The notes beneath the pieces were generated by a model, which was not told the origin of the DNA, made no database searches, and was given only the letters and a program-made list of their open reading frames with translations. The position numbers were made by a program, and so were the translations under genes. A stretch of DNA of 64,000 bases from Bilabrum cf. latius (taxonomy: Eukaryota): contig OZ237735.1 in NCBI GenBank assembly GCA_965178125.1, positions 1,798,001 through 1,862,000 of the forward strand, written 5' to 3'. Below, one piece after another: positions 1-64,000 of this stretch. Within the stretch, counting starts at the first letter, position 1. Each line of letters opens with the position of its first letter.

Positions 1-3000
1 GCCGAGCACCTCTCTGGAACAGTCAACTTCCGCTCAGGTTCAAGTACGCTATTGAGACGTTCCAAGACTGCATCTTCCGCCAGCGAAACTTCATCTAGAA
101 GAAACATGCTTCCGTCAAGCATAGATTCAACCAAAGGACCATCAGCCCATTCGAATAGTTGCCTTGCGCTGTCACGACAGGACACAACAATGTCTCGTGT
201 ACGCTCAACACTCGGATCTACCTCAGATTGCGGCTCCGAGGCTGCGGCTTCGCTTCTACCAGTGGCAGTTCTGCGAACCTTGGCGGCTTGGTGCTCCTCT
301 AGCTGCTTGTCAGGCCGCTCACGCTTGTCACCCGACCTGTCGCGGTCATCATTGTCTATCAAGCGAAGCATATCATCGTAAGCCATCTAAGCAAGGTGGT
401 CGAGCTCAGGTGGGGAGTCATCGCTAGTACGGGACAAGTATGCAAACACGGCAGTAGCGGCATCGTACTTAAGTTGCCTTCGTCGTTGAGCTCGAAGCGG
501 GCGCATGCTTCCGATAAAATCCGTAGCGTCCATCGTCTAGTGGCAATTGACAATGCGAAGAGCCTGGTTCCTCAGCTTTGCGACAAACTGCACAGCACTG
601 GTTTTACCTGTCCCAGTTTCTCCGACTAAAAGTACTGGTTCCTTGTAGAACATGCATTTAACGAGAAGCGCAACGACTCGCCTAAGCTGCTGGGTCCACG
701 TCAGGTCTGGGAGCTCCTTCGAGTCCATGGTATCCGCAACCCTGCTATTGGACGTAGTAGAGGGGCTTGCTTGAGCGGGAGCAGACGCTGCTTTGTCGCC
801 GTGCGCATACAAAGCAGGGTCTCCATACAGATCTGATGGACATAACGAGCACTTGCAGGTTCTTTGCAACACATCCATCAGCACGTTTTGCTCATCCTTG
901 ACACGCAGCCGTTCTGCCAAGAGCATGTACCCACTGCAGCCAAGTTCTTGCCAAGTTGACGGCACACGGGCAGCCCAGCGCAGTAGGTCCCGTGTAGTAA
1001 CGAACGAAGTGCTTCCAGCAAATACGTCAGAAGCCTGCCGTGCACGCCGAAGCTCAGCAGCGACTCGAACCATTGCCTCAGCAAACGGAGGTGCAATATG
1101 AGACGACTTCACGATAATCTCCTTGAGCTCACTCTCAGGTGCCTCATCTACACGAAGTTCAAAAAATCGATTTCGAAACGCTCGGCTGAGGGGCTTCCTT
1201 CCACCGTATGTGCCGCCGGCCGGGTTCTAGGTTGCGAATAGCCTGAACCGCGGGGAAGCTCGCACAACCTCCTGAGTCTCCGGGATATAAAGCTCCCGAT
1301 TGTCGTCCAACAATCGGTTCAAAGCTTCTAGAACTTCTGTAGGTGCAAGGTTTAGCTCATCTAGCACAAGCCAAGCGCCCTACCTCGCAGCTGCGACCAG
1401 TACCCCCTCCTTAAACTCCAAAGAACCAGCACCAGTTGGCTAAAAAGAACCAAAATACTCACTAATATCAGTATTCTAGTGGTTGTTCACCCTATAGCAC
1501 ATGTTTCCGGTCCGGGCGGCGAGGTACTCAACAAGAGAGGTTTTGCCTGAGGAAGTGGGTCCCTGCAGGAGCACAGGAGACTTGGAACACGCTACGGCCC
1601 GGGCAAGGTTACGCAGATTGAATTGTACGCTCGCGGTCATGACATACCTGCGCTGTCCAGCTGCATCGTCTGCTGAGAACCCAGCTGCCCAATCGAGTGG
1701 CTCAGAATCACCGGTGGCTATGTCGAAGCAGTCAATTAAAACGCCGCTAGCCCGTACTTCTGGCACAGACATGTCACCGGGGAGGTTCGACACTGCAGAG
1801 TGGCAGGCGAGTACTAGCTAAGCATATCCAGCAGAATCGGTACCCGATGATCGAAGCTCACGCAAGAAGTCTATTGATTGCACGGCAGTACCTGGGCTCC
1901 CACGAGCGGTCTTCTTGGACCCCTTGGACTTGCGCTTCTTGGATTTGCCCAGGTTGGCTGTGTCTATAGCTGGCTGGATCTGCGTCGCGTACGCAGCGCA
2001 CAGCCCTTCAAACAATGCGCCTTTCGCTGATAGACCAGAATTCAGGAGCGAGCAGAATGACTTGCACGCTCGCACTAGGGTACGGAGGCTGTACTGCGGC
2101 GCCGCACCGGCACTGTCAACCAGTGCTCCTGAGAACGCCAGAACGCGCGACTTAACATGAAAACTTACGATTCCGTCGATGCATGCCGCGAGGTCAGAGT
2201 CGTCAATCGCTTCACAAGGTCGCAGTATTCCAAGAACGATGCTTTTTAGGTCATCTTCATCATCTACGTCAGAAACCCACACTTCTGTGAATCGCTGCCG
2301 AATTCCCGGTGGGAGGTCCTTCTTGCCGATATCTGTGGCAGGATTCATCGCCCCGATGAGTTGAAAGCCAGGATGGCGAGAAATAGGCTGTGAATCACCG
2401 CGTTCGGACAAGATAACAGATCCATCTTCGGATTCCAGCAAGCCAAGTAGTCGCTGGAGGGCCTCGTGAGGCGCCAAATTGATCTCATCCAACAGAATCC
2501 AGTGCCCATTCATAATGGCCTTCGTTAGGGGTCCGAGCTCAAAGCGGAATGCAGCCCCAGCACTTTCCAGAGACTTCGAGTCTTTCTTGAGGATATCAAG
2601 CATGCGCTGGAATCGTCGAAGCTCCGTGGCCCACCGATCCCACTGGATACGTACATGAGGTGATACGGTGTGGCCCCTATCAATCTTGCTTGTCGCAAGC
2701 GCGAGTGCCCGTGCCATCCCAGCCGCAAGCCGGGGGTAGTTCTTTCGGTCCAGTGCGTCGGCAAGGGAGGACAAGAACTTTGAGTTTGAGTCGCTCTTAA
2801 ACACAGATGGGAACAGCTCGCCAACCAATTCGCGGTACAAATCGAGGGCCACACGTCGAGCAGGTGCAGGCCTGTAACCGCCTAGCAAGTCTCCAATGTC
2901 GGTCTATGCGCTCATGTTGACCACGACCAACTTTGCATTCACCATCTCCGCGAGTGCCTGTACCGCTGCGGTTTTACCGTTGCCAGTTTCACCCACAAGA

Positions 3001-6000
3001 AGCATTGGTTCTCGATCCTGCACTGCGCAGGCCACTTGCTCAAGAGTCCTGCAACCCGACACTGTAGGTGCGAATGAATCTGGCAGTCCACTAGAGGCTT
3101 CCATAGCGGCTGCAGATCTAACTCCGGATGTTCGAGCAACCGGCAGAGAGGCTCGGCCAATTCGAACGCTGTCTAGATGGCTGTCAATGTGAGGGGCGGA
3201 GTAGTAGCTATCCACCAACTCCGCTGCATGAAGTCCCCACTCTGGAGAAATGGTCTCAAGTACAAGGCCAGCATCGTGCTTGTCAGATATCCGAGCGCCA
3301 TACATGTCCATGCCGTGCTTTGCAATACTTAGCCGAGCATCCGTGCTCAACGAATCCTGTCGCACTACGGAATCTTCTCCATCTGAAAACATGCAAGCGA
3401 CCCTACGTGCCCAACGTAGAGTATCATTGACTGTAAGGCGCTATCGCAGCGCTTCAATGCTAACCTATGACATCCGATCACCGGCGTCCGGTGATGCCCC
3501 CGCCGCTGTTGAAGCAAGGGCAGCAAGTCGTTCAGTCGCAATCTGTCTGGTGACTCCGGCCGACTGCACCTCGGCAAGCCGAACGAGAGACATGTGCGAG
3601 CTAACAATCCCGCGAACAGTCCTCTCGTGCAGCACAGGAAAACACCCTCTAATCAAAGATACTAACTCAGTCGTCTGTGGCGGTTGCGATTCAACAGCAC
3701 ACAGTAAATGCTGGCACCCAACCAATCGCGGCAGCGACCCAACGCTACCCGCAAGTCCAAACCGAAAGTCCGCAACCGAGTCATGTTCAGCGGCGAGCTG
3801 CGCAGCTAAGCCACTGGAAGATATTGGTTCGATGTTAGACTTATCACCAATGACATTCTAAGGAGCCCAGACTCTTGACAAAGAACCTGTCGATTCAAGC
3901 GGGAGCGGCACGTTGCTGGTCCCATCCTCTAGTTCGGTTGGGGCTCCACTGTCAGCTTGAATAGACAAAGTCGCCGTAAAGAACATGCGGAACCGTCGAT
4001 TCGCACGGGCCACCAAGGTCTCCCGCTCCTCTTGGTCTGAGAGAAGTGCAATACTGGAGGATGCAACCGCGCTGCATGCGGACTTGTGATCAGACCTGTA
4101 GCCTTGCTGCAGCTGCATAGCTGTCTGCTCTTTCCCAGGAACTTGCACGCTTTTCCCGTCCAGCAAAGGCATAATCGCTGAAACCAAGTCCGCAGAGAGT
4201 TGGTCGGCTCCCTCGAACACAATCCAGCTACCTGACCTGGCAGCCTCAAGTACGGTCCCGGCTTTCCATTCGAATTCACCGGGAGTATCAGAGACAGAGT
4301 ACTGACCGAAAAGATCCTTCCCAGAAGCAGTATCGTCAAGATGCAATGATACGACTGAGACTGGGCTAGGAGGCTGCGGCGGGATGGCCTTCGGCACAAA
4401 AGGCAAACGAGCTGACCGGGTCCATTGCAGGTGCAGCTGGTGCCGGAGCCGAGCCAAGGACTCTATACTCGATGTCTTGCCGCTCCCGCTTGGCCCATAC
4501 AAAAGAACACTTACACCTGATTCAGACTGACTCACAATGCTCCTTAGCAGGGCCAGCGTAGAGTCGTTCAGAACTACAGGGTGGCTGTCCGACTCAGTTG
4601 TTCGGTCGAGCGCGGCGCTGTCAAACGAAGACTCGCCCCAGAGAGGCACACCAGCGAGCATATCAAGTGCCTCGAAAAACGACGCATTGTCCTGGTCAGC
4701 ATGTTCGACTGACGATTCGCCGAGTCCAGTGAAGTGGGATCCTTGGGAAAGCTCGTGCTGGTGCTGCCACACTGCGTCGGGATCCAGCAGGCACTCTGCA
4801 AGATCCAGGCCATTGGTACTTTGGGCTGACGAAGCAATTATGGCAGCGGCTTCGGCAGCCTAGCAATTCAAGCTCTCAATGCGCTATTTGCGAAGCACTT
4901 CCAGAGCCGCCTCCCGAGTCCCTGTGCCCTGCCAAGACGGGTGCAGCTATCCCGGATCAACTCCAGCAAGCTGGGGCGGCAGCACCCTGAAGCACGGGTC
5001 CTATTGCAGGCAGCCCATCATGGGGCCGTGAGAGCCAACTGCTTCTTGCTATACCTAGGTATACGTTGGGTCAATCTGGCTTTGGGGACCCGATGCGGCT
5101 GCAGACGACGAGCTAGAGCTTGAGTTCACGCTGAAGCTAGGGGCGTTGCCGCCGGCGGCACCACCAGTTGCTGGGCCCGCAGCGGCGTCACTTGAGCTAG
5201 AAGCAGCAGCAGCTTCAGTATTGTGCGACGAATCGCCAGCAGAGTCTACGGCAACGTCCTAAATATCTCCGTTTCTTGAACGTTTCCGTGATTGGACGGG
5301 ACCTACCGATGCGGACTCAGGCGGAGACCACGGCACCGACGCGGCCCTGAACTGCCAGTTGGACTTAACAGCGTCGCGGGCCACAACTCTACAGTTGGAA
5401 GCGACCATTTCAAGGGCCGCAAGGGCACAGCTCTGGCAGAAAGGGTCGGCGGTCTGCATCAGGAAGTCATGGAGCTTGCTCATCGGCTGCCGGGCGATCC
5501 ACACCGGTACGACAGCAGCTGCCTGGGCACTGAACGCACCGCACAGCAAATCGTTGGGCTCTGGAACATACTATGCCTCAGCTTGGGCTGCGGCGCCGGC
5601 CGCCTCCATCCAAAGCACGGCTCCCCAAGCTACCTGCCGGGCCATCAGCAACAGGTCCTCTGCCTTGCCGCACGAACCTGGTGTCGCGGATTCAATGGCC
5701 AAATCAATGGCCCCAACCCCACGGCTACATGCATCCGCATCTACATTTAGGACTTCGATCAGCCCACGTCTCGATGCGTTCGGCACCTGTGCGAGGCGAC
5801 CGATTCCCAGGAATGCTACGCTCCTGCTCGGGCCCGCTTGCGCTGCTTGAGACGGCGGGCTGCGCGACCCAGCTGCACCCGAATCATGCTCACAGAAGTG
5901 AATCTGGTATGCACTCAGCAGAAGTTCGCTTAGTACGGGCCTGCTATGCCTAACAATAAGTGGTGCCCAAGCAGGGGACACTGCTAGTTGCGCACTTTCC

Positions 6001-6098
6001 AACGCCGCTGACTGGAGCTGAGCAAGTGTATCAGGCTTCTTATGATTGCCAGTGTGCGATTGACTTGTCTGTGAACATATGAGGGGGGCAATTACCAT
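1..6098 (-). CDS. MDN1: Midasin (Rea1) AAA ATPase, 5' part; continues beyond the left edge
   Basis: Single frame interrupted only by TAG (e.g. 537, 1227, 1476, 1818, 2904, 3858, 5259, 5571). Repeated AAA modules: GPSGSGKT, LVGETGNGKT, LQGPTSSGKTS, LVGETGTGKTS, WILLDEINLA, LDELNLAPTEVLEALNRLLDDNREL, FAT*NP..YGGRKPLSRAFRNRF, FEWADGPLV..LDEVSLAEDAVLERLNSVLE. The start ATG at 6098 is tentative. Confidence 0.93.
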
Positions 6099-6461
6099 TA
6101 AATTCGGGCGTGCGCGGTGTGAGATGGATTGGAGTGCTTCAGGTCTACCTAACGTCAACTCACGATACGCACGACCTCAGAGATGGACTTAAGAGATATA
6201 CGGCTCTCGCCTGCAGCATCATGTAATGTTTTACAGAACTAGAGCCACAACGATGCGTTCAAACGATCCATCGTTGGCAAAAAGACCGATTGTATTAGCC
6301 TGCAGTTCGATCGAGGGAACGACCACGAAGAACGTTCCTTCAGTGCAACCAAAAATCGCCGGCGGCAGCGAATAAACTTCTTCCTCAGCGAGGAACTAGT
6401 AATACCAGCAGATCTCTAGGCATACCAGTGCTGCTTGGGCTTGATAGGGTGTCGAGCAACT

Positions 6462-8900
6462 ATGAACCCGCCACACAAAGTAGGACTGTCTTTCGCTTCT
6501 AACTAGAAGCTGCCGAAATTGCCGGTACCCCCGCTCCACGGCACCTTGGCAAAATTATTAGGAAGCCTTCTTCCTCTAGCGAGATCCGCTGACGAAGCAG
6601 CGGCTGCAGTTGCGCGAGTGCTGGACTGCCTTCGCACTGGATCGTAGGCGAGACGAGCCCATCAGCTCTTGCTCCGCAAACAAAGGCTTGCAGGCCGCAG
6701 TCGTGATAGTTCAAGCGCAACAGACCATGATGAAAGCGGGTCATGGATGCTTAAATGGTGGAATCGAGAGGCGTATCTTGCCATAGATGCCCCGCTGCCG
6801 ATCAACATTTCGTATTTTATGCTCACAGCTCGTCCCCGGCAGCCTGCCAGATAGTCTGAACGCGGAGGACGACTTTCCGCTCTAATGCTTGCGTACCGTG
6901 CCGCTCTACTTTTAGAAGCAATACCTCCATCCTAGGCACGGGCGGTTCCCCTTCCGGCCGGAGGCTCAAATCCCCGCAGCAAGCGAGCAACGTTGTGCAT
7001 GCTTCCGTTTAAGCATCTGTTCCATACCTGCCGCGTACCTTGCTTACAACGTTGTGGTATGTAGCAAGACGAAGTGCACCTTGGCTGGGAAAAGCACACG
7101 AAAGCGCACGACGGGTGTGCGGCGGTCCTGGCCAGCCCAGGCAGAGCCGGGCCGGCGGAACTGGCTTCTGCCCTAGAGAAATGCCCTCCCGTCGAGATCA
7201 CCGTGCTATATAAGGGGCGCGTGGTTCTGCTTAGGGTGCCAGGCCATGTGCTTGCGTCTGCCCAGAGAGTCGCAGCCGCGTGGTTCGGCGCCGACGGGGG
7301 CAAGCCCGCTGGAGATCCTGCTCGATTGCTCGGCTCAGCCGCAGCGGACCTCGGGGAGTCTGCCTCGTGGCTATCGCGCGCGTTTGAAGATGCCAAGGAA
7401 CTAATGGAGGGCCTGCCAAAGCCGGGTGGGGATGGGGCCCCGGGCCTGGGTGCTCTCACGGCGTCTCGCCGCAGCCACTGGGCTAGGGCTTGGCCGTCGT
7501 TTGTGCGTTATGTGGGCGACGAGAGAGCCAAGTCCATCCTTGGAGCGGCTTTCACGGTGTGCTTGGACAGCCGTGAGCTTGGCGGGGACTGCTCCCGGGA
7601 GTCGCTTGGCCGCGCGCTGCTGCACGGCGACCCCGAGGCGGACGCTGCTGCTGCCACGGATCGGTGGTACGATTCCAGGCTGCAGCTCGTGACGTTCCGA
7701 AGCGGAGATGCCGGCATCGTGGCAGAGCATAGTACCACTGACGGGGCGCCTGTGGCTGAGATGCTCCACGCAGTCACGAGGGCAGAAGCACAGGTCTCGT
7801 GGCAGTCGGCGTGGCAGGGCCCGTCCTCTGGGGCAGGCGCAGATGTGGACGGGCTGGGCCTCGTGGCAAGGCCACCATCATCAGACCCAGGCGCGCGCGC
7901 GTATCTGTTGCCGGTAGTCCCGCCGATGGACGCAGGGCGACCTGCCAGTGAGTTGGCAGAGCTGCCGGAGGACTTGAGAGTTGCTGCGGCTGTGGCAGCG
8001 AGCGAGGCTGCAGCGACTGCCAGAGGCCACGTCACGAGGGAGGTTCGGCTCAAGCTGGGTGCCAAGCAGTTGAAGGGTGCAAACTGCTCCCCCGATGCTT
8101 TTGCGCAGCTGGCCATCTCGCTTGCGTGGTGCATCGCGCACGAGAAGGCTGCGATCCAGGGAGGCGTGCCGGTGGGCACCGGGGGCAAGCACGCCGACAG
8201 CCCCGATGGAGGGGACACGCCGTGGCTGGTTGCACAGTACGAGCCCGCCCAGGCTCGACGCTTCTCGGGCGGTCGCACTGCGTGCATCCGCAGCTCCACA
8301 CCCGAGCTTATGGAGGCAGTCAGCTCGTGCCTGTCCCTCTGGAGGAGGTGGCACCCCGAGGCGGCGCGCAGAGCATCGACTCTCGTACGATAGGCCATGC
8401 ACAGGCACGGCGTGCTGTCAGCCGAGGCTGCGGCGGGGCACGACGTGGACCGACACCTCTTCGGGATGCAGCAGGCGCTCGAGGAGGCGGGGGGCGGCCC
8501 TAGGTCGCAGGCGGCCGCTGGGCTGCGTCATGGCGATCTAGGGCGACTGCTGGGGGATTCGCTGGTGAGCCGCAGCGCGAAATGGAGGATCAGCACCAGC
8601 AACTTGACGCTGCCCGGCGTGTCTCTCTGGGGGTGGGGAGAGGTAGTGCCTGACGGCATCGGGGTGGCGTACAGCCTGCACGGTGCCGAGCTGCACTTTC
8701 ACGTGTGTGGGCAAAGTACTGCCAAGATTGGATAGAGCGTCAAAACGCTTGTTCGGAGGGAAATAGGAGAGGGCGTGCACGGAAGTAGCGGCCGGTCGAC
8801 CATTCCACTTGCGCTCGCGGTTGCAGACGCCCTGCCGGACGCCACTCATGTCCTGTGGCGGCTGGTTTGCGGACTGCCGAGCTCGAAGGCAAAATTGTGA
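6462..8900 (+). CDS. Carnitine/choline O-acyltransferase, probably peroxisomal (~812 aa with TAG=Gln)
   Basis: Motifs *KLPKLPVPPL..TL, WMLKWWNREAYL...PLPIN, LCM...LFHTCRVP, DRWYD, catalytic EHSTTDG, SPDAFAQLA, G.DVDRHLFG, WRISTSN, G.GEVVPDGIGVAY. One frame with TAGs only, ending ...SKAKL-TGA. An in-frame ATG at 6183 is an alternative start. Confidence 0.9.
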
Positions 8901-9241
8901 GTGTTTGTACTCTCAAGCATAAACAATTATACCAAGCTTACTTAGTTTGCGGTCACAGTGTAAGTTGTGTGTGGATGCCTTGTGATTTGATTTCGAGATC
9001 GGAGCAGTTTGGGAACACCAATCCGTAGCCACACAAGATACCTTCTTCAATTCCACATGTTTCCACCGGTCTACAGAGTGCGATCAAAGAGTGACACAGA
9101 GTGCGACTGGAGAAACGCGAGAAACGCGCCACGAGATCGCAATAATGCGGTGTCTAGGCAAGTTGCGGAATTTGCTGCAGCCCAATCACCTCGGTCGTGT
9201 AAGTTAGCCGCATTTGCCTGACAGAATGATACCTTATATAT

Positions 9242-10957
9242 ATGAAAAAAACACATGGGCGTGCGAGGATGCGAAAAAAATTGCTGGGGTGGCGGGGAAT
9301 CGCTATCGGCACTAGGCCTACGCGTGCTACAAGGTTCCACACGAATAGGTACCGGTTAAAAGCACAGCGTGGAGTGGAGCTTGAACCAAGTCACGAATTC
9401 GCAGATATTATGCTTGAATCCGGGCGAAGTGCCATGTTTTCCGCTGATCTTCCGAGGGAATCTCGCCAAGCACAGTTCCTCGGGGCGGCAATTGCGAAAA
9501 CCCGCCCACGTGGCCGCCGACCGATCGTTCCGGCGAACGACGCTGATGAGAGCGTACAAGGACTTGATCAAATCCATGTTCATGTGCCTGGCAATAACGT
9601 CGTCGAGCAAGTCGATACATCCAAAGATAGCCCAAGCAGCTCGCCGCCACTGGCTGCCGGATGGTGGAACCTTTCCCTCGCTGTAGTGCTGCTTGCATTC
9701 TACTCCTTCACGTTCTTCATCAATTCAGTAGCGTCCCGCTTGATTCCTGACAGCGCATCATCCCCACCAAAGCTTCTGATCATGATGGCACTGGGAAGGA
9801 CATTCGGTCTGACGACTGCCTTCGCTGGCCTTGCGACTTGTGGCGGTGTACCAGGCTCCGACCTGTCTGACCGCTTGCACTGCGCCCCAAGCAGCGGCCT
9901 TGTCATCTCTGTGTTCATCCAGGCTTCTAGCCTTATCGGGTTCATCCCGTTCTTCATCCTGAGCACAACCGGCGAGGTATCCGCGCTAGCTCCGCTAGTT
10001 GCTATGCACAGCATGATACCTGTGATTTCTGGAATGATGTGCGGGGGAGAGCGGAGGACCCTGCTCAAGATCGGCGCGGCGCTGCTGTCCATGGTTGCCA
10101 CACTACTGCTTGGGTTTGCCGCCGCTCGCGGCGGTGGTGAGGATTCTGGCAGTGGGCCGTGGGGTGTTGACGGTGCTCTGCTGCTCGTGCTGCAGCTCGT
10201 GCTGCTCACGGCTGTTGTGGGGCTCTGGGGCACGTCAGACTTGCTCTCCACCGGTGTGGCGAGGCGAGTACAGCTCTACAGCGTCATGGTGACCAACCTC
10301 TTCGGTGTCCTGCTGGTACTCTGCGGCAGCCTGCTGTACGATGTGTGGGTTGGCACTGGTGGTGCGTGGGGCCCATTCCATTGGACGCAGGCCCTGTACG
10401 TTGGGTCGAACTGCCTTGCCATGTGGACTTGGTTCATGTTCGTGCGCCTGGGCAAGCACTGCGAGGCCAGCTTTTTCGTTCCAATCGTGGGCTCGTACCC
10501 GACAGTGACTGCCATCGCCGGAGCCATCATACTCAAGGAGGACCTAACAGCAGCGAAAATCATCGGGTTGCTGCTCACAGTTGCATCTGTGGTTGCGCTG
10601 GGCTGGCAGGATGCGGTCACACAGGCTGAGCTGCGCGCCAAAGGTGCAACAGCGCAAGCGGAGGCTCCCGCTTCAGCTGGGCGCCTGCCTCACGGTGCGC
10701 AGGAGATCCAGGAGCGCGCGGAGATCGGGCGTGAAGTGCACCCCATGGCTACAGTGGCAGAAACCAAGGGCACCAACTGCGAGTTTGACCAACCGCTGAG
10801 CATTGTTGCCAGGTCTGGGGGAGCAGCAGCGTCGGCCGCCGCCCCGCACCCTCAGGCTATGCCTAGCCACCACAAAATGGATACCCACAAGAAGGCCGAC
10901 CAGCAAGCTGTGGGGGGGCATGGTCTGGAGCTGCCAGTCGTACGTGGTAGCCCTTGA
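9242..10957 (+). CDS. EamA/DMT-like multi-pass membrane transporter
   Basis: About 10 hydrophobic segments in two repeats (GEVSALAPL...IPVI...GERRT; EASFFVPIVGSYPTVT...ILKEDLT..KIIG). Ends at TGA. The true start may be ATG 9410. Confidence 0.75.
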   Translation: MKKTHGRARMRKKLLGWRGIAIGTRPTRATRFHTNRYRLKAQRGVELEPSHEFADIMLESGRSAMFSADLPRESRQAQFLGAAIAKTRPRGRRPIVPANDADESVQGLDQIHVHVPGNNVVEQVDTSKDSPSSSPPLAAGWWNLSLAVVLLAFYSFTFFINSVASRLIPDSASSPPKLLIMMALGRTFGLTTAFAGLATCGGVPGSDLSDRLHCAPSSGLVISVFIQASSLIGFIPFFILSTTGEVSALAPLVAMHSMIPVISGMMCGGERRTLLKIGAALLSMVATLLLGFAAARGGGEDSGSGPWGVDGALLLVLQLVLLTAVVGLWGTSDLLSTGVARRVQLYSVMVTNLFGVLLVLCGSLLYDVWVGTGGAWGPFHWTQALYVGSNCLAMWTWFMFVRLGKHCEASFFVPIVGSYPTVTAIAGAIILKEDLTAAKIIGLLLTVASVVALGWQDAVTQAELRAKGATAQAEAPASAGRLPHGAQEIQERAEIGREVHPMATVAETKGTNCEFDQPLSIVARSGGAAASAAAPHPQAMPSHHKMDTHKKADQQAVGGHGLELPVVRGSP

Positions 10958-11174
10958 CGCCCAGGGCAAATATGATAATCAAGATGGAAATTGCTGAACA
11001 GATCCAAGCTTCAACCTCATGCGAGTTCAATCGAAGCACAGCATCAGATCGGATGCTAATCAAGGTCCACACCACATTCAGCCCGCACACGGGCAACCCC
11101 TTTCCATCTGCCGCAAACCAATGAATGCCCGAATATTGAGCAAGCGAGCCATCCACAGTTATCTGCGATCGGCC

Positions 11175-14100
11175 TCAGACGACATGCCGGGCAGTTGCAC
11201 TCCCGTTACTCACGATCGAAGGGGGTCTTGGCGGCGATACTGCGCTTGCGGCTTGCGTGCGATACTGCTGCAGGTCAGTGAGGGCTGAGTCCAGGTTGTT
11301 GCCGGCTTGCTGGGCCAGCCCATGTTGGGCTGGAGCAGGGTGGCGGCTTGCGAACGGAGCACCGTCCAACAAAGGCATTCCGCTGACGTTGGCAGCTGCT
11401 CGCTACAGTAAGGCACTTGTCTCGGTCGTCACGGTCGGCCCGCGGCCCGCCGCACCGCTTTCACGGGAGTCCAGCATGCTTCCTTGCTGCTGCTACGGAT
11501 AGCTGAAGTCGCCTTCGATCGGCGGGGCAGGCTGCATATCATGCGCCAGCAGCGGCTCTCGATAGCCCTCGTCTCCGTCAGCAGGGGCCCTCTGGCTGCT
11601 GCGAGAAGCTGATGGCTGCCTCGCGTTCTGTTCTGATTGGCTAGCAGGTAGCGACCCACCATGCTTGCCATTCCAAGCGTACGCGTACCCGAATTGGCCC
11701 GGATTCCCGTTGCCATTGGCCACGGAGCCCAACGAAGCACTGGGTTCAGGCGTTGGCTAAACTGCCTGCTGGGAGGCGACTGACCGCAACAGACTCGCAA
11801 GCTCATGGAACCGCCCGTCATCCGTCTATTGCATTGCGCTGGAGATCTGCAACAGTCGAGCATGGGGTGAGTCAGCCGCATCAGCCACTGCTGGAAGTAA
11901 GGCCTGCTACCCGCGCCCTCGCGCAGCATGTTCGATCCTCTGGGCGTCCTGCTGTGCCCGAACGATCGAGGCCCGGCGAGGCGAGGCGCTCCTGGCTCGA
12001 TGTAGGCGGGAAGCGCGGGAACGCTACTGCTCTGCAATGGCACGCCTCTGCGCATTGTACTCGCTTCGCGAAATGTCGCCGTTGTCCAAGCGGTGTCGCA
12101 GTGAATCTAGCCTCGCTCGGACAGTGGTTGCGGTTCGTGGACCCCTGGTACGGGACCTAGACGAAGCCCTGCTGCCCACGCTAGCACCACCCGCCCTGGC
12201 GCTGTGCATGCTACCCGCGCGAGACCTGGTGCGCCCAGCAGGATGCCGCGGGGTGTTGCTACCGAGTGCCACCCGCCCCACGCTTTTAGACCGAGGTAGC
12301 CGCCGAGAGGCGGCCCTGTACCTTTCGGCCGTCTAGTCCTTCACCTCTGACTCCCGGTGCAGCTGTGCCTTTGTTTTGCGCAGATGGCGGGGGACGTGGC
12401 GCTGCTGTTCCTGCTGCGAGCCCGGTCGTGGCTGCAGGGAGTACCCGGGGCTGGCAGGCCTAGCCGCGTGCCGACTGTCCCGGGAGGCAGGCCGGCTGTG
12501 GCTGCGCGGGTGGCGAATTACCTGGCTGGCCTAGCGCTAGCGCCTAGGTGAGCTTCTAGATCGCTAGTGCATGCCTTGCGATGGAGTGTGCGGACGAGCG
12601 TGGGCAGCACCTGGTTGCGTAGCTTGCAGCTGCCTGTCTCGCGCTTGCTGGGCTGCAGCCTGCCGTTGCTTCGCAGCTGCCAGCTGCTCTAGAAGTAGCA
12701 AGAGCTGCTGTCGCTTATCTGCAGCGGAGTCAGGAGCTGGTTCTCCCTACTGTAACGCAGCCGAAAGACGCCTGGCGGCAGGTGGTCCTGCCCCTTCTCC
12801 GTGCAACTGGGCCTCGCCCCTACTCGCGGGGGCCTGCGGAGGTCTAGGCGCTGCTCGACGAGGAGGGAGGCCGTAATTTCGCTCGTCATGAGAAGGGGGC
12901 GGAGGCACCTGCAGGGGAACTGCACTCGCTGGTACTGCGGAGTTCTGCTGCTGGCTGCTGCTGGCTGCGTGCTGCTGCGGGGACATATCCGGTGTCTCGT
13001 GCGGCAGGGCAGAGGCCAGAGGGGAAGGGTGCAGGTTGTTGCCCTTTGCTTGGGCGCCTTCTGGTGGCGCAAACTGCGACGGACTGGCAGCTAGACCATC
13101 GGGTCCCGCAGTTCCACCGTCGGATTGGATGTCCCGCTGCTCCGGCTCCATCGCCTTCCTCCGCAGCCGCTTGATCCGCTACTCGATACCACGCAGGTCC
13201 ATGCCTGCCAGGTGCTGCCGCAGTTCCTGCACGGCATCAGACGCACACTCGTCCGCTCTGCTTGCGCTCGCATCCAGTTCTCCTCTCAGCAGAGTGCTTC
13301 CGCTCTGTGCCACATCGGGCTGATGTTGCGTCGCTCGCATCGCGGCCTCACCGGCCCTCAGCACTGCCGCCGCTGCTTCGGGGGTGGAGGCATCGAGCGA
13401 GCCGTTTTCATGTAGCTGTGGATCAAAGCTGCCCAGTGCAGAGTCAAACACTGCGTGGTCTTTTGACTACGTGCTTCCTAGTGCCTCACGCAATTCATCA
13501 GTCGCACCGCCGGCTCCTCTAGATATCCGAGCAAACACAGCTACGATTCGGTGAGATTTCGCCGCATCATCGGCATCGATACGCAAAACTTGCTTCCGGT
13601 CATTGTCTTGAAACTTGTCGTGGGTATCAAGCAGCCTTACCAATGCTCCTTCTCTTGTAGACGCCGGATTCATGGGATCAATGGGGCCAACATCACGCGG
13701 AGCAATTCCATGTAGCACGGCCTCCTGCAAGACCATTGCAGCTCTTCCTACAGCAGCTCTAGCGTGCCGGCTTGATGCAAGATCAACGAAAGTGGAAGAT
13801 TTTGCGGTCTGTAGCAGAGAGGCTAGGGATGCTGCCAAAATCCCAGCACGTTTCTGCTGAGCCTGCTCTGATTGCTGCACACGCGCTTTGCGTTTCGCGG
13901 CATCCTCAACTTGAGCCATGGACTATCGCAATTTTCCAACCAACCTCTAAAGAAACTATGACGTGTCGTTCAAGTCTTCTTGGACAGCGTCGATCAAAAG
14001 CGATTCGCCGGCAGCAATTTGACGACTTGCTGTAGCTTCCGGCGAGATGGGCATTCGGGCTCGGCCTGCCAACACGCTCTTCCCGTAATCAATGGTTAAA

Positions 14101-14342
14101 TTCTTAGGGCTAGCATCAGTTGTACGTCTTCGCTCAAGACTGCTGACGGGCCCGGGATCCACATGCTAGCTTCGCCCTCCACTTGGTTGCTCCTTCGTCT
14201 CTCCGCCTAACGCGGCGCGCTCGGCAACAAAAATTGAATCAACTCGTTTGGCAGCTCCATGTGTTGGCAACGGAACTGATGGTCTCCTTGGGCCCCGGGC
14301 GTGCCCATTGTGAGGTGGCTCTCCGACGGATACAGCTCTCAT
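11175..14342 (-). CDS. Hypothetical protein (~1055 aa with TAG=Gln), low complexity, with a SHOCT-like motif and a possible RUN-like N-terminal region
   Basis: Eight listed ORF fragments share one frame and are joined only by TAG; ATG at 14342, TGA at 11175. RARLDSLRHRLDNGDISRSEYNAQRRAI resembles SHOCT; LQEAVLHGI resembles RUN (weak). Confidence 0.7.
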
Positions 14343-14585
14343 TTGCTGCAACAGCGTTAAGTTCTTACTCTAAACAAGTGTTTCAATTCAGTTTAGTTTT
14401 TGCCTGTAGACTAGATATCAAAGCGTCGGATGTGCGAGCGAATCAAGGAAGGATGAGTCCCACCGGATCGATCTGCGAAGATGAAGACTGCCAGTGATGA
14501 AGTCGGTGCATGGTGATGGGCCAGACGTACTGGCAGCCAGGCCGGTACGATAAGGCGTGGGGTGGTAAATAACACAATTCAATCT

Positions 14586-15543
14586 TTATGTTTCTGTCTC
14601 CATTTCAACCTGTCCCAAACCATCCCCTGCCGCAGTGCCGCCAGATCCGTCACCACCACCTGTGGCTGATGGTCCCCCAGAGCTGATGTTGGACCCCATC
14701 TTCTTCAACAAAGCTGGTGGTAGCTTGCCTGACTTAAGTGCGGCTTCGATAGCTTCGACCTCAGCCGCAGAGCTGGCGGCTTCAATCGCCTGCTATACTT
14801 CCGCGAGCTGCTCTGCCGACAAGCTTAAAGGCTTTTCGCTTGCAGCTGCTCCAGAGCTCGCAGAGCTGCTTGAACCATCCACCGCTCTTTGAGCAGCGGC
14901 CTGAACCATGAACTGCCTTGCACGAACAACTGCCGCCAGCAGCTTCTTGCCTTCTGGCGACTTGAAGTGCAGAGCAGCAGCTTCTCGCTCCGCAGGATGC
15001 ACTTTCTGAAAGTCAAGAACCTTTAGAGCAGGTAACATATTAACTACAAAAGCACGGTAATGGGGCCTCGTTGTGACCGGGTTCTTTACCAAAGATAGGA
15101 CCTACAAGTTCTTTAATCTTGCCAGCGGCAACAAGTCGCTCAGAGTACCTATCCGATTACCTGTTAGCACCAGCGTGTGCAAATTAGGCACACTGGGTCC
15201 GATATTTTTAGAAATTCTGGAAATCCTATTGTTCGCGAGAAGCAAAGTCCGCAGTCGAAGCAATCTGGGCAGGTTCTCAAGTCTGCCGATAGAATTCGCA
15301 GTCAGGTCGATGCAGTCAAAGCCGTCCTTTGTGGCCCCCAAATTTTCAATTGTGTCGACATTGATTTCTGCGAACAGATGGATAGCTCGGACTGTTAGAA
15401 ACGCAAGCTTTGACACAAGCTCAACAGCACGTCCCAAAAAACAAGAGAGCCGAGAATGCCTTACCCCGCAAATCAAGCTCCCACTCTTCCAAGGGATTGA
15501 ACCTTGCGTCCGCAGACATTATCAAAGAAGCTGTTAGCCTCAT
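14586..15543 (-). CDS. SNRPA1: U2 snRNP protein A' (LRR), 2 exons (15543-15465, 15367-14586), ~286 aa
   Basis: MRLTASLI...ELDLR|E...IENLGATKDGFDCIDL..N.I..LENLPRL.RLRTLLLANNRI, NPVT..PHYR.FV...LP.LKVLDFQKV...ERE.A, AIEAASS.AEVEAIE..LKSG. Two internal TAG (15102, 14793); ends at TAA. Confidence 0.93.
15368..15464 (-). other. Spliceosomal intron in SNRPA1 (97 nt)
   Basis: GTAAGG donor, CTAAC branch-like motif and GCAG acceptor; removing it restores the frame. Confidence 0.85.
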
Positions 15544-15899
15544 TACAGCAGCAGTTCACAGCGTAGTATGTCAACAAGGACCAGTAAGAAGGTGACGAAC
15601 TCCAGGATAATTGAGGATGAGAACCAATGATGCGGAGTGAACGGCAGGCGCTGGGCTGCTCAGCTCAGGCCACGAGGCCTAAATGGGTTCTACTTGTCGG
15701 ACATGTGTAGTAATCAATATACCACTGCAGTAGACATATCGCATGGATAGTCACCCAGCTAGTGGTTCGAGCTGCAGCGCCAGCAAGAGCTTGATTGAGG
15801 CTTGCCTCCTGGAGGGGGGTAGCAGACCGTGCAGTGATTTTGCGTTGTGTTCGTATATATCTACGATAGAAGCTGACTGATCTCTCGATGAATCGACCA

Positions 15900-18400
15900 A
15901 AGCTGTTGTTCACAAACGCCTTGTGAGTATTTCCGCAAAACGCACGCGGAAGACTACCCACAGGAAATGCACTCGGAAGAGGACATGAAATGGGTACGGT
16001 TCCCAAACGACAATATTTCGCTACACTCGATGGCGACTAGGCAAAAAACACCTTTTCTCGGGAACTTTCCATTGTGTGTACAAATGAGACACATACAGCA
16101 AATTTTTGTAGTCAATACTGGTTAGTTTTGCGATTTGTCGGGCCCTGTAGCAAACTCATATGTGATTGTAACTTTAGCCGGACACTTGTATTCGGCGCAT
16201 GTATACAAATGATGTTTGTTGTCTTTTTCGCGGTTTCTGACTTTCCGTCCCTGAAATTCTATATAATACTTTACAGGTATTGCGAACAAACTAGCTTTCT
16301 CTCGTTGCTTTTCGTCAAATTGCGCTCGTTGTGCCTTACCTATTTTTAAAAACGGGTTCAGTACATCTGATATCTGCGCTCGAGCTGCATTGGCCGCGCT
16401 TCTTTGTTGATGAGTTACAGTTGAATCAGAACAATTTTCCAACATTATTATCATAATCAAAATACGAATTATATACCTTCATTTGTTTATTTGTTTCTTG
16501 TTAATATAGCCTGCACTTGACTGATCCAAGCACCGTTCGAACGCATGATACAGTTCTAGCACAGCACGTCCGAATGCTCACATTCATTTTGATAACGCCA
16601 AAATTGTATTTCTCAATTGCTTTCTTGATCATATTTCATGAATCAATTTAAAAGGCAAACACAGCAGTTCAATTGATAATTACATAAATTATTTATAGCA
16701 TCCAACTTACATACAATCTGACAAATCAATTGGATTCCAAAACAAAAGATCTTGATCGAGAGATGTCAATAATATGCAGAGAATGTGATAAATGATTCTT
16801 TTTAATGAGCAGTAAGGAGTGTCTACAGCGTGCTAGCTCCAATTTCGCAAGAAAGTTGAAATCTGTGATCCGAATCAAATAACTTTAATAGTACCACGAC
16901 GCTCATATCGCAATCTTCTGGTGGTGGTGTTATTTGATTATATATAAGTTACACTTTCAGTATTTGTTGACCATGAAGCTCACTATCGATGTTCGAACTA
17001 TATAAAACCGATGCATCCACTTTAAAGTTCTTGGAACCAATCAATCTCAACTTGCAATAACAAGCTTGACTAACCAAACCAATGAATATTCTTAACCTTG
17101 GAACAGTATTGCATCAGTTTCAATGATAATACAACTTGTTGCTACTTATTTAATGGCGAAAAAGCCTTGTCGCGGAATTTTGTACAGTCCCTATCCATAT
17201 GGAGCAGTTCGAAAGCCCCAAACTTCGAATGGTATAGGCGCCGTATGCTGATCAGTTTTGGACTGTGAGTGCGACGTTAAATCGCTAGTTTCAATTTCAA
17301 TTTCATGTTCATGTACGGAACAAAATGCTTTGTTACTACCATTCATGCGGTTGACTATCATCATGTTGTAGGTACACCACTTGATACATTTTTTAAGCGA
17401 TTTGCAGCACGATACTTCCAATTAAGGCTTTTGTCGCTTCCTTAACATCACGATTCTTTCGCAGTACTGAGACAGAACATACACGAGACGTTTAAATCGT
17501 GAAACGAGGGGCCGCTTAGGCGATGTGTAACAAAGATTATCTATCGTAGCGGTCGGGTATAGTCCCATGGGGTATTTGTATTTTACTTCCCAGAGAATGG
17601 CAAGCAGTCAGCAGATGAGGCCGTAGCTAGACTCGATGTCGAGAACTTTTTGCTTTGCCGGCCTTCCCGCTCACTCATGTACGCAGTCATCATGTGATAC
17701 AGTGTGCAATAGACTACATGAATTAAGTTGGCTACAAAAATGGATAATGAACAGCCCATAACGTCCAATCGTACAGATACGAACATTGCTATTTGTTTTT
17801 GTCTCCGGCTATACTTTAGCACCATGAGTATTGTATCGGTATCTATAAACATGATCAAGTCAACAGAAAATAGACTTGATTCGAAATGCAGCCGAAACTC
17901 GTTTATCATCAGCAAATGAAGTCAAGCTCCACATACCGACTGTTCTCTCCCTCAAGAGATAGTATCGACAAGAAACCAGCGGACTGGCGCCGCGCACAGC
18001 AATGTATATAACATTGAACGGAGCGCCTGATCACAGTCGCACATCAGCATCGAATACATGCGTCTTAGGAATCTGAGATCAAATCTAGTATTTTTAGGCT
18101 ATGGCGAGGTAATCTAAGAAGCAATCCGATTCCACGAATTGGTTCTGAAATTCCGCCAGTCGATAGCACCGAACCAAAATGCTCGATGTACTAACATTGA
18201 TGCCCACCTCACAAATGGTTAATTTAGTACACCCAGAAATCCAACAGAACGAGTTGCCATCAATTCGGCAATGGTACTAGGCAATTTCGAATTGATGGCA
18301 ACTCGGTGTGTTGATCGTATTTATATCTATATTTGACGTTGACGATTGTACATCAGAAAGCTACTAAAATATGTACTGATCTCAGTCACTCTAAAATACA
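15900..18400. other. AT-rich intergenic island, possibly decayed mobile DNA
   Basis: Visibly lower GC than the flanking genes, with no long ORF even under TAG=Gln. The short minus ORF 16122-16460 has a C-x4-C motif (LYTCAEYKCPAKV). Confidence 0.45.
18250..18305. repeat. Perfect 18-bp inverted repeat with a 20-nt spacer
   Basis: cgagttgccatcaattcg (18250-18267) and cgaattgatggcaactcg (18288-18305). Confidence 0.95.
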
Positions 18401-18422
18401 TGCACAAGAAATTAAAGTCTCA

Positions 18423-21400
18423 TCAGGCGATAAGGAAAGCATCCATACCCCAGTTGATGGCTGTTAGAATGCTCTTTCTCATTACCTTATCACTGGAGTA
18501 CGCTGGCATTTCAACCTGGAAGAAGCACGTGTGGCCAATGGGTAGCTGATCGTCCCCCCCATTGCGTTTTGTGAACTTGAACGGCTTGGTCCACTTGCCT
18601 CGAGGAAGTCTTGAACGCCCCCATGCGAACCGAATGAATTTGGACCTTTCTTCTTCAGACAGCGTCGGGAATACCCTCCAGAACATTTTGCACGCTTTGT
18701 CGTTCTTGTCATACCCGTGGTAAGTTGTGTGCTTCTTGAGTTCCTCCACGTCAATGTTTGGATCGCCACACACGTACGCCTCTAGCTCGTTCCACCGGCA
18801 CAACCTAAGTACCCGCAAGGGGACTACCTCGACGAAGCCTTGACGCAATGAGTATAGCTGTCTGTCCAGCTCGTGCGTCTTGTAGTGCACAGCTAGCCGT
18901 GCATAGCGAGGGAGATCCTCGGGCTTCACCCCTTGTGTGGACCCGCCCGGGATCAGGTCAACGTCCTCCCCGAGGATGGAGCGCACCGAGAAAAACCGCG
19001 ATTTACTTGCATCTGCTACACCCCCAGCTCCACTAGCAGCGGCATCAGCCGAAGATCCCGTTGCTGCAGCAAGTGCAGCTGCGGCTGCCGCCTCTTCAGC
19101 CGATCGCCCGCTCGCAGCCTTCGCATCCGAGACCAGCTCCTTGAGGAACGCACCAGTCGTCTCATCGATGGCATCTACGTCCTCGACATTCACTGCCTCG
19201 CTCGTGAGGTACTTCCACACAATGGACGGCAGCTGTGCAGGCAGCGACATTTTGAACCGCATCGAGATGCCTAGCACCCGGCCCAGGAAGTGGAACATCC
19301 GAAGAAGGCGGGGAGACGTGTGCGTCGGATTCGGCACAAACTTGTCAAGATTCATCCCTTTGCCCGTGCGCGAGTTCGGGCAGGGCACAAGGAGGTTCAG
19401 ATTCTTCGAGAAGACGTCTTCTATGATGCGCGTGAGCGACTCTCGGAATAGGCCGCCCCAATCCAGGCCGTCCTCGCCCTTGTACGACACCTCGAACAGG
19501 CGGTCCCTGTGGTCGAGCTTCTGCCGGAAGTGCACGCCCCTGACCCGGTCCAGCTGCTCGAAGGCCTGCACGAACACGCCCTAGTTCATGGAGGGGTCCA
19601 CGATCCCGGCATCCTGCATCTGGAAGGCCTTGGTGTTGTCCAGCTCCAGCCCGAAGTTCTTCTGGCGGTCCACGAAGCTCCCTTCGATGACCGCTTCGAC
19701 AAGTCTCGCCTTGGCATCAGGGAAGATCGCGTGGCTCATGTGGCGAAGCCTCGAGCCAATGGACCAAGCACTATGTGCGTCCGAACCCCCGCTGCTGGAG
19801 CTGCCGCTCTCTGACATGTCCACGAACTCAATGCACTACGCCAGCCTGCGGTTCAATTCTTGCAGTAGCACGAACCGTGCTCTGACGTCTTTCTCATTCA
19901 TGTCTCCGATGAGCGGGTAGCGTTCCTTCATCTCGGGCTTGACGACGAACTCGGGAGGGCTCAGCTCGATCATGCTCTTGGACTTGCCCTGGGCTAGCTG
20001 CGAGGCATAGCGCACCAGCTGCTCGTCCATGGGAGGTGCCCAGGTACCCTGTGCCATCACAATCGTCGCGAAGTCCTTGCTGGACACTCGTTCGATCGCC
20101 ATCGGGGTCGTTGTCGTGCTAGCATAATGCGCCACCACCGTAGATGTGATGTGGTCGGGCATTCGCGAGTTGGAATGCAAGCAGGACACCATGTCATAGA
20201 CGTCCACTAGCTGCTGCAGCAGACCCAACGAACTCGCCTTGGCTGCCTAGAAGGCCGCCACAGGGACCTTGAGCACCAAGTCGCCCATGCCAAAGAGCCC
20301 TGAGCGAGTGAAGTCCTCGTTCACGTTCACAGGCCGGGCCGGAGGCTCCTTCGAGCCCGAGTCCACGATCCTCCTGGCCCGCTGCGCAAGGACACACATC
20401 TGCACGAGTGCCTGCAGCTTTGGCGGAACCTGGATGGCAGACTCCGCTCGCAACTTCTCACATTCCCTCACGACACCGGCGCTGATCGCGTCGAAAGCAG
20501 GGAATGGTGGGGGCGAATCCCGGGGGAATGCGCCAGGATCTGACAGAAGCTGCGACAGCAATGAAACGATGTTCTCTTTGAACGGGGCGCCCTGCGTCTG
20601 CAGGTAGTCGACGAGCGCCCCCACGATGACGCTGCTGTGGACAGCCTGCGCGGTCCCTGCGCCCTTGCCTTGTGCCAAGAAACGGAGCAGCCAGGCTGCC
20701 CATTCCAATGAGGCGTCCTGCAGCACGCTCCGCTCCGACAGCCACTGCATGCCCCGCAGTGGTGCCACCACAAACCGAAAGCCAAACGAACGTTCTGCAT
20801 CTGACCCTTCCGGCCTAGCTGTGAATCGATAGGCCACGCGGTCTGACTATATGGTGATCTCGCCAATTTCAGAGACTGCCGTGCTCGAGTCTATCTTCCG
20901 GATGACCTGCCCCTTAGGGCCGAATAACCTCAGCTGAGCCCCGGCACCGAGCGAAGTCGCAGGATCGAAGCCAACAACGATGCCACGAGCCCCCTCGATC
21001 ACCACTTCACCAGGATAGTCGCATCGCTGGAAGTATGGGTGCAGAGACTCGACCACACGGGCGTCTTCGAAATCAGCTGGCTTCGTGGACTCTCTCACAT
21101 TCCAGGCACAGTCGTCCAGTAGAGTGTCCGCAAGTCCAGTCGCGGCGGCGCCACCGGCCCCGCTTTGGGCTAGCTGTGAAGCAAGGCTGCGGCGCAACAG
21201 CGCAGCTGCTGACTGCAGTCGGCTCGAATCCCGGTGCAACGTGGCCGTGGTGCCAGTCAGTTGTTCTGCCTTAATAAGCCTTCGCAGCGTGCTTTCCACC
21301 ACGAACAGGAGCGGTGATGGTTGCGTATCCTCTACTTGAGCATCGTCACCGTTGAAAATTGCGGAGGCCTGTTCCAGAGCGTGCTCGGATGCAGCGATGA

Positions 21401-24400
21401 AGCGAGTCAGGCAAACCATCTGTGCGGGACCACCGAGCTGGTTCGTTGACAAAACCACGGTGCTGGGCCAGTTGAGGAGCAGCGACAGCACAGCGCGCCG
21501 AGCGGACCTCGTTGCAATGGACTGCTCCGTGTCTGCGCATAGATCACTCACGCTCTCCGGTGTGGCTAGCGAGGTGCCATACATTGACTCCATAGACCGC
21601 AGCATTCCAACCGGGATTGGAACGCATCTGGCAGTGCCTGACAGAGGGTCCAGAAAACGGACACCTAGCATGTTTCGCCGTGCGGTGTCCCGGATCACTG
21701 TGCCGATCGGCCCCAGACCTGCCAGCAGCAGGCGTCTGCCGTCGTCTCGCGAACCAGGCCTGCACAATGCAACCACAGGGGTACCATTGTGGATATGCGC
21801 TCCAGCGGCCGCTCCGGCTGCAATGGTGATCGAGTCTAGCATTGTCTCGTACCCACCCATTGCCGAGGACTCTGTCGCGGTGGAGCTGCGGTCCTGCCCG
21901 GACTGGTCCTGAGCACCGCCCCGACCATCAGTGGCTCCCGATGCACCGCCGGCAGCGGCACCTCCTTCGGCTTCAAGCCTGCGGATCACAGAGCGAATCG
22001 CAGCCCCCATGCCACGGCCCCCGCTCCCAGCAGCAGAGAGCATCCGCAGGTGCTCAATCATGCCCTGCCGACGGCTCCCACCGCCGGCAATAATTTGCTA
22101 GAAAAGGCGATCAACCAGCGCGGGGTCAGCCACATCGTCCTCCCCGTCTTCACCAGAAGCACTTCCTCCAGATCCGGCCCCTGCAGTTGGGCCTCCTGAC
22201 AGCCCAGCAGCCTCAAGAGCAGACCTTGGGTCCCGTACTGCACCTGAAGTCTTCTTGCGATGAGCGCCTCGCACAGCTGCCACGGCTGAACTCCGAATGG
22301 ACTCATCCGAAGAACCACCTGACGACTCGTCCTTGAGCTCCGGATCCTTCTGGTACTTGACGCCCTCCTCCATGACCCACGTGGCGGCGGCATCGCGGTT
22401 GTCCTGGAACATTTCCAGCGCTCGATAGCACAGCCGAGGGGGCAGACCGGAGATCTGACCCATCTCTCGGGCAATGTTCAGCCTAGGATCCGAATCATCT
22501 CCAGACTGAGCCTCCTGCATGCCCCCTCCTTCCACGAAGGTGGCTGCGCCGCCCGCGAAGAGCCAGTTCGCAGCTTCATCCATCTTGTCTTGGTGCAGCT
22601 CAAGCGCTTTGATGGCGACCGGAAGCTCGCACTGCGTGATGCTTTGCAGTTCCCTGGCGACGGTCTCACGGTCCATCTCTTCCTTGGTCTTGGCTGAGGA
22701 ACTAGAGCGAGCATAACCGCGCTGGCCAGCCAGTTGCACCCCCGTGGCAGCATCGATGAGCCACATCTTCAGCTGCCGGCCTCGATACTGCAGCCAAGTC
22801 ATCTCCACAAAGCCCGGCAAGCCAATCGGGTCCAAAGCCGTCGATACGAGCGACCCTAACAGCCCGCTATCAAGGATAGTACTAGCCACCTTGGGTTGAG
22901 TCACAATGGCCTGCAACGCCTGCACCGCCTTGCTGCGAAGCTGATGCCGCCACAGCTTCCCTACTCCCAAATCTCTGTCCTCAGAAGCAACCAGGCTTCT
23001 GAATGCCTCCACCAGTGAGGGCTCCAGTGGGAAAGCGTCAACAGGCGCGTGGGCAGATGAGACCGGCAACACATCTGTCACGCTGAGTTGCTCGACAGTG
23101 ACGGCACTATACGAGGCGCCCCCCTGTGCGACACCTGGGCCCTGTGCGGAAGCACCACGAGCCTGCTGCAACGCAGCGTCGCGTTCGGAATCGAACACAA
23201 CGCCAACTGTCTTGGACCCGAACCTGTACTCGATAACGGTAGCCTCACCTGGCACCTCGTGCAACAACCTGGCTAGTTGCTGCTTTGCCGCATCTGCCAC
23301 AGAGGAGCCCGAGCTGGCCTCGGCATCAGATCCGAGAGCAGCAGCTGCCAGTCCCAGCGCATGCTGGATCACGCCACTGCCTCGCAGACCAATACGTCCA
23401 CCGACCCGCAGCACTTCAGCGTCGCCTCCCACGACGCAAAACGCAGCGCATGCAACCGCTACAATCGCCCGATACTTTTCGATCTCCAGGATCCCGCCAG
23501 CGGCTGACGCAGTCCCGTCAGCTGGTGAAAACATGCTCGCTTGACACAGCCGGGCTTGCCCGCTGCTGTCGTCCGCAGGCACACCTTGCCGGTCAATCAA
23601 TGCTGCTGCACGCCTGATGGCCCCCATCGTCGCGACTCGCGCACTGTTGGCTAGCTCCAGTTGTGAACTGCAGCACAATCGCCGGAGCATTGCGATCACA
23701 TCAGAGCCCAGCGCTGCCCTACAATAACCGGCACCGACGCCATGCACTTCAGTGTGAGTGTGGCCCGGGCCTCGACCTGCCACTTCCTGCGACAGCCGAT
23801 TCGGAGTCTAGCAGTACTGGAATGAAGCAATCCGGAACATGAGTCCCAGAAAACTCTGGGGAGGCGACCCGCAATTGGCAGCATCGGACCACACGTTCGC
23901 GGGATCGATTGCCGCAGGTGCATCCATGCCGAATACGGCAGTGGGGTCCCTTGCAGAGGCAAAAAGCTCAACCTCCTTGCAAGCATCAAAAGTGAGGGTG
24001 TTAGCCTTCTCTAGGCCCACAGCCTCGATAGTACTCTCCACGAGATGCAGGGCAATACGTCTGATTCTGAGAGATCCTACGAGCAGGTACTTAAATAGGA
24101 TGCTGCTGCCCTCCGCAGCGAGCCAGGACAGGGATATGCCCTCCGCAATGAGAACACTCAAATTCTACATGCACTCGTACGCATGCTCCTCAGCATGGTC
24201 CAGTTGCAATGAAGTCGGGCGTAGCGGGTCCCCACCTGCTTCAAGGCGTTTCTTCGGAGCGGCGCCATCCCGTCGGATTTCTTGCGTAAAAACACTGATA
24301 CACCCGCGCAGATCGCCTAGCATCATCTGAGCAGCAGCCTGCCCCAAATCGTGCATCATTGACGCGTGCATGACCTTCTCCGCCCCTGCTGCCGAGCTTC

Positions 24401-27400
24401 GAATGCTCTGCACAGCAAAAAAATGCAGCAAGTCCATTGAAATCGAGCGGACCTCACGCTGGGCCGACATCTTGCTGGGGTCTGCAGGCAGAGAATTCAG
24501 CCCAAGCATCCACCCATGCTGCTCCTTTAGCAGATCTGCTTGTCTCACGGTGGAGTCGTACTTGGAATCGACAAGCATCGCTGGAACCACAAGCCCAGAT
24601 CTAGAGGCTGAGGTTGATGCGAGAAGGAACCCATGTTTTGCAGCTGGCGTCGGTAGTGCTGCTAGTTGACTGACTGCTGCGATCAAACTCAACCTTGTGT
24701 GCACGCTCGCAATTTCATCGATTGCAGCGTCAATCCCCGCACCCGCCTGCTGGCGCAGGAAATCTGCCTTTGATATCTACCCTGTGAGCAGCTAGACTGC
24801 TGGGTTGGCTCCCGCAGCTCCTGCCCCGCTTGCAGCGGCCATAAAGGGCAGCGAGAGAGAGGTGCTGACCGCGGGTTCGCCACGCAGTATCGTGCCCGCG
24901 CGGAATAGGTTGCGCAAGAAATTCGATCGCGCCAAAAAGGCTGCATCTTCTGGCAAAAACTCCATGGCAGCAGCATTTACGACAGCCTGGAGCGCCATGG
25001 GACTCGATGTTGCGCTGGCCTCTGAGATAGTCGAAGCCAGTCCGTCTAGCAGGAAGAACGAAGCCAGTTTGGCCCGCACCGCGAGCGGGGCTGGGGCACC
25101 CTAGATAGCCACAGAGTGGTGTCTCTGTGAGGTGTTCGAGTCAATTTGCATCCGTCCCATCTAGGTCGACGAATGTCCCAGGGCTTGCATCGCCCGAAGC
25201 TCCTTTCCGACATGTTCAAAGTAGAGCTTTTTGGTCTTGAAAGCACCAGGGACATGCCTTAGAGCCAACACCTTGGAGAGAAGAAGCTTCGATCCGAGGG
25301 CCAGCGTGCCAAGCGCTGCCAGACCGAAAGCCCTTTGGGCTGCCCGCACAGCTCGCCGCTTCATGATCGCCCTGAGCACCATTGGATGAGCACCAAATCC
25401 GCTCTCAAAGTAGTGACCAGCGGACTTGCAGATGGACTTAATCTGCTCTGCTGGTAGAGTCCCAGTCCAAGCCTGGTACTCCAGCCTGCCTTGGGATGCC
25501 ATCCCTACCAAGGCTGGGCAAAACCCTGCCGCGTCTGCACCAGTAGCAGCTGCTGCACTGGCTGGCCTACCGATCGCGATGTCAGCCAGCCAAGGAGCCG
25601 ACACATCCGTGCCCGGGAGCAGGCTCAAAAGGAGCCTACCCCTAGCTCGGAATGACGCCTTAACCTGCGATCCGCTATTAGGGACGCTAGCCCTGGGCAC
25701 CCGTCGCTCTCTGCTGTCAAGAAGCGATGACTCTTCGCGGTGCAGCGTTGGGGGGGCAAGTGGATCGGCTGCGCCTGCTCCAGATGCAGGGCCACTGGCA
25801 CCTGGGCCATCAACCGATTCAGAACCTCCCTAAAAGTAACCCGAGACTTTCTGGTAGTGACTGGCTTCAGCACTAGCTCCAGCAGCGTACATTGCCTGCT
25901 CCTCTGTGCTCGGCAACGGAATCAGTGCACCGCCAACCGCTGTGCTTGGCAAAAACTATGCGGCTTGCGCCTTCTGGTCGCGCAAAGTCTGCCGAATGCG
26001 TGCTCGAGCAAGGCACAACTCCTCATAAACAGTCTTGATGTCGCTTGACGGGGAGGTTGCACAGTCTTCAGACACCGACATCACAACCGTTGGTGCAACT
26101 ACTCCTAGTAGACTGCACGCCGTTCGGAGCGCCTCCTTCCACGCGCCTGTCATGCGAAGCAAAGCTGCAAAGAAAAGGCTTTCCTCAGGGAGAGACCGCT
26201 TGCCCTTGTCTCGCACAGAGGCAGCTGAATCACCAAGCACCGAGTCGTAGTGGTCGAACAATAGGACAGACAATCGCTTGGATGCGTCCGCACGAGCTCC
26301 GACACTCTCGGACATGCCAAGCTTTCCAACTGGAGAGTCTGACGCAGCAACCTTGACTGCCAACGCCTTGCAGAAGCACTCCCTCCACCACAAATCCGGC
26401 CTCATGCCAGCAGCAAGAGCAGGGGTACTCTTGAAATCCTTGCCAGCTGCCAAGAGTGGACCTCCAACAGTTGCCTTGCGGAAAGCCCTCACGACCTTGC
26501 CCCAGTCTTCCAGTGCGAGATCATCTGACTGTCCCAGTCTCCACTGGGTATCCCACGAGGGCAGGCTTTCCACCTGACAATCGGCTGCCAATCGCGCAGC
26601 TTGCATGGCAGCGCACACATCATCCGCTACTTCCGTTTTAGAAGCCTGAACCCCAAACGAGTCGAATCCATCGCCTACCAATGGGTCTATCCCGTGGCGA
26701 AGCACAGGGTCACTCAGTAGAGCCCCGATCGCCTCCTCTTCTTCCTCCTCGCCGAGTCCCTGACTGACCATCATCGATATCTTGGAAGCAGCGATAGTCA
26801 GGGTACCTGCAACTGCCAACAGCCGCGGGACACCCCGCTGCACATCTTCAAGCATTCCAGGCCTCATCCGTGACACATCGGCGATTCCAAGACCAGGGAT
26901 ATCATCGATCTCGCCTTGCTCCTGTGCAAGACGCCCGGCAAGGACCGCACCGGCTTGCGCAGGCGATTTGTCTTGAATAGCCCCGCCGTGAAGCTGCAGA
27001 ACCGCAACTATGTCTGCTTGGGATTGCGTTGCAGCGCTCGAGACTGACACACGCTTCGAGGACGCAGCTGCTTCGTCTGCAATGGATGCTCCATCTACAG
27101 CGATTGTTTCACGAGGCGCCGTATCATTCATGGAAGAGGATGAATTCATAGTGTTCGCTGCATCAACCATTCGCCTCATGTTGCCGCGTGCCGCATCTTG
27201 AAGCTCTGGCAGAGAACTGCACAGCTTGTCGAGCTCAAGAGCTGCGCTGCACAGTTTGGGAACAATACGAGCAGCGACGGATGGGAAGCCTTGCAGGAGC
27301 ACTGTATTTCCGATAGCGACCATCGGCAGCAAAGAGCACACGATAGAAGCCCCGAGTGCTTTGGCAACCGCGTCTTGGTTGGCCCCCAACCCGATCGCAC

Positions 27401-30400
27401 GCCTCCCACTGGCGACAAAACGAACAGAGCATCCGTACACTAAGTTCGAAAATTGGAGCCAGTCTCGAAATGGCGCCTGCAGTAGCGGCCGCAAGTCATC
27501 GCTGGGGAGCCTGGACGCGGGCTCAATCACAGTGCCGAGCCCACGTTCTTCGGACCCACTCTCCTTGCTCTCGGAAGCACCAGCACCATTCGAGCCAAGT
27601 TCAACTGGGCCGCCACCTGCTGACACAGAGGCAACGGACTAGAACTCAGCTACAAGCCGTTCCAGCTTATCCACATCACTCCTCGCTTGCATCGACTGCA
27701 GCTGTGCTAGAGCTCCGTGACCAAGGGAGAATGCCACCGCACCGAGAGTCGCACTCACCTAGCCGTGCACGGAATTGGAACCTGTGGTTCCAGCGCTGAT
27801 TTCATTCTCAAAGCTATCATGTTGCCATTCCATTAGTGCCTAGATGGCGCCAAAGTCAGATGCTAAGCCATGCACAGCTTCAATATTCGCAAGGGACTGC
27901 AGAAAGCCACCGAGCGCTGCCCCCTCCCGGCTCCTTGGCTTGATCTCTCCCGTTGATAGCATTCGGATGAGGCGCCGGAAAAAGCCGACTTTGATTTCAA
28001 GGGACACAAATGACGGCATTGCTCCGCTTGTGACGAACTTGCATCCCGCCAGTCGCATGTTGTGCACAATTGGACCCAGGACAGGTGAGTCTTTCGCCTC
28101 AAGCAAGCGCAGCGCCATCTTCCCGCATGGGTCAGCATCCGTCCCTGGAGGCACAGTGTCGATGAGCGCTCCCGATCGGGAGTCAATCCCAGCCAGTGCA
28201 AAAGCAAACATGCTTGCGTTGCCAAGCAACACTGCCGGAACGAGCTGAAGGGCGTTTGTTGCGCTTGGCCAATCCCCAAGCCCAACCGCGTAGGGATGGA
28301 TGTTAGCATGGCGCAACCATTCGACATTGCCGAGGATCAAATCCCCGATCTGGGCGGCTGCTTGTGCTCCGGTCTTTGTCAGTGTACCGCGCGAGGCCGG
28401 CAGCATGCAACCAAGCAGTGCGAACGCTTCCAGCAAGCAATGTGAGGACGGTTCTGCGCACAGAGGTGCAGCTGCCGGTGCTGCGCACCCAGTCGCTCCA
28501 GGCAACGTCACACTGAAGCTATGCTAAAGCAGTGCATTAATGACACCCAAGACAGCAACAATGGCATCGCCTCTGGTGGACGGCATTGGTTTCAGCAGCT
28601 CCTAGTTCTGCAGCTCAACGGCAGCACTCAGATCGCGGTGGTGCTGTAGGGTAACATCTGCAGCAGTGGGTCCATGACTGGTTGCAGGCGCTCCTGGCGC
28701 TGGTGCTGGTGCTGGCGCTGACTGTGCAGCAGCACGCTCTTGCTCGTACTGCACCCTTAGCTGCTCCCTGAACGCGGCTTCATCGAGCATGGTTCGGGCT
28801 TGGGTACACATTTCGCAAGTAGCCGTGCCCGGCTTGTTCTAATACGTGCAGGCTGCGCACGTCCACCCTGCTTGTTCCTGGAGAACGTTCAGCCCACTGG
28901 GTTTCGGATTGGAGCACATCTGACACTGCATGTCTGCCTCGGAGTTCTAGAAAGTGCACGATGCACACTACCACGGCCCGGACGCTGCACCCCCTCCTGA
29001 TGCTGTCAGCTTGGCCGCAATCCATTCGTCGAATGAACCGATTGGGGCTGCCCCGGACGAAGAAGACGCTGGCCCAGACGGGGTTGTCTCTGCTACTGCT
29101 CGCTCCATTACCTCGCGCGCCCTCGCTTCGTCCCGCATGTTCGATATGTACTCATCGATGATACGACAGTCGCGCTGTTGACCAATGAAGGCCTCTAAGG
29201 TTCCCTGCTCGGACGATTCTGTCAAACTAGCTGCTCCAGGCGATGACCGGCGGAGGACATGCTCAAAGCTGAGCCTCCCAAAAAAGTCATTCGGGGCATC
29301 TGGCCAATGTGCTGCATCTACCCGCACTCGCAAGCTCCGGATATCGGGCGCATCGTTGGGGTTACCAAAGTTCAGGATTCTTGGTGCCTCGCTGTTGCAG
29401 ATCGCCGGCCCCCTTGTACTACTGATCAAATGGTCGTGCTGGTGCCTTGATGCCACGAAGCTGTTGAAGTCTTGTATCGACTTGAAATGGATCATGTCGT
29501 CGTTATACCGAACTTGCGCTCCAATCCCATCGAAAGTTGCAGCGGGATATAGCTTCTAGTCGCTCTCGCAATTGGCATCGATAGGCCCGATGAGCTGGGA
29601 TTTGTCTACGGCAAAGTAAACCTGGCCCGACTGGGGCTTCGACGTGTCAGCAAGCACAACCACGACTGTCACGGTGGAGTCCCCCCCGAACGGGTGCTCT
29701 CCTAGCGCAGACACAGGCTCTGTAGCTCTGTAAACGACCCCGTCCCGCGATCGAATCACCCATGAAGACTCGCATTTGTTGAAAGCAATGGGACCGTGGA
29801 ACGGCAAGGCCACGATCCCAATGCTCACGTGCTTGGCAGCCGGACTTCGAGCGAGCTTGAACGAGAAGCACGACACTTTTGATGTGATGGCGTGCGGAAT
29901 TATTCCCATCGCATCTTCAGTTTGGCTTGTCACCTAGAGGTCGTTGCTCGACCTAGCAATGTTCACGCTGCTGGTAGGGTGGAACGAATGCGTCTGGTGA
30001 TGACCACCAAACCATGCTACGCGAGGCTAGATATTCTGTACTCCCACAGACTCGATAGCCGCATCCCCGAGCGCGTCCTGCGCCCCATCCACCGGCACCG
30101 CGTCGCTGTCCTCCAGCCTGGAAAGACCCCCTGTCCCATCTGCCGCAGCCCCTCCCAGTGAGACCCCGCGCTGGATGGACCGGAGTGCTGCCCGGTGCTG
30201 GATCAGCTTCTGAAAGTGTGCCCGCTCGCCCTGAGGCTTTATCCACGAGGCAGCCTCTACGCAGGCCTTCGCTAACAGAAGCCTAATCTGCTTGCTGGGC
30301 AGCTCGGCTTGTGCTGCCGCGGAGTCTGGGAGCATTGCTCTGAGAGCCTGCAGGAGGCAAGAGCAGCTGCCAGAAGCTAATGCTAAACGTAGCAGAGCTT

Positions 30401-31790
30401 CGACGGCTCTGGAAACTACCTTAACGTGCGCATTGTCTGGATTGGTGACTTCATAGGTGGATGACGGAACCGGAGGCTGTTCAATGCCGGCGGATGCAGC
30501 TTGTACCACAGCGCCTGGGTTCAAGACCGGGTAGGCGCTGCTGACGCCAGCGTACTGCATCCTGCTCCCATCAATGATCCTTGCAAGAGCACCGCGCAGC
30601 TTCATGAGGACTCCGCCTGCATGTGTGCGCTTGATTGGCACGGGAGGCCTGCCTGCGGCATCAGCGGCCAACAGGCCGTCAGCAGACTCTGGCACTGCGA
30701 GTACATCACAAGCGAGCAGGCCGTGCGCATTGCACTGTCCGTGGTGGCCATCAAAATCTAGGCGCACTCCACTGAGGCCGAGCTTTGCGATGTGCTTCCC
30801 CACTTCGACGTCCACAGAGCCAGTCCCTGCAGCGAGGGCTTCGCCTGAAACTGTTGCGACCGCGCGCACTACACCGTCTCGGCCTTGCAGCGACACCCGC
30901 AGTGATTTGGGCAGCAGGCGCATGGAACAACGTATTTTCACTGACACTGGCGTCATTCCAGCGCCTGATTCGTCATCTCTAACCTCCCAAAACGACTTGG
31001 ATGAGTTTCGCTCCGACTCCCACACCCGACCCTGCAGTGCCCTCCCCGGCTGAGAGACGCGGCTGGAAGAGCTCGACGCCTTCGCCTTGTCCGGCGCAAA
31101 TGCTACTCGGCTTGGGTCTGGCATGGGAACAGCCGCCCATGCTTCGAACAGCGCCATGGTCGCCGACTCCTTCTCGAGGTGCTGGTTGAGGTCGCGGAGG
31201 GCCTGCACCGCATCAGGGCCGCCCCCGTTGATCCTGTCTGCGAGGGCGGAGAGACCCTGCAGGAAGGGACCAACCAGGCGCTGCAGCCCTGATTCCGTCT
31301 GTATCCCGTAGTAGAGGCCAAGAGAGCCCGCGGCGAGTCCCTCCGGGGGCGATGCAGAAGCCCCGCCTTCGGCCAATGAGCCCCGGCGCTGCTCGTTGTA
31401 CAGCTCCATGAGACCCTGTAAGAACGCAGCTCTGCGCTCAAATGCGGCCTCGTGGCCAGGTACAGCTGGGACAGTCGCTTCTAGCTGCAACCTCATTCGT
31501 GCGAGTGGGTCATCAGCTTTGGGCATACCCGCGTCCACCGTGGCCCTGCCGCGTCGGCACTGCCGCAAGGCCTCTTCTCGCAACTCCGGACTGAGCCGAA
31601 AGGCATCCAGCTCTTCGTCTCCGGCAATTGCCACGCCAGTTTCGTCATCGACTAAGCTAATGGTTCGCTGCAGTTCCGCGTCGTTGAAGAGAATGTCGAC
31701 AGCACGCCCTGGAAAATTAGGGTTCTGCAGAATTGCGTTGATTTCCTCCCGTTTCGCTTTCATTAGAGGGACAGAAGACTCCTATCCCAT
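18423..31790 (-). CDS. Giant HECT E3 ubiquitin ligase (~4455 aa, apparently intronless): SPRY, 2 NZF fingers, tandem UBA-like, CUB-like and HECT domains
   Basis: All fragments are in one frame with about 25 TAG and no TAA/TGA. HECT motifs GEDGLDWGGLFRE, FLGRVLGI, FIRFAWGRSRLP, LPIGHTCFFQVEMPAYSS. SPRY at ~29530-29930 (SIGIV..SWVIRSRDG..LYPA). NZF fingers at 28803-28973. UBA-like at ~22370-22680. VESLHPY at ~21035-21055. Starts MG*ESS; ends at TGA. Confidence 0.92.
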
Positions 31791-32300
31791 ACTGATATAT
31801 TTGAATTCTGCAGGACACGGGATCTAACGTGGTGCACCAAAGCTGTGGGTGCTCCAAGTATCAAGATCCACGATTGTGATTGGCTATAAATAGCCCTAAA
31901 CAAGCAAGGAATATTGGGTAGGCCAACTAAGTACGAATAAAGGTATCAAATCTAAAACAATGGAGAATTGTCGCCAAAGGTGGCTGAAAAGGCGGCAGCA
32001 GACCTCAAGAACACTGCTCTCATTCACTACAAACAAGCTCACGTCAGTTCTCGAATCAGAAGCGTACCGCCCTATCTTGCGCTTTCAAGCGAGAGTAAAC
32101 TTGTTGAATTGATGTATTGGGAAAGGGTGCTGTGCTGGAATAGGCTGAGCAAGCAGTGTCTGCTCCTGCACTTTCTCCAGCCACACAATGGTAACGTGCA
32201 AATTGAGGAAATAGGAATCCACCGTTCGGAATCATAATAGCCTTCCGGATTGACGAAGTGCAATTGGGGACGTGTCAGAGCCAGCACAAAAGGTTTGACT

Positions 32301-32887
32301 ATGGCGTCGTCTGGGGAAGGTATTAAGGTATGATTCAGATCGTTGAAGTAGTAGGACATGCTACCCTAGTGTATCATTTTTACGATTGCCTACCAGAATT
32401 GTTAGCGTATACAGACCACGCTGTTTCGCAGGGCATTGCTGCAAGAGAGACTGATGGTGCGGGGCTGAAAGTAGTGGTTATAAGGACAGCATGGAATGAG
32501 AAGATTATTGGGGCGCTATCGTCCGGGTGCACTGGTGAGCTTGGCAGGCTGGGTGCAACTGACATAGTTGAAGTCTAGGTTCCCGGCTCCTACGAGCTTC
32601 CACTCGCCGCAAAAACAGCGATTCGCAAGTATAAGCCAGACGCTGTAATCTGTCTTGGGTGTCTGATAAAAGGAGATACAATGCACTTCGAGTATATCTG
32701 CGAAGCGGTGACACAGGGGATCATGCGAGTGCAGTTGGACACTGGCATCCCAGTCATTTTTGGTGTCTTGGCTTGCTTGACGGAACAGTAGGCGTTGGAT
32801 AGGGCAGGGCTAAGTGGTAAAGGCAGAAATCATGGCATAGAATGGGCCCAATCGGCTGTATAGATGGCTCGGCTTACCCAGGGCTGA
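32301..32887 (+). CDS. RIB4: 6,7-dimethyl-8-ribityllumazine synthase, 2 exons (32301-32327, 32432-32887), ~160 aa
   Basis: [61 protein letters not shown]. Three TAG; ends at TGA. Intron 32328-32431 (GTATGA...GCAG). Confidence 0.93.
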
Positions 32888-33003
32888 TTATTGCCTGGTT
32901 GACAAGCATGCGATTTTGACGGAACTGACTGCGTGCACCACGAAGCTTTGACAAGCAACTGCAGAACATTATAAAATTACAGTCAGACCCGAAGCCCGTG
33001 CCA

Positions 33004-36000
33004 TCATAGACCGGTCTTCATTCCACCGGGACTGCTCTGCTCCGCTCCCTTGCCCTGGCCCTGCATCATCGCTGCCATGATGTCGTCGAGCTCCTGCAGC
33101 TGAGCCCCGCTGGGGTCAACTGCTTTGGCACTCCCTTTGGTAGGTGACGCTGGGCCCAGAGCCTGTCCATCCCTATGCTAGGCCCCAGGTGCGGCGGGGG
33201 CCCCCTGCCCTATGCACTTTGTGGCTCGTGCCGCAACCATTCCAAGCGCAGCTCCGACCGCCGCAACCCATGGATCGGCAGAGTCCTAGGATGAAACACT
33301 GTTACCATGTGCTATACCGGGTACTGTTTGTGCAGGGCAGCCAAGGGCTGCCGCGGCCGCGTGCCTGTCTACCTGACCTCCGCTTGAGAGAGATAGGGCA
33401 CCCATGCCCATCCCAGCGGCGGTCGCCGCCTCCACTGCCCTACCTTCGCGCAACCTAGCCGCGCCAATCGCAAGAAGAGCTGCAGCGGCGCCAGAGCGAG
33501 GTGCATCGTAGGGTACACGCTTGCCAGGTGCGAGCCAGGAGAGCGCCTGCTCTTCGCAGCGAGCAACGGCAGACCGCTGCATTTTCGCCATGGACGCCGC
33601 TGTCTGCTCCAACAGGCGACTGCTTGTACGGTCAGCGGCTGCTAGAGCAGCGCGTGAGGCTCGGATTCCAACCACTAGAGCCTACATGCCCGCTGTCTCG
33701 CACGAATCAACGATTAGCGAGACCATGCGCCGAACCTAGTCGCTGCTGTAGCTAGCCATTACCTCGGGATCTACACTGCAAGCAGCGCTCAAAGCAGACC
33801 GCACCGCTGGATCGCCGCACATAGGATGCTTTGAAACAACGCCTAGAGCCATTGAGATGGCATTCACTCCCATAAGCATTTCATCAACCTGTCGACAGGT
33901 CGATTCATCCAAAGCGTCGCTGTCCATTGCGGCGGCTCCAGCCCCGAATAACCTGCCGAAAGCCGGCCGGATTGCGTCGCGGCAATACTCGATTCGCTCC
34001 TTTCCAGCAACAATCAGCCTCCTGAGCTCCGTGCTGGCGATGTCTTCACCCTTCTTCACGGCAGTGGAGGCGTCTGCACGTCCGCTGCGACCAATGGTGG
34101 ACATGATGGACCCTCGAACCGCCCCGGTCCAGGCAACACATGAAAGGATCGTACTTGCCGCATCGCTGTACGACCCTGCTGCAGTTTGCTGTTGCGACAG
34201 CTGTTCCATGCAGCTCGGAATCACGTGCAATGGAGGCAGGTGCAGCTCAAGGCTAGAGCTTCCCTCTGCGTCGCTGGAGTCTGGGACGAGACGCACCGCC
34301 GCCCCCGGTCGAAGACTAGATGGGACTTCCAGAGCACCTGCACCGGCGCATGAGCCGGTAGCTACACTGCCGGCCATCTTGTACGTGCCGTGGCACAGCG
34401 TATCTAGCCGAGCCATGTCTTTCATCGCCTTGGACAAGTGTTCGATGGCCTTGGAGCTAGTGCCCTCACCCGAACGAGTGATTGCCGACAGCGCTGCCTG
34501 CAGACTGTGCGACTGCACCCTCACAGATAGACACGCGGAAAGCAGCACAGCCGACTCCTAGGACTTGTGTTCGCCATGCTCTCTTTCTCCCGCTCGGCAT
34601 AACATGTCCAGTCGCAACAAAGGCCTGCGCAGCTTGTCGACAGCCTCACCGAATCGGTCCGCCGCGATGAGGTCTTTGGTCTGCCGAATGCTCTCGCACA
34701 CTTTGCCGAGACGAAGCACCACGCTCTCTTGCACGACCACCGACACTTCACTAACAGTTGCTGCCGATGCACCTCCACTGGCCGCTCCCCCAGCAGCGCC
34801 GCCCTCTTCGCCGCCGGATCCACGTGGTGCCCTCTTGGGCGACAGCAGAAGAGCCGCCCCCCTCTGATCCAGCTTGCGCATGGCCTCGTCCTCCGCATCC
34901 TCGCAGGCCACGTCCACAGTTGAAGCCTTGGTCACCGCAGGAAGTCCCAGCATCACTTGCAGTGCCGTCACGTAGTCGTACACGAACAGCACCCGCACTC
35001 GCTGGGACCCTTCCATGTCAAGACGCGCAATGGCAGATTCCTCGCCTGCAACGGACGAGTCAAACTCCACTGCAGGGGAGCCTTGGCTCTTCCGCTTCAG
35101 CGGCGAGAAAAGGCCCCGGACGCCTCGAGCCCCTGAATGTGACCCCGAAGCGGTTGTCGCTGGGACGTGGTCGGCTGAAGGCCCTGCCGTCGACCCCGCC
35201 GCCTTTGGACGGAGCGGTGCCCTGCTTTTGAGCAGCTTGACCACCGGCAAGTGCCTGAAGCCGTGCTTGTTCATCGCCTCGAGCGCCTTGTCCACGGCAG
35301 CCTCCTGCTCGAGGAGGAGCAAGGGGTCCCACGTCATGGAGGAGAGGTGGACGGGCTCCATGAGATCGACTTCATGGTCAGCTGCAATGACTTTCTTGAC
35401 GCTGTGGGTGGAGAGGAGGCGCAGAAGGGAAATTCGTGCAACGTCGGGCTATCGAGGCAAGACTGAATCCGGAGGGCACGCTGAGCATCACATTTTGAGT
35501 GCAGGCGCAAAGTGATACAGCCGCAGAACTGGCTCTTACATGTCATGTACTGTGATAATTCCGCATATCAACCCTTCATCGGATGGTTCATGCAGCACGA
35601 CGGCAGTGCAGCGCCGCTTTGCCATCGCCTTGGCGCAGTCAATGATGCTGGAGTCAGATGCCATGACCAGAGCACCAGAAGACTTGTGATAGCCATCAGT
35701 CCCCGTACTACCGGATCTAGTCCTGCCGTCCTTTTCCGCAGCGGCTGATTTGGCGGCCTGAAGCCCCAGCAGCGCCCCAATGTTGGAGATCGATGATACC
35801 AAACTCGAGCCAATGCTACCCCAACCGCTCCCACCTGTAGCTGCAGCAGCTTCGCCTTCTTGCTAGTTACGAATGAGCCTCACGACATTCCGGATGTCGA
35901 GACAGTCAATCACGGTATGCTTAGCAGAATCTATCCTCCGAATGATTGGGATGTGCTTCACACCTAGCCGCATCATCTTTGCCTGTACTGCTACGATGTC

Positions 36001-36234
36001 GTCGTTAACCTCAGAAATTGATGCAAACTCAACACCTTTGGTCATAATTGTTTCCAATTTAGTGGCCTTTTTGTCTAGACCCCGCAGCAGCAGACGCCTT
36101 ACTAAGTCCTGTTCGCTAACAAGACCTGCCAGGCTACCATCATGAGATACAACGGCAAGCGCCGTAGCACCTTGCTCTTTCATCATTTTGGCGGCATCGA
36201 AAGCCGACGACGTTGCCAATATCGTTCGTGGCAT
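33004..36234 (-). CDS. CBS-domain protein (two CBS pairs plus a helical C-terminus), 2 exons (intron 35402-35539), ~1030 aa
   Basis: AAKMM..GA.ALAVV..DGSLAGLVSEQDL, MMRLGVKHIPI, GIITVHD|IVKKVIAA after splicing GTAAGA...CACAG, ALEAMNKHGFRHLPVV. The remaining breaks are TAG; ends at TGA. Confidence 0.8.
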
Positions 36235-36373
36235 GGCACAACTTGTTGCAGATAGACCAACGTACAGGAAAAATCTCGATTAATTGTAGTACCGTGCTAT
36301 TTAGTCATCGAAAATACATGAAAAAGGATATTCCTAGCACAACGAAGACCCAAATTGTCTTCTATCAATAACT

Positions 36374-37915
36374 ATGTCAAGCAATAAACCGACTGGTAGC
36401 ACAAAATCGTTGAAAAGGTTCCGAAATCCAAGAGTTGTGCCGCCGAAGTGGCTGGCCAGCCGAGCCGATATCGATTTGGCTTGCGGACGAACAATGACGC
36501 CGTAGCAGATCGCATAGATAAGGAGATAGTGCTGTACATTTATTGCTTCGGTTTCTACCAAGTTATGGGCTCGCGGTAATCACAAAGAGGCGCAGCGGGA
36601 TCCGCACCTCGTTGAGATTATGAGCACGGCGCTGACGCTATTCCACCGATACTATTCAAGAAAGGCCTTTATTGACAGGAAAGTTGGGCCAGACATGCAC
36701 CTTAGTCGGTATGACGTGAGCATGGCTTGCTGCTTTTTGGCTGGTAAAGCTCATGAGGATGTACGGAAGGCAGAGCATGTGGTGCTGTGCGCACGAGATA
36801 CGCTCTCAAGGCACTCCAAAGGAGTGTTCGACTTAAATGCCACCAGTCGAGTGCGTGGAAAAGCTGAGAAGCAGATTACTGAGGATTTCATACGTGCGTT
36901 GCTGAGAGCTGAACGCAAACTGCTGCATGTGTGCGAATTCGACGTGGACATTGAGCATCCGCACAGGTACCTTGAAGTTAAGCTTAAAGGCCTAGGCCTG
37001 TATGGCTTTGAAGATGTAAAAGAGCGAGTAGATAATATCCTGCGCGTGGCGTACCTCTAGACATCGCTTTGCGTACAGATGCAACCGGCAGAGATTGCAG
37101 ATGCAAGCGTGCTGCTGGCTGCACACCTCCACGGCAAGCCACTGCCAATGGAAACACAAGCAGACTAGGGCAAGTTTCCTTGGTATGTGGTGACCAAGAC
37201 TACAAAGACCAAGCTTGCGATAGCCCTCGGCCAGCTCCTCGAGCGGGAGGGGAAGTGCACGGCCCGGGAAGTCCTCGACGCACTCCCTCCAGCCCCGCAG
37301 AGCTCACCCTTCCACGGTTTGCCCCGCCGGAAAGGAGGCAAATCGCCAAGTGCTGACAAGGGACCAAAACCGGCATCCGAGTCAGGTACCCCAGCTTCCG
37401 GCGGCGCTGCAGATGCTACCTCTGCAAGCTCAAGCTCTGCTTCGAGCTCTGCTTCCAGTGCCGAGGCACACGCAGGGAAGGAGGCCGGGGACGGGGCGGG
37501 AGCTGATGCTAGATTTGAAGCTGGATCTGGGAGCTCAAGCTTGTTGTCGTCAGGTGCGGGGCCTCACCTGCTGGGCTCCAGTGGTGCTGGTGGATCTGGG
37601 ACCGCCGAACCTGCTTTGTAGCATGCTGACGCAGCACCTGCACCTGCACCCGGAACAGCCGGCGGAGCATCGGCAGTTGCGGCAACAGGGGATACCGCAG
37701 GGAGCATCGGCTCTTCAACGCAAGCAGTGGGATCTGTGGCCACCGCCGAACAGCATGGTTTGCCTGGCAATGGGAGCGGAGGCCACGGGCATACCTCGGC
37801 CTAGCAGGTCGCAGCAACTGCTCCTGCAAGCTCAGCTGGCATTGGTGCAAAGAGACCGCGGTCTGAAGGGGACTCCGACGAAGTTGATAGGAAGGCGCCG
37901 CCAAGGCCAGGATGA
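36374..37915 (+). CDS. Transcriptional cyclin (T/K/L-like), ~513 aa
   Basis: TALTLFHRYY, MACCFLAGKAHE, AERKLLHVCEFDVDIEHPHRYL, YL*TSLCVQMQPAEIA, PWY. Several TAG; ends at TGA. Confidence 0.87.
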
Positions 37916-38059
37916 AGTCATCACATTTTGCAAACAATATCCACCAGTCCATTTGGTGCAGTGCACGATGGCAGGAAAGACAGTTTCCCCGCCGTGCAGC
38001 ACAGGTGGATTGTGGCCGAACCAGTTCAGCAAGATTACTGTTTTGACTTGCTGTGCTCA

Positions 38060-39463
38060 ATGCCATCTCGACGTCGAAAGACTCACGGTAAATCGCAGGC
38101 TGCAGCTCCTAGGTCGGCAGTTGCAGCTGGGTATGGCAGTCACCTGCGAGCCACTAGAGTGAAGCCAGGCCCAACTCCGCTCGACAGGCAACATCTAGAC
38201 TTTTTATTTGTTCTTGACGTCGAAGCGTCGTGCGTTCGAGACAGAGATCCGGGTTTTGTTCAAGAGATAATAGAGCTTCCTGTTGTTTGCGTGGACGTCC
38301 GGGGCTAGTACCACCGAAGGCGAGCACCAGAGTACAGGCGGCGAAGTAGACTTTTTGGTGCAGTTGTTTCGGAGTTTCGGTCATTTGTCAAGCCAGTTGA
38401 GAATCCGAAAATCACTGATTACTGCACGAAGCTGACCGGGATCACCTAGGATGACGTCGAAGATGCACCTGCACTTGCAGACGCCATAGTAGCAATGCAC
38501 AAATGGGTCCATGCAACAATCCAGAAAAATGCTATCAAGCCGCCAGACAATGGATCCCTTCTACCTGAGAAGGTACTTGAGGCGGGAGCAGCACCTCTCG
38601 ATGTCGCGGGTGCACCTCTTGTCGTGGCAGCCGCCCCAGCCTTACCTTCTTCTGCTGCGGGAAGAACTGATGCGTCTGATCTCCATAGTCCTATCATATC
38701 GGCTGCGGCATCCGGGGCGAGCAAATCTGCGGTTTCTGCAACTACCGGAGCTGCGGCCGCAGCCGAGCTCCGCACCTGGGCCGCAAACACGAACCCGTGT
38801 CAGCTATACGGACAGCGGTTCGCTTTTGTTACGGACGGGCCATGGGATTTGCTCTACTATTTGCACGAGGAATGCGAGCGCAAGTCCATCCCGAAGCCCC
38901 TGCACCCGCCCTACCTCGACAAGTGGGTCAACCTGCGGTGGCTGCACGCAGACGTCTTCAACAAGGGCAAGCGGCAAGGCGTCTCGAGCCAGCTTCACTC
39001 GATGGGTTTGCGATTCGAGGGTAGGGAACACAGCGGCATCGACGACTCGAGGAACATTGCCAGGATAGCCATGGCAATGATGGGCCGGGGATGCGTCCTG
39101 GGGGTCAACGATGGAGTGTGCTCGGACCTGGCCGTGGTATGGAAACCGCCGAAGGACTGGAACAGGAAAGCCGCCCGCACGGTACCTGCGGCAGAGTACC
39201 CACCCTCGTGGTACGCCGGTGGTCTCGAGGCTACTGTCCGGCTGGAGGCAAGCGGGGGCACTGGCGGGGAGGGTGCACAGGCTGCAACCGGCGGCGCTGC
39301 ATCAGCATCCGGTGCAAGCACCAGCTTGGCAACGGGTTGTTTGGAAGTCGAAGAGGCAGCGACAGCGGCATTGCCTGGGGCAGTGAGGCCGCGTGATGCT
39401 GCGAACGCTGACCCAAGCTATGGTGCAGCTCACAGCGTGGACAAGAGCCCCAAGCCAGGCTGA
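38060..39463 (+). CDS. ERI1/2/3-family DEDDh 3'-5' exonuclease, ~467 aa
   Basis: VLDVEASC, EIIELPVV, FVKPVENPKITDYCTKLTGIT*DDV, FVTDGPWDL, FEGREHSGIDDSRNIARI. Ends at TGA. Confidence 0.9.
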
Positions 39464-39698
39464 AATGATTGTGGTTGAGACATATTATGTCGACACAAAG
39501 TACGAAATTTGCTCAAGTCATGCCAGACCAGTGAGCATCCATGGATGTGGTGAGCGGGGCGGTGGCGCCGCGCACTCCATTCGAATTGCGGAACTTCTTG
39601 TGAAGCGAAAGAAATCATTGACTGAGAGACGTGCAAGACACGATCAAACAACAAGATTAGTCAAGGTTCCTTATAATTTTTATCTTGTGACCCATCTC

Positions 39699-42600
39699 AT
39701 GCAAGTTGATACGTCTGCTGCGGGTGGAGGCTCTCCCACGGGTACATCGAATGTAAGTTGGACGTTTGAAATTTGATTTGGATTTATCGCTAGTCACGGT
39801 CATTCTTTCAGGTCTATATCCCACATGCTATTTTCGTAGGTACTATCGTTTAAGCCAGTTGGTCTCACTGCGGACTAGTACGACAGCCAGCTCCAGGATC
39901 TTGAATTGATGCTTGGGGGTCCGGATTCAATCAGCCCGGGCCGGCAGCAGGCATCCCCCGCGCTGCGGGACTCTACTTCAGACCAAGTTGTATCAGATGT
40001 ATCTCCTGTTGCAGGAAAAGCCCGGGCTGGACGAAAGAAAAAGGGGAAGTCGGGCAAGAAGAAACGGTTGAAGAAGAAGAAAAATGGCACTGGTGGGCCA
40101 GATAGAGGCCAGGACGATGATGCAGGGACTAGAGTAGATAGAGATGAGCTCAAAGCTGAGTTGGCTGAGCTGTAGGAAGAGGCTCGGGCGAGAAACCGCA
40201 CCAAGCCCGCGCCTGCTCCGATGGTGGAGCTGGATGACTTCGTTGTGGACGACCTGTCAGACGAAGACAGGAAACGGCATGATCGCGACGGCAACGTCAG
40301 CGACGACAATGCATCCATCCGCACTGAAGACGAAGGACCTATCGCTGCCGGGTCCAGCCGGGGCAAGCGCCGGTCGGCTGTCGCGGCCCGGGAGGCCCTC
40401 CAGGAGCGCATCAAGACGGAGAGGCTCAAGCGCGAGGGAGACACGCGCAGGCTGGAGAAGGCGGTCATGCAGGACACTGCCACTGCGGTAGATGACGCGG
40501 TCATCTCAGTGGACGACGAGCTCCGCATGCTCCAAGGCAAGGCCCAGATGTTGCTGAAAGGCCCGAGGTCTCACTACTCCCGCCGTCACGGTGTCCCGGC
40601 GCACGGCTCTGCAGCTGCTTGGGCTCGCCCGCCACAGCACGGTGCGAGTGGGTAGCGCAGGAATTGGAAGACGCCTGCACAGTTGCGAGCCGGTGCACAG
40701 GCGCCTGGAGGGTCAGCTGGGCTGGGTTCCCCTGGCTTGGACTTTGGTGGCCTTGCCGACGATGGTCTCGGCACTGCCCGAGGCACGGAGCAGAAGCCCG
40801 CCCGACCTGCAGTTCGTCGCGTGGGTGACCGTTCTTTGCAGAACTCTGCTCGGTTGTCCTCCAAGATGATCTCCTTTGAGTCGCAGGACCATGAGGAGGT
40901 GGATCTGGCCGAGGCGCACGAGTCAAAGAACGACGGCAGCGAGCACCCCGCTGAAGGCGACAAGCTGGCCATGAGTTCGTATTCTCAGGTATCTCTTTTT
41001 GGCGGGCTGCACGAGCAGGTCCTACGGGAGGAAGGTGACCGCAAGCTAATTTAGACTCCAGACATGAGCGTCGCGCTGCAGAGGAGCTCCTCCACGCTCG
41101 AAGAGGTGGTGCACGTCGACAGCAGCGACGACGAGGATGACCACAGGATGCTCATCAACCCACTAAGGCGCTACCATGCTTTGCAGAAGAGGCAGTCAGG
41201 TGGATCCCCTCCAAAGGCCAAGCGCAGCCGCTCGGGCATGTTCAGCCCACTCCGCAGCGTTGCCAAACTCAAGGGCGACCAGCGCCGCCAGTTTCTTGAC
41301 AGTCTCAAGGACACGCACCATACGCTCGAGGCTGAGAAAGCAGCCCGCATGCTTGGTTTCGCATCAGTGGTAGCCCACGGTGTCGGCAAACTTCGAATGA
41401 AATTGCAGCGCAAGATGGTATCTGAGAAAGCACCATTGGCACAGGCGTCCCCGGAACCGGCGTCTTCAGTTGCGGCGCAGCAGAGCCAGTCCGCCGCCCT
41501 GGATGACACGCCCACCGCTGAAGCTCGACAGCAGGCAGAGGGGTCTGCTACCAGATCGATTGCAGCCTCTCTGTCGTCGAGCGCTGGGAGACTTGCTGCC
41601 GAGAAGCAAGCCGGCAACCCCGAAACAGCGACAGCTGAGACTGTGCGCGACGACACCGGTTTGGAGCAGCAAGCTGCATCCGTGCGGCGGTCGATCTAGC
41701 CCCCGATGATGGGTGGTCATGACAGCGATGACGAAGCCGAGCAAGAGATGAAGCAGCTAGGCCATGGGAATGCCGGTGCAGGCTCGGCTACAGGAGGTGC
41801 GTCTGAGATGGAGGCGGGGGATGGAGAGGACGCTGCAGGAGATAGAGAAGTAGCCCTACCAGCCACTCCGTCCCCAACACCCGCACTGACCGGTCCGTTT
41901 GCGAAGGCGCAGCAGCAGCGAAAGCAGTCCAGCAGTCCAGAACCTGATGCGGCAGAAGCTAGCCCCATTCCCACAGCACCAGCCTCTGAAACAGCCGCAA
42001 CGGAAGCCCTGCCGGTTGATGCAGACTTGCAGGGCAGTGATGAGCAGGCTCGGCTAGGTAGCAAGCGGTCCGCTGCAAACGCCTCAGCGGAGGGATCCCC
42101 CGCTGCCAAGAAGGCTCGGGTAGGCTACGGGCAAGTCAGCCGAGAAGTGAGGGCCAAGAAGCAGATGCAGCCGAAGCTAGTGCTCGACACCACGCGAACA
42201 GGTGGCGGCCCACAAAGCCAAGCCAAAGAGGAGGAGAGTGGGCCTGAGTCAGGATCTGCTGACGAGGAGGGGTCGGTCGATGGACAGGCGGAAGCGGGCG
42301 AGGGTGCTGAGGCGGCACCAACTGGCCCTTAGGAGGGGTCTGCTTCAACCTCTATAGCAAGGAATGCGGCGTACCGGGAGGCAGTCTTGGCTGAGTTCAA
42401 GAGAGAGAAGGAGCGGGCTGCCGCGAGGAGGAAGGCCGGCATCTCGTTCGAGGACGAAGCTGAGGAGGACGAAGATGAGGTGGAGGGCGGGGCGAGACAT
42501 CTGATCGGTGCTATGGGTCTCCAGGGTGGGCAGGACATGAAGGCGCTGGCAGCTGAGCGTCGGAAGCTTGAAGAGGCCATGGAGGAACGGGAGGCAATGG

Positions 42601-44639
42601 AGCTTGAGGCAAACCTGGACGAGGCTCTGGAAGGGATCGTTGATGCAGTGTCGGATGACGAGGATGATGACGTCAGCCACGACTTCATCGCTGAGCAGCA
42701 GCGCAAACAAGACAAATAGGAGCTGCGACGCATCACCCACGCGATGGCTGAGGGGTACAAGCGCAAGTCCAGACAAGGGCTCGACCGCCTAGAACAGCGA
42801 ATGCAGGAGGCAGAGGCTGCCGAGTTCGAGGCCGACGAGGAAGGGGCTCTGGCAGCGGCAGAAATTGCCAGGCAACAACGTCGTATCGGAGCGGGCAACC
42901 TTGATGCAGATCTCGTCGCAGAAGTCGAGGGCGACAGTGATAGCAATTCCCAAAACGGTGACACGCAGGACGCAGCAACTGATGGTAACGATGACGATGG
43001 CGATGACGACGATGACTACGACGTTGAAACCATGCTGCGAAAGGCGCAGCGAGAGCAGCGTAGGCGACTGAGGTCCGAAGCAAACCCCGAAGAGGAGGGC
43101 GCGAGAGGTCCAGCGCTTGCCGTGCCGCGGACCATCATGTCCCACGGCAGCTCAATCCTGGCCCTCAAGCAGCGCAATCGCTAGATATCGAGTACGATTG
43201 CGCGGCGGCGGGAGCAGGAGCGCAAGTCTCAGCTTCAAGAGCTTGAGCAGCTGGGGCCACGTGGCAACGAAGACGTTGTGGAGCCGTCTGCACCGATGGC
43301 GCAAGTGGATCTCGAGCAGCAAGAGTTCGAGCATCAGGAGTGGATGGACGAAGCTGCCGCCATGGCGGATGAGCTTGAGGCACAGGAAGGCGCCCTTGGC
43401 CCTCCCCATACTGCCCCCGGCGCCGATGGAACGCGGGTTGTGTCGAAGTCTGCGACCTTGAAGCGAACCAAGTCGGGCTTGGCGGTGCGCCGGGTGTCTG
43501 ACAAGGGAGTGGAGCTGGCCGGTGGGGCTGTGCTGCAGGCACCAACAGCGCAAGCGCCCGTGGTACAAGCGCAGCCTACCCCGGACGTGCTGCTGCGACG
43601 CAGCGCATCTACGAGCTCGTCGCATGTGGAGGTTTTCGCAATGCTTGCAGAGGCGGAGGTTGAGGCCAGGCCTGCGAAGCCGCAGGCAGTTGCAGCAGCC
43701 ACGCCAGCAACCAGCAGCAAAGCAGCTAACTCCAGCGGGTCATCTTAGAAGACTAGAGACAGACACGAACCAGCCAGCTCGCCTGCAAAGGCAGCTATGA
43801 GTCCGCAGAAGAAGAGTAACCCGCTGTTTAAAGCATTCAGTCGAACGGTTGCGCCAGACAAGACGAAGCCCCGTGCAGCCATGGCGGATGATGGCGACTC
43901 GGACTCAGACGAAGACGAAGTCGAGCCGCCTGCATCTCAACGATCCGCGGGATCAGACCAGACGTCTGACGAGATCCAGTATGACGACATGATGGATCTT
44001 GGTGCCATTCGTGCGGTTGGCAGGGGCAAGTCGAAGAAGACCCTGTCCCTGGGTGAGATTGCGCGCAGGACCGCGAAGGCCAGTGCTCGCCCTCCTCGTG
44101 CGCCGAGACATCAGGCGTCTGATGAGACCGAAGCAACGGCACGAAGCTCGTCATCGTCCTCGTCATCTTCATCATCCTCATCTGATGTTGCCCAGGCTGG
44201 CTAGGGCGAGAAACCAAGCGTGGGAGACGTAGACGGTATTCAGCGATTGCTGCGCGAGGCCTCGGACTGTGGCGGTGCATACTCGCAGTCGAACTTTGGC
44301 CTCGGGAGCATGGGAGACAGCTTGTCTAGAATGCCGTCATTTTCTTTGCATGGGGACGAAGGAGCGTCGCGGCCTGGTGGATTCGGCTGCGCAGGACTCG
44401 GAGCTGACGGCGCCAAGGGGTTCATCTCGTCCATGTCCAGGCAGGGGGATACGCAGCACGTAAACAACGGTGGAAGAGTTGAGGTTCGATCGCAGGGGAG
44501 GAAGTTTGCGTTTGCAGCAGCTGCGAGCTCCAAACCAGTAGGCATTGTGCCGGCGCAGCTGCAGGCGCCCGTGCGGCAGAGGCCCTCCGTTTCGAAGGGG
44601 CTGGAAATCATTTTGGGGATGTAGAGAACTGATGCATGA
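39699..44639 (+). CDS. Large acidic/coiled-coil protein, possibly Mrc1/Claspin-like (~1617 aa; intron 39753-39839)
   Basis: Ten ORF fragments in one frame joined only by TAG; ends at TGA. FEDEAEEDEDE...DK*ELRRITHAMAEGYKRK (~42440-42770) resembles the MRC1 domain. The coding status is well supported; the identity is tentative. Confidence 0.6.
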
Positions 44640-44751
44640 ACCAGATACGTACGTCTTTGATCCGAAAAATTCACATATGCTGCTTCAGCGCGTTTCTTCG
44701 GTAGGACAAGAGCATGCGTCACTCGCCATCTCAGACCAAGCCCTCCTTGAC

Positions 44752-47700
44752 TCATCGACCCATGTGGGACCCATGCATCCCACCTGCCTGTGCCCGAAGG
44801 GCCTGCCTGCGCTGCTCGATCAGGTTTCCGACCTCAACTGGTGGTGGCGGCACGCTTGGATGCGGCAGACTCTACTGCTACGCCAGCGCGGTAATCGCGA
44901 TGTCTTTCGCAGACGGCCTCCGAGGGGGTGGGAAGTGGCGGAGGTGCTCGGTCACCACGTCCTCAGCGTCGATAAGCTCCAGCTCTGACTTTCCACGCCC
45001 GATTCCGTGTAGCATGGGTGCTCCCTGCACCCACCCGTACCCGGGCATGCTGCCAGTTGCCCTGGCAGGGGCAGAGCTCCCGTCGCCAAGCATAGTGGCC
45101 TGGCCGTGCTCCGGCAGCTTTGGTCGATCGTAGACGTCCTCAGCGATGGTTCCAACGGGGCTCAGTCTTTTGCCGTCAACACAGTCGTGAATAACAATTG
45201 GATCTCGAGAGTGCCCACCCCTCCTGCCCCACATGGCCAGGATGGCTCGCTCGAAGTTCATGACCCACCTCTGTGTGTCGAACAGCGTGGAGCTAGTGCG
45301 ACATGCCTCGAGCCTCGCTCGGATGTCAGCCAGCATGGAGGGGTGAGTCGCCAGCCTGACTGCAATCTCCTCGTACTCGGGGAAACTTCTTGCCACGAGC
45401 TGAGGCAGGCCCACTGTGTTGAGCAGCGATGCTGCAACGCGGGATGCCATCTTCTCGCCAGGCAGCGTAACAAGGGGTACGCCTCCCCATAGTATGTCAC
45501 ACCCAGTCGTGTGCGCATTGCAAACCGGAGTATCCAAGAACAGGTTTGCAAGGTGGCCACGTTGAAGGTGTTCCTGCTTGGGAGCGACGTCTGTGAAAAA
45601 TATGCGGTCATCGGTGAGGCCGTGCGCCCGGGCCGCCGCCCGAATGTTTGCCTCTCCGGCCGGAGGAAAGCGCAGCAGCCACAGGATCGAATTGGGGACT
45701 CGGTGCAGGATCCTGCACCACCTCTGGAACGTCCTTGGGTCTATCTTGTAGATCTAGTTGAAATTCGCAAACACAAACTTGGAGTCTGGGATCCCGTAGC
45801 GCTGCCGGGTTGGAAGGAGCCGCTTGTCCAGGCACTCTGCCGCTGACTGTTTGTGGTCGTTGACAAAATAGCAGTGCGGCATGTACACTGGAACTTCAGA
45901 GTAGTGTTGAGTCAGGTTCTTCGGCACCACGGACTCATCCACAACAATGTACTGCACGTAGTCCGCCCCCATTGTGCCGCAGAAACCCATGTACGACACC
46001 TGTACAGGCGCCGGGCGAAGGGCGAAAATTTCGTTTCGAGCGCCTTTGGTGTATCCGTTGAGATTGATCAGCACATGGATCCGATGAGACGATATGAGGC
46101 GAGCAGCGTCGCCGTGCGGCAATGCGCTGATGTCGGTAAAATGCTCGACCTCAGACTGAATCTTGCGGCGCCAGATTGAGCCGTCGTCCGGGGTCACGGC
46201 AAAGCAAAACACCTCGAACTGACTCCGGTCGTGCATGCCGAATACCGATTGCATGAGGTGGGCCAATGGGTGGTTTCCAAAGTCGCTAGACACGTAGCCA
46301 ACCCTGAGTCGCTCACCCTGCATCTGTTCAACCTTCGGAAACATCGAAGGGGGGTTCAGCGCAGACACGCTCGCCAGGGCGCGAAGTGCGTAGCACGTGG
46401 CGAGCCTTCGCATCTGACGCAGGCCCATCGGGTACACGAGGGAATGGAAAGGTTGCACGCTCGGAAGCACAGCAGACGGGGTCGGCTGCTAGCCGGCTGT
46501 CCCCACAGACTGGGACGTACGGGGTACGCTCCCCAGCGGCAGCATGCCCGCGCTCCCGTGGGCGCTAGCAGCCAGCTGAGCGTCCGGCAGCGCAGCGTCA
46601 ACCTGCCTCCGAATAAGGTCAGAGAGCTTGCGGAAGCAGTCTTTTCTCCGCCTCCAGTCACAGACGATGACCAACGAGTGCACAAGGTTGCTGAAAGCAT
46701 CGGGGAAGTTCGGCTTGAGCGCGATCGCCTTTCTGTAGCAGACGATGCCGTCTTCCACCTTGCCCCCGTCCTTAAATGCGCTCGCCAGGTTCGAAAATGC
46801 GTCTGCAAAGGTTGGCTTCAGGCAGATTGCCGTTGCGTAGCATCTCACGGCATCATCGAGGCGGTTCATATCCTTGAGTGCGTTGCCCATGTTGCTCCAC
46901 GCATCGGCGAATCGCGGCTCGATGGTGAGAGCCTCTCTGTAGTGCTGCAGCGCCTGCAGCACCTATCCCTGCTCCTTTAAGATGGAGGCCAGATTGGAGT
47001 GCCCTGCTGCAAAGCGTGGCATCAGCCTGCACGCGGTCACGTAGCAGTGGATGGCCTCCTTGATCATGCCTTTGTCCTTGAGCGAGTTACCCAGGTTGTT
47101 GTAGGCGTGGGGGTGGTCGGGCTTGAGCGCGAGCGCAGTTCTGTAGCATCGAACGCTCTCCTGCAGCATCCCCAACTCCCTGTATGCATTGCCAAGGTTG
47201 TTGTACGCGTCAGGGAAATTGGGCTCTAGTCTCAGGGCGTGGTGGTAGTGCTCCACCGCACTCCGCATGGCCCCCTCGTCGTAGAAGCAGCTGGCCAAGT
47301 TGCCGTATGCGATGGCAAACTTGGGGCGGATCTCGATGGCGCGTCTATAGGCCTGCTTGGCATCCTGTAGCCTGCCGAGTTCCTTAAGCGCATTGCCCAT
47401 GTTGCTCCACGCATCGGCGAAGGTTGGGTGCCACCGAATCGCCTCTCTGTAGTGCTGCACGGCCGCCTCCGGATTGCCCAGCTCCTTCAGAACACCGGCA
47501 AGATTACTCCATGCCACCGCAAAGTCTGGCTTCTACTTCAGGACAGCCACGTAGCATCGCTGCGCCTCGTGTAGCATGCCCTGCGACTTGAGCAGGTTGC
47601 CCAGGTTGCACATCGAGTCCGTGAGCGCGGGCTGGAGAGACACGGCGACTTTGTACGCTTCAATCGCCTCTCCAACCCGCCCCAACTACACGAAGGATGC

Positions 47701-48222
47701 AGCAAGGTTGTGGTAGGCATCGACCAGCCTGGGCTTGAGCTAGATGGACTTCTGGTAAAACTACACCGCGCCCTGAGCATCTCCAATAGACTTCAGACAG
47801 TTAGCCAAATTGCAGTAGGCTTCTGCGTGGCAAAATCCTATGGATAAGACTTTCATACTAGATAGATATCATGCAACATGTCAAGCGCAACAATTCACAT
47901 AAACGAGCTTACCAGCGCAACCAGGACATAACGCAAGCACCCTTTCGTTCGTGGCGATGGCCTCCGAGAAACGCTTTTGCTCGTAGTGCACAGCGGCAAG
48001 CAGAAGTAGCGCATCTACGCGGTTCGGCTACTTTGACAGCACCTGCGAACCAGATGCACAAGAAAGCATGAGCGGATTGAACTAACTCAGTGCATATCAA
48101 CCCTGGACTGCACTGACACTAGCTCTCACCCCCATACAAAGCCTTTTTGCGTGCCGATATTCTCGATTTTTGAATCGAGAGTATGCGCCGGCTACAGCCG
48201 TTGATACATCTGGATCTGCCAT
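44752..48222 (-). CDS. OGT: O-GlcNAc transferase (OGT/SEC-like), 3 exons (introns 48043-48129, 47823-47912), ~1097 aa
   Basis: TPR array (AWSNLAG, AYNNLGN...), LPSVQPFHS, RVGYVSSDFGNHP, NLNGYTKGARNEIFALRPAP, NFN*IYKIDP, LWLLRFP, LDTP.CNAHTTG.D.LWGG.P, ASRVAAS. Ends at TGA. Confidence 0.95.
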
Positions 48223-48468
48223 TGGACCGGCCGAGGCTGGCTCACAATTAAGGTGAAATTTCGATTAAGACCAAGCCAAGACTGCGGGAATGGACTTTAA
48301 TGAAATAATTCTGCCCCCAATATAACCGCAATCTGGCGAATTAGTCGCTGAGTGCGGCAGAAATTAAATTGCGTGGACCGCCGGAGAAATGCACTGCACT
48401 GTAGCAGCGCAGAGCAGAGGTGCGCCAACAAGGTTCCGCCACCTAGCATGACTTGAGCGCGTTAATGC

Positions 48469-50163
48469 ATGTAGCTGTGCAAAGTATCGTGTGATTCATT
48501 CAGTACCGTCACATTGAGACCGTGTCCTTCTCTCAAAGGTGGTGCATTGCTCGCGGTTGGCTCGCTGCATGCAATCCACTTTGGCCGACACGTTCGAAGG
48601 CTGCAGGCCAAGTGTAGACGAAGCAGTATTGCCAGACTGATTGTGGCTCTTGATAAAGAAACAGATGTGCTCAACTTGTTAGGATTTCACAAAGCTCGAA
48701 AAGTATCAGCTGCCATAGCGCAGCGGGCCAGTCACGATTGCCTTAAGCTCCATGCCCTGTACGAGAAAGTGATATCGCCACTTGTGCCACAGAAGCAGCT
48801 GGGTCATATTTTTCCGTGGTATGCATAGGTCGGCCCGTGTTGCGGGATTGTGGCAGTCCACTGTGCGCTGGAATGGCAGAGGCGCGCTGCATGCTCCACT
48901 ACGGCACGCACTGTGGACCCCGGTGCCCTGCTCGAATGGTGTCGAGCGATGAAGTACTCAAGAAAAGGTGAGCTTTTATCCAGACGTTGGATGTATGAAG
49001 CAGCAAGGTGGTACGGGCTCGTGTGCAGTCTGGTTGAGCTGCGACAGCCTACTTCAGCTGCTACCTGCAGCAAAGTACTCCCATCCACATCCACATCCAC
49101 ATCCACATCCATAAGGTACGCCACGGCATTAGTTAGCGCCTTAAATAAAGGGTCAATATGCATTGTTTCATTTGACTATCCTGGAGTGCGTAGGGCGGCG
49201 GCGTGCGGCTCCATGGTGGCGTGCTTGGGCGGATCACGAGCTCATTGGGGTATCGTGACTAGGATCGCCCTCGCTTGTGGCCCGGTTGCTGGAACTACCC
49301 GCGGCAGTGACAGGGGCAATGACGTAGATGGCAGTGCGGCTGGTTCTGTAGGCTCTACTGGCATGCCGGGGCATCCTGAGGCGCTCGAGTCCGCCGCTGG
49401 CTCTCCAGTGGCTGGCTGCAGCGCTCCTGGGGTACTAGTAGCAAGTGCTACTGCTGATGATGGCACGGGCGCTTCTTTGGTAGGAAGTGTTCCTGCCAGT
49501 GCGGATGATGGCACGGGCGAGCTGCCAACGAGCCTATCAACTCCCTGCGACGTGCAGGACCATGATGTGATGAACACCCGCATTATAATTCGGCACAGTG
49601 CTTCGAGAGCGCCGATCGAGTGTACCGCGGGCGAACTTGCGGTATCATCCGCTCAGCTGCGATCTGTGTCAGTCGCGCGGAAACGGAAAGTCATCGAAGA
49701 CGATACGGAGGCCAAGGAGGGCGCAGCGGGCGACTGCTTTGCCGCAGCCTCGAGCTTCCGATCTAGCAGCGGAAGCCACACCACAACGACTGCAGGCGGG
49801 GTGTCCACTGGTTCAGCTGCAACAGTATTTCCACGCAGCGTGTGGCTAGCGCTCCCTGCTGAGCACAGCGGCGTGTCAACAAGTGCGCCACCGCCGAGGG
49901 GTGCAGGTGCTCTGGCACTGGGGGTGAGTGCTGGTGCAGGCACCAAGGATTCAGGCGAAGCTATGGGGCCTGTTGCGTCTGATACTGAGCAACTGATCCA
50001 CGGACGGTGTCCCACAGGCTCAGTGCTGCGTAGAGGCCTCATGATCCCAACCAGAGATTCTGCTGGTGACGGGCATGCCGCCGAAAAGTGTCCACTCTGG
50101 GACCTGCAATTCGCCCTCATCGAAGTGCCAGCGATGCGTATTAGTGAATGTAAGTTGAAATGA
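48469..50163 (+). CDS. ACTMAP/C19orf54-like cysteine protease with low-complexity insertions
   Basis: *VGPCCGIVAV (compare QEGPQCGLVAL), YSRKGELLS, IVSFD, RAHWG, SSAQL. Ends at TGA. The 5' end is uncertain. Confidence 0.6.
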
Positions 50164-50220
50164 CCTCTTTGTTGAGCAGGTACGACTGAATAGCACTTGA
50201 AAGTGCAAATTGGCGGTTCC

Positions 50221-50286
50221 CCATGCGTTGTATTCGGAGCCGTAAAGATTTGTCCATGCGTTGTATTCGGAGCCGTAAAGATTTGT
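50221..50286. repeat. 33-bp tandem duplication
   Basis: ccatgcgttgtattcggagccgtaaagatttgt occurs twice, exactly. Confidence 0.95.
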
Positions 50287-50362
50287 GTCCGGGACCATTG
50301 CGTCTTTGTCACTGTCTAATTGCAACTGTACGCCGAAGGCATACCTTTGCATATCAACGAAT

Positions 50363-51865
50363 ATGTCTCGACTATTACCGCGAGTGCTGTTGCTATCAGG
50401 GCTTGCAATTAGCGTCGCTTCAAAGGTGCTGCTTGGAGCGGCATTTGTTGGCATTGTTGAGCTATGCCTGCTAACAGTGTGAGTATCTTACGATGATAGC
50501 GAATTGAGTTGCTTTACCTACTCATGCGTTCAAAGCATCGAGTCTATCCTTTTATACTTGATATAGTATTGATGCAGATTGGTATATCTGTACGGATGGT
50601 TTCCAAAAGAAGTGCGAAAGGAACGCATATCGGCATTTGGAGCGCTGCGGATAGTACTGATATTGCTATGGGATGCTGCTTGTTCGGCTGCGCTCACCGC
50701 CCCCATTTGGCTCGGCTTGTGGTGGTTTGATTTTGAGCTCGCTTCGAGTTGCGTGTGCTGGAACGCGGTGTACGTGGCACCGTTGGTGTTTTTTCTACGT
50801 CCTATCGGTGAAGCATCGGATCCAATCACGTATTGGATCGTGCGTGGCTTCTATGACTGGCCACTGCATGCAGTTGTGCTGGCATTTGGCCACAAGGCGC
50901 TCAACCGAACGTGGAGACTAAATCGCCTTGCAACTCCTCTCTGGCACGGAGTGCTTCTTGGGTCCCTTCCATTCGAGCATGACATCCATTACTTGTTGTC
51001 AAAGTTTGGAGTCCGGCTGGTTGTGAACACTTGCCTAGAGTGGCCCGGACATCCCAAGCAGTATTCGAGGGCAGGCATGCAACAAGTACGCATCCCTACC
51101 CTTGACGGGGATGCTCCGACTGCAGCCTCTGTGGCAAAGTGCCTGGACGAAGCGCTTCCACTAGCTGAGCAGCATGCTTCCAGCACAATGCGATTGTTTG
51201 ATGCAAAGGCGGCGCGGATGGAGTCACCCTCCGGAAGCTCCCAGGCCGCCGGCGAGATCGAAGCTGGGGTATACGAGGAGGGCGGCATGCAGCCAGCCAA
51301 GTCGCGCGCATCAAGCCCTTCAGAAGGCTCATAGAGCCTGGAGTTTGAAAGTGAGTTCGGCTTGGGAGGTGCAGAGCAGGATTCGGCTGGATCGAATGGC
51401 GATGCCCAGGCTTCGTCTGCCGGCAGGGTGAGTGCTGGCCAGACCTCGCACCCTGTGTTCGTGCACTGCCGGTGCGGCATGGGGCGATCGGCGTGTGTTG
51501 CTACCAGCCTCTTGCTTTGGATGCATGCATGCGATCGTTTTGGCATCGCCCTACCCCGGGCTGCTTCATCAGCATTCGTCACGCGGCGGTACCTCGAGTC
51601 GGCAGAGTGGCTTGTTGACCTGCGTAGTCGGGGCTCTGCTTCCGCAGATGGTCTTCCATCCAAGTTTGGCGGCCCACCCGTCGGATTGTACCACGGCACG
51701 ACACGCCGAGAGTCAGTGCTCAAGCAGATCCGCAAGGAGACCAAGAAGGTGGTGACTACGATCCGCATGGCGAGGCCGGAGGTGGCTGCCTCGGTAGTGC
51801 AGTACTCGGCCATCAAGGCTCTGGAGCACTACATAGCAGATGTTCTACTGGCTGGAGGGCAGTAA
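50363..51865 (+). CDS. Dual-specificity phosphatase (PTPMT1-like) with N-terminal membrane segments, 2 exons (intron 50479-50577), ~467 aa
   Basis: VLLGSLPF, GVRLVVNTCLE, QVRIPTLD, PVFVHCRCGMGRSA (CX5R), IRMARP. One TAG (51332); ends at TAA. Confidence 0.82.
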
Positions 51866-52860
51866 TTTGGAGGTGTGCAAGCAGGTGGGGCTGCAGGCAA
51901 CTTGTTAATATACACCTGCACCGCAAGACGAGCGCATGTATCGCGAATCGTACCGGATCGTGCTCGCGTGGCTCTCACCCTGCTTTGGAAGACGAGGGCC
52001 CAACCGACCGCAGATTCATGGGACAGTGTTGTGTGTCATTTATTTAGGAGAAGTATTTCAAACATTGCAATGTATCCGAATTTGACGGTGACCGAATCTT
52101 CATGCGTCCACGGGAACTTCTGCTGCAGGGCACTGGCTCACCGGACGAATTCAGACCGGCATCAGCACAGCGCATGCCACGCAGTAGATCTGCGAAACAA
52201 CAACGTCGACAGGACACTGCGACTGCCCGGTCCCCGAAACAGGGATGTCGAACAGTGTCGGCCTCAAGGCCGACGAGTAGCAGTCTTCTGCGCCCAGGCC
52301 AGCTTGGGTCCAAGCCATCATCGACGCATTTCAGAAGCACGGCAGTGGCAAATATCGACAAGTCGCTGATGCAGCTATCAAACAGACGACATCTGCAGCC
52401 AATGGGGGATCCTGTAATGCTTGCTCGGTGTTCAGTAACAAATGTGTAGACCCACCAGTTAATGGTGCTGAGAAAGAGAGCGACGGGGCACAGGACCAGC
52501 GTTAGACTCCCGCCGCGGAGTCGCGGGGGGGGGGGGGGGGGGTTGTGGTCCACTGGGTCGCCTCCCACGACCCCTGCCGGCACGGCCGATGCACCCCGTC
52601 GTCTCAGGGAAACGACTCCCTGCCAACGGGTCAATCAATTCACACAAATCTCTACATCCCAGGCAGCCCTCTTGGCTGCCTCCCCCTTCTGCTGTCGCAG
52701 TCCCATACCTAATGCGACACTGGACTCAAATTTGTCGGCTAATTGCTTTTTTAGTCCAGTTTCTCGCATGTATCACTTTTTACAAAAAATCGCTCAAACT
52801 GAAAAATCTTTAGATTTTGTAGTTTTATTCTTAGAAATGGAATATTTGCTAGAATTATTT

Positions 52861-52994
52861 TGATGCTCGTGATGATAGCGCAAACTAGTCTCCCAATCAA
52901 TCAGACATGGCAAGTCCTTGACAAAGCTGTGCAGGCTGGCGCTGCTCTGGGCCTGTTCATCCAGGTCCGAGCTGAGCCACTGTACCACTCCGCC
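52861..52994. repeat. Ngaro B2 repeat (134 bp; copy at 53200-53333)
   Basis: The two copies are identical except for one mismatch (tgtacc/tgcacc). Confidence 0.95.
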
Positions 52995-53024
52995 GAGGAG
53001 GAGGGGGAACTGGGAGGGTGGGAA

Positions 53025-53199
53025 AACGAGTTAACCCAAGCTCCGTCCCTCTCCTGAACACAGAGAGAGCTGCAACACATAAATCCGGTGCGCGTCGATC
53101 ACGGTTGCGACCGACCCTATACCGGAACAAACTGGGAGACATGGCTACCTGCGCTCCCATCGTCGCATCAAACCCGAACCCCATCCGGCGTTAGGTATA
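53025..53199. repeat. Ngaro A2 repeat (175 bp; copy at 55852-56026)
   Basis: aacgagttaaccc...ttaggtata is identical in both copies by eye. Confidence 0.95.
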
Positions 53200-53377
53200 T
53201 GATGCTCGTGATGATAGCGCAAACTAGTCTCCCAATCAATCAGACATGGCAAGTCCTTGACAAAGCTGTGCAGGCTGGCGCTGCTCTGGGCCTGTTCATC
53301 CAGGTCCGAGCTGAGCCACTGCACCACTCCGCCAATTCTTTTCAGTGCCATGTCTTGAACGCCTCTGCCCGAGTGAA

Positions 53378-54511
53378 TCACGTCACCGCGAGCAGAAGGG
53401 CGCGCGCCAGCACCCATGCTGGCTGCTTCAACTAGAGATCTGACCCACGGAGCTCAAGAGGGGGAAGGCCCTCTCTGGCTGAACGTAGGTATACCTCACA
53501 CGAAGAAGCTGACTTCCACCGCCCGAATCGCCTGATAGTCTCGAAGGCGACGCCTGCTCGGTCCAGGCACATCACTGCAGCGATGCGGATGGAGTGGCCG
53601 TGCACCGCTTCGGCCTCGCCGAGCTGGCAGTAGCCACGGAGCACGCGGACGACAGTGGCCTTGAGCAGCGGCCGCTGCCCTACCACGAAAACCGGCCCTT
53701 GCTTGGGGCAGCTGAGCGCCAGCTGCCTCGCCGATGCACCTGCAGCCGTCGGGGCTGGGAGGACCGCTGCTGCTGCCCACGCCACGAACGCCCGGACGCC
53801 GCAGAACGCGGTGCCTGAGATGTGCCACCGTCCCGCTGCCGCCGCGACGCTGATGGGGGAGGCTGCCGTGATGGTGAACCTAGCTGGTGCATCTGCCTTG
53901 TGCAGGCCTAGCCTGATGGCGACTCCGTGGATCTTCCCTGCTCGTGCGATGAGATCGACTTGGTGCCATTGGAGTCCGTGGTGGCGCCGTGAGGCACCGA
54001 TGAGTTCACCGAGGCGTAGTCCGCCGCTGAAGCACAGCCCAATTGCTGCATGGGCTGCGTGGTGCTTGAGGTCGGGCGCACTTGCTGTGAGGCATCGTCG
54101 GATGGCTTGTAACGGTGCGGAAGACCGATGGAGGCGCTGCGTGGTGAGCGAAGCCTTGCCGTAGTATCGCAGGATGGCGTCGAGCTGGCTGGACGTGCGG
54201 ATGCCACAGGCTCCTTCGGAGTCGACGATGATGCGGAAGACGTTGCGACAATACGTGCCTATTGTTGCACCTGAGATGGGCGTGCCCTCGCCCAGGAAGA
54301 CTGCGAACCTGGCAATCGCCGCGTTGAGCCCGAACTCGAACTTGCTGCCAGCGCCTGGAATGCCTGCGTCCAGGAAGTCGCTGTCGATGTCGTAGGTGAG
54401 GACGAACTCTAGGAACCGGTGCCACGCGGTCCGGAGCCCACTGAGTCCAGAATATCCGCCAGCATGAAAGGGGCGTGCTCGGACAAGGTGTTCCAGATGG
54501 GCTCGGGGCAC
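53378..54511 (-). CDS. Tyrosine recombinase of the Ngaro element
   Basis: Catalytic set GGLRLGEL (R), HKAD (K), GHSIRI (HxxR), GRWKS (W), EVYLR (Y). If the TAG at 53432 is Gln, the ORF ends at TGA 53378. Confidence 0.9.
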
Positions 54512-55857
54512 GTGACCTGCTCCACCGCGTCGAGGTGCTGGTACGTGTGGCTCAAGCCGCGGCTCAGGCCATCTGCCACGACGTTGTCGGTCCCGGCGAT
54601 GTGCTGCACATGAAGTTGGAGGTCAGCAGTGGTCTGGAGAACGAAAATGGGGCGAAGCAGGCTGGCCATCACGGGGCTCTCAGGGCGGCAGTAACGAATC
54701 AAATCCACAGAGGCTTGGTTATCACACCACAGCTGAACCACGCGACCCTCGAGGTGTTTGCGCCAGTGCGCCACGGCTAGGAGACACGTGGCGAGCTCTG
54801 CGGCGGCCACATCCTTGGCCTCAAGCCGGTGAGTCCACGTGCCTTGAATACCCAAATGCTGTGCGCGCTGGCCGTCGGGACTAAAGGTGAGAAGCTCGGC
54901 GCCCCACCCGTCAACTGAGGCGTCCGTCAAAATGATAGGTGTGTCCACTGCGCTCTGCTGGGGGAAACTGCGCCCACCCTGCATCTTGATTGCTAACTGA
55001 AAACCTTCGAGCACGCTATCCACTGAGAAACCACCGCGAGAGAGGAAGGAGACAGGAATCCAGACCTGTTTGGAGTTGTGGCGTCGGGCCTGCTTGCTGC
55101 GTGCCCACTAGAGGGCGTCATAGAGCGTGCGCATGAAAGGCAACATACCGTAGAGTGCCGCTGCCAGGAAGTTCAACTTGCCCACAAGGGTCTCGAGATG
55201 CCGCAATGACAAGCCCCGAGCCGTTCGCGCTTGGTGCAGTCGCTGTAGGACGTCCTTGGCCTTGTCCACCGGGCAGCGTATTTCCTTACGCTGCATGTCG
55301 TACTTGTGCCCGAGGTAGTCCAGCTGGGCTGCCGGTGGCCCTTGCTTGACTGCTTTCGAGAGACTCACAGGAAAATTGGACCGCTCCAGCTGCTCGATCG
55401 CCATGGTTGCCCAAGCATCCACCTCGTGGTCCCCTCCGAAACAAGCGAAATCGTCGAGAAACACTTCATTTTCGACTGCCCAGTGGCGGGCAGGGTTGAC
55501 TACTGGCGGGGGCGTGTGTTGGCGGGGATCACGAGGTTGACGTCGCCGACGGCGACGGCGTCTGTCAGTCCCGCTCGCTCGACGGTTCGGACGCATAGCA
55601 CTCCCGATAGATCGGCGCTCGAGGGCCTGAGCCAGTGCTGTGCTGATGGATGTTGCAAAGGCCGGGGAAGAGCAGCTACCCATTGACATTCTGAAATCTT
55701 GTACCACGCGTCCGCCTGACAACGCGATGAGATTGTGCTTGACGTCTGCCCTATCCACGGGCAATACCCGGAAGTAGCTGGAGATGTCCAGCACATATCC
55801 CGTGGCTCGCTTGCCGCACGCCCTAGCGGCCGCAGCCGCGGAGCGTAGGAGAACGAG
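54409..55857 (-). CDS. Reverse transcriptase-RNase H of the Ngaro element, N-terminally truncated
   Basis: RT: LDISSYFR, MSMGSCSSP, FLDDF, YLG, LVGKLNF. RNase H: TDAS.DGWG, AEL, CDN, NVVADGLSR. The two domains are joined in frame across the TAG at 55108. The 3' end is uncertain (next TGA at 53572). Confidence 0.88.
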
Positions 55858-56051
55858 TTAACCCAAGCTCCGTCCCTCTCCTGAACACAGAGAGAGCTGC
55901 AACACATAAATCCGGTGCGCGTCGATCACGGTTGCGACCGACCCTATACCGGAACAAACTGGGAGACATGGCTACCTGCGCTCCCATCGTCGCATCAAAC
56001 CCGAACCCCATCCGGCGTTAGGTATAATTGTTCACAAAAAGTCAACAGCTG

Positions 56052-57252
56052 GAACAAATGCATGGCTGGGTCCGGCCGCGCAGCAGCAGACCTGTCCACG
56101 GACCCCCGGACTGTCCGGGGGTCGAAATCCACTTTCTGGCCCCCGGACAGGACCCCTCGTCCCCTGTCCGGGGGTCGAAAAGTGAAACTCTGAGGGATAA
56201 GGTGTACTTTCAAACAGAAGGCTACAATCGACGTAGAGACATATTCCGGCACTTTCCTCCGGACTCCGAGAGTTATATTGCAAATTTATGGTTGTATCAT
56301 CATTTGTAGTATCATATAGATTGATATTTCTGGTTGTACGCAGTAATTATGCGGTCAATGTTCCTTTGAAAGGCTGAGCAGGTGCCGGGCCCCTGCTCCA
56401 GGCCAGTTTCTAAGGACCAGTCACCCCAACGTGCACACTACCAGCAATTAATAGGGTAAGGTGTGTAAATCAAACATAATTGATGTCCTAGGCTCTGGAA
56501 TTTCTGTACACAGCAGCCAGTATGGCGGCTCTCAATTGGCCAGATTGGCCGCCCACAAAGGGTACCACGATATTGACATGCATCAGCATTCACATCATAC
56601 GAATGGTATATTTGCTACATAAAATCCCAATTCAGGGTATCAATAAGTACACAAACCTCACTTATCGTTGAGAACACCAACGCTTACTTTCTCAGTGTCC
56701 CAAGGGGGTTTACGCCAATGTATCTCCATACAGCGGCCACCAACGACGAAACATGATTCATCAAACCTATTTAATGATAACCAGTGCATAATTTTGCTAG
56801 TTGATCCAGAATTGGTGGATGCATCTCAGGAGTTGCACCTGGTCTCCACAGGTAGTTGCCGGATTCTGGGCTCAGAAATACTTATCCAACATTACTCAAT
56901 ACCAACATTATATAATACACTAATTATATGCGACTGTACGCCTAGTATTGTTTGTTGGAGGATATTGGTTGCCTGGGAATGGGAAACGTGTATATCAGAA
57001 TCGAAGGTTGCGTACTGTTTTGCGAAATTTTCCGCGGAACAACTGAGAGTTGAGCGACCGAGTTGATCTACCTTAAATCGCCGCGAGAAGGCCAAATCTG
57101 GTCTTATTTTTTGCATAGGACAATTATTAGACGAGTTAAGAATTTGACCCCCGGACACGATGTCCAGAAATGGCTGTCCGGGGGTGTCCGGGGGCTGTCC
57201 GGGGGTGCCGCTGTGGACAGGTCTGCCTGCCGGGCAGCAGCACCCATTGTTC
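56052..57252. mobile_element. Putative MITE-like/non-autonomous DNA transposon with inverted subterminal repeats
   Basis: A 14-bp perfect inverted repeat, gcagacctgtccac (56086-56099) and gtggacaggtctgc (57213-57226). Multiple tgtccggggg/cccccggac motifs at both ends, and an AT-rich interior with no recognisable ORF. Confidence 0.55.
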
Positions 57253-57360
57253 GGTTATGCTCGACCCTAAATCAGATTTCAGATTATAGCCGGTGCAGGC
57301 TGACAGATCTTCGCAAAGCCTGCAGCAACAGCCCCTCGCGTGCATAGACTACGCTCGGTG

Positions 57361-60300
57361 ATGAATGTGCCTGCATGTGTAACGATCTTTGCTACTCTAT
57401 TGGGTGCTCAAGCTTCTTCGACCCTGGAGTACCTCTCTGCAGAAGGTGCCATGCAACACCACGCAGAAGGCCAATGCCACCCGCATACTATCAAACAGTG
57501 CAATGTTATTGACGGTGACCGTTTTATGATGCGTCCAGGGGACATTCTGCTGCAGGGCAGGCGGCTGGTTACGTCAGCATTCGGTGGCGCAGACGTTCAG
57601 CTAGTGCTAGAAGACGGCGGCAAACTGCAACTTTAGGAGGTAAGGTTTTGTGTTGCCCAGCGAAGTACAATGAATTTTATGATGTTCCATTGACACGAAA
57701 GCATCCATTCGCCCGAGTCGGCTCGTTATCTCTGTGTATTCCATGTCAGCTGCCTCGTGTCACGGATGCACCTCGCAGCGCAAGGGAGACGACACATCCC
57801 CCTATTGGACTTCAGACTCGGGCGAGGCATAGTCAGCAGGACCGTTTGCCCTTTTGCTTACGTCCGATGGGGACTTGGTTGTCCTTGGGGCGGGGGGCCA
57901 GCCCAGCGAGGCCTGGCACCAGGCGGGCGATCCCTCCCCGGACGCCGTCCTGCAGGCGCTGTCCGACAGCGCAGCAGACGACAGCATCGAGGTCGTCTGG
58001 AGCCGAGTGCTATCTGGCGTGGGAACCGTGAAGGAGCTGGCACTGCACGGCTCGGGCGACCTCGTGGCGCATGACGAGCACGGCGAACGCCTGTGGCACA
58101 CCCGAACGGAGTCCACGCGCATGTGGATGAATCTGCTCATCTCCAAGCTGCGCTTCGGGGGCAAGAAATACCACAAGAATGGCGATTTTGACGGCTGGGA
58201 AAGGTACTGGGATCTGCGGCAGAGCTACTCGAGCGACCACTATAATATGGCCAAGCTATCGGGGGGCATTGCGCGGCAGCACGGGGGAGAATACTGCGGC
58301 GGCGGGGATATATCTGCGTGTGAGCCCGTGGTGGACATGAACGTGTCTTCGCTGCACCCCGGGCAGATGCTTCCGGAAGGGAGGTCCCTCTACTCGGAAG
58401 CGGTGATGCAGACTGTGGAAGGCAAGAAAATGCAGGGCGTTCGCAACGCGGTCAACTGGCTCGTTTCCGGGGCCGAGATGGAGATCAAGATCGAGACCAG
58501 GAGCGGGAAGCCATGGCTGAATGCAGCCCAGTCCAAGCTGACCATGCAGTCAGATGGACGACTGGTGCTGAGGTACAGAGAGCACGACTGCGATGCCAGC
58601 TCCTTCGAGCACATGGAGCTGGACGGCGGGGCGACTCTATGCCAGGGGTTGGAAAACTTTGACCTGCTGCCCCCCGGGAAACACTTCTGCAGATGTCTCG
58701 ATAACCCAGACCGCAACCTGCTGGCCGAGATGGAGGCGGCGGGTGACAAGTGGCATGAGGTATGGGCGACATCCGAGCAGCCGGTAGACCCAGCCAAGCA
58801 CTAGGGTCCGTTCAGTTTCGTCGTGTCCACGGGGGGCGACCTCGAGGTGGTGGACGGGCAGGGCGGGACGGTGTGGTCGCAGTCCACGGGCGATGCGGGC
58901 CCCATCCAGTGCGCTCGTATCAGCGCCATCAAGCGGCGGCCCAGGCAGGAGGACTGGGATGACGCCAACGTGAACCTGGGGGTATACCGCTCCGACGCGC
59001 AGCACAGGCGGGACATGTGCGGGCCGGAGTCACGGGGCCATCTGACCATGACGGACCCTGACCTGGTGTGGACGACGGCGGTCACCGGGAAGCCGATCCC
59101 TGGCATCCCCGTCAGGACCAAGAGCGTGCAGCTGCAGCTCGCCGTGGCGCGCACCGACGACCCCATGCGGCCCTACTGCGGGGCGGACTACCTGGAGCTG
59201 TGCGAGGAGGTGCCTGAGGGTGCTGACGAGATGCGTCCTGGGCAGGTGCTGCGGCAGGGTCGGGCTCTTCGTACTGACATCGGTGAACTCGTCATGCAGA
59301 CGGACGGCAACCTCGTGCTGCATCTGGGCACGGTTCGAAAGAAGGTCCTGTGGTCCTCCAAGACGCCCCCCGGGCATAGCGATGCCATCAAGCAGGTAGG
59401 ACCATACGCGCTTGTGTTCACGTACCGGGCCGAGCTCGCCATCGTGGACGGGCGAGACGGCGTGCTCTGGTTCGTCGACGGTCCCGCCCTGTACATCAAC
59501 TGGATCAAGCCGACCTAGTACGTTGGCCTGGACAAAATGTTCTCACCGGCGACCTTTCTGGTGGACGCCTTCGACCGGGGACTGGGGGCTGCCTTTACCG
59601 GAAATGTCGTGGCCTCGCTCTACACCTCCAACGTGATTGAGGTGCACAAGTGGAGGTTCCGCCTGCAGAGTGACGGAAACGCCGTGCTGTTTTGCAACGG
59701 CAACAAGCCAGTCTTCCGAACGAATACGGCGGGGTGGCACACGGAGGATGACGAGTGGCCGCAGGCGGTGCTGAGCGAGGACAACGTCTACGGAGACGCG
59801 TGGACTCGGTTCGATCCCAGGAGCGGGGACTCCTTCTTTTAGTGGAACAAATTCGCGGTGCAGTTTGGGGTGGAGATAGCTGGCGATATCGCCGTGGGCA
59901 TCGCGTCCGGGGGCATGGTCACTGCTGCCAAGTATGGTGCTAAGGGCATCAAGGCCGTGTACCGGGTGGGACTGAGCAAGGCCCTTCAGGAGGGGCTCAA
60001 GAGCGGCGACGAGTGGCTCGTGAAGATGTCCCTCAAGTCGAGCGGCAAGTGGGCCAGTAAGTCCGCCTCACTGGAGATGGGCACGCTCCTCAAGTTGGCG
60101 GGCAAGTCGGTCAAGACGTGGGCCGAAAAGAAGGTGCTCACGGTTGTCAGTAGCCTAGGCTCGCTTCTAGACGGGGCCAAGCAGGCACTGTACCGCCTCT
60201 CGAAGGCCAGCATAGGCAGCGTGGCAAAAGGGCTGGTCGCGGGGGTGTTCAAGGTGGCATTGCAAGTGGGCTACGTTGCGTTCCGGATCACATTCGCTGT

Positions 60301-63300
60301 GGGCAAGCTCATCATTACGATGCCGTTTGAGATGATTCGCCCGTGGGGCGAGATCGGCGTCTCCCAGGTCAAGGCCATCTGTTTGCTGGCGGATGCGGCG
60401 AGCAACGGGATTCTCGCCGAAGCCGTCCGATCCGTGCCCTTCAAGCTCCGTAACAGGGCCATCCTGTCTGCCGAGGAGGCCGTGGTGCATGACGTCATGG
60501 CGAGGTCTGCCTCCGACGCCATGGATAGGATGGAGCGCGGCTCCTTCAGCGTCGGAAGCGTACCCAAACGGTCCTATAGCGTCCCCGACATGCCCAAGTA
60601 CAAGCGATCCAGCCTATTCAAAGACCTGGAGGACATTGAGTTCCTGCCCCAGGCCCCCGGCGGGTCCGGGGGGGGGCTCGGCCTCGACCTGGGACCCAAG
60701 GGGGACATCCTGGAGCAGCCAAAGATCCTTGATGACTACATCGGGAAGCAGATTGTGAAGCTGCCCGAGCTGCCTCCCGCCTCTGAGCTCAAGATCCCCG
60801 AGGGCTTGCCGGAACCATTCGCACGGCGCATGGAGACAGCTGTGGACAAGGGTGGAAGGGCTCAAGCCGACACCGAGAGGCTGATCAAGGCATAGCCGCA
60901 GGTTCTGGAGACGTATTCTATGGAGAGGCTGGTCGAGGTGAACAGGCTCATGTATGATAACCAGGCCACACTGGAGTACTACGCTGCCGTACGAGACTAC
61001 GTGGGGCACCTGGATCGCATGCGGCTGCAAGGGAAACCGCTCCCCGATGGCTTTACCTCCGTGGACGATTTGGTGGCCTCCAAGTTCGGCATGGGTCGGG
61101 CGGCGATCGAGCAGACGTTCCAGTCGCGCCTGATGGCGGACGTCACGGCATGGGGAGCACCTGCCGGGCTGGAGGCAAACATGTTGAGCGAGCTCGTTGA
61201 AGTGGTCGGATTACTTGACTTGGATAAGCTGGCGTTCCAGCAGTACCAGGCTGCTGCTGATGCGCTTGGTGTGGTGCAGCGGGCGCTGCGTGGGGAGGAG
61301 GCGGTGGACAGGGCAGCGTTGGTGGATGCGATACGGAGTCAGCCTCAGGAGCTGCGATTGGCGGCAGAGGTGCTGCAGCCCGACATCGCAGCACGGGCAA
61401 TGCAGGACCCGGGACTCGCCGCCGATCAAGTCCTTGCTATGGCGAAGGAGAATCCTGAGGCCGCTGGCCAGCTTGCCCAGGCGTGCGAGTCCTCCATGAA
61501 GGAGCAGCAGCGGCTGGCCGCGAGCAAGCAGAGGCAAATTAAGAAAGCTGAAACCAAGCTCCGGGAGGACAGCCCCCTGGTAAAGCATCCGGATGCCCGG
61601 CTCTACGAGGTGGCCGTGCAGGAGGCAGGTCAAGAGCGGGACGCGTGCATACTGACCACGCAGCTGGGCCTCGAGGTGGGCGGCGATCCCAGCACACCCG
61701 CAATGGTCTTGAACGGATTCTAGTCACATTTTGCCGGATTAGAGGCAGCCAAAGACGAGACGATCGTGGCCCTTCGAAGGGCAGCGGAGGCAGAGGCCAA
61801 GCTGGAGCGCCTGGAGATGGCCAGGGCGATTGCCGATGCGGCCGCTGTGGGCAAGGCGGACCCTTCGGTTGCCATTAAGACCCTGGGCGTGGACGTCCCC
61901 GAGGCTGAACTGGACAATGCCATCAAGGCTGCATCGGAGAAGTGGGATGCCGCACGGAAAGAGGCGATCGATCACCTGGACTTGGAGGGGAAAGGCATGG
62001 ACGATCTGGGTCACCTCCTGGAAGATGAGGGCATTCGAGACATCACGGACGAGCTGCTGGACGCCGTGGAGCAGCATGCGGGCCTCTTCAAGGAGCTCGA
62101 GGCGAAGGAGGAAAGCGCCAAGGGCGTGACTATTGCCATTGAAGGTTCCATCGAGCACATCCTCCTGGGAGAACACGCGGCGCAGGAGGGGGGGCGTGCC
62201 GCGCAGGAGGCGGCAGCTGCAGCCCGCAAGGCCAGGTTAGCTAAAGTGGTCAAGTCTCGAGTCCCCGTCGTCTCCCCGGCCGACATGAAGGTGCCCAAGA
62301 CTCTTCGTATCAAGTCGCCTGCCAACCCAACGGTGCACGTGGATATTGACCTGGCCGACGTGCACTCGGACTTTGTCGAGAGACTTGGCGCAATCGACAA
62401 GTACCGCGCGCATGCGCAGCTAAATGTCCCAGGAGACCGCCTCATGTTCGCATTGCAGTCCGCCGACATCGCCGAGACGGCAGAATACTATGCCAGTATA
62501 CAGAGGACAGTAAACAGGATCGACGCAAGGATGGGGACGGACGCCGGTGCGGGCGCGGCCTGGCTCAGGAAGACCCACGGCATGGATGCGTCGGCATTGC
62601 GCACGCAGGAGCAGACGTTCGCGCTGCTGGCAGAGGTCCGGGCCCGTCCCTACCCCACCGGCGAGACGGCATTCCTGCATGCAGACATCCTCAGCGATGC
62701 TATTCACAAGGGGCGCGTGGATCCTCAGGATCCAGTCCTCAAGGCGAGAGCGCAGCTCAAGAACCGAATCGGTGCGGTGGGCGGGGATTCGTTCGAACTG
62801 GGGCTCCGAGTGCTCACACTGCCCCCAGCCAAGGCTCGATCCGCGAAGCTACGTGATGCTACCGTGAGTCTCTGCGATGCCGAGCGAGAGCTGGACGAGC
62901 TGCTGCACCTCAAGCGCGTCATCGATACCGCCGAGATAGCCGGTCTTGACCCTGTTACCTGCCTGCGAAGGGGGGTGCGCACAGATTTCGTTAGCGACCT
63001 TACCATGCCCTCGGACGTGGAAAATTACCTAGCAAAGGCAGTGTAGCGGTCAAACTCTGCGAGGGAGGCGTGGAGGAGGGCGGCGGAGGCGGCGGGTCCC
63101 GGCGCCCTCGCCGATCTCCCAGGGGACGTCCTGGACCGGGCTTACCGGGTCACCGCAATGGACCCCAGCAGCGAGGTGAATCACTTGCTCGAGAGCAGAA
63201 AGCACATGGAGGTGCAGGCACTGAGTAATCCAGGTGTCTTGGGCGAACGTGTGGATCCTGCCGTGCTCTAGAAGCACGCGGGCGTCGGCGGTGCTGCTGG

Positions 63301-64000
63301 GGTGATCGCCGATCGCCGGGCGGCACTGATGTAGCGCGCTCAGGCGGGGGGCAGGCAGCTCCAGAGACAGTTGTCCGATTTCGGCGGGTGGGAGAGCATC
63401 AGGTACCAGCTGGGCAGTGTTGACTACCTCGTGTTCCTGCAGGACCTGCAAAAGCAGACCCCGGAATTTTTTGCCGAAGCTCTCATGCAGTTGCCTCGTG
63501 GTCGCACGAATGCGATCGACGAGCTGATCGGAGTCGCAGTGGGAGCGACCGACAGCGCCCGCAAAGCAGCGAGAGAGAAAATCATCCTCGGAGCCGTTGA
63601 ATCTGCGGTACAGACGGTGGGTCTGAACAAGGCACCAAGTCCGCTCTTCTTCGCGGAGAACGTCCAGCTGCTGTCGATTTTGTCCGAAGAAATGACCGCC
63701 GATACTGCCTCCAAGGAGCTTGGCGCTGCTCTGGACACCCTGGGGGATGGCATGAAAGCGCTTCGAAAGGCTGCCAGCGGCAACGCCCTGGACGATGCCT
63801 AGGCGCAGGTCATGGGAGAGGTCATGGCGAGGCTTGAGCATTACGCTTTTATCGGAGGTGTGTCCACGTCGCTGGACAAGGAACTCAAGATGTGTTTGGA
63901 TGACAAGAAATTGCTAACCGAGGTAGTCCGTGCCGCGGAGAAGCCGGGCGGTGAGGACCTGCTGGATCTTGCCGTGGCGCTTCGAGGCGCCAATGGCCTC
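57361..64000 (+). CDS. Giant secreted protein with multiple bulb-type (GNA/B-type) lectin repeats and a long helical region; continues beyond the right edge
   Basis: Signal-peptide-like start MNVPACVTIFATLLGAQASS and intron 57640-57778 (GTAAGG...GCAG). Repeats LLTSDGDLVV, LTMQSDGRLVL, LVMQTDGNLVL...LWSS.T, FRLQSDGNAVL. One frame to the window end with TAG only. Confidence 0.8.

Follow-up and report, generated by a model that had tools for sequence, protein, structure and literature searches.

The window (the whole 64-kb stretch of DNA that we analysed) carries genes on both strands. They are listed here with their in-frame TAG codons, their terminators and the matches on which the assignments rest.

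3..6176, minus strand: midasin, N-terminal part and AAA ring, extending past the window edge; 19 TAG (Pfam AAA_5 E 4e-72 plus midasin AAA lids; PDB midasin E 7e-268)
6153..8900, plus strand: carnitine/choline acyltransferase-like; 9 TAG, TGA end (Pfam E 7e-82; PDB)
11175..14387, minus strand: 1070-aa low-complexity ORF without assigned family; 18 TAG, TGA end (ORF survey)
14586..15518, minus strand: U2 snRNP A' (LRR_9); 2 TAG, TAA end (Pfam E 3e-50; PDB U2A' E 1e-40)
18423..32084, minus strand: giant HECT E3 ligase ORF of 4553 uninterrupted codons; 28 TAG, TGA end (Pfam HECT E 1e-60)
32327..32887, plus strand: lumazine synthase, exon after intron 32326-32429; 3 TAG, TGA end (Pfam E 4e-49)
33004..36279, minus strand: CBS-domain gene, two ORFs joined via intron 35402-35539 (CT..AC joint in the X5 contig); 7 TAG, TGA end (Pfam CBS)
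36284..37915, plus strand: weakly cyclin-like ORF; 10 TAG, of which some probably belong to the leader (Cyclin_N E 0.018, below the Pfam cut-off)
37916..39463, plus strand: ERI-type 3'-5' exonuclease (Pfam RNase_T E 6e-15; PDB alignments)
39777..44639, plus strand: 1620-aa ORF without assigned family; 12 TAG; intron 39753-39839 (ORF survey; spliced contigs)
44752..47868, minus strand: O-GlcNAc transferase OGT (TPR and GT41); 9 TAG, TGA end (Pfam E 6e-155; PDB human OGT E 3e-252)
47823-47912 and 48040-48126, minus strand: OGT introns, further upstream (joints in spliced contigs)
48466..50163, plus strand: ACTMAP-like protease ORF; 2 TAG, the one at 48826 directly before VGPCCG (Pfam E 1e-7)
50573..51865, plus strand: dual-specificity-phosphatase-like; 1 TAG, TAA end; intron 50479-50577 (Pfam; spliced contigs)
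53572..55857, minus strand: ORF with a weak RT-RNase H-like match, possibly a retroelement remnant; 5 TAG (RT_RNaseH E 0.005, below cut-off)
57683..64000, plus strand: 2106-aa ORF extending past the window edge; 10 TAG (B_lectin match, sub-threshold only)

Pfam bears out the names originally given to midasin, the HECT ligase, OGT, U2A', ERI, lumazine synthase and the ACTMAP-like protease, whereas the cyclin label is weak. A protein search gave no homologs of the carnitine acyltransferase at E 1e-30, a PDB search up to E 1 found no relative of the ACTMAP-like ORF, and the RT-like ORF had no PDB match and exclusively sub-threshold Pfam matches. Rfam gave no match at gathering score in the window (rRNA included), scans of the window, of the metagenomic relative L001 and of a further OGT relative, L005, returned no tRNA genes, and eRF1 is not encoded in the window.

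The long ORFs of the window depend on how TAG is read. In a stop-to-stop survey (threshold at least 100 aa, four code settings), the longest ORF under the standard code has 584 aa, and TAG as sense gives ORFs of 4553, 2106, 2058, 1620, 1070 and 1038 aa. Corresponding readings of the other two stop codons were rejected. That is, TAA as sense leaves the longest ORF at 584 aa with no gain, and TAA ends two genes of the window as well as the OGT of L001; with TGA as sense the longest ORF reaches no more than 983 aa, and 12 genes end in this codon. Among the 17 ORFs taken as genes, 16 contain TAG, for a total of 137 in-frame TAGs in 18,319 codons (7.5 per 1000), counts that are upper bounds because stop-to-stop ORFs also span parts of 5' leaders and introns. 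The original prediction had described in-frame TAG with no TAA or TGA: the first half stands with this count, while the absence of TAA and TGA follows by construction from the definition of an ORF. All seven TAG positions that it had named (1227, 537, 2904, 45754, 38447, 32789 and 48826) indeed read TAG, or CTA where the gene is on the minus strand, and both Pfam domains and PDB alignments extend across TAG sites in the genes of the window.

None of the complete genes in the window ends in TAG. All 14 terminate in TGA (12) or TAA (2), a sample small enough to leave room for occasional UAG termination, and the apparent 'TAA' end of the CBS ORF falls inside an intron.

Sequences from other sources show the same codons, in part in spliced form. 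X1, a 130-kb genomic contig, is without differences from the window, and the gene-sized contigs X5 and X7, which come from two other studies, carry six canonical joints (GT..AG where the gene is on the plus strand, CT..AC where it is on the minus strand), retain the TAGs and show no other letters against the window. Six introns were found in the window, none of which removes the TAGs examined. Between 32001 and 52000, the listed pieces cover 40 of the 46 in-frame TAGs in X5 and 17 of 46 in X7. The spliced joints point to an RNA origin of X5 and X7, none of the runs that contain the sequence being recorded as RNA; on this basis UAG persists in mature mRNA (contigs, not raw reads). Altogether, four runs, each from a different study, yield contigs free of other letters. 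CAG or CAA in transcripts, or a T unsupported by raw reads, had been named as results that would overturn the reading of TAG as sense; the spliced contigs keep TAG instead, which argues against both editing and assembly error, with the proviso that contigs omit rare variants and partial editing could go undetected in them. TAG is, in short, a frequent in-frame codon in intact, transcribed and spliced genes.

The meaning of this codon was approached through homologous positions. In particular, we used a pooled column log-odds test over midasin (120 homologs), OGT (24) and HECT (16, whose alignment reached too few TAGs to be of help), alongside individual sites, among them the following.

537..539, minus strand: TAG in midasin NCH-x-T (residue 1880); column Gln 0.61
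1227..1229, minus strand: TAG in midasin FAT-x-NP (residue 1650); column Gln in 100% of 120 homologs
1476..1478, minus strand: TAG in midasin NNH-x-NTD (residue 1567); a counter-example, column Glu 0.97 of 120 homologs
2904..2906, minus strand: TAG in midasin NMSA-x-TD (residue 1091); column Gln 0.94
45754..45756, minus strand: TAG in OGT NFN-x-IYK; Gln 0.94 (24 homologs), TAG in L001, CAG/CAA in 5/5 standard-code relatives

The pooled test, which took in only 10 TAG columns, scored Gln at +3.8, with K and E next best at -13.8 each. Control sense codons were decoded correctly in 59 of 60 cases. The single failure was the Gln codon CAA itself (R 4.7 versus Q 1.0 over 16 columns), so Gln signals are inherently weak. 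In columns conserved to at least 0.9, TAG fell on Q three times and on E once; the organism's own CAG/CAA codons fell on Q four times and on R once, and its GAG/GAA codons on E in all 24 cases. The PDB alignments add the ERI site at 38447, aligned to the Gln of LTGITQ in both human ERI1 and ERI2, and the lumazine synthase site at 32789 (LT..Q-A), where Gln stands in five of five alignments. Other sites are less uniform. For example, the lumazine synthase TAG at 32576 faces T or S in PDB homologs, two TAGs of the carnitine acyltransferase aligned in PDB pairs face D and K, and in variable columns many TAGs stand opposite K, R, V, L, T or D. Two TAGs count against Gln, as Glu is strongly conserved at their positions: residue 1567 of midasin and 32861 in lumazine synthase (AV-x-MA), the latter facing Glu in five of five PDB alignments shown. 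A placement of TAG on conserved Gln had been claimed from the outset; it holds at 1227, 2904, 45754, 32789 and 38447 (and at 537 with a Gln fraction of 0.61), while the two conserved-Glu sites had been missed. The Gln enrichment whose absence would have counted against the reading is present.

A comparison with relatives allows the codons themselves to be paired. L001, a metagenomic relative of the window organism represented by one 3.5-kb contig, has an OGT that is 80% identical over 775 aa, contains eight in-frame TAGs and stops at a TAA no more than three codons from the end of the alignment. Two sites carry TAG in both organisms. Where one has TAG and the other a sense codon, that codon is CAG or CAA at five of eight sites, the rest being TCG, CGC and GCC, with no GAG or GAA. 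The 1620-aa ORF has a C-terminal homolog in L001 that holds the same convergent position, and in this fast-evolving protein CAG is found in only one of seven TAG-versus-sense pairs. Five more distant OGTs (58-62% identity) contain no TAG and have mostly CAG or CAA at sites 36, 61, 705, 755 and 997, and the OGT of L005, the next relative, is free of TAG over 1286 codons. The trait of in-frame TAG is common to the window organism and L001.

TAG is a sense codon, and glutamine is the meaning with by far the best support. The locus very probably represents gene-dense, intron-poor nuclear DNA of a eukaryote in which UAG would be translated as glutamine and UAA and UGA would terminate. The original reading of UAG as Gln is thus upheld by column log-odds, conserved columns, PDB alignments and the codon pairs with L001. 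Its 'genome-wide' scope stands within the 64-kb window and the 3.5-kb contig of one relative, and beyond these it is an extrapolation.

Three other accounts of the data have to be weighed. If TAG were still a stop, the genes would have to be pseudogenes, undergo programmed read-through or have their transcripts edited from U to C, or else the TAGs would be systematic C-to-T errors of sequencing. Nothing speaks for any of these beyond the prior expectation of a standard code. We regard this as extremely improbable. The 137 TAGs lie in 17 ORFs, essential genes among them, with no TAA, TGA or frameshifts; identical TAGs, with no other letter, recur in spliced contigs from two further studies as well as in a fourth run; and the TAG at the invariant NFNQ site is common to L001, a relative only 80% identical. 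All four variants were rejected.

In some ciliates there is no dedicated stop codon, and meaning is set by context. A sense UAG could likewise have a double meaning, with Gln inside genes and a context-dependent stop at some gene ends, and the 14 complete ends seen are few enough to accommodate this. It is nonetheless an unlikely arrangement here, given that TAG ends none of the 14 genes, that OGT in L001 also closes with TAA, and that TGA and TAA are at hand as dedicated stops. A sense UAG that means Glu, or is ambiguous between Gln and Glu, would account for the two TAGs on conserved Glu and has a precedent in one ciliate, according to PMC11687900. We consider it very unlikely, since the log-odds for E are far below those for Q, the organism's own Glu codons sit on conserved E without exception where TAG sits on conserved Q in three of four cases, and no TAG is paired with GAG or GAA in L001 in either OGT or the 1620-aa protein.

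Nuclear code changes are rare, and those that split the meanings of UAG and UAA are rarer still. With UAG as Gln and UAA and UGA as stops, the code type in the window would be that of NCBI table 15. Some ciliates resemble the window in that only UAG is reassigned, and to Gln; however, they mostly use UAA as stop, whereas window genes mostly end in TGA, and the GC-rich sequence (~57%), long genes and short canonical introns of the window are not ciliate-like; its OGT groups with stramenopiles. NCBI table 6 (ciliate, hexamitid, ulvophyte, oxymonad and aphelid; UAA and UAG as Gln) is also a stop-to-Gln change, presumably via mutated tRNA-Gln genes, but TAA is not a sense codon in the window. Passages of the review PMC11687900 name only a handful of nuclear cases with different UAG and UAA meanings, and describe UAG-only changes to Leu (in certain phyllopharyngean ciliates and in a rhizarian not in culture) and to Ser (Scotinosphaera). 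These uncouple UAG from UAA as the window does, yet the TAG log-odds here are -14.3 for Leu and -15.8 for Ser against the positive value for Gln. Code 15, with TAG read as Gln, is reported in PMC9523058 for crAss-like phages; these are viruses whose genomes supply suppressor tRNAs of their own, whereas the window is nuclear DNA of a eukaryote and has spliceosomal introns. The original prediction had known of no such code in a stramenopile or bicosoecid, and our literature searches, covering sources other than subscription journals and supplements, likewise found no nuclear UAG reassignment in these groups.

Mechanistically, UAG would be decoded by a tRNA-Gln carrying the anticodon CUA, whose simplest origin would be mutation in a copy of tRNA-Gln(CUG), and eRF1 would no longer recognise UAG efficiently. 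After the reassignment, exchanges between CAG and TAG would drift as synonymous changes, which we propose as the cause of the TAG share of ~16% of Gln-type codons.

The host appears to be neither a plant, an animal, a fungus nor an amoebozoan, and its OGT groups with stramenopiles, a placement that is unconfirmed. A quick OGT tree puts the window together with L001 and L005 in a clade of 15 rows (SH-aLRT 95) to which Hondaea and Aureococcus also belong, but Bicosoecida sp. CB-2014 lies elsewhere. One more name retrieved, that of the red alga Gracilaria, was of no use for placement. The midasin tree puts the window outside plants plus Amorphea (94), with its branching relative to an oomycete unresolved, and the best named match of the HECT ligase is Cafeteria (35% over 43%). 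The stramenopile or bicosoecid affinity first guessed gains a measure of support from the OGT clade and the Cafeteria match, but is not established. Tentatively, and with somewhat less than an even chance of being right, we propose that this is the first nuclear code change in a stramenopile: a bicosoecid-related heterotrophic flagellate, GC-rich, in which a recent UAG-only change to Gln would be common to at least two sampled relatives, the window organism and L001, and absent from L005, whose code is judged from OGT alone. If the stramenopile reading is true, closely related organisms with the standard code bracket the transition, several public data sets of DNA and RNA contain it, and the tRNA and eRF1 steps of stop-codon capture would become directly traceable.

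For ideas on the origin of such changes, among them codon capture under AT pressure and ambiguous intermediates, another independent example from a genome that is GC-rich and not that of a ciliate provides a test. The matter has a practical side as well: standard-code annotation would truncate most long genes and seed protein databases with fragments. Such mis-translation could spread, since the organism or its close kin occurs in the runs of several studies under differing organism labels.

Read with the standard code, the window (64 kb, GC ~57%) has stop-to-stop ORFs of up to 584 aa. Reading TAG as sense gives longest ORFs of 4553, 2106, 2058, 1620, 1070 and 1038 aa; reading TAA as sense leaves the longest at 584 aa, and reading TGA as sense gives at most 983 aa. 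Across 17 ORFs (18,319 codons) there are 137 in-frame TAGs, along with 549 CAG and 185 CAA codons. The seven individual codons singled out in the original prediction are all TAG in the frame proposed for them. The long ORFs with TAG, found on both strands, are real genes:

3..6176 (-), midasin (AAA_5, E 4e-72; PDB midasin, E 7e-268)
44752..47868 (-), O-GlcNAc transferase, OGT (GT41, E 6e-155; human OGT, E 3e-252)
32327..32887 (+), lumazine synthase (E 4e-49)
giant HECT ligase (E 1e-60)
carnitine acyltransferase-like protein (E 7e-82)
U2A' (LRR_9, E 3e-50)
further TAG-containing ORFs: ERI-type exonuclease, ACTMAP-like protease, CBS-domain protein, phosphatase-like protein, EamA transporter and several orphans

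For the ORF earlier called a cyclin, the label is weak, its match lying below threshold. TAG is almost certainly a sense codon here.

An assembly artefact or RNA editing as the source of the TAGs is contradicted by contigs from four sequencing runs (four studies) compared with positions 32001-52000: no letter differed and no indel was found, spliced contigs included. One run, X1, contributed a 130-kb genomic contig, which may itself be the source assembly and so is not independent. Runs X5 and X7, from two other studies, gave contigs about the size of single genes. They contain six joints, bounded by GT..AG in plus-strand genes and by CT..AC in minus-strand genes. The introns skipped are:

32326-32429
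35402-35539
39753-39839
47823-47912
48040-48126
50479-50577

These canonical GT-AG introns are short (87-138 nt) and all lie close to the 5' ends of genes, and long gene bodies run without interruption (e.g. the 13.7-kb HECT ORF). The joints are the signature of spliced mRNA, from which we read the RNA nature of contigs whose libraries carry no RNA record. Of the 46 in-frame TAGs in this region, the listed pieces cover 40 in X5 and 17 in X7, all unchanged; UAG is therefore retained in mature transcripts, as the original prediction required, though partial editing could occur, since contigs drop rare variants. One joint also unites an 827-aa orphan ORF and a 247-aa CBS-domain ORF, in frame over the 138-nt intron, into a single gene at 33004-36279 (-). 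Contigs break at a short Ser/Thr-rich repeat of the ACTMAP-like gene (49074-49118), and one X5 contig shows a 33-nt repeat-mediated skip (50220-50254); assembly, not splicing, seems to be the cause of both.

The meaning of TAG was read from homologs aligned in query coordinates (120 for midasin; for OGT, 24 of 150 representatives at >=42% identity; 16 for HECT), with TAG entered as X to avoid query bias and residue log-odds summed per codon across well-occupied columns. Among control sense codons with at least five columns, 59 of 60 were decoded correctly; the exception, CAA (R 4.7 vs Q 1.0, 16 columns), probably reflects weak Gln conservation. TAG was decoded as Q (+3.8, 10 columns); the runners-up, K and E, scored -13.8. 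In columns conserved at >=0.9, TAG falls on Q three times and on E once, CAG/CAA on Q four times and on R once, and GAG/GAA on E in 24/24. The claim that TAG sits on conserved Gln was borne out at three midasin sites (FAT-x-NP, Q 1.00; NMSA-x-TD, Q 0.94; NCH-x-T, Q 0.61), in OGT (NFN-x-IYK, Q 0.94), in lumazine synthase (LTEQ-x-A, Q in 5/5 PDB alignments) and in ERI (LTGIT-x, Q in both ERI1 and ERI2). Elsewhere TAG stands opposite K, R, V, L, T or D in variable columns, a pattern that any polar residue under weak conservation should show and that is not informative.

A minor rival reading is that TAG encodes Glu or is decoded ambiguously. Its best argument is two TAGs on conserved Glu, in midasin (NNH-x-NTD, E 0.97 of 120) and in lumazine synthase (AV-x-MA, E in 5/5 alignments). 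We read both as Glu-to-Gln replacements; other midasin AAA modules carry Gln at the position homologous to NNH-x-NTD. A close relative bears on the same question. Scanning metagenomes with a TAG-free part of OGT, we found L001, a 3.5-kb contig (1-3548, GC 50%) whose OGT is 80% identical across 775 aa, has eight in-frame TAGs and ends in TAA. Two sites, including the invariant NFNQ, are TAG in both. At the eight sites where TAG faces a sense codon, that codon is CAG/CAA in five, TCG, CGC and GCC in the other three, and GAG/GAA in none. Gln codons make up ~4% of OGT codons, so that five of eight (~6e-6 by our estimate) is far beyond chance.

Reassigned UAG is common to both organisms. L001 also preserves the gene order of the window: beyond its OGT lies, in convergent orientation, the C-terminal part of a protein homologous to the 1620-aa orphan. 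This protein evolves fast (126/290 residues identical), and CAG occurs in only 1/7 TAG-vs-sense pairs. GC is 50% in L001 vs ~59% in the window's OGT region, so base composition has shifted between these TAG users. Five more distant OGTs (L002-L006, 58-62% identity) lack TAG over lengths of 778-1286 codons and show CAG/CAA at several window TAG sites. The next-closest, L005 (69% GC; 12.7 kb from a contig of 33 kb; OGT 60% identity, no TAG in 1286 codons), belongs with L001 to one series of metagenome collection entries and is, judged from OGT, a candidate standard-code sister lineage.

Genes end in TGA or TAA, not TAG: of 14 complete genes, 12 stop at TGA, two at TAA (U2A' and the phosphatase-like gene) and none at TAG. 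The TAA at which the CBS ORF seems to stop falls within the 138-nt intron. Rare UAG termination could occur at a rate too low for this small sample. Column log-odds, L001 pairs and gene ends together support the proposed code, and the whole statement, UAG as Gln with UAA and UGA as stops, is very probably correct.

Reassignment of UAG alone to Gln is NCBI table 15. Full-text searches of freely available papers, supplements excluded, found no report of nuclear UAG reassignment in stramenopiles or bicosoecids; we therefore regard this as a new case of a known code and, with standard-code-like L005 nearby, probably a new independent origin. The crAss-like phages share code 15 (PMC9523058); UAG is Leu in a rhizarian and Ser in Scotinosphaera (PMC11687900). 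By analogy with other stop-to-Gln lineages (see PMC11687900), UAG would be read by a tRNA-Gln(CUA) that arose from tRNA-Gln(CUG), and eRF1 would no longer recognise UAG. The tRNA scan found no tRNA gene in the 64-kb window, nor were any found in L001 or L005, and an Rfam search of the window gave no match.

Spliceosomal introns and the presence of U2A' show that the locus is nuclear. Its midasin lacks close relatives (best identity 34-48%); a 28-row tree puts the window outside a plants-plus-Amorphea group (SH-aLRT 94) and leaves its order relative to an oomycete and unnamed sequences unresolved. The best named HECT match is Cafeteria roenbergensis (35%, across 43% of the query segment) and the most similar named OGT is that of Aureococcus (60%). 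In a quick OGT tree (32 rows), the window and L001 (100) join L005/P0150 (100) within a 15-row clade (95) containing Hondaea and Aureococcus, and Bicosoecida sp. CB-2014 is placed elsewhere. This single-gene, quick-tree evidence favours a stramenopile host, as had been guessed, possibly a bicosoecid. Runs X1-X8, from four studies under four different organism labels, contain 92-100% of the words of the OGT stretch, which suggests that the organism is, in some of these, a protist that contaminates the sample or was kept in co-culture.

Between U2A' and the HECT gene, ~2.9 kb (15519-18422) is AT-richer and has no ORF of at least 150 aa; GC in bin 16001-20000 is 46.5% vs ~57% elsewhere. The 2106-aa ORF (57683-64000, +) continues past the window edge. 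It encodes a large orphan protein that contains repeated segments, and none of its family matches passes the threshold (B_lectin scores 26.5 bits vs a cut-off of 32.4). The 761-aa ORF at 53572-55857 (-), with five in-frame TAGs, RT-RNase H matches below threshold (E 0.005) and a Ser/Arg/Gln-rich tail, is possibly a decayed retroelement.
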